DNA from: Macrostomum lignano
Lineage: Eukaryota
Direction of reading: 5' to 3'
NCBI GenBank assembly: GCA_002269645.1
Contig: NIVC01001322.1
Location: 1 to 64,000, forward strand
DNA: 64,000 nt
Notes under the pieces: generated by a model
What the model saw: only the letters and a program-made list of their open reading frames with translations
The model's database searches: none
What the model was told of the DNA's origin: nothing
Program-made: the position numbers and the translations under genes
In this document: in pieces, positions 1 through 64,000 of the stretch
Numbering within the stretch: the stretch's first letter is position 1
Layout: every line of letters starts with the position of its first letter

Positions 1-712
1 ACTGTCCGCCGCCGTCTGGTACTGCTAGACTGCGACAACAAAAAACCGAAAGCGGCGCTGGAACTAGGCGAAGCAGCATGCAAGCTGGACACCCAGGACT
101 GGGCCAAGGACATCTGGAGTGACGAGAGCAAATTTTCCCGCACTGATTCTGATGGTCACCGTTGTGTGCGCGCCGAGCTGTTGAGTAATTTGATCCCAGG
201 TGAACAAATTGGTATCATGAAGCATGGAGGTGGCAATGTCATGGTGTGGGCTGCATTCTCCAGAGTTGGACCTGGGCCAATAACTCGCATTGAGGGCATC
301 CTGGACAGTCAGAAGTACCGTGACATCCTCAGCAGCCACCTATCAGAGGCAGCAGATGCGCTGCCACTGGGTGCAGTGAACAACTGGCAGTGGGACAGTT
401 TCAACAGGACAACGATTCAAAGGACACCCCCAACCCCCAAGGTTGTGAAGGCATGCATGGCTTGCTGAGAACAACAGCTGCACCGTGGACTGGCCAGCGC
501 AGTCATCAGATCTCAATCCGACTGACAATCTGTGGAACTGGGTCGAGCGGGACCTACAGAGGCAGCAGCCAACTTCCTTTGATCAGCTGACCGTATCATT
601 GAGGACTCGTGGGCTGCCATCCTGACAGAAGTGTGCCAGAAGCTGGTGGACAGCATGCCTAGGCGGTTTCAATGCTTTGATTAACTCAAAAGGACATACT
701 GCAAAGTATTAG
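1..712 (+). pseudogene. Tc1/mariner (DD34E-type) transposase remnant, frameshifted, 5' part outside window
   Basis: Motifs WSDESKF (115-135), KHGGGNVMVWAAFS, FQQDNDSK (QQDNDPKH-like, shifted frame), WPAQSSDLNPTDNLW (WPxQSPDLNPIENLW-like) and C-terminal LVDSMPRR...KGHTAKY* (stop 710-712). Confidence 0.85.
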
Positions 713-719
713 AGCAGTT

Positions 720-990
720 TGTTGGATAACTGTCCTGGCCTGGGCTGCGGACCTCCGCAGCAGGTCCAGTATGCGTTCTCCCACTGACTAAGCAGCACCG
801 ATTGTTTCCCTCACTGACTCACCCGAGTCACCGCTACTGCACGCTCCACATAGCTTCATATGCTACTACGCATCCCCTGTACGTTTGTGTTCGCGCCATA
901 CGTTCGTGTTCGCATATACGGTTCGGGCCTGGATCCGCTCCCAGGCAGAGCTTTGGACGAAACGTCAAGACTTACTTCTAAGTCATTACA
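720..990 (+). repeat. Probable 5' LTR of the deleted Gypsy element
   Basis: Starts TGTTGG and ends ...CATTACA just before a PBS-like motif; its last 27-28 nt recur at 2504-2531 with 1 mismatch. The left boundary is uncertain. Confidence 0.5.
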
Positions 991-2530
991 ACGGCGACGA
1001 GCTCAGCCTTTAGCCGCATTCCGGAGTTATCAAGGGACTCCGACTTCGAGTTTACATCGAGAGACTTGAACAATACTTCGTATGCGCTGAAGTCACTGCG
1101 GAGCCCACCAAAGTGGCCACACTTTGCACTGCCATCGGAGAAACCGCCTACACGGTGTTTCGCAACCTATGTCAGCCGGACAAGGTTTCAGAAAGGTCAT
1201 ACGACGGCCTAAAGAAAATTCTGCAAGACCATTACGCTCCCGCGCCATCCGAGATCGCCGCACGCTTCAAGTTCCAGCAGAGAATGCAGTTGCCGGGAGA
1301 GGACTTCGCCACCTTCCTGGCAGGGCTGAAGGCAGCCACTCTGCACTGCAACTTCGGCACGGCGCTGGAGGAGAGACTGCGAGACCAGGCCGTCTTCGGT
1401 CTCAGGAACTCTCAAAGCTGGAAATCTCAAAGCTTACTTACGCCCTGATGGTCGCGACGGTGTCATCGATGGAGGCAGCGCAGCGCTACGCGAGCGAGAT
1501 CGCGCTCAGAACGCCGGAGACCGTCGCAGCCATCAGCAAGGAACTGCTGCTGTCCTCGGGCGCGCTCGTGCACTACAACCCAGACTTGCCACTGTACCTG
1601 GAGTGTGACGACTCGCCATACAGTCTGGGGGTGGTCCTGTCGCACAAGATCGGCGGCCAGGGGCAGGCGATTACCTTCGCGAGCCGCAGACTGACCCCCG
1701 CTCAGCGCAACTAAGCGCAGCTGGACAAAGAGGCGCTCGCCATCATGTTCGGCCTGCCCGGTTCCACCAGTTCCTGTACGGCAGGCACTTTGTCATCGTG
1801 ACGGACCACCAGTCCCTACTTGGACTGCTTGGTGAGCGCAAGGCCATCCCGGCACACGCGCCGCAGCTCGCATGCAGCGCTGGGCCATCCGCTCGCCAGC
1901 TTCGACTACAGCCTGGAGCTCAGACCACGGCGCCGCACGGCAACTGCGACTCGCTCTCTCACCTTCCGCTCGGCACCCAGTTCATCGAGGAGCCAGCTGT
2001 GAACTGCCTCCTCATCGACGAAGACGTCGGTTCGGCCCTGACGGCAAAGGTAATCTCGCAGAGGACGCGGACGGACGCGCAGCTCGGCAGAGTGCTGCTG
2101 TGTCTGCAGTCGGGCGCCCGGATCCCAGCTGCAGGGGGCCTCGAAGCGTTCTCTAGCCGACAGCACGAGCTGAACATCGAGCAGGGCTGCCTGCTTTGGG
2201 GGTCCAGAGTCATCGTTCCGTCCGCCCTCCGCTCGAAGGTCCTCAGCGAACTGCACCAGGCCCACCCTGGAGCCAGCCGCATGCGGGCGCTCGCTCGCAG
2301 CTACGTGTGGTGGCCCGGCCTGGACAATGACGTGGAGGACTCCGTCAAGGCGTGCGAAACCTGCCGGCTCAACCAGGCCGATCCGCCCAAGGCGCCTGTG
2401 CACCCGTGGCCCTTCTCATCGGAGCCGTGGTCCCGGCTACACGTCGACTTCGCTGGCCTGTCGACGGCCGCACCTTCCTGGTGCTTATCAACCCGCACAG
2501 TAAGTCAAGACTTACTTTTAAGTCATTACA
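720..2530 (+). mobile_element. Internally deleted Ty3/Gypsy LTR retrotransposon (gag, RNase H, integrase N-terminal part)
   Basis: Gag (ERLEQYF...ARFKFQQRMQLPGE); RNase H region (LVHYNPDLPLYLECDDSPYSLGVVL, TDHQSL); integrase Zn finger (HPGASRMRALARSYVWWPGL...CETC), truncated after WSRLHVDFAG. PBS-like CGGCGACGAG at 992-1001. LTR 3' end repeated at 964-991 and 2504-2531. Confidence 0.85.
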
Positions 2531-2989
2531 ATAACAGTGCATTTTCTTTACTTATTTCCCTAGTACACTGTATTCATGTATGGTCTTATTTCAATGTTAA
2601 ACCTAAAACTGTGCTTCCCATTCAAATATCAGCTTTTCGAACTGAAAATGGCTGGAAAGTGAACTAAAACACCATACAAAAATCATAAAATAATATCCCT
2701 ACAACTTTTAATTCCAATTTAATACTTGAATTTAGCCTAAAGACAAACATGCCAAAAATAACATAATTTTACTTAGTGGTTTTAATTCATTGTGCGCCAC
2801 GGTATGTAAGTAGATGTAAAAGTAGACAATACACGAGCGTACATAAAGAAGCAGATATTTAAATTTAGCCGGCTTAGGATAGCATCTTGGCAGACTACTT
2901 ACTTTTTTATGAAAGTAGAATAATATGCGTTTTTGCGACAAAAAATCTTAAAAACCCAATTACGAGCCAAGTCTACCTGCGCATTGCCT

Positions 2990-5680
2990 CCATTGCCTTT
3001 TAGGTAATGATGTCAAGACAGTTGAAATAAGAAATGACGGAGTCAGAATAGTTTACAGACTTTAAATAATTGTATTGAACGCTGTTAATGGTGTTTGAAC
3101 TTTTTATTTTATTATCAATTATTGAGATCACATTTTGAGTCCAGTTCAGTTTAGTTAGTTGCGTTCCGGTCAGTTTAGTTGAATTTAGACCTTTATAAGG
3201 ACTAAATCGAATATCTCAATTGCAAATGATCCTCCACATTTTAGACCGTATTGGGCATTTTGACATTGCTGGTTACAATAATCTTGGGTCAACGCAGTTC
3301 CCCTAATTATTTCATTGCCACAGTAGCATCGGTTGCCGTTTGCTAGACCAAATAACTTTGCGCTTTTTTTAAGGCAGCTTCTGGCACAATTTTCCTGGTT
3401 CATGACTGGGAAATTTTCTTTCATTTCAAAATTTAGCACCAGTTCAATGGGGTCCCACATAAAGCATCCCTTTGACGGCGCTGAAATGGCGAAACATGAG
3501 CGAGAAAAAAATTTTGGCGGCTAGCTAACTTGACACTTACTAAATGACATGATGTAGTTAAAAAACTGTTTCACTTACCTGGCACCAATGGAATGGTAAT
3601 GCCTGTCACATTGTAGACGCTCATAGCGTTCAAACCACCACATCTTGTCTCTTCTTTTGCACTACATCTTTGATTGCATCTGTTTGGTGTAATTTTCAGA
3701 GTTAAGAGATCGTTTCCACAATAGCATTTATTTTGGGTTATTCCAAAAAACCTTTTTCCCAAAACTTGACAGTTGGGCAAACAGAGGTAAGGAGCCATTC
3801 TAGTGGATTCTTGACTAAAAAATTTTAGAGCCTCGGATTCACCTCTCTTGTGCACAAAGCAACCTGCATAATGTTCTGAAATGGTTTGATAGATTAGAGA
3901 CGTATTTAATCAACTTGTTTATAACTCAGTTACAAACTCAGTTACAAACATTTACTAAAAGCTGCCTTAGCCAGCAAAAAATTGGAATGAAGACCCAGAC
4001 AGTAGACGTTGTTGGGGCTTGCAATTTGATTGAATAGTGATTGGGGGTACTTGATAACAAGTGATTTCCAAGCTTAAGCATAAAGATGAGCATAAAGAAA
4101 GAGTAAATAAAAAGGCAAAAAGTTGGACGTCGGGCAGACCAAAAGGGTTCTACACTTTGATCTGTAAACACCCCCTTCCACACAAGCTGCTATGTAGAGA
4201 TAGCTATAATACATTGGGCCTATTTAACTGATCTACGAGTATTTATGGGCTGGGGCATCAAATGGCTGGGAACTTACTGATTTGATCTGAAATTAAGGTG
4301 GAAATTTATTACTTTTGAAAAACGTAGATTCTCATTACATAAAGTTTACAGGCCACGTGCAAAGCCTCTCTGTATGGCCCTCGGGCCCTTTAAAACTTCA
4401 CAATAGCAATCCGGCCCGCCAATATTTATACTCTTCTCTCTAATCTCCTCTCTCTTCCTTTCATCTCCTCGCCTCTCCTCTTTTCTCTCTTCTTTTATTC
4501 ATCACTCCTCTCCTGTCGTCTCATTTCTTCTCATTTATTCACTCGCCTCTCTTTTCTCATCCCCCTTCTATCTTCTCTATTCTCTCTCCCCTCTCCCCCC
4601 CAGCCCGCAGCCATGCTCTATAGGCTATCTATCTGCCCCTTGAGGTAAAAACGTCAAGATCAAGATCTCAGGCGTGCTTTGGCTTATTCAGTACTGACTG
4701 AATTCGGCTGAAATTTAAGGCGCAAACTTAGCATTAATTAAAAAATAGAATAGCTTCATGTACGTACGAATTATAACAACCAAAATCAAAACAGACTCTT
4801 ACCACCGGCAGCGAAGACGCCCGGAGCAGCAACGAGAATAATCATAGCGAGAGAAAAATACATATTGTTTTTTGCTTGGGATATTTTTATTAGACTTTAT
4901 AGAGTTCGTCGAAAACTTGATTCGGCAGTCTCGTAGGTTTCATTCTTTTATAGAAAAGAATTCCTGAAAATATTTTTCCACGTTGAATTTAAAAAATTCA
5001 ACACTCAAATTTTTTCTTGTAATTAATTTAAATGTTTTGACTTTTTTGAGCCTCTCATTTGGAATTTAAAATGCTTTTAGTATATACGCTTGCAGTTGAA
5101 GTAATCTTGCAATGTAGCTAAAGCAAATTGCCATTCAAATTCCATTCAAAATTACAAACTTCGGTTTTTCTAAACTTTTCGTTTTTGAACGACAAATTTT
5201 TTATTAGGAATTCTATATTTTTTGCATTACTTAGTTTTAACTTTTTTAGGAAACTTCCGTAATAAACTTTCAACTCATTTTTTAGCTAAATTATAATTAT
5301 GTTATTCCCATCTTACATAACAAAAGCATAAAATACCTCTATACCTATACTTATGATAAAGTCATCATTTTTCAAAATCATAGGTTTTTTTGAAGCTAGG
5401 TTCAAGCTTGATTCAGTTGGAGGGCCAATATGTCAGCTCTGTGTTGTACTGCTCACAGCCAGTGCACGAGAGGTGCTCTTCCTGACGCTGCAGACGACTC
5501 TCAGCCGATGACAGACGAGCAGTCGGAGCTTTGTCGAATTGGAAGTACCTCTTGCACCTGGATACTTGGCCCGGAAAGCCGCGGTCGATTCCTCTTCCCT
5601 CTTCAAGTATGCAGCTAAAAGTATTGATAATGTAACAGCGGTCAGGCCCCAATTCAGATCTTCATGCACGCCACAGAATC
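2990..5680. repeat. Copy 1 of a local segmental duplication containing the WSC gene
   Basis: Colinear similarity with about 12950-14772 and 45901-46130, e.g. GTATTGATAATGTAACAGCGGTCAGGCCCC near 5622 vs near 46085; AATTCCATTCAAA near 5137 vs near 45989. Confidence 0.8.
3185..3900 (-). CDS. Two-WSC-domain protein, paralog 1 (exons about 3579-3900 and 3185-3480; 5' end unresolved, possibly disrupted)
   Basis: WSC cysteine patterns YAGCF...CLPNC...NKCYCGN...CNQRC...CGG and KGCF...CARSC...NRCYCGN...CNQQC...CGG. GT-AG intron 3481-3578 (G|GTAAGT ... TTTCAG, phase 1) joins the frames. In-frame stop near 3910. Confidence 0.75.
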
Positions 5681-5752
5681 CTCGCCCTTGAATCGTAAGC
5701 AGCCCATTCAACAAATAAAGTTACATGCCACCTGCAAGATCACCTTAAATCA

Positions 5753-5862
5753 TCTCTTTCTCTCTCTCTCTCTCTCTCTCTCAGTCTGACTCACGCCACG
5801 AGTGGATGTACAAAGACCCATACTCAGCCTAGGCAGGATCCTGCCCTCTCTCTCTCTCTCTC
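5753..5862. repeat. Two (CT)n microsatellites (5753-5782, 5846-5862)
   Basis: Direct reading. Confidence 0.9.
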
Positions 5863-6584
5863 GGCAAGTTGATTCGGTCAGTCTGGTTCCAACATGCTCT
5901 CCCACTCAGATCCACACCAACTCCGGTTAACTGTCCACTGGCTTACTACACAAGTTAGTGCACTTGCTGCTGCTAGTGCACATTTTATTAACCCAAAACA
6001 ATATGCATGTACTGATACGAATAGCATTTAATCAAATGCTAATTTTAGAAAAGTAATACCCCATACTATACTAATTGGGTTAAAAAACCAAGGGTCCATG
6101 AAGAGGAGGGGAACAAAGAAAAAAGATTTTGCTTTAGTGAGCGCGAATGTCGAAAAACTCTACAGTCCGATCTCCTGAAATAGGCTCTTTTGCTTACGAG
6201 CCCTTCACTCAAGTTGATAGTTTGTGCTCGGAACTGCATGTGGCCCATTAAATTCCAATCTAAATCGAACTAAACTAATCTACGGGTTATGAGTTTTAGA
6301 TGATCCAAGTCAACATCTATCCAAGGACCACAGGAATATATCTAGTCTAGTAGTCCTTGCTTCTATCTTCTGTATGGTCGAGCAGCCCCACTTCACGTTA
6401 CTACCTTAAAACTTGATTTTAAACCAATGAATTGAAAAAGCTGGAGGACTAAAGAGCCGTCAATCACTAAGTGCTACCAATTTGTTTTTATTTCTAGGAA
6501 TTTTTGCAAGTCTTCCTGAGTAAACTTCTGAGTAAACTCCCTAAGCCACTTCCTCCCTGAAAAATTAGGCCCAGACTAAAAGTT

Positions 6585-6850
6585 TGGGGGTTCGATTCTC
6601 GACCCACTCGAAACAATTTGTGTCCTTGAGCAAGACACTTAACTCTGCGTTGCTTCAGTTCACCCAGCTGTAAAATGGGTGCCAGCATTAGCTGAGGTAA
6701 TTGAGGGTGCGTGGCGACCCTCCAGTCCTTGGACTGAACAGCCGTACGCAGCCTTCAGATGCACGACGCAATAGCTGCGACCGAGCTGTTGGTTGCGCAT
6801 CTGCCCATTAGGCCGGGTTTCATCAGCAATAATTATATTATTTGTTATTA
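6585..6850 (+). mobile_element. tRNA-derived CORE-SINE-like element, copy 1
   Basis: B-box-like GGTTCGATTC (6589-6598); TGTGTCCTTGAGCAAGACACTTAACTC...CAGCTGTAAAATGGG resembling the MIR/CORE domain; (TTA)-rich tail; two more copies in the window. Confidence 0.7.
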
Positions 6851-7489
6851 CTGAGTAAATAAATCATGCCTTTGGACTCGTTATGGAGGGCCTGGCCCGC
6901 CTCCACAAACACTAGCAGAAACGGATCGTGAATTAAAGTCCGAGCAGAAAACTTGTAATAGAATTTTTTTTATTTGGGATTCGCATTCAAGAAGCTATTA
7001 GGTTTTGTTGCAAACTTAATAAAACATTTTTATATTTAGCTGTAGCTAAGGCTGAACTTTTTTTCACTGGTTAATGCGAAGAGGCAGTGAACAACTAACA
7101 ATTTTTACGAGCTAGTTCAGTTACTACCAGTAGGTGTCTTTGGGGCCCTCATACGAGTATTGACCTACATTAATCACAGGAAATTAAATGTTGGGGTCAG
7201 AGAGCTAAGTGGCATTACGCACTCGTAATTCCTAGTGCCAGTGCTAAAACAGATTGGGGAGGACTACAAACTGAATTCACACGTAATGCACCCAGCTGCA
7301 CCTTTTTATACTTGCCGCTTCATCCCTCTTTTAGTCTATCAAGGTATGGGATAATGTATGATCGATGCTTAGATTTGAACAATATAGTACACACACAAAG
7401 AGATCAAATTATGTGTTTCCAATTCCTACGAATACAGCGGAAATAGCAAAGAAACAATAAAAATAAAGGAGTTGACTTAGCTTCATAAC

Positions 7490-8080
7490 AACAACAAAAG
7501 CAACAAAAAATAGGCCGTCAGCCAGTCAGGTGAGTCATGAGAGTAGAGACATCACAGGGCTAGCTTGAGGGCCTGAACACGAACGTAGGCCGCAGGGCCT
7601 ACGCTTACGGCAGTCTTTGAAACGACGAGTGCGAGGCCTGCCCCCGCCCGTAGGGTTGCCTGCAGCGTCAGCAGCAGCACCTCCTGCCCCGGCTGTGGGC
7701 AGTAGGACTCTGCACGGATAATGTGGCCTGCCAGCTGGAGACGCCGATGGCGCAACAGTTCGCGGCAATAGAATGCCGCATTAGGGACGTGCTCGCAGCC
7801 GAACTGGAAGGTGGCGCGCAGCAGGCCCAGCGTGCGCCGCATCGACCTGCTTTTCAGGCGATTCCGTCAGCATTCAGGTCTCCGCGTTGTACAACAGGAC
7901 GGTGTCGATTACCGCCTGGAACAGCGACGCCCTCTGGCGGTTGGGCAGGGCTTCGTACTGCAGGACAACTCTCACGGAACGGAAGGCAGCCCAAGCAAGT
8001 CCACGGCGACGTCGTAGGTCCTCGCAAACGTCAGGCACCAGACCGCCAAGGTAGACGAACTGCTGACAGCACTTAGCAGG
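7490..8080 (-). mobile_element. RTE-like non-LTR retrotransposon 3' fragment (RT C-terminus)
   Basis: Minus-strand FVYLGG...RRRGLAWAAF...LLYNAET*...RRLQLAGHIIR...GRPR, with a stop and frameshifts; (TTG)-like tail near 7490. Confidence 0.75.
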
Positions 8081-9199
8081 GAGAAGTTGCCTGGCAATAC
8101 TATCAGCTACAAGACAATTAACGCACCAAAATGCAGTGGATTTTCAAATTAAGTTCATAACTCTCCAGAGCCTCTACGCCTCCAGTTAAAAACGGATGCA
8201 CCAAATATGCCACTGCGCAATTTAAGTGTCTCAAGAAAATGATTGAATTAGTACTATTTATTACGAACCATCTGTAAAATAAATCAAGTCTCCATAGCGC
8301 TATTTTGAATATTTGTTTGAAGTAATAAATTTAATGAAGTAGACTTGGTTTTACGTTATTGTTTAATACTTACCTCATTAATTATTCAATACGTTCACTA
8401 CTTGATCCATTTCTTTCATTTCGTACATGATACTCTATCACTCCTCAAGCATGTTCTTCATCAGAATACTTACTATTTTTCGCCTTTACTTAGTCTTAAA
8501 CCAGGGGCGTAGCCAGGATTTCAGATGAGGGGGCACGTCTAAGGGGGGCGCCAAGTCTGCTGGCAAGGGGGTGTCATGTTTTGCCAGCCGACTGCCAGCC
8601 GGCTTCTTTTGCCCCATCCATGGTTACGACCTGCTATTGCTTCTTTATTTTACTAAGAAACTACATACTCTTATAAATCTTCTCTCCTTGCTTACAAATA
8701 TTCCATTAGACTCCCGTCTTGGCTTTAGCGTAGTATTATATTGTGACAGTGTGGTTCGTTAAAGGCATGTACATATATCATATCGTATTTCATTATTTCG
8801 CTCGCATACCGTACTTCTTGTAATCATTCATTCATTTTAACAATATTCTATACGTGTTAATATTGCGCTTATGTTTCTTTTTTGTATTTGTAATTTATTT
8901 TCGCCTCGCATGTATTTATTTTATTATTTGTATTTCATGCATATCGTGTTACTTCTCATAAAGTAGTTCGTATCTATGTACATGTATTTACTTTACAAAA
9001 ACAACAACAGGCACGAGGAATGGACCTCGGGGGGACTGTTATCTGTCGTGGCGCGTTCCGTCGGACCTTCACGACCGAAGCTACAACGAAGCTGACTGGA
9101 GTATGAGAGATGCTGGCGAGCGCGGCCCGGCTGACTCGGCTCGGAGTAGATAAACGCGCAGTGGTGACGTCGAATCCAATCCAGGACCGGCCGGAACCG

Positions 9200-9500
9200 A
9201 GTGCGCCACGTGTGGCAAGGGACTCAGGAAGACCTGGTTGACCTGTGCGGAGTGTCGAGATCGGGTGCACCAAAAGTGCGCCGGTAGTACGAGAAGCGCG
9301 ACGGCGCAGTACCTGATGGGGCGGGACGTGTGGTTGTGTAGGGTTTCTCGCCGCAAGAGGCCAACGTCGAGTGCAAACGGTGCCACTCCAGGATCAGGGC
9401 GATCGCGAAGGCGGTCAACTGCTCTGGCTGTAAAAGCGCCTGCCACAAGGCGTGCACGAGCCTCACCCGGCGCCAGTTGAAGCTGCCGGGAAACAATGAG
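9200..9500 (+). mobile_element. PHD-finger-like fragment, probably a LINE (CR1/L2-type) ORF1 remnant
   Basis: CATC-x10-CAEC-x4-HQKC...WLC, then in a shifted frame CKRC...CSGC...CHKAC. Confidence 0.5.
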
Positions 9501-9504
9501 GTAA

Positions 9505-9600
9505 GAGCCCTGAAGCACCCCAGAGGATGTCTCAAAGAAATCCGATAGGCTGTCCAGTGTTAGCACAGCAGCGTTAAGCACAGTAGCGGCACAGGGCCAT
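9505..9600 (-). mobile_element. Short non-LTR RT fragment
   Basis: AVLTLDSLSDFFETSSGVLQG matches the S..F....GVxQG RT motif. Confidence 0.55.
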
Positions 9601-11494
9601 GACGGCGGAAATCAGCTGCTTTTTACTTTTATTTTTTTATTTTACTTATTTACTTTTACTTTTATTTTATTTGTTTTAATCATTTACTTTGCAGTATTCT
9701 AGCACTACTCGATTAATTTGTACATTGCGCCTGGGGTTTGTCTGATTAGCTAGCTTGTTTTATCAATTTTTGTCATATTTACATGTTAATTTTAAATATG
9801 CACTTGCAGTCAGCAGCCGCTTTCTCACTTCTTCTCTGCTCGCGGGCCCTTAGCCGTCTGGCTTTCCTCGCCCTCACAAGTTTACCCTTCCGCCGCCTAT
9901 TTCGGCCCACCAATCAACAGGGTCCCGACCGGCCTTCGCAAGGCGCAAACAGAGCCCATTGCATTAAAGTCCATCGTACCAATTTACATTACGCTAGTGT
10001 GAAATCGCGGCTGCTGATACTGGATCGTTGACTCAAATAAAATAAAATTAAACTATTCGCTACACAAAGTCTTCCGCCTTAATCGTCACAATTTACTTTT
10101 CTTTCTAATCTAATTGTGAAAATTTACTTTTCAGTCCAATTTACTTCAGGTTTTGTTTACCTCTCATCCTAACTATTACCAAGTTTTTGTTTGAGTATGA
10201 GTTTGCAAAAATAGTTCCGGGGATTCAAATTTCGCCGGATTCAAAATCCGCGGGTTTTAACAACATGCTTTTTGTTATATTTATGATAGCAAAACGTAAC
10301 ATCCTTCCGATATGAAATTTCTCTTGCTGTGCTTTGCGTCATCGATTTTTCTGCGTCTTAATTTTCGCAATTCTTTTCTTCTCAATTTTCATCTTAAAAT
10401 GTCTGATTTTTCAATGACATTTTAAGATAAAAATTTATTAGGAGAGAGACTCTTCGAGAGACTCGAGAGACGCCCACGAGAGGCCAACTGCCCAGAGCAC
10501 ACAGAGTGTACATGTTTGATGATTTGAAAGTCAGAGCCGATGTATATCCTGTACTGGGCATCACTGATTGCCTCTTTTTGGCTGTGATAATTTTTTTAAC
10601 ATTGCGTATGACGTTCTAGTACGTATTGAAAGCAACAGCTATTGCTTGTCACGGAAAATTATTACGATCAATTCTGCATCATCCACTATCGAGACATCTT
10701 CCCCATCACTGTAAACTCTATACTGTAAAACTCTATACTGTAACACTAATTTTGAATACTAATCTCTAATTAGTTGCTCACATTTATATAATATAGCTAA
10801 TACAAATTGTCGTCTCTTTGTACATCACAACATACTTTGTGTTTTGTTGGTATTTTAATGACAACTGCCCCTAGCTCTTCTTATGCATATGATGAGGACG
10901 CACTTTTTCCCAAATCCCGCGCTAGCACATGGGCTCTAAACTTACTAGCCTACTAACAGTGGGCAATGGGCATTTTTATCCTTTTTCTGCGGATTGTCAT
11001 AGAATCTGTACTAGATATAATGTTTGGTCATACTAGTAGTCATAATAACATAGGCGCAGCTTTTTGGGTCATAAATCATCGCTTTCGAAGCTGGTCTGAC
11101 AGCCACCTGCGCCTCACTCAGTGTTGAGGCGGGCGCCAGATGGTCTGAGGGGATGCGAATGATAGCTTTTTTCTCATCATTTGACAGACCATCAAGATTT
11201 ATGAGGTCAGAGCCTATTGTTCGTGTTCACTCAAGCGTGTGACAGTTTTGACAGCTATGCATTTTACCCCTATAAGTACTTTGGGATTAGCAATTAGCGA
11301 TTTCTCTTCATTATCTTCACTTTCTATTTGATAAGAGCTTTCTAATGTATATTTTTCATTAATTTTTTTCAATTCTACGCGAAAAGTCATAAATCATTTT
11401 GTTGCGATTTTGATTGATTTATGGCCGCACCTGTCATGTTTTTAAGACCCCGGAGGAACTGATAGGATCTCCCGGTCACGTGATTCTGGGTAGC

Positions 11495-11950
11495 AACGAG
11501 CTTAGCCAATCTGAAAATTCGACGCTCATTTTAACAAATCGGCTCAGCCAATCAGAATCGACGTGTCTCATTATAACAAACTGCGGTCCAGTTGGCGGCA
11601 ATTTAAACTGGTGTTTTTGGCCCGCAAGGACTTCATCCCGTTCCCGTTCCCGGTGCCCGCTACCCTTGGCTCCACCGGCCAGGAATTGACCGTCGTTTCT
11701 TGATCCCCGGATTGCGACTTCCCCCCATCATCATCAAGGACGAATTCCCTCGGTCATCAGCAGTGAACATCAAAGTTAAGAGCATCACCTGCTAGCTATC
11801 TGCGAAGATTGTGACATCAGCATCATCCCGCGCCTACAGCTGCGAAGCACTAAGCCGATTCGGTCACTGTGGATTGCCTGGTCTCCGGCTGTTGAGTTTC
11901 TGATTGGTTGGGTGAGAGGCTGCCTAGACTTGCTTGATTGGGTGATTCCT
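11495..11950. promoter_or_regulatory. Cluster of four CCAAT boxes in two divergent pairs
   Basis: AGCCAATC near 11504 and 11546 (+); CTGATTGGTT near 11901 and TTGATTGGGT near 11934 (-). No linked gene identified. Confidence 0.3.
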
Positions 11951-13103
11951 TACCTGTCCCCTGTTTTAGTTGCTGGATTAGGCGCACACTTTTGCTCATT
12001 TTGTTCAGTAGTGCTGTTGCTGAGGCAGGAGTCATTCAATAATACTGCTAGTAGTCTAAGACTCCAATTCAGTCTGAAGTGTGAAGTGAACTAAGGAGAA
12101 GGTTAAATCTAACAGTTATTTTTATCGGTTTTATTTCTTTGTTCGCCGATGGCTCAGATGAGGAGCTAAGCTAGTAGGCGCCGGTCACAGTGGACCAATG
12201 GCAAGGCAGTTCTCAGTCGATCAATCTATCAAATCAGGTAGCGAAATTGCCAATAGTGCCGAAACGGCTCCAGAGATGCACTCTGTGCACTCTAGGTTAG
12301 CCAAGCGGCTCGGTTGATGAATCATGCGGTATCTGATGTTCGAGTTAGCCTATCATCAGCGCTAGGAGAGGCTGATCGGCGCGTTGAAGGCCAAAAGTAC
12401 AATTCCTCGTATTTAGCAATGTAATAGTACATGTAGCTACCCCATAATCTCGCCACTGCAAGAATCCCCTGCACAAGTCCCCTCTGTACCTGCATGGCCA
12501 ATGCGATCTAGTCCCAGCAGTGTCCCTTATCATCGGCTATTACTTCGAGATTGACAGCAAAAAGCCACTAGTTGGCAGGTAAGTGCAAAGCCCCTTCTAG
12601 TCGGAAGCCCGATTTCGAGAGTCCCGGTGTGGTGAGCCAGGACGTACGGGCTGGTGGCAGCGAGTTAGCTAATCTGCGGATTAACTAATTTTTACCTTCA
12701 AAATTCTCCCTGCTTGTCTCTCACTGTCCCTCTCTTAGCTATAGGACCTAGACTGCTCGCCACACGATCAAGCTACCAAGGGGCTGACCATCTGACAGGA
12801 GTGGGGGGCCAGGACTCTAATTGATTTATTTCTGAGACCTGAGGCCCGAAGGCTTCCCCACAAGGGGGCCGAAAGGTCGAAACCCATCACATAAATGGTT
12901 GATATTATTCCTGGCCTATAATTATTAAAAAAGAGTTGCAAAATAAGATATACCAGAGGAAAATTTGATAGCTGCTATTTTTTGCAGATCTTAAATAATT
13001 TCATTGAATGCTGTTCATGACGTTTTAACTTTTTATTTTATTATCAGTTATTGGGATTAAATTTACTGTCAAGTTTAGCTTTAGTTGATCGATTGAGTTT
13101 GAT

Positions 13104-13900
13104 TTAGATCTGTATTTTAACTAAATCGAATATCTCAATTCCATATTCTCCTCCACATTTTTGTCCGTATTGCGCATTCTGACATTGCTGGTTACAAAAC
13201 TCTTTGCTCACTGGACTTCCACGAGCTATTGTATTGCCATAGTAGCATCGGTTGCCGTTTGCTAGACCAAATAATTTTTTTCGCTTTTCAAGGCAACTTC
13301 TAGCACAATTTTCCTGGTTCATGATTAGAAAATTTTCTTTGACTTCTTCAGTTAGCACGTTTTCAGTAGGAGACCAATAAAAGCATCCCTTTGAGGGCGC
13401 TGAAATGGCGGCATAAAAGGGACTCCGTATTTTTGCAGCTTACTTGACATTTAGCAAAAAAACAGCTCCACTTACCTGGCACCAATGGAATGGTAAGCTT
13501 TGGCACTTTGTAGATACTAATGAAATTGCTACCACCACATTCTGCCTCTTTATGTGCACCACATCTTCGATTGCATCTATTGAGACCTGAAGCTGGATGA
13601 CTGTAGATTTTGTTTCCACAAAAGCATTGATTGTCGAATATTCCGAAAAAAATTACTCTCCAAATATTGACATTTTGGCCAACAGAGATTAGGTGCCATT
13701 TCAGTATTTCTATGACTCAAAAATTTTAGAGCTCTAAATCCATTTGAATTAAAATAGCAACCCACGTAGTCTTCTGAAATGGTTTGATTGATTACAGACA
13801 TATTACCCTCAGATTCGTTCACAAAGTACGAGTAACAGTTAAAAAGCTGCTGCATTTAAGCAAACTAAGAAAGCCGGACGAAGCCCAGACAATAGGGCGT
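13104..13900 (-). pseudogene. Two-WSC-domain protein, paralog 2 (exons about 13476-13855 and 13104-13399), frameshifted
   Basis: Same exon layout as paralog 1 (intron 13400-13475, phase 1). Frameshift in an A-run near 13650; CYC changed to CYY in WSC2. The indel could be an assembly error. Confidence 0.7.
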
Positions 13901-14772
13901 TGTTGCGGCATGCAATTTGTTTTATTAGTGATTGTGCGCATTCGATAATCAGTGATTTTTCAAGCCTAAATGCGAAGCATTGAATTCGCGTAAAGAAAGG
14001 GGAAATAAAAAAAAAATGTACGAGTACGTTTTATGAATCAAAAAGGTTATACGAGCGTTTATACACCGACCCGTGAACAACTTATGCCGAAAATTACAAT
14101 AGGGAGAGACTGTAAATTTACCCAAACGTTCTATTCAATGCTAGAGCAGTAAATTAATAGAAACTTACCGCTTGGATCTGAAATGAAGGTGGGAATTCAA
14201 TTTTTTTACGTATTTTTGTAAATTTCTAATTCTCGTTAAATACAAATGTGAGCAAACCATTGGCAGATTTAGCTGCGAACAGAAAGATAAAATCGTTCTA
14301 TTTTTTTGGATATAAAGCTTAACGAGTTTCAATATCAACTCAATGAAAATTCTCGTTTCAAAGGCTAAAACAGCTGAATTATTGTATAGAAATGTTGATT
14401 AGCAAGGAAACTTCTACCCAGTTAATCTAGATCTCAGAATTGAATTGTAGTATTGGGTACTCACTGAAGTTGGCTGAAATGAAGGGCGCAAACTTTAGAA
14501 TTATGTTAAAGTTTTTAAATGACTACACATCAAAAAGCCATTCTCTGAGTAGCTCGTAATACACAGAATCTCACCATCGTCTCCAAAGATGCCTGGAGCA
14601 GACACGAGAAGAGTCAGAGCGAGAGTATGGAACAGCATGTCGAATTTATTGGATTAGGCTTTTTTGCAATCGTCGAAAATTTGATCGATTTCGACGATTT
14701 GTCAGGCTCGAACCGTGCTTCTTTATAGAAAAATGTATGTGCAATTCAGAAAGTATTTGTGCCACGTAGAAA

Positions 14773-14788
14773 TCCTCTCTCTCTATCT

Positions 14789-14824
<36 letters not shown>

Positions 14825-14825
14825 C
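14773..14825 (+). repeat. TC/(TCTA)n stack at the left edge of the array (9 TCTA tetramers)
   Basis: One TCTA at 14782-14785 plus eight contiguous at 14789-14820. Confidence 0.9.
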
Positions 14826-16119
14826 TTAATACTAAAGTTGGTGCGTTGTTTGTCTGTGTGTGTGTGTGTTTGTTGGATAACTCCTCCTAGAATACTTGCA
14901 AGTCAGCGTTGAAACTTAATACTAAAGTTGGTGCGTTGTTTGTCTGTGTGTGTGTGTGTTTGTTGGATAACTCCTCCTAGAATACTTGCAAGTCAGCGTT
15001 GAAACTTATATGGGAAAACTGCAAATTTTCCGAGGATGGCTTTAGGCTATTTTAATCTTTCATTTTCAATTTTTAAGATCCCTAAAAAAGCAGAAAATGG
15101 CGGTCTTGACCTTTGATAATCTTAATTGTCCCCTCTTTCTGCTTGGAGCTGAAAATTTGCATCAATTTTAGTGATTGCGCCATAAAATTTTTCTATCTTG
15201 GCAGTGTATTTTCTCTCAAGTGGGGGGATGGTCGCGTTCTCAGTGGCTGCGTGTGTACACTTGAACCCTGGCTCACTGACTGACTTTATAGACAATTGCG
15301 CAACTATTTGTGTTCTGTTTTTTAACAGGAAGCCCTGTGTATTTTTTGCACAGTGAAATTCAGTGCATTTTAATGCATAAACTTGCGAGCATCTTTAGCA
15401 GGCAGTGAACGTACACTCGATATTTCAATGCTTAAAATCAGAAAGTTTCAAACACTAACTGTTGCTCGAGTTTTGAACTTAGAGAGGAGAGACTTATATT
15501 GCTGGAAAGATCTTGCTGCAATGAGTTCGGGGATATAAGTTTTTTGCTTTAAATATGAAAATTAAATTCACAGCATTCAAGAAAAGATTTTCATACTTTT
15601 AGCTTTCTGCAAAGATTGTGCTCATTTTGGAGTTCAATGGGGGTTCGACCGACCCCCAATAGTTGGTGGGGGGGAGTTCAATTTCTAGCTGCACTGCGTA
15701 TTGGAAGGGGGGTCGGTTGCTGTGTATTTGAGGGTTGATTTAGATTGCGCAATCTTTTTGTTAACTTTAACTGAGGCTGATACTGACTGCCTGAGAAATA
15801 AGTTGCGCAATTTAATTGGTTCAATGTTTTTACGGCGTCTTTCAACACGCAGCTGTGTGTAGCTCTAACCCTAACCCTAACCTTAACCAATGAATTCTGA
15901 GAGCTGGGCTGTTTGACGTAGAAATTTCGATTTAGTCCAGTTTCACGGAGAGGATTTCTATTTCGCGGAGAATATTTCGATGGTGTTCAGTTTCACGGAG
16001 ACGATTTCTGTTGCGCGGAGAGGTGTTGGAAAATGGGATTCCGCTGATGGAGTTCAGGGAATGGAATTCCGCTGATTGGAGTTCTTCCCCTTTCTTCTCC
16101 GAAGGAGGAGTTGGCCTCG
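14773..16119 (+). mobile_element. Helitron unit 1 (family A)
   Basis: 5' ATACTAAAGTTGGTGCG; 3' GGAGGAGTTGGCCTCG; 90-bp 5' duplication. Confidence 0.8.
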
Positions 16120-17347
16120 TCTTAATACTAAAGTTGGTGCGTTGTTTGTCTGTGTGTGTGTGTTTGTTGGATAACTCCTCCTAGAATACTTGCAAGTCAG
16201 CGTTGAAACTTATATGGGAAAACTGCAAATTTTCCGAGGATGGCTTTAGGCTATTTTAATCTTTCATTTTCAATTTTTAAGATCCCTAAAAAAGCAGAAA
16301 ATGGCGGTCTTGACCTTTGATGATCTTAATTGTCCCCTCTTTCTGCTTGGAGCTGAAAATTTGCATCAATTTTAGTGATTGCGCCATAAAATTTTTCTAT
16401 CTTGGCAGTGTATTTTCTCTCAAGTGGGGGATGGTCGCGTTCTCAGTGGCTGCGTGTGTACACTTGAACCCTGGCTCACTGACTGACTTTATAGACAATT
16501 GCGCAACTATTTGTGTTCTGTTTTTTAACAGGAAGCCCTGTGTATTTTTTGCACAGTGAAATTCAGTGCATTTTAATGCATAAACTTGCGAGCATCTTTA
16601 GCAGGCAGTGAACGTACACTCGATATTTCAATGCTTAAAATCAGAAAGTTTCAAACACTAACTGTTGCTCGAGTTTTGAACTTAGAGAGGAGAGACTTAT
16701 ATTGCTGGAAAGATCTTGCTGCAATGAGTTCGGGGATATAAGTTTTTTGCTTTAAATATGAAAATTAAATTCACAGCATTCAAGAAAAGATTTTCATACT
16801 TTTAGCTTTCTGCAAAGATTGTGCTCATTTTGGAGTTCAATGGGGGTTCGACCGACCCCCCAATAGTTGGTGGGGGGGAGTTCAATTTCTAGCTGCACTG
16901 CGTATTGGAAGGGGGGTCGGTTGCTGTGTATTTGAGGGTTGATTTAGATTGCGCAATCTTTTTGTTAACTTTAACTGAGGCTGATACTGACTGCCTGAGA
17001 AATAAGTTGCGCAATTTAATTGGTTCAATGTTTTTACGGCGTCTTTCAACACGCAGCTGTGTGTAGCTCTAACCCTAACCCTAACCAATGAATTCTGAGA
17101 GCTGGGCTATTTGACGTAGAAATTTCGATTTAGTCCAGTTTCACGGAGAGGATTTCTATTTCGCGGAGAATATTTCGATGGTGTTCAGTTTCACGGAGAG
17201 GATTTCGATAGTGTTCAGTTTCATGGAGACGATTTCTGTTGCGCGGAGAGGTGTTGGAAAATGGGATTCCGCTGATGGAGTTCAGGGAATGGAATTCCGC
17301 TGATTGGAGTTCTTCCCCTTTCTTCTCCGAAGGAGGAGTTGGCCTCG
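16120..17347 (+). mobile_element. Helitron unit 2 (family A, near-identical to unit 1)
   Basis: Junction CTCG|TCTTAATACTAAAG; ends GGCCTCG. Confidence 0.8.
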
Positions 17348-19879
17348 TATATACTAAAGTTGACGCGTTGTTTGTCTGTCTGTATGTCTGTCTGTATGTC
17401 TGTCTGTATGTCTGTCTGTCATTTCGACAACTCCTCCTTGAATAGTGCCAACTCAGCGTTGAAACTTATATGGGAAGATTGGAAATTATCCGAGGTCGGC
17501 TATAGGCTATTTTAATTCTGAAATTTTAATTTCTAAGATCCTCAAAAAAGCAGAAAACTCTAATCTTGACCTTTGATAATCTTATTTGTCTCCTCTTTCT
17601 GCTCGGAGCTGAAAAAATGCATGAATTTTTAGTGATTGCGCCACAACTTTTCCCTATCTCTGTAGTGTATTTTCTTTCCAGTGGGGGGTGGGAGCGTTCT
17701 CAGTGGCTGCGTGTGTACACTTGGACCCTGGCTCACTGGCTGACTGTATAGATAATTGCGCAATGATATGGCTACTGATAAGTTTTCCTGCCTTTCAATG
17801 GGCAGCCCTGTGTATTTGTTGGACATTGAAATTCAATGCATCAACTTGCAAGCAGGCAGTAAACGTACACTCGATACTTCAATGCTATAAATCAGACAGT
17901 TTCAAACCCTAACTGTTCCTCGAGTTTTAAACTTTGAGAGGAGAGACTTATATTGCTGGAAAGATCTTGCAACGCTGAGTTTAGGGATATAAGTTGTTTG
18001 CTTTAAATATGAAAAGAAAAAGCACCGCAAAAAACTATTTCCATACTTTTAACTATCTGCATAAATTGTACTCAGTTTTGCGAGACGTAAGAGATAAAGT
18101 TGGGGGCGGGTTTAACTTCTCACAGCTGCTGTGTATTGGAGGGTTGATTTAGATTGCGCAATTTTTTTGTTAACTTTAACTGAGACTAATACTGACTGAC
18201 TGTGAAATCGGTTGCGCAATGAATTGATTCAATTAGTTCAATATTTTTATCAGTGCCTTTTAACACGAAGCTGTGCGTAGTTCTAACCCTAACCCTAACC
18301 CTAACCCTAACCCTGACCAATGAATCCGGAGAGTTGAGTTGTTTGACGGAAAAAATTCGATTGAGTCCAGTTTAGCGGAGACGATTTCAATGTTTTAATT
18401 TTGACGGAGAGAATTTTTGTTTCGTGGAGAGGATTTCGATGGTGTTCAGTTTCACGGAGAGGATTTTGATGATGTTCAGCCTCACGGAGAGGATTTCTGT
18501 TTCGCGGAGATAATTAATGATTGATTTCTGCTTTATGGAGACGATTTTGATGGATTTAAGTTTCAAGGAGAGGATTTCGAAGCAGTCCAGTTTCACGGAG
18601 AGGATTTCGAAGGAGTCCAGTTTCACGGAGAGGATATCGATGGTTTTCAGTTGCACGGACAGGATTTCTGCTTCGCGGAGAAGATCTTGATAGATTTGGC
18701 ATCTTCAATCAGTCAGAGAAGAGAGTAAAGAGAAGAATGAAAAGAGAAGAGAGATGAAATGATAGAAAGCAGAGTAGAAATGAGTGGAGAGATTAGACAT
18801 GAAAGATGGGAGAGAAGAGGGGAGTAAGGCGGGAACGAAGGAGAGAGAAGAGAAGAGAAGAGAGGAGATGAAGGGAGAGGATATGAGAGAGGAGATATGA
18901 GATAGCAGAGAGGAGACAGGAGAGAGAAGAAAGGAGGGATAAGAGTGTACAGAGGCAATAGAAGAGAGGAAAGAGAGGAGAGAGGTGAGAGGTGAGAGGA
19001 GAGAGATGAAAGATCAGAGATCAGAGATTTAAGAGAAGAAAGTAGTGAGGAGAAAGAAGAGGGTAAAGATGAGAGTGCAGAGAGGAGAGAAACGAGAGGA
19101 GACAGGTGGTAGAAAGGAGTGTAAAAAACAGGAGATAAGAAAGGAGAGGGTGAGAGTGAGAGCATATACGAAAGTGTAAAAGGGGAGCAGAGGAGAGAGA
19201 ATAGATAAGTGAGTAGAGAAGAGATATGAGAGAGGAAAGACGAGGGGAGAGAGGAGACAGGAGAGAGTAAATTTGAAAGACCTGGGAGAAGAGATAAATA
19301 AGATAGTACAGATGAGAGGAGAGAGAGGAGAGAAGAGAGAATTGAGAGGAGAGGAGACAGGTGATGCAGTAGAAAGGAGGGAAGAAAAATGGGAGATAAG
19401 AAAGGAGAGGTTGAGAGCGTATAAGAGATACGAGAAATGAGAGCAGAGAGAAGAGAGAAAAGGGAAGAGAGAAAGTAGAGCGGAGACGATAGATAAGTGA
19501 TTAGAGATGAGATATGAGAGAGGAGAGAAAAGGGGAGAGATAAGATAGAAGATAGGAGAGTAGACAGGAGAGGGTACAGAAGAAAGACGAGGGAGAAGAG
19601 ATAAATAAGGGAGTAGAGATAAATAAGAGAGTAGGGGTAGAGATGAGATGAGAGAGAGGAGAGAGAAGCGAGTCACGATAATAGCGAAGAGAGGAGAGAG
19701 TAGATATGAGAGACGTAAGAGTCTTTGAGCTATGGTCTTTGAAAGGTTTGTAAAGAATTTGGAGACGATTTGGAAGATGGGGTTAAAGACATGGAATTTT
19801 CAGTTGATGGATAATTCAGGGAATGGAATTCCGGTGATGGAGTTCTTCCCTTTCTCCTCCGAAGGAGGAGTTCCACTCG
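17348..19879 (+). mobile_element. Helitron unit 3 (family B)
   Basis: Starts TATATACTAAAGTTGACG; hairpin CTCCTCC-GAA-GGAGGAG at 19854-19870, then TTCCACTCG. Confidence 0.8.
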
Positions 19880-22099
19880 TATATACTAAAGTTGACGCGT
19901 TGTTTGTCTGTCTGTATGTCTGTCTGTATGTCTGTCTGTCATTTCGACAACTCCTCCTTGAATAGTGCCAACTCAGCGTTGAAACTTATATGGGAAGATT
20001 GGAAATTATCCGAGGTCGGCTATAGGCTATTTTAATTCTGAAATTTTAATTTCTAAGATCCTCAAAAAAGCAGAAAACTTGAATCTTGACCTTTGATAAT
20101 CTTAATTGTCCCCTCTTTCTGCTTGGAGCTGAAAAATGCATGAATTTTTAGTGATTGCGCCACAACTTTCCCTATCTCTGTAGTGTATTTTCTTTCCAGT
20201 GGGGGGTGGGAGCGTTCTCAGTGGCTGCGTGTGTACACTTGGACCCTGGCTCACTGGCTGACTTTATAGATAATTGCGCAATGATATGGCTACTGATAAG
20301 TTTTCCTGCCTTTCAATGGGCAGTCCTGTGTATTTGTTGGACATTGAAATTCAATGCATCATCTTGCAAGCAGGCAGTGAACGTACACTCGATACTTCAA
20401 TGCTATAAATCAGACAGTTTCAAACGCTAACTGTTCCTCGAGTTTTAAACTTTGAGAGGAGAATCTTACATTGCTGGCAAGATCTTGCAACGCTGAGTTC
20501 GGGGATATAAGTTGTTTGCTTTAAATATGAAAAGAAAAAGCACAGCATTTGAAAAACTATTTCCATACTTTTAACTTTCTGCAAAGATTGTACTTTAATC
20601 TGCAAAGATTGTTGGGGGGAGGGTTCAACTTCTCACTGCTGCTGTGTATTAGAGGGTTGATTTAGATTGCGCAATGTTTTTGTTAACTTTACCTGAGGCT
20701 GATACTGACTGACTGTGAAATCGGTTGCGCAATGAATTGATTCAATTAGTTCAATATTTTTATCTGTGCCTTTTAACACGAAGCTGTGCGTAGTTCTAAC
20801 CCTAACCCTAACCCTAACCCTAACCCTAACCCTAATGAATCTGGCGAGTTGAGTTGTTTGACGGAAAAAAATCGATTAAGTCAAGTTTAGCGGAGACGAT
20901 TTCAATGTTTAAATTCTGACGGAGAAGATTTCTGTTTCGTGGAGAGGATTTCGATGGTGTTCAGTTTCACGAAAGGATTTCCATGTGTTCAGTTTCACGG
21001 AGAGGATTTCGATCATGTTCAGCTTCACGGAGAGGCTTTCTGTTTCGCGGAGATAATTTATGATTGATTTCTGTTTTATGGAAACAATTTTGATGGATTT
21101 AAGTTTCAAGGAGAGGATTTCGAAGGAGTCCAGTTTCACTGAGAGGATTTCGATGGTTTTTAGTTGCACAGACAGGATTTTTGCTTCGCGGAGAGGATCT
21201 TGATGGATTTGGCATCTTCAATCAGTCAGAGAAGAGAGTAAAGAGAAGACTGAAAAGAGAAGAGAGAAGAGATGATAGAAAACAGAGTATAATTGAGTGG
21301 AGAGATTAGACATGACAGATTGGAGATGATAGGAGAGAGAATAGATGAGGGATAAGAGCGTACAGAGGCAATAGAAGAGAGGGGAGAGTAGAGGAGAAAG
21401 AAAGAGTGAGATGAGGAGATGAGGGATGAGAGAGCAGGGGAGAGAGGAGACAGGAGAGAGTACAGACGAAAGACTAGGGAGAAGATATAAATAAGGTAGT
21501 AAAGATGAGAGGAGAGAGAGGAGAGAGAAGCGAAAGGAGAAGAGAGTGAGGAGAGAGGAGAGAGATGAAAGGAGCAAGGAAAGGAGAAAAGAGAGAATGG
21601 AGAGAATAAAAAAGAGAGAAGAGAAGAGACAGGGGATAGTGAAAAGGAGGAAGAAAGATGGGAGACAAGAAAGTAGTGTCAGAGCGTATATGAAATATGA
21701 GAAATGAGAGCAGAGAGAAGAGAAAAGAGAAGAGAGAGAGAGAGGGTTAAGAGAGACGATAGATAAGTGAGTAGAGATGACATATGAGAGAGGAGAGAAG
21801 AGGGAGAGATAAGAGTGAAGAGAGGAGACAGAAGACAGGAGAAGGTACAGACGAAAGACGAGGGAGAAGAGATAAATAAGGGAGCAGGGGTAGAGATGAG
21901 ATGAGAGAGAGGAGAGAGGAGATATGAGAGACTTGAGAGTCTTTGAGCTATGGTCTTTGAAAGATTTTGTAAAGAATTTGGAGACGATTTGGAAGATAGG
22001 GTTAAAGACATGGAATTTCAGTTGATGGATATTTCAGGGAATAGAATTCCGGTGATGGGAGTTCTTCCCCTTTCTCCTCCGAAGGAGGAGTTCCACTCG
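19880..22099 (+). mobile_element. Helitron unit 4 (family B)
   Basis: Same termini as unit 3. Confidence 0.8.
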
Positions 22100-24669
22100 T
22101 ATATACTAAAGTTGACGTGTTGTTTGTCTGTCTGTGTGTGTGTCATTTCGACAACTCCTCCTTGAATAGTGGCAACTCAGCGTTGAAACTTATATGGGAA
22201 GATTGGAAATTATCCGAGGTCGGCTATAGGCTATTTTAATTCTGAAATTTTAATTTTTAAGATCCTCAAAAAAGCAGAAAACGGCGGTCTTGACCTTTGA
22301 TAATCTTAATTGTCCCCTCTTTCTGCTTGGAGCTGAAAATTTGCATGAATTTTTAGTGATTGCGCCACAACTTTTCCCTATCTCTGTAGTGTATTTTCTT
22401 TCCAGTGGGGGGTGGGAGCGTTCTCAGTGGCTGCGTGTGTACACTTGGACCCTGGCTCACTGGCTGACTTTATAGATAATTGCGCAATGATATGGCTACT
22501 GATAAGTTTTCCTGCCTTTCAATGGGCAGTCCTGTGTATTTGTTGGACATTGAAATTCAATGCATCAACTTGCAAGCAGGCAGTGAACGTACACTCGATA
22601 CTTCAATGCTATAAATCAGACAGTTTCAAACGCTAACTGTTCCTCGAGTTTTAAACTTTGAGAGGAGAAACTTATATTGCTGGAAAGATCTTGCAACGCT
22701 GAGTTCGGGGATATAAGTTGTTTGCTTTAAATATGAAAAGAAAAAGCACAGCATTTGAAAAACTATTTCCATACTTTTAACTTTCTGCAAAGATTGTACT
22801 TTAATCTGCAAAGATTGTTGGGGAGAGGGTTCAACTTCTCACTGCTGCTGTGTATTGGAGGGTTGATTTAGATTGCGCAATGTTTTTGTTAACTTTACCT
22901 GAGGCTGATACTGACTGACTGTGAAATCGGTTGCGCAATGAATTGATTCAATTAGTTCAATATTTTTATCTGTGCCTTTTAACACGAAGCTGTGCGTAGT
23001 TCTAACCCTAACCCTAACCCTAACTAATGAATCCAGAGAGTTGAGTTGTTTGACGGAAAAAATTCGATTGAGTCCAGTTTAGCGGAGACGATTTCAATGT
23101 TTTAATTTTGACGGAGAGAATTTTTGTTTCGTGGAGAGGCTTTCGATGGTGCTCAGTTTCACGGAGAGGATTTCGATGATGTTCAGCTTCACGGAGAGGA
23201 TTTCTGTTTCGCGGAGATAATTTATGATTGATTTCTGTTTTATGGAGACGATTTTGATGGATTTAAGTTTCAAGGAGAGGATTTCGAAGGAGTCCAGTTT
23301 CACGGAGAAGATTTCGATGGTTTTCAGCTGCACGGACAGGATTTCTGCTTCGCGGAGAGGATCTTGATGGATTTGGAATCTTCAAACAGTCAGAGAAGAG
23401 AGTAAAGACAAGAATGAAAAGAGTAGAGAGATGAGTGGGTAGAAAAGAGAGTAGAAATGAGAGGATTTCTGGAGAGGATTTCGATGGTTTTCAGTTGCAC
23501 GGACAGGATTTTTCTGCTTCGCGGAGAGGATCTTGATGGATTTGGCATCTTCAATCAGTCAGAGAAGAGAGTAAAGAGAAGAATGAAAAGAGAAGAGAGA
23601 TGAGATGAGATGATAGAAAACAGAGTAGAAATGAGACGAGAGATTAGACATGACAGATGGGAGAGAAGAGGGGAGTAAGGCGGGAACGAAGGAGAGAGAA
23701 GAGAAGAGGAGAGAGGAGACGAGAGGGGAGATATGAGATAGCAGAGGGAGACAAGAGAGATGATAGGAGAGAGAATAGAGATGAGGGATAAGAGCGTAAA
23801 GAGGTAATAGAAAAGAGGGGAGAGTTGAGGAGAAAGAAGGAGTGAGATGAGGGATGAGAGATGAGAGAGGAGGGGAGAGAGAAGAGAGGAGAAAAGAGGG
23901 GAGAAATGAGACAGGAGAGAGTAGAGACGAAAGACCAGGGAAAAGATATAACTAAGGTAGTATAGATGAGAGGAGAGAGAGGAGGGAGAGAAGCGAGAGG
24001 AGAAGAGAGAGAGAGGAGAGAGGAAAGAGATGAAAGATCAGAGATAAGAGAGTTAAGAGAAGGAAAGTAGTGAGGAGAGGAGAGATGAGAGAATGGAGAG
24101 GATAGAAAAGAGAGAAGAGAAGAGACAGGGGATAGTGGTAAGGAGGAAAGAAAGATAGGAGACAAGAAAGTAGAGTGTGAGAGCGTATATGAGATATTAG
24201 AAATGAGAAGCAGATAGGAGAGAAAAGAGAAGAGAGAGAGGGTTAAGAGAGACGATAGATAAGTAAGGAGAGACGACATATGAGAGAGGAGAGAAGAGGG
24301 AGAGATAAGAGAGAAGAGAGGAGACAGGAGACAGAAGTAAAGAGGAGAGATATGAGAGAAGAGAGGAGACAAGAGACAGGAGAGGGTACAAACGAAAGAC
24401 GAGGGAGAAGAGATAAATAAGGGAGTAGGGGTAGAGATGAGATGAGAGAGAGGAGAGAGAAGAGAGTCATGATAATAGCGAGTAGAAGAGAGAGGAGATA
24501 TGAGAGACGTGAGAGTCTTTGAGCTATGGTCTTTCAAAGATTTTGTAAAGAATTTGGAGACGATTTGGAAGATGGGATTCAAGTGGAGTTTCAGCTGATG
24601 GATTTCAGGGAATGGAATTCCGGTGATGGGAATTCTTCCCCTTTCTCCTCCGAAGGAGGAGTTCCACTC
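22100..24669 (+). mobile_element. Helitron unit 5 (family B)
   Basis: Starts TATATACT; ends hairpin + TTCCACTC. Confidence 0.8.
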
Positions 24670-25814
24670 TCTCTTAATTAATACTAAAAGTGGTGCGATG
24701 TTTGTCTGTTTGTCTGTTTGTCCGTTTGTTGCATAACTCCTCCCAGAATACTTGCAACTCAGCGTTGAAACTTATATGGGAAAACTGCAAATTTTCCGAG
24801 GATGGCTTTAGGCTATTTTAATCTTTCATTTTCAATTTTTAAGATCCCTAAAAAAGCAGAAAACGGCGGTCTTGACCTTTGATAATCTTAATTGTCCCCT
24901 CTTTCTGCTCGGAGCTGAAAATTGGCATAAATTTTGAGTGATTACGCCACAACTTTTTCCTATGTCGCCAGTGCATTTTCTCTCCTGTGGGGGAATGGGC
25001 GCGTTCTCATTGGCGGCGTGTGTACAATTGGACCCTGGCTCACTGGCTGACTTTATAGACAATTGCGCAACTATTTGTGTTCTGTTTTTTAACAGGAAGC
25101 CCTGTGTATTTTTTGCACAGTGAAATTCAGTGCATTTTAATGCATAAACTTGCGAGCATCTTTAGCAGGCAGTGAACGTACACTCGATATTTCAATGCTT
25201 AAAATCAGAAAGTTTCAAACACTAACTGTTGCTCGAGTTTTGAACTTAGAGAGGAGAGACTTATATTGCTGGAAAGATCTTGCTCATTTTGGAGTTCAAT
25301 GGGGGTTCGACCGACCCCCCCCCCCAATAGTTGGTAGGGGGGTTCAATTTCTAGCTGCACTGCGTATTGGAAGGGGGTCGGTTTCTGTGTATTGGAGGGC
25401 TGATTTAGATTGCGCAATCTTTTTGTTAACTTTAACCGACGCTGATACTGACTGCCTGAGAAATAAGTTGCGCAATTTAATTGGTTCAATGTTTTTACGG
25501 CGCCTTTCAACACGCAGCTGTGTGTAGCTCTAACCCTAACCCTAACCCTAACCAATGAATTCTGAGAGCTGGGCTGTTTGACGGAGAAATTTCGATTTAG
25601 TCCAGTTTCACGGAGAGGATTTCTATTTCGCGGAGAATATTTCGATGGTGTTCAGTTTCACGGAGAGGATTTCGATAGTGTTCAGTTTCACGGAGACGAT
25701 TTCTGTTGCGCGGAGAGGTGTTGGAAAATGGGATTCCGCTGATGGAGTTCAGGGAATGGAATTCCGCTGATTGGAGTTCTTCCCCTTTCTTCTCCGAAGG
25801 AGGAGTTGGCCTCG
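24670..25814 (+). mobile_element. Helitron unit 6 (family A)
   Basis: Starts TCTCTTAATTAATACTAAAAGTGGTGCG; ends GGCCTCG. Confidence 0.8.
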
Positions 25815-27463
25815 TCCTCCTAATACTTCCTAATACTAAAGTTGGTGCGATGTTTGTGCGTCCGTTTGTTGCATAACTCCTCCCAGACTACTTGCAAGTC
25901 AGTGCTGAAACTTATATGGGAAAACTGCAAATTGTCCGAGGATGGCTTTAGGCTATTAAAATTTTGCATTTTCGTATTTTAAGATCCCTAAAAAAGCAGA
26001 AATAATATAACAATAGGGATTACGATCACCTTGCGCAACTCTTAATGATTACGCCACAACAGCTGGCCTATCTGTGTAGTGTATTCTTTTAACTGAGGGG
26101 GTGTAGCCAAGTACAAGTACAAATAGTACAGATTTTTTTAGCGATTGCGCCACAACTGTGTGCACTGAGCAATGGAGCAAATAGAACCCCCCCGTGTTAG
26201 GGATGTTGAGGCGGCAGTGAAATTCAATGAATAAACGTGCGAGCCTCCCCCTGTAGCAGGCAGTCTTAAAAATTCAATGCTCTAAATCAGAAAAATTTAA
26301 ACGTTAACTGTTCCTCGAGTTTTAAACTTTGAAGGGAGAGACTTATATTGCTGGAAAGATCTTGCAACGCTGAGTTCGGGGATATAAGTTGTTTGCTTTA
26401 AATGTGTAAAGAAAAAGCCCAGCATTCGAAAAACGATTTCTATACTTTTACTTTCTGCAAAGATTGTGCTCATTTTTGCAGACGTAATAGATAAAGTTAA
26501 GGGCTTCAATCTCTAACAAACGGACTATACCACTCAGTGTGCTTTAGTGGTGGTGGGGGGTGCGGTCGCTGTGTATTGGAGAGTTGATTTGCATTGCGTA
26601 ATCATTTTAAATGAGACTGCTACTGACTGACTGAGAAATTGATTGCGCCATTAATTTGTTTTATTATCTCTGCCTTTCAATAGGCAGCCCTGTGTATTTG
26701 TTGGACATTGAAATTCAATGCATCAACTTAGGAGTGTCTTTAGCACGCAGTGAACGTACACTCGATTTTTTATGCTTTTACTGTGCTTTTAATCGGAGAG
26801 TTTCAAATGCAAACTGTTCCTCGAGTTTTAAACTTTGAAGGGAGAGACTTATATTGCTGGAAAGATCTTGCAACGCTGAGTTCGGGGATATAAGTTGTTT
26901 GCTTTAAATGTGTAAAGAAAAAGCCCAGCATTCGAAAAACGATTTCTATACTTTTACTGTCTGCAAAGATTGTACTCAGTTTTGCAAGATATAATAGATA
27001 AAGTTGTGGGGGGGGGTTCAACTTCTTACTGCCGCTGTGTATTGGAGGGTTGATTTAGATTGCGCAATCATTTTGTTAACTTTAACTTAGACTGATACTG
27101 GCTGAATGAGAAATCGGTTGCGCAGTAAATTGATTCAACTAAATCGATATTTTTATCGGCGCCTTTCAACCCGAAACTCTGTGCAGCTCTAACCCTAACC
27201 CTAACCACTGATGGCACTGAACCCTGAGAGTTGAGTTCTTTTTGACGGAGAAAATTTCGATTGAGTCCAGTTTTACGGAGAGGATTTCGATGGTTTTCAG
27301 TTTCACGGAGAGGATTTCTGTTTCGCGGAGAGGAGTTTGATGGATTTGGAGATGTTTTGATGATGGGATTCGGGTCATGGGATTCAGCTAAGGGGTTTCA
27401 GGGAATGGAATTCCGGTGATGGGAGTTCTTCCCCTTTCTCCTCCATCGGAGGAGTTGGCCTCG
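25815..27463 (+). mobile_element. Helitron unit 7 (family A variant with internal duplication)
   Basis: Starts TCCTCCTAATACTTCCTAATACTAAAG; hairpin CTCCTCC-ATC-GGAGGAG; ends GGCCTCG. Confidence 0.75.
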
Positions 27464-28950
27464 TAAATACTAAAGTTGGTGCGATGTTTGTCTGTTTGTC
27501 TGTTTGTCCGTTTGTTGCATAACTCCTCCTAGACTACTTGCAAGTCAGCTTTGAAACTTATATGGGAAAACGGCAAGTTTTCCGAGGATGGCTTTAGGCT
27601 ATTTTAATGTTTCATTTTTACGTTTTAAGATCCCTAAAAAAGCAGAAAACGGTGGTCTTGACCTTTGATAATCTTAATTGTCCCCTCTTTCTGCTTGGAG
27701 CTGAAAATTTGCATGAATTTTAGTGATTGCGCCATAAAATTTTGCTATCTTGGCAGTGTATTTTCTCTCCAGTGGGGGGGATGGTCGCGTTCTCAGTGGC
27801 GGCGTGTGTACACTTTTACCTTGGCGCACGGGCTGACTGACTGTATAGAAAATTGCGCAACGATATATGTTCTGATTTTCAATAGGCAGCCCTGTGTATT
27901 TATTTGTTGGACAGTGAATTCAATTTGAATAAACTTGCGAGCATCTTTAGCACGCACTGAACGTACACTCGATGGTTCAATGCTTTAAATCGGGAAATTT
28001 CAAACGCTAACTATTCCTCGAGTTTTTAACTTTGAGAGGAGAGACTTATATTTCTGGAAAGATCTTTCAATACTGAGTTCGGGGATATAAGTTGCTTGCT
28101 TTAAATAAGAAAACTGAAAGCACTGCATTCCATAAAAGATTTCCATACTTTTAACTTTCTGCAAAGAGTGTACTCATTTTGGATTGAATGGGGGTTCGAC
28201 CGACCCCCCAACAGTTGGGGGGGGGGTGGGTTCAATTTCTAACCGCCACTGCGTATTGCAAGGGGTCAGTCTCTGAGCATTGGAGGGTTAATTTAGTTTG
28301 CGTAATAATTTTCACTGAGACTGATACTGGCTGACGGAGAAATGAATTGCGCCATCAATTTGTTTTATTATTTGTGCCAGCAGGCAGTAGTGAACGTACA
28401 CTCGATATTTCAATGCTTTAAAACGGGAACTTTCAAACGCTAAATTCTCTTTGAGTATTAAACTTTGAGAGGAGAGACTTATATTGCTGAAAAGAGCTTG
28501 CAACGCTGAGTTCGGGTATAAAAAATTGTTTGCTTTAAAGTAGAAAAATTAAGGCGGAGCAATGGAAAAAGTTTTTCATACTTTTTACTGTCGGCAAAGA
28601 TTTTATTCATTTTAGGGGTTCATGGGGGTTCCGGGGGTTGGTTTCATCTTCTAACTGCCACTGAGCATTGGAGGGGGTCGGTCGCTGTGTATTGGAGGGT
28701 TGATTTACAATAGATTGCGCAATCTTTTTGCTAACTTTATACTGACTGCCTGAGAAATCGGTTGCGCAATCAATTGATTCAATTAGTTCAATATTTTATT
28801 GGCGCCTTTCAACCCGCTGCTGTGTGTAGCTCTAACCCTAACCCTAACCAATGAATTCTGAGAGTTGAGTTTAGCTGATGGAGTTCAGGGAATGGAATTC
28901 CGGTGATGGGAGTTCTTCCCCTTTCTCCTCCGAAGGAGGAGTTCCACTCG
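27464..28950 (+). mobile_element. Helitron unit 8 (A-type 5' end, B-type 3' end)
   Basis: Starts TAAATACTAAAGTTGGTGCG; ends TTCCACTCG. Confidence 0.75.
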
Positions 28951-31275
28951 TACATATACTAAAGTTGACGTGTTGTTTGTCTGTGTGTCTGTCATTTCGA
29001 CAACTCCTCCTTGAATAGTGGCAACTCAGCGTTGAAACTTATATGGGAAGATTGGAAATTATCCGAGGTCGGCTATAGGCTATTTTAATTCTGAAATTTT
29101 AATTTCTAAGATCCTCAAAAAAGCAGAAAACGGCGGTCTTGACCTTTGATAGTCTTAATTGTCCCCTCTTTCTGCTTGGAGCTGAAAAATGCATGAATTT
29201 TTTGTGATTGCGCCACAACTTTTCCCTATCTCTGTACTGTATTTTCTTTCCAGTGGGGGGTGGGAGCGTTCTCAGTGGCTGCGTGTGTACACTTGGACCC
29301 TGGCTGACTGGCTGACTGTAAAGATAATTGCGCAATGAAATGGCTACTGATAAGTTTTCGTGCCTTTCAATGGGCAGCTCTGTGTATTTGTTGGACATTG
29401 AAATTCAATGCATCAACTTGCAAGCAGGCAGTGAACGTACACTCGATACTTCAATGCTATAAATCAGACAGTTTCAAACGCTAACTGTTCCTCGAGTTTT
29501 AAACTTTATGAGGAGACACTTATATTGCTGGAAAGATCTTGCAACGCTGAGTTCGGGGATATAAGTTGTTTGCTTTATATATAAAAACTAAAAGCTCTGC
29601 ATTGGGAAAACTATTTCCATACTTTTAACTTTTTGCAAAAATTGTACTCAGTTTTGCGAGACGGAATAGATAAAGTTGGGGGGAGGGTTCAACTTCTCAC
29701 AGCTGCTGTTTATTGGAGGGTTGATTTAGATTGCGCAATGTTTTTGTTAACTTTAACTGAGACTGATACTGACTGACTGTGAAATCGGTTGCGCAATGAA
29801 TTGATTCAATTAGTTCAATATTTTTATCAGTGCCTTTTAACATGAAGCTGTGCGTAGTTCTAACCCTAACCCTAACCCTAACCAATGAATCCGGAGAGTT
29901 GAGTTGTTTGACTCAAAAAAATTCGATTGAGTCCAGTTTAGCGGAGACGATTTCAATTTTTTAATTTTGACGGAGAGGATTTCTGTTTCGTGGAGAGGAT
30001 TTCGATGGTGTTCAGTTTCACGGAGAGGATTTCGATGATGTTCAGCTTCACGGAGAGGATTTCTGTTTCGCGGAGATAACCTATGATTGATTTCTGTTTT
30101 ATGGAGACGATTTCTGTGATTTTGATGGATTTAAGTTTCAAGGAGAGGATTTCGAAGGAGTCCAGTTTCAGGGAGAGGATTTCGATGGTTTTCAGTTGCA
30201 CGGACAGGATTTCTACTTCGCGGATGGGATCTTGATGGATTTGGCATCTTCAATCAGTCAGAGAAGAGAGTAAAGAGAAGAAGGAAAAGAGAAGAGAGAT
30301 AAGATGGTAGAAAACAGAGTAGAAATGAGTGGAGAGATTAGACATGACAAATAGGAGAGAAGAGGGTAGTAAGGCGGGAACGAAGGAGAGAGAAGAGAAG
30401 ATGAGAGAGGAGATGAGAGGGGAGATATGTGATAGCAAAGGGATACAAGAGAGATAATAGGAGAGAGAATAGATGAGGGATAAGAGCGTACAGAGGAAAT
30501 AGAAGAGAGGGGAGAGTAGAGGAGAAAGAAAGAGTGAGATGAGGGGATGAGGGATGAGAGAGGAGGGAAGACATGAGAGAGAAGAGAGGAGAAAAGAGGG
30601 GAGAAAGGAGACAGAAGAGAGTAGAGACGAAAGACCAGGGAGAAGATATAAATAAGGTAGTAGAGATGAGAGGAGAGAGAGGAGAGATGAGAGATGCAAT
30701 GAGAAAAGAGATGAGTGAGAAAATAAGAGAGAAGAGATTAGAGATTAGAGAAGAGATGAGGGGAGATGAGAGGAGAGAAGAGAGAATGGAGAGGAGAGAA
30801 AAGAAAGGAGAGGAGACAGGTGATGCAGTAGAAAGGAGGGAAGAAAAATGGGAGATAAGAAAGGAGAGGTTGAGAGCGTATAAGAGATACGAGAAATGAG
30901 AGCAGAGAGAAGAGAGAAAAGGGGAGAGATAAGATAGAAGATAGGAGAGTAGACAGGAGAGGGAGAAGAGAAAGACGAAAGACGAGGGAGAAGAGATAAA
31001 TAAGGGAGTAGAGATAAATAAGAGAGTAGGGGTAGAGATGAGATGAGAGAGAGGAGAGAGAAGTGAGTCACGATAATAGCGAAGAGAGGAGAGAGTAGAT
31101 ATGAGAGACGTGAGAGTCTTTGAGCTATGGTCTTTGAAAGGTTTGTAAAGAATTTGGAGACGATTTGGAAGATGGGGTTCAAGACATGGAATTTCAGTTG
31201 ATAGATAATTCAGGGAATGGAATTCCGGTGATGGGAGTTCTTCCCCTTTCTCCTCCGAAGGAGGAGTTCCACTCG
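28951..31275 (+). mobile_element. Helitron unit 9 (family B)
   Basis: Starts TACATATACTAAAG; B-type end. Confidence 0.8.
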
Positions 31276-33721
31276 TCTATATATACTAAAGTTGACGTGT
31301 TGTTTGTCTGTCTGTCTGTCTGTCATTTCGACAACTCCTCCTTGAATAGTGCCAACTCAGCGTTGAAACTTATATGGGAAGATTGGAAATTATCCGAGGT
31401 CGGCTATAGGCTATTTTAATTCTGAAATTTTAATTTCTAAGATCCTCAAAAAAGCAGAAAACGGCGGTCTTGACCTTTGATAATCTTAATTGTCCCCTCT
31501 TTCTGCTTGGAGCTGAAAATTTGCATGAATTTCAAGTGATTGCGCCACAACTTTTCCCTATCTCTGCAGTGTATTTTCTCTCCAGTGGGGGGATGGGGCG
31601 TTCTAAATGGCTGCCTGTGTACAATCGGACCCTGGCTCACTGGCTGACTGTATAGACAATTGCGCAAAGATTTGTTCTAATTTTCAATAGGCAGCCCTGT
31701 GATTTTGTTGAACCTTGAAATTCAATGCATAAACTTGCAAGCAGGCAGTGAACGTACACTCGATACTTCAATGCTATAAATCAGACAGTTTCAAACGCTA
31801 ACTGTTCCTCGAGTTTTAAACTTTGAGAGGAGAGACTTATATTGCTGGCAAGATCTTGCAACGCTGAGTTCGGGGATATAAGTTGTTTGCTTTAAATATG
31901 AAAAGAAAAAGCACAGCATTTGAAAAACTATTTCCATACTTTTAACTTTCCGCAAAAATTGTACTCAGTTTTGCGAGACGTAATAGATAAAGTTGGGGGG
32001 AGGGTTCAACTTCTTACTGCTGCTGTGTATTGGAGGGTTGATTTAGATTGCGCAATGTTTTTCTTAACTTTAACTGAGACTGATACTGACTGACTGTGAA
32101 ATCGGTTGCGCCATCAATTTGTTTTATTATCTGTGCCTTTCAATAGGCTGCCCTGTGTAATAGCCGGCCTGTGTAATGAATGAATAAATTTGCGAGCCTC
32201 TTTGGCAGGCAGTGAACGTACACGCGATATTTCAATGCTTTAAAACGGGAACTTTCAAACGCTAACTGCTCTTCGAGTTCTAAACTTTAAGAGAAGACAC
32301 TTATACTGCTGAAAAGATCTTGCAACGCTGAGTTCGAGGATATAAATTGTTTGCTATAAATATAAAGACTAAAAGAGCAGCATCAAAAAAACTATTTCCA
32401 TACTTTTAGCTTATGCAAAGATTGTACTCATTTTTTGGTTCAATGCCCCCAACAGATGGGGGTTCAATTTCTAACTGCTACTGCGTATTGAAAAGGGGTC
32501 GGTCTCTGTGTACAGGAGGGTTGATTTAAATTGCGCAATCTTTTTGTTAACTTTAACTGAGACTGATACTGACTGACTGTGAAATCGGTTGCGCAATCAA
32601 TTGATTCAATTGGTTCATTTTTTATTTGAACACGCAGCTGTGTGTAGCTCTAACCCTAACCCTAACCCTAACAATAACCCTAACCAATGAATCCTGATAT
32701 TTATTCTTTTTGACGGAGAAAATTTCGATTGAGTCCAGTTTAAAAGAAAGAATTTCGATGGTTTTCAGTTTCACGGAGAGGATTTCGATGGTCCTCAGTT
32801 TCACGGAGAGGATTTCGAAGGAGTCCAGTTTCAGATGAGTCCAGATGAGAGAGGAGGGGAGAGAGAAGAGAGGAGAAAAGACGGGAGAAAGGAGACAGGA
32901 GAGAGTAGAGACGAAAGACCAAGAAGATATAAATAAGGTAGTAGAGATGGGAGGAGAGAGGAGAGAGGAGAGAGATGAAAGATCAGAGATGAGAGAGTGT
33001 AGAGAGGAAAGTAGTGAGGAGAGGAGAGATGAGAGATGCGATGATAAGAGATGAGTGAGAACATAAGAGAGAAGAGATAGGACATTAGAGAAGAGAGGGG
33101 AGAAGAAGAAAGGAGCAAGGAGAGGAGAAAAGAGAGAATGGAGAGGATAGAAAAGAGAGAAGAGAAGAGACAGGGGATAGTGGTAAGGAGGAAAGAAAGA
33201 TGGGAGACAAGAAAGTAGAGTGTGAGAGCGTATATGAGATATGAGAAATGAGAGCAGAGAGAAGAGAAAGAGAAGAGAGAGAGAGGGTTAAGAGATACGA
33301 TAGATAAGTGAGTAGAGATGACATATGAGAGAGGAGAGAAGAGGGAGAGATAAGAGAGAAGAGAGGAGACAGGAGACAGAAGTGAAGAGGAGAGATATGA
33401 GAAAGAGAGGAGACAAGAGACAAGAGAAGGTACAGACGAAAGATGAGGGAGAAAACATAAATAAGGGAGTACGGGTAGAGATGAGATGAGAGAGACGAGA
33501 GAGAGTAGAGTCACGAAAATTGCAAAGAGAGGAGAGAGGAAATATGAGAGACGTGAAAGTCTTTGAGCTATGGTCTTTGAAAGGTTTTGTAAAGAATTTG
33601 GAGACGATTTGGAAGATAGGGTTCAAGACATGGAATTTCAGTTGATGGATATTTCAGGGAATGGAATTCCGGTGATGGGAGTTCTTCCCCTTTCTCCTCC
33701 GAAGGAGGAGTTCCACTCTCG
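31276..33721 (+). mobile_element. Helitron unit 10 (family B, intact 5' end)
   Basis: Starts TCTATATATACTAAAG; internal duplication; B-type end. Confidence 0.8.
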
Positions 33722-36011
33722 TACATATACTAAAGTTGACGCGTTGTTTGTCTGTCTGTCATTTCGACAACTCCTCCTTGAATAGTGGCAACTCAGCGTT
33801 GAAACTTATATGGGAAGATTGGAAATTATCCGAGGTCGGCTATAGGCTATTTTAATTTTAAAATTTCACATTTTAAGATCCCTAAAAAAGCAGAAATAGT
33901 AGAACAATAGGGGAATATGCCCATCTTGCGTAATTTGCATTGATTGCGCCACAACAGCTGGCCTATCTGTGCAGTGTATTCTTTCAGCTAAAGGGGTGTA
34001 GCAGGGCCAAATTACATAAATTTTTAGCGATTGCGCCACAACTTTTTTCTATCTCGCCAGTGTATTTTCTCTCCAGTGGGGGGATGGTCGCGTTCTCAGT
34101 GGCGGCGTGTGTACACTTGGACCCTAGCTAACTGGCGGACAGTGAAATTCAATGCATCAACTTGCGAGCCTCTTAGCAGGCAGTGAACGTACACTCAATA
34201 TTCCAATGCTTTAAATCAGAAAGTTTCAAATGCTAACTGTCTCTCGATTTTTTAACCTTCAGAGGAGAGACTTATATTGCTGGAAAGATCTTGCAACGCT
34301 GAGTTCAGGGATATAAGCGACCATTCCAAAAGTTGTGGAAAGATTGCGCCACAACTTTTTTCTATCTCGCCAGTGTATTTTCTCTCCAGTGGGGGGATGG
34401 TCGCGTTCTCAGTGGCGGCGTGTACACTTGGACCCTAGCTAACTGGCGGACAGTGAAATTCAATGCATCAACTTGCGAGCCTCTTAGCAGGCAGTGAACG
34501 TACACTCAATATACCAATGCTTTAAATCAGAAAGTTTCAAACGCTAACTGTTGCTCGATTTTTGAACTTTGAGAGACGAGACTTTTATTGCTGGAAAGAG
34601 CTTGCAGCGCTGAGTTCGGGGATATAAGTTGTTTGCTTTAAATATGATAATAACTAAAAATACGGCATTCAAAAAACGATTTCCATACTTTTGCAAAGAT
34701 TGTACTTATTTTTGCGACAGGTCAGAGATAAAGTTGGGGGGTTCAACGTCTACTTGCCACTGCGTATTGGAAGGGGGCGGTCGCTGTGTATTGGATGGTT
34801 GATTTAAATTGCGCAATCATTTTGTTAACTTGAACTCAGACTGATACTGACTTATTGAGAAATCGATTGCGCAATCTGTTGCTTCAATTAGTTCAATTTT
34901 TTATTATCGCTGCCTTTCAACACGCAGCTGTGTGTAGCTCTAACCCTAACCCTAACCCTAACCCTAGCCACTGAATCATGAGAGTTGAGTTCTGTCTGAC
35001 GAAGTAAATTTCGATTGAGTCCAGTTTCACGGAGAGGACGTTTTGTCTTCGGAGAGGACTTGGATGATGGAACTCGGGTCATGGAATTCAGCTAATGAAG
35101 TTCAGGGAATTGAATTCTGGTGATGGGAGTTCTTCCAATGGGAGAGAAAAGAGAGTAGATATGAGAGAGGAGAGATTAGAGATGACATACGGGAGAGAAT
35201 AGGAGAGTAAGGCGAGAATGAAGAGGGAGAGAGAAGCAAAAGGAGAAGAGAGAGAGGAGAGAGGAGAGAGATGAAATATCAGAGATAGAGAGTGTAGAGA
35301 GGAAAGTAGTGAGGAGAAGAGAGATGAGAGATGCGATGAGAAGAGATGAGTGAAAACATAAGAGAGAAGAGATTAGAGATTAGAGAAGAGAGGGGAGAAG
35401 ATGAAAAGAGAAAGGAGAGGAGAGAAGAGAGAATGGAGAGGATAGAAAAGAGAGAAGAGAAGAGACAGGGGATAGTGGTAAGGAGGAAAGAAAGATGGGA
35501 GACAAGAAAGTAGAGTGTGAGAGCGTATATGAGATATAAGAAATGAGAACAGAAAGAAGAGAAAAGAGAAGAGAGAGAGAGGGTTAAGAGAGACGATAGA
35601 TAAGTGAGTAGAGATGACATATGAGAGAGGAGAGAAGAGGGAGAGATAAGAGAGAAGAGAGGAGACAGGAGACAGTAGTGAAGAGGAGAGATATGAGAGA
35701 AGAGAGGAGACAAGAGGAGAGGGTACAGACGAAAGACGAGGGAGAAGAGATAAATAAGGGAGTAGGGGTAGAGATGAGATGAGAGAGAGGAGAGAGAAGA
35801 GAGTCACGATAATAGCGAAGAGAGGAGAAAGGAGATATGAGAGACGTGAGAGTCTTTGAGCTATGTTTTTTCAAAGTTTTGTAAAGAATTTGGAGACGAT
35901 TTGGAAGATAGGGTTCTAGACATGGAATTTCAGTTGATGGATATTTCAGGAAATGGAATTCCGGTGATGGGAGTTCTTCCCCTTTCTCCTCCGAAGGAGG
36001 AGTTCCACTCG
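33722..36011 (+). mobile_element. Helitron unit 11 (family B, composite)
   Basis: Starts TACATATACT; about 300-bp internal duplication (34030-34625); aborted 3' end near 35135 fused to an AG tract; B-type end. Confidence 0.75.
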
Positions 36012-38675
36012 TACATATACTAAAGTTGACGTGTTGTTTGTCTGTCTGTCTGTCTGTCATTTCGACAACTCCTCCTTGAATAGTGGCAACTCAGCGTTGA
36101 AACTTATATGGGAAGATTGGAAATTATCCGAGGTCGGCTATAGGCTATTTTAATTTTGAAATTTTAATTTCTAAGATCCTCAAAAAAGCAGAAAACTGCC
36201 TTTTTGACCCCCAATAACCTTCTTTGGCCACTCTGCCTGGGGCTGCAGCCAGTTTGTAAAAATAGCCACCCCAACCTCCGCCCGCGGGCCGCTGTGTATT
36301 GAGGGGTGGTGGGTGCGCGTGTTCTGCGTTCAATGCAAATAAAACCCCCGCGTGTCGGGGGGGTTCAGTTAAATTTAATGATTCCCCCGGAACGGGGGGT
36401 TGGGCTTGGGCTGAGTGTACATAGCTGTTGTGAACAGATAAAACTGTGCAGAGATTCAATTGGTTTTATTATCGGCCCTGTGTTATGTGTATTAGCTGGG
36501 CAGTGAAATTCAATGAACAAACTTGCGAGTCTGTCAGGCAAGCAGTCGGGAAATTTCAAACGCTAACTGTTTCTCGAGTTTTAAACTTTGAGAAGAGAAA
36601 CTTATATTGCTGGAAAGATCTTGCAACGCTGAGTTCGGGGATATAAGTTGTTTGCTTTAAATATGAAAAGAAAAAGCACAGCATTTGAAAAACTATTTCC
36701 ATACTTTGAACTTTCCGCAAAGATTGTACTCAGTTTTGCGAGACGTAATAGATAAAGTTGGGGGGAGGGTTCAACTTCTCACTGCTGCTGTGTATTGGAG
36801 GGTTGATTTAGATTGCGCAATGTTTTTGTTAACTTTATCTGAGACTGATACTGACTGACTGTGAAATCGGTTGCGCAATGAATTGATTCAATTAGTTCAA
36901 TAGTTTATCAGTGCCTTTTAACACGAAGCTGTGCGTAGTTCTAACCCTAACCCTAACCCTAACCAATGAATCCGGAGAGTTGAGTTGTTTGACGGAAAAA
37001 ATTGATTGAGTCCAGTTTAGCGGAGACGATTTCAATGTTTTAATTTTGACAAAGAGGATTTCTGTTTCGTGGAGAGGATTTCGATGGTGCTCAGTTTCAC
37101 GGAGAGGATTTTGATGATGTTCAGCTTCACGGAGAGGATTTCTGTTTCGCGGAGTTAAATTTATGATTGATTTCTGCTTTATGGAGACGATTTTGATAGA
37201 TTTAAGTTTCAAGGAGAGGATTTCGAAGGTGTTCAGTTTCACGGAGAGGATTTCGAAGGTGTTCAGTTTCACGGAGAGGATTTCGTTGATGTTCAGCTTC
37301 ACGGAGAGGATTTCTGTTTCGCGGAGATAATTTATGATTGATTTATGTTTTATGGAAACGATTTTGATGGATTTAAGTTTCAATGAGAGGATTTCGAAGG
37401 AGTCCAGTTTCACGGAGAGGATTTCGATGGTTTTCAGTTGCACGGACAGGATTTTTCTGCTTCGCGGAGAGGATCTTGATGGATTTGGCATCTTCAATCA
37501 GTCAGAGAAGAGAGTAAAGAGAAGAATGAAAAGAGAAGAGAGATGAGATGATAGAAAACAGAGTAGAAATGAGTGGAGAGATTAGACATGACAGATGGGA
37601 GAGAAGAGGGGAGTAAGGCGGGAACGAAGGAGAGAGAAGAGAAGAGGAGAGAGGAGATGAAGGGAGAGGATATGAGAGAGGAGATATGAGATAGCAGAGA
37701 GGAGACAGGAGAGAGAAGAAAGGAGGGATAAGAGCGTACAGAGGCAATAGAAGAGAGGAAAGAGAGGAGAGAGGTGAGAGGTGAGAGGTGAGAGGAGAGA
37801 GATGAAAGATCAGAGATTTAAGAGAAGAAAGTAGGGAGGAGAAAGAAGAGGGTAAAGATGAGAGTGCAGAGAGGAGAGAAACGAGAGGAGACAGGTGGTA
37901 GAAAGGAGTGTAAAAAACAGGAGATAAGAAAGGAGAGGGTGAGAGTGAGAGCATATAGGAAAGTGTAAAAGGGGAGAGAGAATAGATAAGTGAGTAGAGA
38001 AGAGATATGAGAGAGGAGAGATTCGAGATTAGAGAAGAGATGAGGGGAGATGAGAGGAGAGAAGAGAGAATGGAGAGGAGAGAAAAGAGAGGAGAGGAGA
38101 CAGGTGATGCAATAGAAAGGGAAGAAAGATGGTAGATAAGAAAGGAGAGGGTGAGAGTATATAAGAGATACGAGAAATGAGAGAAGAGAGAAAAGGGAAG
38201 AGAGAAAGTAGAGCGGAGACGATAGATAAGTGAGTAGAGATGACATATGAGAGAGGAGAGAAGAGGGAGAGAGAAGAGAGAAGAGAGGAGACAGGAGACA
38301 GAAGTGAAGAGGAGAGATATGAGAGAAGAGAGGAGACAAGAGACAGGAGAGGGTACAGACGAAAGACGAGGGAGAAGGGATACATAAGGGAGTAGAGATG
38401 AGAGGAGAGAGAGGAGAGACTAGATATAAGATAGCAAAGACGAGAGAGCAGAGATGAGAGACTAGAGATGGAAAGCAGATTAGAGAGAAGAGATAAGAGA
38501 CTACATTGTAGAGATAAGAGGGCAAAGAGGAGAGCAAAAAGGCTTTACAGAGGATTTGGAGATGATTTGGAAGATGGGATTCAAGTCATGGAGTTTCAGC
38601 TGATGGATTTCAGGGAATGGAATTCCGGTGATGGGAGTTCTTCCCCTTTCTCCTCCGAAGGAGGAGTTCCACTCG
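36012..38675 (+). mobile_element. Helitron unit 12 (family B)
   Basis: Starts TACATATACT; divergent GC-rich segment 36195-36545; B-type end. Confidence 0.75.
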
Positions 38676-41470
38676 TACATATACTAAAGTTCACGTGTTG
38701 TTTGTCTGTCTGTCTGTCTGTCATTTCGACAACTCCTCCTTGAATAGTGGCAACTCAGCGTTGAAACTTATATGGGAAAATTGGAAATTATCCGAGGTCG
38801 GCTATAGGCTATTTTAATTCTGAAATTTTAATTTCTAAGATCCTCAAAAAAGCAGAAAACGGCGGTCTTGACCTTTGATAATCTTAATTGTCCCCTCTTT
38901 CTGCTCGGAGCTGAAAATTTGCATGAATTTTAAGTGATTGCGCCATAAAATTTTGCTACCTTGGCAGTGTATTTTCTCTCCAGTGGGGGATGGGGCGTTC
39001 TAAATGGCTGCATGTGTACAATCGGACCCTGGCTCACCGGCTGACTTTATAGACAATTGCGCAAAGATTTGTGTTCTAATTTTCAATAGGCAGCCCTGTG
39101 ATTTTGTTGAACCTTGAAATTCAATGCATAAACTTGCGGGCCTCTTTAGCAGGCAGTGAACGTACAATTGATATTTCAATGCTTTAAATCAGAAAGTTTC
39201 AAACGCAAACTGTTGCTCGAGTTTTTAACTTTGAGAGAAAAAATTAATATTGCTGGAAAGAACTTGCAAAGCTGATTTCAGGGATATAAATTGTTTGCTT
39301 TAAATATGAAAAGAAAAAGCACAGCATTGAAAAAACTATTTCCATACTTTTAACTTTCTGCAAAAATTGTACTCAGTTTTGCGATACGTAATAGATAAAG
39401 TTTGGGGGAGGGTTCAACTTCTTACTGCTGCTGTGTATTGGAGGGTTGATTTAGATTGCGCAATGTTTTTCTTAACTTTAACTGAGACTGATACTGACTG
39501 ACTGTGAAATCGGTTGCGCCATCAATTTGTTTTATTATCTGTGCCTTTCAATAGGCTGCCCTGTGTAATAGCCGGCCTGTGTAATGAATGAATAAATTTG
39601 CGAGCCTCTTTGGCAGGCAGTGAACGTACACGCGATATTTCAATGCTTTAAAACGGGAACTTTCAAACGCTAACTGCTCTTCGAGTTCTAAACTTTAAGA
39701 GAAGATACTTATACTGCTGAAAAGATCTTGCAACGCTGAGTTCGAGGATATAAATTGTTTGCTATAAATATAAAGACTAAAAGAGCAGCATCAAAAAAAC
39801 TATTTCCATACTTTTTGCTTTATGCAAAGATTGTACTCATTTTTTGGTTCAATGCCCCCATCAGTTCGGCGTTCAATTTCTAACTGCTACTGCGTATTGA
39901 AAAGAGGTCGGTCTCTGTGTACTGGAGGGTTGATTTAGATTGCGCAATCTTTTTGTTAACTTTAACTGAGACTGATACTGACTGACTGAGAAATCGGTTG
40001 CGCAATCAATTGATTCAATTGGTTCAATTTTTATTTGAACACGCAGCTGTGTGTGGCTTTAACCCTAACCCTAACCCTAACAATAACCCTAACCAATGAA
40101 TCCTGATATTTATTTTTTTTGACGGAGAAAATTTCGATTGAGTCCAGTTTAAAAGAGAGAATTTCGATGGTTTTCAGTTTCACGGAAAGGATTTCGAAGG
40201 AGTCCAGTTTCACGGAGAGGATTTCGATGGTTTTCAGTTGCACGGACAGGATTTCTGCTTCGCGGAGAGGATCTTGATGGATTTGGCATCTTCAATCAGT
40301 CAGAGAAAAGAGTAAAGAGAAGAATGAAAGCAGAAGAGAGATGAGATGATAGAAAACAGAGTAGAAATAAGTGGAGATATTAGACATGACAGATTGGAGA
40401 GAAGAGGGGATTTAGGCGGGAACGAAGAGGGAGAGAGAAGAAAAGAGGAGAGAGGAGAGAAAATAGATTAGGGATAAGAGCGTACAGAGAAAATAGAAGA
40501 GAGGGGAGAGTAGAGGAGAAAGAAAGAGTGAGATGAGGGGATGAGGGATGAGAGAGGAGGGGAGACAGGAGAGACAAGAAAGGAGAAAAGAGGGGAGAAA
40601 GGAGAAAGGAGAGAGTAGAGACGAAGGACCAGTTAGAAGATATAAATACGGTAGTAGAGATGAGAGGAGAGATAGGAGAGAGAAGCGAGAGAAGAAGCGA
40701 GAGGAGAAGAGAAAGAGGAGAGAGGAGAGAGATGAAATAGATAAGAGAGTTAAGAGAGGAAAGTAGTGAGGAGAGGAGAGATGAGAGATGCGATGATAAG
40801 AGATGAGTGAGAACATAAGAGAGAAGAGAGAAGAGATTAGAGAAGAGAGGGGAGAAGATAAAAGGAGCAAGGGGAGGAGAAAAGAGAGAATGGAGAGGAT
40901 AGAAAAGAGAGAAGAGAAGAGACAGGGAAAAGTGGAAAGGAGGAAAGAAAGATTGGAGACAAGTAAGTGGAGTGTGAGAGCGTATATGAGATATGAGAAA
41001 TGAGAGCAGAGAGGAAAGAAAAGAGAAGAGAGAGAGGGTTAAGAGAGACGATAGATAAGTGAATAGGGATGACATATAAAAGAGGAGAGAAGAGGGAGAG
41101 ATAAGAGAGAAGAGAGAAGACAGGAGACAGAAGTGAAGAGGAGAGATATGAGAGAAGAGAGGAGACAAGAGACAGGAGAGGGTACAGACGAAAGACGAGG
41201 GAGAAAACATAAATAAGGGAGTACGGGTAGAGATGAGATGAGAGAGACGAGAGAGAGTAGAGTCACGAAAATTGCAAAGAGAGGAGAGAGGAAATATGAG
41301 AGACGTGAAAGTCTTTGAGCTATGGTCTTTGAAAGGTTTTGTAAAGAATTTGGAGACGATTTGGAAGATAGGGTTCAAGACATGGAATTTCAGTTGATGG
41401 ATATTTCAGGGAATGGAATTCCGGTGATGGGAGTTCTTCCCCTTTCTCCTCCGAAGGAGGAGTTCCACTC
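38676..41470 (+). mobile_element. Helitron unit 13 (family B, same architecture as unit 10)
   Basis: Starts TACATATACT; ends TTCCACTC. Confidence 0.75.
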
Positions 41471-42489
41471 TCTATATACTAAAGCTGACGTCGTGGTCCG
41501 GTGGTAGGGTTGGCCGGTGGGCCGGGTTTGTCGACGATCTCCTCCTAGGATTCTTGCAACTCAACTTTCAAACCGGTACCAAAACATGTCAAATGTCCCG
41601 ACGATGCTACAATTTAAAATTCATTTTCAAATTTCAATTTTAAGTGCTTCAAAAAAGCAGAAAACAGCACAAACCAGACAGCCAGATGTCTATATATCGC
41701 ATTCCATGGACTTCCTTCCCACTTGACGCTATTTTGTATGGTTGCGCCACAACTTTTCTCCTATCTCTGCAGTGTATTTCATTTCAGCTGGGGGAGGGTC
41801 GCCGGCACTTGAGAATTGGCGGCCTACTTGCTCAGTGTTAAAAAGGGGTGGAGGTGCACACTGCGCGAGAATGGATGGCTTGATTTTTTAACTCATCACA
41901 GAGTGTACATTGCGCTCTGCAAGTAAGAAACGGGAAAACTTGCACCTTAATTTCTGCTTTTAATTTTCAAGCTACAGAAAAGTGAATCACACCGTTGGAA
42001 AGAGTTTGAAAAACTGAACAGAATGGTATAATTTTCTGTTCCGAAATCTCAACTGCATCAGAGCAATTTGTCATAGAAAATTTCTTGATTTCAATTGTGA
42101 AAATGTTAAGTGGTTGGGGAGGGGTTTCATTAATTTCAATTCTGACTGTGCAATGCACAAGCCTAGACTCTCCCTGTGCATTTGGGGAGGTGCATGGGCT
42201 ATAGACTGTACTGTAGATCTTTACTGTACGCTTGCAAGTAACAAGGCCGACATAAATGAATAAATTCGGCTAAATGCAGTGTACATTTGTGAGAACCGGG
42301 CTGCGACAGTGATGGCGCAATGCATATGCATCAACGGGGGCAGGCGATCGTTTCAGTAGCTCAATTTCGCTGGCCCAAGAGCTAGGGTTAGGGTTACGAT
42401 ATGGAGTTCTGCAGATTCAACATTCCAACCATGGGATTCCGGGGATTTCAATTCAGCGGATTTCTCCTCCAACGGAGGAGTTCCACTCG
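41471..42489 (+). mobile_element. Helitron unit 14 (divergent family C)
   Basis: Starts TCTATATACTAAAGCTGACG; hairpin CTCCTCC-AAC-GGAGGAG + TTCCACTCG. Confidence 0.7.
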
Positions 42490-45400
42490 TATATACTAAA
42501 AATGAAAATCTTGCTTGCTTGCTTGTAATCGATTAGAGAAAAAATGGCTGGACCGATTTTCATGAGACTTGCACTGTTCGATCAGAAATTTTCCAGTGAC
42601 GGTACATGCATCTTGGCTAAGAAATTGCTCCATGTTAAAGGGATTAAATATTCGAAAAACATGCTTTTTTGCAAAGGTCAAGCAAACTTTTCGACTTGAA
42701 ATGCATTGTAAGAATGCTAGAGAAAAAACTGACTGGTTGAATTCTGATTCTGAAATAGATTGCATCATAACTGAATTGTAACTCCGACTTAAATTGCGTC
42801 ACAGTATTGAAAATGCAGTGTGGAAGCGTAGCACCAGACTTGATTTAAATTGCGTAACCATATTGCTAACTGATACTGACTGACTGAGAAATTGATTATG
42901 TCATAACTGCCTCGTGTGATTTACTCTATGCTTGGAGTTTTGAAACTTATAATTATAAGTGCTAAAATTCATATTATCAAAACGATGAGAGCTAGCCTAG
43001 AGGTAAACAGACTGACTGCTAAATGCAGGGACGATGGTTCGAATTTTTAGAGAGTGGAATTTTTTTAATTAAAGCTTTTTAACACCAAGAAGAAAACTAA
43101 AAAATCATAGAAGCGTCATGTAAAAAATCATAGAAGCGTCATGTAAAAAATCATGAAAGCGTCATGAAAAAAAATCATAGAAGCGTCATGTAAAAATCAT
43201 AGAAGCGTCATGAAAAAATCATAGAAGCATCATGTAAAAATCATAGAAGCGTCCTGCAGAAATCGTAGAAGCATCATGTAAACAAGCATAGAAGCGTCAT
43301 GTAAAAATCATAGAAGCGTCATGTAAAAAATCATAGAAGCGTCATGTAAACAATCATAGAAGCGTCATGAAAATATCATAGAAGCGTCATGTAAAAAATC
43401 ATAGAAGCGTCATGTAAACAATCATAGAAGCGTCATGTAAAAAATCATAGAAGCGTCATGTAAACAATCATAGAAGCGCCATGCAAAAAATCATAGAAGT
43501 GTCATGTAAAAAATCATGGAAGCGTCATGTAAAAATCATAGAAGCGTCATGAAAAAATCATGGAAGCGTCATGTAAAAAATCATGGAAGCGTCATGTAAA
43601 AATCATAGTAGCGTCATGTAAAAAATCATAGAAGCGTCATAAAAAAAATCATAGAAGCGTCATGAAAAAAACATAGGAGCGTCATGAAAAAATCATAGAA
43701 GCGTCATGTAAAAATCATAGAAGCGTCATGTAAAAAATCATAGAAGCGTCCTGCAGAAATCGTAGAAGCGTCATGAAATAATCATAGAAGCGTCATGTAA
43801 AAAGCATAGAAGCGTCATGTAAAAAGTCATGGAAGCGTCATGTAAAAATCATAGTAGCGTCATGTAAAAATCATAGAAGCGTCATGAAAAAATCATAGAA
43901 GCGTCATGAAAAAAACATAGGAGCGTCATGAAAAAATCATAGAAACGTCATGTAAAAATCATAGAAGCGTCATGTAAAAATCATAGAATCGTCATATAAA
44001 AAGCATAGAAGCGTCATGTAAACAATCATAGAAGCGTCATGAAAAAATCATGGAAGCCTCATGTAAAAATCATAGAAGTGTCATGTAAAAAATCATGGAA
44101 GCGTCATGTAAAAATCATAGTAGCGTCATGTAAAAAATCATAGAAGCGTCATGAAAAAATCATAGAAGCGTCATGAATAAATCATAGAAGCGTCATGAAA
44201 AAAACATAGGAGCGTCATGAAAAAATCATAGAAGCGTCATGTAAAAATCATAGAAGCGTCATGTAAACAATCATAGAAGCGTCCTGCAGAAATCGTAGAA
44301 GCGTCATGAAATAATCATAGAAGCGTCATGTAAAAAGCATAGAAGCGTCATGTAAAAAATCATGGAAGCGTCATGTAAAAATCATAGAAGCGTCATGTAA
44401 AAATCATAGAATCGTCATATAAAAAGCATAGAAGCGTCATGTAAACAATCATATAAGCGTCATGTAAACAATCATAGAAGCGTCATATAAACAATCACAG
44501 AAGCGTCATGAAAAAATCATGGAAGCGTCATGTAAAAATCATAGAAGTGTCATGTAAAAAATCATGGAAGCGTCATGAAAAAATCATAGAAGCCTCATGA
44601 AAAAATCATAGGAGCGTCATGAAAAAATCATAGAAGCATCATGTAAAAATCATAGAAGCGTCCTGCAGAAATCGTAGAAGCGTCATGAAATAATCATAGA
44701 AGCGTCATGAAATAATCATAGAAGCGTCATGTAAAAAGCATAGAAGCGTCATGTAAAAATCATAGAAGCCTCATAAAAACTAATGAAAGTGTCATTTAAA
44801 AAATTAAGAAGCATCATGGAAGAATAAAAGAAGTGTAATGTAAAAATCAAAAGAAGCGTCATGTCAGACATGAAGGGTGTCATGTAAAAATGAAATGCAG
44901 CTATAATGCTGTGCTGGGGAGAAAAACTGAGACGTAAAGGCTCTCAGAGAATAACTGAGATTACGAGGGGGGGGGTTGTTTCTGGGATCTCAAAGAAAAA
45001 GTCAGAAGCTACTTCAAAGTTCATGTACTTTACTCAATTTTTTATTGCATTCTTTGTTGGCTCGCCATGGGGGGGGTGCTGATAGAAGAAGAGTCATGTA
45101 AAAAATAAAAGTAGCACTATGTATACATAAAAGAAAAGTCATGTCGAAGTTAAAAGATTCATTTGGGAATTGCTACGATGTCAAAGCTTGGTGGAAATCG
45201 TTATAGTGCTGTGATTCTTAAAGAAGGAATCACTAAAATGTCAAGGCTTAGGGGAGAAGAATTGCTGAGATTTCAAGGCTTTAGGTTGGGTTAAAGTTAG
45301 GTTTAGGTCAGGTGTGGGTTGAGGGTTATATTTTATCGGGTTTCAAGGTTAACAGTGGATTTTTTAGATTTCAAGTTTTATGGGGGCCATCGCTGACATG

Positions 45401-45900
45401 TCAAGGCTTACGGGGGGGGATAGCTAAGATGTCAAGGCTCACGGGGGTATAAATGAGATTTCAAGGCTAAAGTCAGAAGCTACATGTAGTTTATTGAAAA
45501 CTTTTTATTACATTATTTGATGCCTCCTCAGGCGAGGGATCGCTGATAAAAAAAGCGTTATGTAAAAAATAAAAGAAGCTTATCGCTATAATGCTGTAGT
45601 AGTGCTATAATGACTCTTAGAGAGAATTACTGAAATTTCAATGCTTTAGGGTTAGGTTAGGGTTAGGGTTAGGGTTAGAAGGTTGACAGATATTTTTAGA
45701 TTTCCAAGGCTTATTGGGGCATTGCTGAGATGTCAAGGGGGGAAGTTGATATGTTAAAGCTGGGGGGGGGGAATTACTGACATGTCAAGGCTTACAAGGT
45801 TTGACAGGAGATTTTTTAAGATTTCAAGGATACATGTAGCTTATTAAAAAAACGTGTATAGCATTTCTTTGGCTCCCCAACGGGGGGCGTAGATTGCTAG
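42490..45900 (+). mobile_element. Helitron unit 15 (divergent family D, satellite-bearing, canonical CTAG end)
   Basis: Starts TATATACTAAAAATG...(GCTT)n; hairpin GCTCCCC-AAC-GGGGGGC at 45872-45888; CTAG at 45897-45900, then T. Confidence 0.7.
43100..44780 (+). repeat. 21-22-bp satellite (AAAAATCATAGAAGCGTCATGT), roughly 75-80 copies, inside unit 15
   Basis: Direct reading; decays toward about 44890. Confidence 0.95.
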
Positions 45901-46130
45901 TTGATTCTAGAAATTCAAAATTATTTGTGTAAATAAGTTTTGTTCTTGATTGCAGTTTTTAAAAATGCTTCAAGAATAAGTGCTACTAAAATTCCATTCA
46001 AATTCTATGAAACTGTTCAACGTTACTAAGCTTTTGAAAAATTTTAGTTTTTTAGAGACAAGACTTTTTAACATGCAGCTAACGTATTAATAATGTAACA
46101 GCGGTCAGGCCCCAATTAAGATTTCATGCA
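45901..46130. repeat. Resumption of segmental-duplication copy 2 after the Helitron array
   Basis: Matches about 4990-5200 and 5605-5680 of copy 1. Confidence 0.75.
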
Positions 46131-46369
46131 TTCCCCAAAATCCTCCTGGACCCGTGCTCGCCTCCGCAACCTTACCCTAGACGAGCCGCCCCTTCCCTTG
46201 GATTGGCAGCAGTCCATCCAACAAATACGAGCGTCAAGTTACATGTAACAGAAGTCCAAATCCCAGATTGATCGAAACTCATCCCTAATTCATAACTGCG
46301 GTAACAGCCGTCGCCACGACAACCCCAGTTGAAATTCTAAACGACAATAGCAAGTTAAACCGCCTAAAT

Positions 46370-47876
46370 TGTTCGCACAGTACGATGGAGTCCCCGCTAC
46401 TGTGGCTAGACCATCACCCACAATCCTAGGAGATCACCTTCAAGTTTTCATCCCCCGTGCCGAATGCCTCGTTACAACTGCGGTCTCAAGCTGTAAGTCC
46501 GAAATCGGGACTAACATGTTTATCAGCCGCCGGAACCGGAAGATCCAACCGCTGTGTCTCTTTAGCAAACCCGTAACTATAAAGAAACAAACCGGATGTC
46601 TGGGCGTCATCCTTGACCATATATTTAGCCCGACCCCACACGTCCAAATTTTAAAGCTCTCGCGACTCTTGCGCAGGTTCTGGGGCCTCATCCTCGCCGC
46701 CATTAGTGAATTTGGCTGCGGTTTGCGCTAGGCTTGCCTTGAGCAAACCGGCTTTAGTGCCCAAGCGCGCTGCGTCTGTGGTGCGCCCCCCCCCCGCCGC
46801 GTGTGTACGTTCTGTGTTGTTTAGGTGGGCGCCCACCCCTCCGCCGGCGGGGGGGGTATTTTACTCCAGCCGCGCTGCTGAGTTGGCAGTGTTTTCGCGC
46901 AGTTCGCGCAGGCCTCGTTACTGCTTTCGCTTTCGCCAACATCGCGTATTCGTGTTTTGCTTTGGGGCACTAAACACTGCCATTGTGAGACCGGCCATCT
47001 CCGTTAGTGGTTTAAATTTTCGAAATAGCGCCCTGAATGTAAAAGGGGTTCTTGCAGCTCTCAACAGGGTGCCAGGCCGCGCTTGTCGAGCTATCATGAG
47101 CGCGATTCCTGCTACGCACTTTGCTGGCATACAGTGTCCTTCATGTACCTTTTTCCCCCTCTGCTTTTTTGTTTAAGGGGGGAAGCAATGAATACCATCC
47201 GCCGTCTGCTTGAAGTGGGTGTTCTCATTCAGGAGCAGTTTGCTTTCTGAAAGTGGAGCGATCTCAGCCTGCGAAACCTCTAAGCAGCGGGAGGCCGCTG
47301 ACCCTCTCGCACAAAATCCCATCCATCCTCTCTGCCCTTATTATATTAAATTAAAAACCACTAAATATACCACCACGTCAAGAAGCCTTGGACAACTGGC
47401 AACCCCGTAAAATTCCCTGCTTCACTGAAAAATCTCAAATCAACTCCGCCTGTGGCTACGACTACCTCATTGTGTCAGAAGGGAGAACCGTGACCTCCCA
47501 GCACATTGACAGTTTTTCTACCGTCTTCCAGTTCGAAATTCTCGCCATCATGGAGCTGTACAATCAACAAGTCTGAGGGAAGGAGATCATCCTCCTCTGT
47601 GACAATCAAGCTTGCATTCAACTGTTGGTGACCATGGCCCTTTCAATTAATTGCTGTTTTGCCTGGCATCGCTACCTCCAGGTAAAAATCCGTAGTGAGG
47701 AACGCTCATTATGCGTCTCCGGTGCTGAGAATGCGGAGCACTTTATCTATGAATGACTCACCTTTACTCAGAACAGGTTCACCTACCTCAGCCCAAACCC
47801 AGACCTTTCCGACGTTTTTAGCTCTTCCGCTACCTGCGTGTGAGGTAAGTCATGCAGTGCCAAGCTCCAGGCCCTG
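46370..47876 (+). mobile_element. Decayed I/R1-group LINE 3' half (RT C-terminus, RNase H, CCHC knuckle)
   Basis: CLGVILDHIFSPTPHV; TAIVRPAI...RACRAIMSA; CFTEKS...TVFQFEILAI...LCDNQACIQLL (non-LTR RNase H-like); degenerate C..GAENAEHFIYE knuckle. Confidence 0.7.
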
Positions 47877-48184
47877 TGTTACATCCGACTTCCGTTACCA
47901 ACTCGAAGTCCAGGTGAAGTATATAATCTTTGTCTGTTCTTTTGGTTCCTATGGCAGAGAAAGGCCGAGGACGCTGTTCTCAGGCCGAGGCAAAGCCAAG
48001 GCCTTAGAATTGCGTCCGAGGTCTTTCTGCCATAGACACCAAAAGAACAGACGAAGATCGTACTTAATCTACAGATATTGGAAGCGACTGGGAGTGGGAG
48101 TGAGGTATTCGTCAAAAGCGGGGGTGTGGGGGGCGCAGCCCTCCACATTTAACCATAGACATAAAAATTAAAGTAAAAGATTCG

Positions 48185-48616
48185 ATGCTTAAATTAAAAG
48201 CGAGAAAGGAAAGGTTTGGGCAGCTAGAGAAAATCAGAGATCCAATGTACCAGAATGGACCTATCGGCCGGCATACTCTCGACTCCATTGTGGCGAATAT
48301 CACCAAGCCCGTGTCTACGGATGGTAAATTCTCAAACCAGTCTCTATGGAAGACTTGTGCCAGCACGTTGCATCGGGCTGGACTGGCTAGGGACGATATA
48401 GCCCGCGTCACTGGACATTCGTCCAACGCAATTGAGAGGTACATACGGCTAGACATCCAGGACCATTCGCGTATGACCTACGCTCTACACGCCGGAGGAG
48501 CCGTGGAGTCCAACGGGCGGACCAATGAGCAAGATGTCGTGTCTGAGGGTACTACCAAGAAGATGCGCATGACTGTCCATGGTGACACCAACACCGTAGA
48601 AATCATGTTCGAGTGA
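48185..48616 (+). pseudogene. C-terminal half of a Crypton/DUF3504-type tyrosine recombinase, catalytically degenerate
   Basis: YQNGPIGRHTL...GKFSNQSLWKTCASTLHRAG...IARVTGHSSNAIERY resembles the family pattern (WY..P.G.N.L...G.FTNHSLR.T....L..AG......TGH.S....Y). HxxR appears as QxxW; TGH and the Tyr are retained. Confidence 0.65.
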
Positions 48617-48720
48617 ATCGGCAAGAATGAATCGGTCGTTACTGCTGTTGATAGTTTATACTTCTAATGGACTAACTGACAAATTATAGTCGTACTAAAA
48701 TGTTCTCAGGCCTTGTTATT

Positions 48721-48746
48721 AGGCCTGTTAACCGGTTAACAGGCCT
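48721..48746. other. Perfect 26-bp palindrome AGGCCTGTTAACC|GGTTAACAGGCCT
   Basis: Direct reading; the half-site GGTTAACAGG recurs at 48961. Confidence 0.95.
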
Positions 48747-49107
48747 CGTTTTGAGTTCTCAGGCTTCGCTTTTTAGTGAGGTTTGGCCATAGACTATCGT
48801 TCCACTAGAAAAGAATGAGCCTAGGAATTTAGTGTGAACCGTCATATCTGTAGGTTAATTATGGTTAGAAATCTCAAGCTTGGTAGCGGGCTCTTGCCAT
48901 GCCGATGTTAACCTTCATTTCCTTTATATTTGCTCTCCTTATATTAGCTTTAGAACGCAGGGTTAACAGGGGCAGTGTCTATGGCCAATGTGTGTGAAAT
49001 GAAATATACTATATATGCGCATATACCACATATGTCTCCCCTTAGAAAAATTTGTTCGTCATTGTGCAAAGAGTAAGTTTTCCTCTTAAACAAAAATTTC
49101 CGTCACA

Positions 49108-51806
49108 TCAAGTTGCTGCTCGGGGTCTCAGTCTGGTCTGAGTTAGAGGCACATCCTCATGCTTGTAGCGATGCCTCCTGGCCTGGGCAGTCTCCGCACA
49201 TCTAGTCTTGGTTGTCGCTTCTCCGCCTGAGTTAACTCCCTGCGACTCGTTATTGCCTTTCCCGATTAGCTGCTCCAGTAATTCATGGGACAAAGCGGCC
49301 TCGCTCTCCGTTTGAAGTCCTGTCGAAGTAATGTGGTCCACGTGCCGTTTCCAGACCATGCGGCCTACTTTCACCAGATATGAGAGTTGTGCACGGCGTT
49401 TAAGAATTTCTCCGACGGCCCATTTGTCCTCTCCTTGCTTCCTGAAGTCGAGCACGAGCACATATTCTCCAGGTTCAAACTCACGGGCTACTTATGAAGC
49501 TCCCTTGTCGTGTTGCTGCTTGTGCTGCTCCTGCTTCTCAGCAACTCTTTGCTCGGTGTCCTGGTGAAGATGACTAAGTTTAGTTCTTGGCGTGTACTTT
49601 AGCATCATCTCGCTAGGCGTCTTGCCGGTTGTAGAGTGTGGCGTGACTCGGTAGCGCGCTAGAAAAGCATTTAGGCATCCTAGTGCATCATGAGAGTCCT
49701 TCATGCCCGCTCTTAACGCTCTTTTGGCGGTCTGAACCATTCGTTCGGCTAGTCCATTCGATCTTGGATGCCCCACCGACGTCAGAATTTGTGTGATGCG
49801 GCAGCTTCGAAGGTAGTTTTTAAATTCCTCAGCAGTGAACTGCGACCCATTGTCAGAGAGGATTTGCCTCGGATAACCATATCTCGCGAAAGTTTCCTGC
49901 AGCTTGCTGATCGTGCCATGGGCAGTCGCCGACCTCATCGGGTAAATTTCAACCCACTTGGTTGTGGCATCGACAACGACAAGCCACATGAACCCGTAGC
50001 ATGGACCAAAAAAGTCCAAGTGAAGTCGAGTCCATGCCTTTTCTGGCCAGAGCAACGGCTGCAGTGGCGCCTGTGGCGGCAGGTTCCTCTGCGCTTGGCA
50101 GCCCTTGCATTTGGTTAGAGCCGTCTCGATGTCTTTATCGATCCCTGGGTACCATACATGTAGCCGTGCCAGGGACTTCATGCCACAATGCCGGGGTGCC
50201 CTTCGTGTAGCAGTTGCAGTAGCTGCTGCTTCAGTGAAGCAGGGATCAACATCCTGATGCCCCAAAAGATGACTCCATCTTCAACACTCAGCTCGTTTCG
50301 CCTCGAGTGGTAGGGCTGAAGCTCTTGTTCGCTATGTTCTGGCCACCCAAAACGACAGTATCGCAGAACACGGGACAGATTTCCGTCCATCGCTGTTGCT
50401 CTCTTTAACTCTCCATGGTCGATTGGTTGAGCCTCTATGCGATTCTGGAACACACCATCCTCCGTGGACTTAGTATTCTCCAGCGGCAGTCTTGACAACG
50501 CGTCCGCATTTCCATGTTCGTCTGTCCGCCTGTATTGAATCTCAAACTGATAGGCTGACAGAATCACAGCCCAGCGCTGCAACCGACTGGCAGCTATGCT
50601 TGGAATGTTGTTCTTCGGACCGAATATTGTCACAAGCGGTTTATGGTCAGTGACCAGAATAAACCGTCTGCCGTACAAATACTGGTGGAACTTTTTCACC
50701 GCGAAGACTATTGCTAAACCTTCCTTTTCTATTGCAATATTTGCGAATAGTTCTTCTCAGCCTTGGACAGGCCTCTGGACGCATAACAGATTGGCTTCTC
50801 GTCCGAATCGCTCATAATGTGTGAAAGCACCGCGCCGACACCATAGCATGACGCGTCGGTATGAACAACCAGCGGCTTGTCCGGGTCGTAGTGGACTAGT
50901 ACTTGAGTAGATGTTAGAGCTGACTTGCACGCAACAAATGCTCGTTCACACTCGTTACTCCAAATAAACTCAGCGTCCTTCTGGAGCAATGCATTTAGAG
51001 GTGCTAGGATGTCGGACAGGCCTCTGTTGAACTTCCTGTAGTAGTTTATTAGCCCAACTAGCGAGCGGACTTCTGGAATATTGGTTGGCCTTGGAGCCTC
51101 CGCGATGGCTTTCATAATTCTCGGTGACTGATGCACGCCGTTCTCGTCGATCACGTGACCGAGGAACTCAATCTCGCGCATCATGAATTCACATTTGCTC
51201 TTGTTCAGTTTAATTCCGTGGTTCTACAGCATTCCGTGGTTTGTTATGCTCGCTTTGTGATGCGGCGCTAACGACGATGTCGTCGACGAAACAAATCGCA
51301 TCCGCATCGCTCAGAATCTTGTCCATAGCCTCCTGAAACTGAGCTGAAGAGCTTGCCAGGCCCATAACTAATCTGTTGTATTCGTACAGGCCCATAAGGG
51401 TGTTGATAGTGGTGTACTTGCGGCACTCCTCCTGTAGCTCCAGCTGAAGAAAGGCCTGAGATATGTCCAGTTTTGTAAAGAATTTGCCTCCGCTGAGTCG
51501 AGTAAACAGTTCGTCCGGCTTGCCTATCGGATAAATGTCCACCTCGAGGGCAGGGTTTATGGTTCGCTTATAGTCTGCACAGATTCGTATCGATTTTCCA
51601 TCCTTCTTCAGCATAAGGACGATTGGACTTGCATAGTCAGACGTCTTCACCTTCCGGATAATGTCCTGATTCTCTAGGCTTTTGAGTTCCTGCTCGATGG
51701 CGGGCTTAAGAGCAAATGGTACCGGTCGTGCTTTACAGAACTTTGGAGTTGTGTTCTCCTTGAGATGCAGTCTGGCTGTATAATGTTTTATCTTTTCCAA
51801 GACCAT
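49108..51806 (-). pseudogene. Gypsy pol (RT, RNase H, integrase), broken into at least five frames
   Basis: RICADYK, KLDISQAF, FVDDIVV (RT); VHTDASCYGVGAVL, TDHKPL (RNH); HEGHPG, RLHLDFFGP, SDNGSQF, NGLAERMVQT (INT). Confidence 0.88.
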
Positions 51807-53154
51807 CTGAGAATAATTCCGAATTTTCTTCTAGAATCGTCTTGAGCTCGTGATCAGCATCGAGGGAAAGAATTCCCACTGCTGACGCTTCTCCCGCGTA
51901 TTTCCGGGCCAGGGGATCAAGCTGCGTTATCCAATCGCGACCTAGCAGGTTCTGCTTTGTGCCGTCAGTGACGACGACCTGCAGCTCCGTCGCAATGTCG
52001 CCAATTACAACCTGAACCACAGCCTCTCCAAGTAGGGGAATCTGTTCGTTAGAATAAGATGGGAGGACCAAGGTCGTGCCGCGCGGTTTAACTCGGATTA
52101 GTTCCGCTGTCGATTTGTTTACAATTGTGCGCTCGGCGCCGGTGTCCACTTCGAATTTAATCGGAGACCCGTTGACTTGCAGTGTCTCTGTGAAAGGCTT
52201 GAACCGAGCCTTCTGTGCGCTCATTCGTTTAGCCTCGTAATTTGAATTGACAGCGACGTTCTTGACGTCAGAGAAATCGTACGACTCCTCACTACTGCCG
52301 GGGCTTCCATTTGCGCTCAGATGCTTTATTTTTTTACCTTTGTAGCTCTGCTTGGGTTCGAACTTCTTCTTGCTGTGCGGCGGTTGGTTTCCGCTGAGCT
52401 GCTTATGCTTCGTCCTGCACGCCTTCTCAACATGACCTGGTTTATTGCATCGACTGCAGACATGCGATCTTTTGGGACAGCTTCTCGTCCAGTGCCCAGA
52501 AGAGAGGCACCTGTAGCACCGGTCGTCTGAACTGGCCGGATTCGTCGGTCCCGATCCCTTAGCAGATGATCTTCCATATACCGCATTGGCCTGAGCCAGG
52601 CCGACAATGTCTCTTCCAGTGTGGATCTGCATTGCACCCTTCTCTGCGATTTCGATTGCTGTCGAGATTTTAACTGCGTCGTCCAGTGAAACATCGTCCT
52701 CCTGCAGCAGCCTTTGCTGTGTCAGCTTGCTTCGTGGTCCACAAACCAGTCTGTCTCTGATCGCCTCCGATAAAAAGCCTCCAAACGAACAGGTCGCCGC
52801 CAACTTCCGTAGCTGCGCGACGTACTCTGCAATGGATTCGCCTTCCTGCTGGCTTCGGTGATGAAAGTTGTATCTCTCGACGATTCTTTTCGGCGTTGGG
52901 GTGAAATGCGTTCGTAACTTTTCAATTAAATCATCGTAGGATTTGTCCTTCGGGGAGTCTGGAGACAGTAAGTCTCTGAGCAACGTATAGCAGTCTTCAC
53001 CAATTACTGTGATGAGCTCGGCTCGCTTAATCTCCTCTTTGGTGATGGATTTAGCGATGAAGTATTTTTCCAGACGCTCCTCGTATACAGTCCACCTTTC
53101 AGGTCGTGCCGGATCAAATGTGCTGATTTTCGAAGCAGTATTTGGCGCAGTCAT
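51733..53154 (-). CDS. Gypsy gag-protease ORF (ATG at 53154)
   Basis: Gag (YEERLEKYF, ERYNFHHRSQQEGES); two CCHC knuckles (CYRC..GH...C, CSRC..GH..AC); protease VDTGA. Confidence 0.88.
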   Translation of the reverse strand: MTAPNTASKISTFDPARPERWTVYEERLEKYFIAKSITKEEIKRAELITVIGEDCYTLLRDLLSPDSPKDKSYDDLIEKLRTHFTPTPKRIVERYNFHHRSQQEGESIAEYVAQLRKLAATCSFGGFLSEAIRDRLVCGPRSKLTQQRLLQEDDVSLDDAVKISTAIEIAEKGAMQIHTGRDIVGLAQANAVYGRSSAKGSGPTNPASSDDRCYRCLSSGHWTRSCPKRSHVCSRCNKPGHVEKACRTKHKQLSGNQPPHSKKKFEPKQSYKGKKIKHLSANGSPGSSEESYDFSDVKNVAVNSNYEAKRMSAQKARFKPFTETLQVNGSPIKFEVDTGAERTIVNKSTAELIRVKPRGTTLVLPSYSNEQIPLLGEAVVQVVIGDIATELQVVVTDGTKQNLLGRDWITQLDPLARKYAGEASAVGILSLDADHELKTILEENSELFSDGLGKDKTLYSQTASQGEHNSKVL

Positions 53155-53186
53155 TTTGTCTTCTTCTGAAGAATCCTCGTCGCCAA

Positions 53187-53265
53187 TGTTACATCCGACT
53201 TCCGTTACCAACTCCGAAATCCGTTACCGACTTCCGAAATATACTTTATATGCGCATATACCACA
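53187..53265 (-). repeat. 5' LTR, only 79 bp
   Basis: 28-bp and 30-bp LTR termini joined by a 21-bp filler that repeats local motifs; PBS adjacent. Confidence 0.8.
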
Positions 53266-53471
53266 TCCTGTCTGACAGCTAGAAGGTGGCGCTGTACTAT
53301 GCAGTGGTAGAGGTCATATCCTGCTTTCTTTACAAACCCCAAGACTTGGAAATTGACGTATTAACTTGCGCATACAAGACTGTCGGCAGAAACCAGAGAA
53401 CTCTTCGCGCAAGGGCCACCGTTATAAGGACGAACATAAGTTTCTCTCAACAGTTTCTCTAAATAATCTCT

Positions 53472-53728
53472 GGGGGTTCGATTTCCGATCCCACTGGAAC
53501 GATTGTGTCCTTGGGCAAGACACTTAATTCTGCATTGCTTCAGTTCACCCAGCTGTAAAATGGGTGCCAGCATTAGCTGAGGTAATTGAATGTGTGTGTG
53601 GCGGCCCTCCAGTCCTTGGACTGAACAACCGTAAGCAGCCTTCAGCGCGGAGTGGCTGCGGCTGAGCTGTCGGTTGCACATCTGTTTATTTAGGCGGGTT
53701 TAGTTAAATATTTTATTAATATTATTTA
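53472..53728 (+). mobile_element. CORE-SINE-like element, copy 2
   Basis: Colinear with 6585-6850; B-box-like GGTTCGATTTCC; possible A-box-like head near 53290-53313. Confidence 0.7.
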
Positions 53729-54147
53729 CTCTCTAGTCTCTGGTCTAACACCCCGCGGCTGATGAACGACTGAAGACCGCATGTCTTAAACTTGCTGACG
53801 ACAGCCTGGTACTTGCTAGGCTTGGTTTGTCCCCCCGTTTCTCATTGGGTTCCCCTGTCTCTTGGTTGGCGCCCCTGTCTGTCAGGCTGGTGGATGCCAC
53901 GTCTGAGAGGAGGCAAAAGTTGAGCTCTTGACATTTGTCAATCTCAGCCTTCCATGAAGTCCGATAAATCTCTAGTGAAGTCTTTTGTCAGACGCATTAC
54001 TAAGAACTTTCATATGATTAATAATTATTAACCCTCTCTGCCTCCCACTGATCCTCATCTTAAATCAGATAAACACATTAGCGATTAGATAAATTAAATT
54101 ATCAGACGATGGATCAGGAAACTCTGAAAATATTTAGTGGTTTCGTC

Positions 54148-54410
54148 CTAATAATAGTAATAATAATAATAATAATATTAATAATAATAACAATAATATT
54201 GATAATACTTGATTACACTTGCCCTAATGGCCAGATGTGCAACCGACAGCTCAGCCGCAGCCACTGCGCGGCGCATCTGAAGGCTGCGTACGGCTGTTCA
54301 GTCCAAGGACTGGGGGGTCGCCACACACACCTTCAATTACCTCAGCTAATGCTGGTACCCATTTTACAGCTGGGTGAACTGAAGCAATGCAGAGTTAAGT
54401 ATCTTGCTTA
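54148..54410 (-). mobile_element. CORE-SINE-like element, copy 3 (5'-truncated, with (TTA)n tail)
   Basis: Reverse complement of copies 1 and 2; (AAT)n run at 54148-54205. Confidence 0.7.
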
Positions 54411-55612
54411 GCAAAATCTGAGACTATAGTATTATCTGAAAATTTCTGCCAATTGACTGCTACTATTGCTCTATTGTATCCTAGCTTATGTATAGCTAGG
54501 TCGAGGACCTATATATCAATAAGACATGGTAGCGCTCAGGCTCACCCTTAATCCTAACGGGTAAGCAGATGCGATTAAGCAAGTGTTGGGTAGTAGAATT
54601 TGAGAAGTAACAGACAAGCAACTAAAATCGAAGAATTTTTATAATAAATTCCCCCCTCCCACGCAACGTTCATATCGTCGCATGATGTGCCGTTCCTAGA
54701 CTTGCAATTCTGGCCGATTTTCACGGACCTTTCTTGCACGAGCGTCATCTGATGAAATGGCTTAATACTGGATGCAGTTGGATCCCCGCCCCACATAAAA
54801 ACAAAAAGACCCTTTAAAGTTGAAGCAGATTTTTAAGGCGGCCTGCACTCACCCTTTACAATGCCATCATTAAGCACTTGTCGCCGTCCAAAACTGCCAC
54901 ACCACCACGTTCTGATAACACTGTAAATTTCTAACTTCATAACCTAATCTAACATTAATTCTATTATTAATGGTCCCTACAATAGTTGATCCTCACAGTG
55001 AAGTCCGTGTTCAATCCGTGACAACATATATTGGCCATAGTAGGCCATGGACAACTAAAGTAGGACGCTTCACTCGATTTCTTAGAAGGAACGTTTATTT
55101 GTCGCATTGCCAGTGCATTTGTTATGCTCTAGAGAACACATAGCGCTCAATGGGGTTTCACCATCGTCTCTTTACAAGCTTTTAGGCTTTAGAAGGTAAA
55201 AAAATATTTGTGACGGCAACGCCCTCGCTTAGCAGTTTTTGGACATGTGGGCTGTGCACAGAGAAAATCGATCGATGTTAAAGCATAGAGGCTGGGTGGA
55301 GAGGAAAAACACAAAGAGCTATCATTGTGCTGGTTTGGGTATCCAGTGATTAGGAAGCAGTCACTGGCGAATCTGGAATTTCTTTTTAGAGGGACACGTG
55401 CGGCAGATTCTATGGATTCCTGATAAAGAGAGCTCCGCATAGAGCTTATCTGCTCACAAAAGACTTCAAAGATAAAATTCTCCATCAGTTATTCGAATCG
55501 CAAACCTTTATTCTTATCAGGCAGAGTGTGTCATCATAAAAATCAGTTGCAAAAAGCCAAGAGCCAGTGTAATATTGCTCCCAACACTGAGCACCCCAGC
55601 TGAGCGAGGCAA

Positions 55613-57229
55613 ATGCGAGCCAACAGGCTTCTTGCTGCGCCGCTGCGGGCAGCCTGCCAGCTGCAAAGTTTGGCTAAGCGCGGCTGCGTGAAGTGCCTTC
55701 GCTTTTTGATGCTAAACGTCGCCAAGATTTCAATCTGCTGCTGTCTCACCATGGCGGCCATGTTTATGCTGCTAGTATTCTCCACTCTGTTCTACAGCGT
55801 CTATATGTCAGTGAAGTACGGCCGGGTGAACTCTGCGCCAGACCCGCTTGAAGCGTTTTCCAGCGAATTCGATGAATATGATCAGTCAGAAGGCGCGGAT
55901 TGGAGTGCCCGAAGGCAGCGTCAACGGCTACTAAGGTTGCAACATGACCTGGAGCAGCGCGGCGGCGGTGGCGGCTGGAGGCGCCGAATTCGACTGGCAA
56001 AAGCTCGACTCGCCAGAAAGCGACAACGAGTTGCAAAGTCCGATGACTTCGTCGACGAGGAGCCGTTCGTCGGCGAGAACATCAACGATGGCCAACTGCA
56101 GGATGCGCCGCTGACAACGCAAAAACCTATCAGAGCGATGGAAGTCAAGCCCCGGCATCTGTCACGAAAGGTAAAGCTGATGAACAGCATGTTGACCTCT
56201 CTTAATCAGCGAAGTTAAAGTCCAAAAATTCTTAGTGGATTCTTTTCTCTCTTTAGTACACTAATGCACCCATAATCTTACTGAAACTCACAGGCTCGAG
56301 ACACGCGTGCGCGCTTAAGGCAGCTTGAAGAGGATTCCAGGCTCAAGTGTCGAAACGCCGTGGCAGAAGTTTTTTCCAACCCGTTTGCCAAAGTAAAGTA
56401 TCGCCATGTTGAGCAGAGTGTATGTACCAGCGAAGTTGATATTCTTATCTTGGTCCAGTCGCACTGGTCGCACTACGAGCGCAGAGAGCTCATTAGGAGC
56501 ACCTATGGATCGCTGAACAATGTCAGGGACAGCATTGTCCGATTGGTGTTCGTCACCGGCTTGCCTGAGGGCAGCGGCGAGCGAGTTGCAATCCTACAGG
56601 AGAGCCGCAGCTATCGTGACATTGTTCTCGGGGAGTTTTCCGATAGGGTTTCGAAGAGATTGGAGAAAGACTTTCTAAGCTTGCACTGGGCCCTAAATTA
56701 TTGTCCGACGGCGAAGTTTGTCACCAAGTTATCCGATGACACGTTCGTGGACACGGTGCATCTGGCCACCTTTCTTGATAGGTCTCCAATGCAGGAGTTT
56801 CTCTACTGCAATATCAAGCGCGATCGCAAACCGTTGCCTCGTTTCATAGGTCGGCGGATACTTAGAGGCGTCAAAGCCAAGATAAAAACGCTGCCGCACT
56901 GCGCTTCAACCGGTTTCGTGGCGACATCGTCTAGCTTGGCTCAAATGCTTGGCTGCAGTCAAGCCCTCCATCCGCTCGTCCCCGGTTGGTCAGCAGGGGA
57001 CTTCTTTACAGGAGCCGCGGTGACAACAGCGGGACTGAGCCTCGTAGATACCTGGAAAGGGCATGAATTCGGCGAGCTAAACCGCAACACGGCTTTGCCA
57101 CCAGTGGCCAACGACTACATCTTCCTGACCGTGCGACGAAAGCCCGACGGTCAATCAATGCCAGGCGACGAGTCCGTACAGAGATTTTTGTGGCGAGCCA
57201 CGTGGAAGTACCTTGTTGCGCAGATCTAA
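55613..57229 (+). CDS. GT31-family beta-1,3-galactosyltransferase-like type II membrane protein; exons 55613(or 55709)-56170 and 56294-57229
   Basis: N-terminal TM helix; phase-0 intron 56171-56293 (AAG|GTAAAG...CACAG|GCT) keeps the frame; motifs RRELIRSTYG, LVFVTG, ESRSYRDIV, KFVTKLSDDTFV. Confidence 0.82.
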
Positions 57230-58812
57230 CGAAGGATCACTTGCAAGCAGTAAGAGACTGTGACACTATGAACTATAGTCGTCTAAAACAGATTATTGAC
57301 ATTCGATTTCATGAGGTGTTAATTTTAAAGGTTAAAAACTCTAGCTAAAGTCATCTAGGTGTTACATGGTTCTGTACGTTTTGTAATACGAGCTGCAACC
57401 ATTTGTCAAGCCAATAGAGCCTAGCAGCAAGCAAATTAATTTTTAGCGAGAGAATCAAGCTATTGACGACTTGCTATTGAAGGGGACTGCATACTTCGTT
57501 GTTTGTTGTTGATTCGCCCGCCGCAATGGATTGAATTGCTTCCTCCAAGTATCAGTAGTTGGCTTGGGATATATATATATATATCTTTGAATCGACAGTA
57601 TACCTTTGAATCGCGACTTCGTCAAAAGTGACTTAATTCAATTTTGGCAACACAGTAAACTGAATGGAAAGCTGCGGAGGTGCCAATCTCCTGTTTGAAA
57701 GCAGATCTAACGAGGCGTCTGACTGACCCACGCACCTTAAAGGAGATTTGGGACAGGCAGGCTACAGTGCAGGCTGGTGAGACGCTACAGCAGCAGCGTC
57801 GTCGCCTGGACGCATTTCGACGGCTCAAATGGAGGCAGTGTCTACAGGTCCACCCCTTTCAGCAGCGGCACGAACACGTGCTGCGCTATGGACCCCTCTG
57901 TTTCACCTGCAATGACATTAATCACTGTTGGTTTTCAGTGAACAACAGTAACAGTGTTAGTGACCGTGCTTAGTGCTGAAATCTTGCCTTCTTGTTCGTT
58001 TGTTACACTTTGCCGTTCAGTTTATTTTGCTGCCAAAATTGAAGTTCAAATTGTGGAAGACACACTTTAACCTACAGCTGATCATTTCTACCTCCAAAAC
58101 CATATACACGACTAACCATCGACATGTCTGTTTTACGATATGGGCTGCCAAGCTGCATCTAATTCGGTAATACTGTCTCTTGGATAGGTTGTAAGAAAAA
58201 GTTTGTTATTTCCATGGCATAGCTACGTGAAGTTTGCATTGCGACAGGTCTTCGTTAGAAAAAAATGGGTAGCTAGTTTACCTTGAAGTTATGCTTAATT
58301 CCTTTATCTAGCTTGTTTATAGGAAGCACTACACTGAAGAAAAATGTTCTAACTAGCAGTATTCTCATACCAACCCCTCCTCACCTCACCTCAACCACGG
58401 CTCTAGTTAAGAAAAACCATGTCATTTTCGAATTAACAATCAAATTTTACTCGGAGTTTTAAGCTCGATATTATAAACAAAAGTAATTTACATTTTTATG
58501 TTTCAAAAAATGAGTTTTCCTTTGCCAATGGCGTGTATATACGCACTAAGCGTAATGACATCAGTTTGTTTTCTATGATTTCCTGAAGCCAAAGAATGCT
58601 TCAATAGCTCTTTTACACTCAGGATAACTTTAGGTTAAATGAATAAAAATATCAGTTGATATTTAACGAACTATTTCAAAAAGTAAAAAGGCTATTTTGG
58701 CCAGAGCAAACGGGTAGTGTGATTTTAAACAATTCTCACTCTGTGATAAGTAAAAACTTTTAACGGAAAGCACTGGTTAGAGAACATTGAATCCTGACTC
58801 GTGATAGCGCTC

Positions 58813-59760
58813 CATGCTTAATTCCAATCCAGAATCTCATTAGCATAGCACTCCATGCTAACCAATCCAGACTCCTATTAGCACTCCATGCTAACCAATC
58901 CAGACTCCTGTTAGCACTCCATGCTAACCAATCCAGACTCCTGTTAGCACTACATGCTTTCCAATCCAGACTCCTATTAGCACTCCATGCTTTCCAATCC
59001 AGACTCCTATTAGCACTCCATGCTTTCCAATCCAAACTCCTATCAGCACTCCATGCTTTCCAATCCAGACTCCTATCAGCACTCCATGCTTTCCAATCCA
59101 GACTCCTATTAGCACTCCATGCTTTCCAATCCAGACTCCTAGTAGCTCTCCATCCATGCTATCCGATTCAGAATCCTAGTAGCACTCCATGCTTTCCAAT
59201 CCAGACTCCTATTAGCACTCCATGCTTTCCAATCCAGACTCCTATTAGCACTCCATGCTTTCCAATCCAGACTCCTATTAGCACTCCATGCTTTCCAATC
59301 CAGACTCCTATTAGCACTCCATGCTTTCCAATCCAGAATCCTATTAGCACTCCATGCTATCCGATTCAGAATCCTAGTAGCTCTCCATCCATGCTATCCG
59401 ATCCAGACTCCTTTTAGCACTCCATGCTTTCCAATCCAGACTCCTAGTAGCACTCCATGCTTTCCAATCCAGACTCCTATTAGCACTCCATGCTTTCCAA
59501 TCCAGACTCCTATTAGCACTCCATGCTTTCCAATCCAGAATCCTATTAGCACTCCATGCTTTCCAATCCAGACTCCTATTAGCACTCCATGCTTTCCAAT
59601 CCAGATCCTATTAGCACTCCATAATTATTAGCACTCCATGCTTTCCAATCCAGAATCCTCACTCCATGCGATTCAGACCTAGTAGCTGCTATCCGATCCA
59701 GACTCCTTTTAGCACTCCATGCTTTCTAATCCAAACTCCTATTAGCACTCCATGCTGTTC
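58813..59760. repeat. 33-bp minisatellite (ATTAGCACTCCATGCTTTCCAATCCAGACTCCT), about 28 copies
   Basis: Direct reading. Confidence 0.95.
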
Positions 59761-59972
59761 AATCGAGACCGGCTGCGTGATGCAGTGAGAACAATAATTT
59801 GTTAAGGTTTCTGTGTCGTTTATTTTAAGGAGGAATTCAACGTTAAGTTAATAGAATTCAAAAAGAAGAATTACAACGTAAACTAAAAGGCATAATAGCT
59901 ACAACTTTTAAACAAAAGTACACACAGAATCGAACGAGCTGTCAATCACAATGGCTCAGAATTTCCAATTGT

Positions 59973-62774
59973 TCAACGAGCACTCGGCGGTTTCATCTGC
60001 ATGGTCTTGAAGAAGTCGCCGCCCCTGTACTTCTGCGCGGTTTCGGCCGCCTCAGGCCGGACGCGGGGCCCGGCACGCGCCGATGATGGCGCCGCGGCGC
60101 CAGTGATAACCAGCGACGCCGTGCCGCGATTCCTCGCCGCGTGTTCCTCTGCCAAGCCGGAGGTTGCCTTCGACTTGCGCGGCGGTTCCGGTGGCATATT
60201 CGAGCTGCCCAGCAGGGCTTTGGCGGCGTCGCCGCGGCCTTTGGCTGCGAGCTCCTTGGCTACGTCGGACTTTAGCGCGCGCTCGTGCGTCTTGTGATCT
60301 TTCGGCGGAGCCCGGTAGTCTGTGTCGCCTAGGCAACTGTCCATGACGCCCCGGTTGCGCTCGGCCGCCTGTTTAGAGTGATGGTGCGATAGGGGGACAA
60401 TGGAATCAATATTTTCAGGAAGCCTGGGGCCACCCTGGCGCAAGGCCTTCGGTGACAGCGTCTCACAACCATTGCTGACAGCAATTCTGCACCTTTTGTG
60501 CTGTCTCGATAGACTAACAGAGGAAAAACAAACGAGTACTTAGGCAGGTAAGACTTTTGCCGGAAAACCAGAACAAGAGCTCCCTTAGGACAACCCACGC
60601 TTATATTTGACATCTAACAATAAATTATTACACGATTAATAAATTAGAAACCCCAAAATGTCACGTGATTCCAAAATACATTATACGAATGATTTATGAA
60701 CTGCACTACTTTAAGTAGAGTAGTAAGAAAAAAATACCCTATTTAGTTAGTCAGAAAAACGGCCCTTTTACGGGCTCCTTGCCACGACACAACACTTTGT
60801 GCCTTTGGGGGTTGGCCCTTATGGGTGTAAAAACCAGGACGAGATCCCGGAAAATTTTGGTGCCTCCAGGCTAAGTCAGCCTCCATCCACTCCCTGTTGA
60901 ATAAATTCAAACAAAATAATCAATATGGGCCATTCCGTCAGTTAAATGCGCAGCTTTTATATCAGTAGTGCGTTGCAACAATTGTCAGCATTTTGTTTCT
61001 GGAAAATTTTATAAGAAAACCAGTTCGTGTCAAGGTACTCAGCAACCTCAATACTGCTTTGGAAGAAAGCATGCTACTTTTGTCCTATCCCATTGATCCC
61101 ACTCGAATCCCCATTGATTCCACTCAAAAACCATTGATCCCACTCGAATCCCCATTGATTCCACCCAAACACCATTGATCCCACTCGAATCCCCATTGAT
61201 TCCACCCAAACACCATTGATCCCACTCGAATCCCCATTGATTCCACTCAAACATCATTGATTCCACTCAAATCCCATTGATTCCACTCAAACATCATTGA
61301 TCCCACTTGAATCCGCATTGATTCCACTCAAACATCATTGATCCCACTTGAATCCCATTGATCCCACTCAAACATTATTGGTCCCACTCAAACATCATTG
61401 ATCTCACTTGAATTCCACTGATCCCACTCAAACATCATTGATTCCACTTAAATCCCATCGATTACACTTAAATCCAGTTAAATCCAAATAAAACCTGAGG
61501 GACCAAATTAAAAGCACCCTCAATGATTTCATTCCCTTTAAAAGTACGGATCAAACTACACCAACCTCCTGGGCGGGCCCCGGACGAACTCTGGGCTGAG
61601 GCCGTGGCGAGCTGTACTGCCGGTTCTGTTCCTGGTTGAACCACTGCGACATCTGGCCTTTGGCTCGGTTGGCGAACTCTTCAGCCTCCGGCCTGGTCTT
61701 CCTGACAACCCGAGCATCCGCTGCCTGCTCGGCCGCCGATGCTGCCGACGAACTCACGCCGATGTGCCCGCGGGTGTTGCGCTGGTACACCTCCTGGGCC
61801 AAGTCGCCCTTCACCTTGGCGGCCGCGACTGGTGGCTCTTGGTGGCTGGCGCCGCGTGAATAATCAAAGCAGTCGCGCATCTGCGAGCCCTGCAGCGATC
61901 AGGTTCAATGTTGCAGCGCAGTGAGAAATTGGGATGGGTGAGATGGGGAGAGATAGTGAGAAACGGAAAAGAGATAGGGGAAAGATTGAGAGAGATGAGG
62001 AGAGGTGAGATAAAGGAATTTTAGGAGAGTGTTTGGCATGAGGCCAAGAAGGAAAGACTATAGAATAAGCTCTTAGTACGAGCTAGAAGATATAAGGAGG
62101 AATATCGAATACAGATGATAAACAATGAGAGTATTGGCGCTAATGAAGACTACCAAAATGTTTCAAATCAACGATAAAGCATCGGCAGCGCTATTCAACT
62201 CTCAATTACCTTCGAAGAGGCCTCGTAGTTGGCCAACGAGCTGCTGGTGGGGCACCGGTGGCCGTACACAGCAACACCATCCTCAGCCGGATCTACTTTG
62301 CGCGTCATCCAGTCAGTGCCAGTCCCGTGCCGGTTCCGCTCGGCGTATTCAGCGCCTTCGCCTCTAGTCCGCGAGGACGGGCGCGTTGAAGGCGCCGTAG
62401 TCGGTCGGGCGTCGTGTCGGTACCAGTCGGCCTGGGAGCGCATCGACCTGGCGATCTCGCGTCCAGCCTCGGACGTGCACTTTGGCCCGGGCGCCGCCTG
62501 CGGGTCCGGCTTCTTGTTGTGATCGAACCAGTCGCCCTCGCGAGCCTGGTTGGCACGCTGCATCAGCTCCACATTAGACGGTGGATAAACTTTAACTGGA
62601 CGCGGCTTCGGCCTGAACGCGTAATTGCCGTGGAAGTCGAACCACTTGTCCTCCTGGTTGTTGAACTTGTCGGCGATGCGTCTGGCGTCCTCGTCGCGCA
62701 GTCGAACTGGCGCCGGCGCGTCGTCCGGCGGCAGGCGGTAGTTGTGGAACACCTCGCCGACTGTCGGCTTGTTT
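59973..62774 (-). CDS. Uncharacterised short-repeat protein; exons 62210-62774, about 61566-61889 and about 59973-60510; 5' exon(s) not identified
   Basis: GC-rich open frames; CAG acceptors at 62775 and 61890; donor AAG|GTAATT at 62209 gives in-frame SSK|GSQM; one motif repeats across all three exons. The exon 2/3 junction is unresolved. Confidence 0.7.
61090..61480. repeat. Intronic 20-22-bp alternating minisatellite (CCCATTGATCCCACTCGAAT / CCCATTGATTCCACTCAAACA)
   Basis: Direct reading. Confidence 0.9.
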
Positions 62775-63075
62775 CTGATGGTAAGAAGCAATGCTATGTA
62801 GCTAAATAATTTTGACTATAAGCAGCGATCTAGAGCCAGATAGCAGCTTCCAATTTACACATTTTACTGAATTTACCGCAACTTCGGTTTGATTAAACCG
62901 AGTTTTGTTAATTTGGCTTTATCCGACAAAAATATGCAATACGTATCTAACTGTGGTCACCCAGCTGACATCGTCCTAGCACCAGTTGCGAGGCAATTCT
63001 GCTCATTCCGCCGACTCCTGAGCATATTAAACGCGACAATGCAGTTATGCAGGCACGCACTCATACATGCTCACA

Positions 63076-64000
63076 CATACTCATACACAATCTCACGCAT
63101 ACTCATACACAATCTCATGCATACTCATACACAATCTCACGCATACTCATACACAATCTCACGCATACTCATACACAATCTCACGCATACTCATACACAA
63201 TCTCACGCATACTCATACACAATCTCACGCATACTCATACACAATCTCACGCATACTCATACACAATCTCACACATACTCATACACAATCTCACGCATAC
63301 TCATACACAATCTCACACATACTCATACACAATCTCACGCATACTCATACACAATCTCACGCATACTCATACACAATCTCACGCATACTCATACACAATC
63401 TCACGCATACTCATACACAATCTCACGCATACTCATACACAATCTCACGCATACTCATACACAATCTCACGCATACTCATACACAATCTCACGCATACTC
63501 ATACACAATCTCACGCATACTCATACACAGTCTCACGCATACTCATACACAATCTCACGCATACTCATACACAATCTCACGCATACTCATACACAATCTC
63601 ACACATACTCATACACAATCTCACGCATACTCATACACAATCTCACGCATACTCATACACAATCTCACGCATACTCATACACAATCTCACGCATACTCAT
63701 ACACAATCTCACGCATACTCATACACAATCTCACGCATACTCATACACAATCTCACGCATACTCATACACAATCTCACGCATACTCATACACAATCTCAC
63801 GCATACTCATACACAATCTCACGCATACTCATACACAATCTCACGCATACTCATACACAATCTCACGCATACTCATACACAATCTCACGCATACTCATAC
63901 ACAATCTCACGCATACTCATACACAATCTCACGCATACTCATACACAATCTCACGCATACTCATACACAATCTCACGCATACTCATACACAATCTCACGC
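63076..64000. repeat. 22-bp satellite (CATACTCATACACAATCTCACG), about 42 copies, runs off the window
   Basis: Direct reading; highly homogeneous. Confidence 0.97.

Follow-up and report, generated by a model that had tools for sequence, protein, structure and literature searches.

Head-to-tail stacks of Helitrons from several families in the flatworm Macrostomum lignano, possibly assembled at resident 5' ends

A 31-kb segment of the Macrostomum lignano contig NIVC01001322.1 (positions 14773-45900 of the window, by which we mean the whole 64,000-nucleotide stretch that was analysed) consists of 15 Helitron units arranged head-to-tail, all on the + strand. The units meet at precise joins, carry two classes of 5' leader and are accompanied by orphan leader stubs, and a second array on a paralogous contig is present or absent as a whole at a precise A^T site. 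The reading that we favour, with about as much confidence as doubt, is that the stack was built by Helitron-end-directed integration.

An earlier note on this DNA had described 15 abutting units in a single orientation with no host DNA between them, which all 14 of the 14 joins bear out. The 5' motif ATACTAAAR is found 16 times on the + strand of the array (15 unit starts, with the remaining copy in an internal 90-bp duplicate) and has a single further occurrence elsewhere, against a chance expectation of 1.3, and the 3' motif GGAGGAGTTSSMCTC is found 14 times, always within the array and never outside it (chance expectation 0). Since only 2-18 nt, all of them 5' leader, separate a 3' end (..CTCG) from the conserved ATACTAAA of the following unit, no host DNA lies between units. 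The chance of such a uniform orientation is 2^-14. At least five sequence families are present, exceeding the four or more noted before: alpha (U1, U2 and U6, with part of U8), beta (U7), gamma (U3-U5 and U9-U13), delta (U14) and epsilon (U15), with pairwise identities among units from ~60% to 99.9%. The array is bounded by A/TCC on the left and CTAG/T on the right, and its right end at 45900 (..CCCCAACGGGGGGCGTAGATTGCTAG/T) is a genuine Helitron 3' end, as an independent copy with another flank confirms. No long ORF with coding character was found in the array, and no solo copies in ~85 kb of M. lignano DNA outside arrays. For one array, the distance from its start to the start codon of a downstream gene is 135 bp.

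At the left edge is a compound tract (14773-14823), in which host ..GTAGAAA is followed by TCC (TC)3 TCTA TCT (TCTA)8 TCT and then by the leader of U1. U1 (alpha; 14824-16119) has the leader TCTTA plus ATACTAAAG and the 3' end GGAGGAGTTGGCCTCG; it carries a perfect duplication of the first 90 bp (14825-15004) with CTTA microhomology, and across the first 720 bp its K2P distance from U2 is 0.001. U2 (alpha; 16120-17347) carries a complete TC leader (CTCG/TCTTAATAC). The next three units are gamma and TA-starting: U3 (17348-19879; CTCG/TATATAC), U4 (19880-22099; TATATAC) and U5 (22100-24671), whose 3' end CCACTCTC is without the last G (alternative end 24669). The leader of U6 (alpha; 24672-25814) is TCTTAATTA, with TAAT doubled relative to U1 and U2, and in U7 (beta; 25815-27463; hairpin loop ATCG) TCC and two copies of TCCTAATACT stand as orphan stubs before the real 5' end. 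U8 (27464-28950) is chimeric, with an alpha-like 5' part, a gamma-type 3' end and a TA start (TAAATAC). Four further gamma units begin TACATATAC, namely U9 (28951-31275), U11 (33722-36011; 5' half rearranged), U12 (36012-38675; unit positions 194-530 hold a replacement of ~340 bp) and U13 (38676-41472; 3' end CCACTCTC, alternative end 41470). Between U9 and U11 lies U10 (31276-33721; 3' end CCACTCTCG), the sister of U13 (95%) and alone among the gamma units in having its TC leader intact. U14 (delta; 41473-42489) bears TTAGGG in G-strand orientation and has an ambiguous start, TATATAC, or TCTATATAC if U13 ends at 41470, and is thus readable as TA-starting or TC-starting. U15 (epsilon; 42490-45900) is TA-starting (TATATACTAAAA), contains a 22-bp satellite (43099-44863) and additional internal 3'-like hairpins, and closes at 45900 with a canonical hairpin and CTAG before host T.

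The second multi-family array, of ~15.9 kb, lies on the paralogous contig NIVC01000084.1 in the order R1, R2, R3, R4 ... R5, with joins CTAG/TC. Its target is empty in the window (3009-3010, - strand; ..CTTGACA^TCATTACC..) and in two other copies, and filled in one of the four locus copies. The empty ..GACA^TCATTACC.. of the window corresponds to ..GACA/TCCATCACAATATACTAAA....GATTGCTAG/TCATTACC in the filled reference, and the empty site fixes the start of R1 as A/TCCATCAC... In this pair the insertion falls between A and T without target duplication, and the insert starts 5'-TC and finishes in a 3' hairpin with CTAG; the comparison of the filled site with three empty copies thereby upholds the Helitron hallmarks listed in the earlier note (TC start, hairpin with CTRR, insertion between A and T, no target duplication). 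Because R4 differs from R1/R2 by 9% and the flanks differ by only ~3.6%, the units had diverged before they arrived. The two arrays have only the epsilon unit in common (88-90%) and no sub-array; in each, the rightmost unit is epsilon with canonical CTAG, and the leftmost pair is the closest adjacent pair (chance ~0.018).

The array units are non-autonomous Helitrons of the canonical type (Helitron1/HLE1). U15, R1, R2, R3 and R5 have a G/C hairpin and then 10-11 nt ending CTAG, and U1-U14 have a 7-bp hairpin and then 9 nt that finish in CTCG, which is a CTRR variant; variant Helitron ends such as CTTG have already been published (PMC4778049). The hairpin is weakened in the alpha units, and extra internal 3' ends occur in U15 and R3. 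We also considered Helentron or HINE elements and rejected them, as their insertion into TT or T-rich sites is at odds with the empty site ..GACA^TCAT.., and as there is no subTIR at 2-4 nt from the 5' end with a paired 3' subTIR ahead of the palindrome. In inverted orientation, the only match is to the hairpin arm, of which an 11-nt copy sits 53-82 nt in from the 5' end; U15 has no such copy. The units do have a HINE-like layout of (TGTC)n at ~24 nt, 30-bp repeats and a hairpin, which is a resemblance of layout only.

Leaders longer than 5 nt (U1, U2, U6, U7, U10 and R1-R4; about ten) all start with TC, and short leaders start with TA in nine of nine cases and are read as truncated, having lost TC. 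The starts described in the earlier note could be reproduced, that is, the intact TCTATATATACTAAAG of U10 at 31276, TATATACTAAA in U3, U4, U5 and U15, and TA directly after the previous 3' end in U8, U9, U11, U12 and U13. Relative to the TCTATATATAC of U10, the only intact end of the same family, U3, U4, U5 and U15 are without TCTA, and U9, U11, U12, U13 and U8 are without TC only, which would mean a cut at C^T, not A^T; this comparison covers two arrays and zero solo elements, and the native 5' ends of alpha, gamma and delta lack an independent reference in it. The TACAT end conflicts with the tree built from unit bodies. Orphan stubs comprise a 15-nt TCTAAATATACTAAA before R2, TCCA before R1, TCC plus TCCTAATACT before U7 and TCT before U1. 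They also stand at internal junctions (U7, U6 and R2) and therefore were carried along with elements or arose internally. Stubs upstream of complete 5' ends (R2, R1 and U7), together with the 90-bp 5' duplicate of U1, are as expected of composites formed by self-insertion.

From these features we infer an order of events and a targeting mechanism. Under end-directed integration, an incoming element would join at the host-A^TC boundary of a resident Helitron, or a few nt inside its TA-rich 5' leader, and each such insertion would create a precise head-to-tail join in the orientation of the resident. The resident's TC leader would be kept, or it would be cut off, in which case the unit would now start with TA and a stub starting with TC would be orphaned on its left. 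Near-identical neighbours (U1-U2, U3-U5 and R1-R2) may reflect repeat insertion of one active family, or rolling-circle or tandem duplication, and a composite may mobilise as a single Helitron bounded by its first 5' end and its last 3' end. The earlier idea that each element landed within the previous one's 5' end survives in part: TA-starting units and TC-starting stubs fit it, but a cut at TCTA^T applies only to U3, U4, U5 and U15. Its argument that one rolling-circle event is insufficient also holds, and precise same-orientation joins between families are likewise beyond unequal crossing-over alone. A single-family rolling-circle tandem array was rejected as at least five families alternate, and fits only the sub-runs U1-U2, U3-U5 and R1-R2. 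There is precedent for Helitrons inserted adjoining one another, 5' end against 3' end (PMC4778049), and for fungal Helitrons insertion into another's 5' end has been proposed, giving multiple 5' termini and composites (PMC5148889); both insertion at resident leaders and composite movement are thus already described for other Helitrons. Several points speak against end-directed integration. A^T being palindromic, a uniform orientation would call for a strand bias or for some further means of recognising the resident end. The TACATATAC and TAAATAC starts imply C^T cuts; at least five hits on one nucleotide would be needed within the time of ~3.6% divergence, for which one composite insertion is more parsimonious; and growth at the left edge alone does not predict internal stubs. 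As a tentative and rather doubtful generalisation, M. lignano Helitrons might prefer resident 5' leaders, so that arrays would grow mainly at one edge and shed microsatellite-seeding stubs, and unit order and stub types (not their number) would preserve a partial history.

A stricter version of this history was put forward in the earlier note, in which each newcomer went into the leftmost element at TCTA^T, with the result that nine TCTA at the left edge record nine insertions with the youngest on the left; we consider it very unlikely. The counts of nine and nine are reproducible, with exactly nine TCTA in 14782-14820 (eight contiguous and one set apart by TCT), and U3, U4, U5 and U15 are without exactly TCTA relative to U10. 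The tract also has the expected order of stub types, TCC and (TC)n and then (TCTA)n, though the numbers mismatch: because five of the nine TA-starting units are without TC only, ~5 TC and 3-4 TCTA are predicted, and 3 TC and 9 TCTA are observed. The nine-to-nine tally further fails in that stubs are found at internal joins too, that the TACAT end and the body tree conflict, and that tetranucleotide repeats of at least 8 units slip. The count itself depends on the rule (8 contiguous, 9 exact, 11.8 as the TRF copy number), and U14 is ambiguous. With regard to age, the leftmost pairs are the youngest and a crude terminal-branch measure increases from left to right (rho 0.68, p 0.011), but clean private substitutions within gamma are flat (rho 0.14, p 0.73), U10 having 0 in 694 clean columns, and the proposed gradient is therefore not borne out. 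Nowhere else in the window is there a TCTA microsatellite, and the other loci retrieved contain none; the tract could derive from orphan 5' leaders, a host microsatellite or a portion of the U1 leader. It is a slippage-prone compound (TC)n(TCTA)n microsatellite and not a reliable insertion count, though orphan leaders may have seeded it.

The array may instead have been assembled elsewhere and arrived as one giant Helitron, from the leftmost 5' end to the epsilon terminator (hairpin and CTAG), by composite (end-bypass) transposition, an explanation that we find plausible though on balance doubtful. It accords with the 15.9-kb array being present or absent as a single block at a precise A^T among four locus copies, with the epsilon unit closing both arrays on the right, and with the variant CTCG of internal window units, the weakened alpha hairpin and the extra 3' ends inside U15 and R3, and composite transposition and read-through are on record (PMC4224331, PMC4778049, PMC5148889). 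However, it leaves the origin of the first composite unexplained, the arrays share no more than an 88-90% epsilon unit, and the internal joins of the R array are fully canonical CTAG terminators that would nevertheless have to be bypassed. It is unlikely that a few founders were multiplied and shuffled in situ, as in a macrosatellite, with unequal crossing-over, gene conversion and replication slippage as the main processes. The perfect 90-bp duplication in U1 with its CTTA microhomology, the adjacency of sister units, the mosaic units and the end variants at odds with body trees are in line with such dynamics, but these cannot yield precise joins between unrelated families, the breakpoints are exactly Helitron termini, a Mantel test for junction-spanning duplications is weak (r 0.31, p 0.056), and divergence between R-array units exceeds what the time since insertion allows. 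Lastly, we give very little credence to a long-read misassembly that collapsed or concatenated dispersed Helitron copies. The first position of the window is indeed a contig end, a sister contig of 99.7% identity seems to break within U3, and U1 and U2 are nearly identical; nonetheless, misjoins do not give 14 different precise joins between diverged units, and another array built on the same plan, its flanks clean, is found on an independent contig.

Helitron target choice, tandem arrays and DNA-shuffling composites have so far been inferred mostly from cases of two or three elements. Within one assembly, this locus offers long stacks that mix families and join cleanly, with 5' ends of two classes, visible stubs and an entire array that one copy of a precise site has and others lack. 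M. lignano is a model flatworm in which transgenics are feasible, and end-directed integration and composite transposition are directly testable there. Annotators should take care to class arrays like these neither as plain satellites nor as elements of the Helentron type.

Among known systems, the units resemble Helibat/Helraiser (PMC4778049) in their 5'-TC, a 3' hairpin ~9-11 nt before CTAG, A/T insertion without target duplication and variant or extra 3' ends, and, as in non-autonomous Helitrons of that type, the window copies are without coding capacity. They differ in that most window units end CTCG, not CTRR, and bear a 5' tetranucleotide microsatellite, tandem 30-bp repeats in their interior, a block that resembles telomere sequence and an extended purine-rich tract. 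Helentron-derived HINE/DINE-1 elements (PMC7492417, PMC4067079) likewise combine a (GTCY)-type microsatellite in the 5' module with tandem repeats in the centre and a palindrome in the 3' module, but our units have an A^T and not a TT target, no subterminal inverted repeat near the 5' end, and the termini TC...CTAG. Rolling-circle tandem Helitron arrays in Myotis, the Drosophila Y and plant centromeres (10.1101/2021.06.02.446622, PMC5148889) share the 3'-to-5' head-to-tail joins and the terminal truncation of some inner copies; each of those arrays is of one family, whereas here at least five alternate, and units are 60-96% identical to one another. Like self-insertion composites, the present arrays show landing at or in a resident 5' end, stubs before a full 5' end and the option of composite mobility; those reports concern two or three elements, compared with 15 and at least five serial units here, stubs of several types and a microsatellite that may derive from stubs. 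In integron cassette and CRISPR arrays, new units enter at one fixed end and the order is partly historical. Should the Helitron stacks grow chiefly at their 5' edge, a polarity for which the support here is weak, they would resemble such arrays as a functional analogy only, since they have no dedicated attachment site or leader and their units are selfish elements.

The block at 14773–45900 of the window, across which base composition is strongly skewed, is an array of 15 units (U1–U15), every one on the plus strand. This confirms the head-to-tail stack described in the earlier note, whose coordinates, unit starts and nine exact TCTA tetramers at the left edge were all reproducible (TRF scores 11.8 copies in that tract, and only eight TCTA are contiguous). 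The 5' motif ATACTAAAR has 16 plus-strand matches in the block and one elsewhere, with ~1.3 expected by chance; of these 16, 15 are unit starts and one stems from a perfect duplication of 90 bp within U1. The 3' motif GGAGGAGTT(CCA/GGC)CTC has 14 matches, all in the block and none elsewhere (0 expected). A unit runs from a short leader through ATACTAAAGTTG.. and a (TGTC)n microsatellite, a conserved core of ~700 bp, a single telomere-like (CCCTAA)3-6 block, 30-bp tandem repeats and, in most units, a long purine-rich tract to a 7-bp hairpin (CTCCTCC-loop-GGAGGAG) and 9 nt ending in CTCG. From there to the next unit's ATACTAAA the gap is only 2–18 nt, so host DNA is absent between units.

The Helitron identity of the units was supported by a filled and an empty insertion site. 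Contig NIVC01000084.1 has a paralogous region (loci L007 and L006) that is ~96% identical to window 1–6670 and carries an insert of ~15.9 kb at precisely the position of window 3009/3010. The empty site (window, minus strand) reads ..CTTGACA^TCATTACC.. and the filled site ..CTTGACA–TCCATCACAATATACTAAATC ... CCCCAACGGGGGGCGTAGATTGCTAG–TCATTACC.., exactly as expected of a Helitron (A^T target, TC at the 5' end, hairpin with CTAG at the 3' end, target duplication absent). Two further copies of the locus are empty at this site, namely the sister contig (L008/L011), with 99.7% identity, and L010, which matches the window at ~97%. The insert is a head-to-tail array in its own right, ordered R1, a 15-nt orphan 5' stub, R2, R3 (which has an additional 3' end inside it), R4, 2955 bp of unseen sequence and the U15-like R5, and each visible join is CTAG–TC. 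Over the common core, the R families and the window units share only 60–75% identity, and therefore all represent one broad non-autonomous Helitron group. U15 ends ..GATTGCTAG at 45900, followed by T, and is 88–90% identical to the last 2.7 kb of the insert; because this independent copy ends with the same ..GATTGCTAG, the right end of the window array is fixed. Since the Helitron end is thereby set at CTAG, a 7-mer TAGAAAT present at the left edge (14767–14773) and again 7 nt past the right edge (45908–45914) was judged coincidental.

Our first guess from the layout (microsatellite, repeats and palindrome) was a bivalve Helentron/HINE (PMC7492417). We rejected this because the empty site is A^T, the termini are TC...CTAG and subTIRs are absent; it is also contradicted by the source organism, M. 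lignano. A search with an nhmmer profile of the 5' ends detected no solo copy in the parts of the window flanking the array or in loci L006, L007, L010 and L011, a small and local sample of ~85 kb of non-array M. lignano DNA; this absence fits strong clustering. Scans for tRNA and Rfam families were negative, a scan of metagenomes for the 3' hairpin returned chance matches only, and a protein search with a junction-spanning ORF gave no match. With regard to internal repeats, one (CCCTAA)3-6 block in C-strand orientation occurs in each of U1–U13 (15865–40080), and the opposite orientation, TTAGGG, in U14 and U15 (42385–42396; 45655–45678) and in R5 (L006 ~2470–3010). A 22-bp satellite, AAAAAATCATAGAAGCGTCATG, in ~79 copies, lies inside the epsilon-family Helitron (that of U15) in both arrays (window 43099–44863; L006 1–1700).

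The leaders, i.e., the nucleotides between the previous unit's 3' end and the conserved 5' motif, fall into two classes. Every leader of more than 5 nt begins TC: TCTTAATTA in U6, TCTATAT in U10, TCCATCACAAT in R1, TCACAAT in R2 and R4, TCCAAT in R3, and TCC + TCCTAATACT + TCCTA in U7, where the repeated TCCTAATACT overlaps the ATACT of the conserved motif; U1 and U2 have TCTTA. The short leaders all begin TA immediately 3' of the preceding CTCG (TAT in U3, U4, U5 and U15; TAA in U8; TACAT in U9, U11, U12 and U13). The start of U14 can be read both ways: judging by the related U10, the unit before it (U13) may end in CCACTCTC. Orphan pieces that begin TC stand ahead of complete 5' ends in the second array (15 nt at R2, TCCA at R1) and in the window array (TCC + TCCTAATACT at U7, TCT at U1).

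Landing of one element on or near the 5' end of another is the simplest reading of these joins; it is essentially the idea of the earlier note, is supported by the leader classes and orphan stubs, and has been proposed before. The incoming element would land at the A^TC boundary, or just within the TA-rich leader, of the resident element. When Helitrons transpose, CTAG is fused directly to TC in the circle intermediate (PMC4778049), and therefore rolling-circle copying alone would not yield CTCG–TA joins. Nor can unequal crossing-over create precise joins between different families in one orientation, of which there are 14 in the window (one orientation throughout: 2^-14) and four in the second array. 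Local duplication does occur, as seen in the 90-bp duplicate of U1 and in close neighbours (0.1% difference between U1 and U2 over 720 bp; 2–4% among U3–U5), but the test for junction-spanning duplications was weak (Mantel r 0.31, p 0.056), and a block duplication of U10 and U13 with their neighbours was rejected, as the preceding units and joins are not alike.

In the second array, R4 is 9% diverged from R1/R2 and the filled- and empty-site flanks differ by ~3.6%, so the units had diverged before reaching this site. They either arrived singly onto the same nucleotide or came as a ready-made composite; arrival in one event is more parsimonious. Both arrays end in an epsilon unit with a canonical terminator, which would also fit read-through transposition (PMC4224331, PMC4778049). 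Stepwise landing and composite arrival are not mutually exclusive, because a composite must first be built.

The earlier proposal that the nine left-edge TCTA record nine insertions was, by contrast, not supported. The left edge reads host ..GTAGAAA, then TCC (TC)3 TCTA TCT (TCTA)8 TCT, then TCTTAATAC of U1. A 9:9 tally presupposes that exactly TCTA was lost from each TA-starting unit. Compared with U10, the only gamma-family unit with an intact end (TCTATATATAC), U3, U4 and U5 (and U15 by analogy) are without TCTA (A^T site), and U9, U11, U12 and U13 (TACATATAC) and U8 (TAAATAC) are without TC only, a C^T cut. Counting by stub type predicts ~5 TC and 3–4 TCTA, and the tract holds 3 TC and 9 TCTA; its order (TC-type left, TCTA-type right) agrees in kind but not in numbers. 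Slippage, too, ordinarily produces compound (TC)n(TCTA)n microsatellites, and the copy number of an eight-repeat run will change. Stubs occur at internal joins too, so they can travel with elements, which counts against the tally. The TACAT end is common to units whose bodies are not closely related (U13 is a sister of U10, U9 of U3–U5), which suggests that the sources were mosaic or that the ends were homogenised locally. The 9:9 match, at a single locus and with several defensible counting rules, carries little weight.

The related claim of a strict time series, youngest on the left, was likewise not supported. Neighbour-joining terminal branches (first 720 bp, 13 units) increase from left to right (rho 0.68, p 0.011), but this crude age measure is inflated by the rearranged U7, U11 and U12. 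Private substitutions in the eight gamma units over 694 clean columns (U3 11, U4 16, U5 2, U9 9, U10 0, U11 28, U12 32, U13 9) show no gradient (rho 0.14, p 0.73). In both arrays the two leftmost units are more alike than any other neighbours (chance ~0.018), the sole point for growth at the left edge, and such a polarity is possible.

The arrays lie among host genes. Two minus-strand WSC-domain genes (3188–3903; ~13107–14638) match M. lignano proteins, and the window corresponds to the initial 64 kb of contig NIVC01001322.1 (assembly GCA_002269645.1). For the annotated WSC protein P0035 the window encodes the exact sequence (3188–3903), and the second array lies ~180 bp past the stop codon of this gene. 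The other gene (13107–14638) is apparently unannotated and has a signal-peptide exon; its ATG at 14638 and the left edge of the array are only 135 bp apart (14639–14772 between), so the stack is in its promoter region. The WSC-gene region has at least four copies in the assembly (window 1–13805, L008/L011, L010, L006/L007): the twin of the window region, NIVC01004494.1 (L008/L011), is 99.5–99.7% identical, and two further copies (L010; L006/L007) are ~97% identical, one of them in inverted orientation ~100 kb along the same contig. In the 1.12-Mb contig, similarity ends at the equivalent of window 6670 and gives way to unrelated sequence that includes an ankyrin gene. The minus strand of window ~4980–5400 contains an old head-to-tail join in decayed form, ..CTGCAAGCG–TATATACTAAAAGC.. 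(join ~5086–5090). It recurs, more eroded, in the paralogous contig (L007 ~8400–8840) and appears to be the remnant of an ancient third array. Immediately right of the window array is a LINE-like remnant (~46100–47200), followed by a retrotransposon of Ty3/gypsy type whose gag-pol ORFs are frameshifted (49492–53211, minus strand) and a likely galactosyltransferase gene (~55613–57229).

We found no paper describing Helitron arrays in M. lignano. What sets this flatworm case apart is that its Helitron stacks are unusually long and draw on several families, and that one of them is polymorphic as a whole array at a precise site. Landing on resident 5' ends has already been described on a smaller scale: in Fusarium and Metarhizium, elements with several 5' termini, tandems of three copies and composites able to move were ascribed, as a proposal, to 5'-end self-insertion (PMC5148889). 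The perfect tandem duplication of the U1 5' end (14825–15004), bounded by CTTA microhomology, is similar to the fungal Helitrons with 'multiple 5' termini', but its second copy is without the first T.
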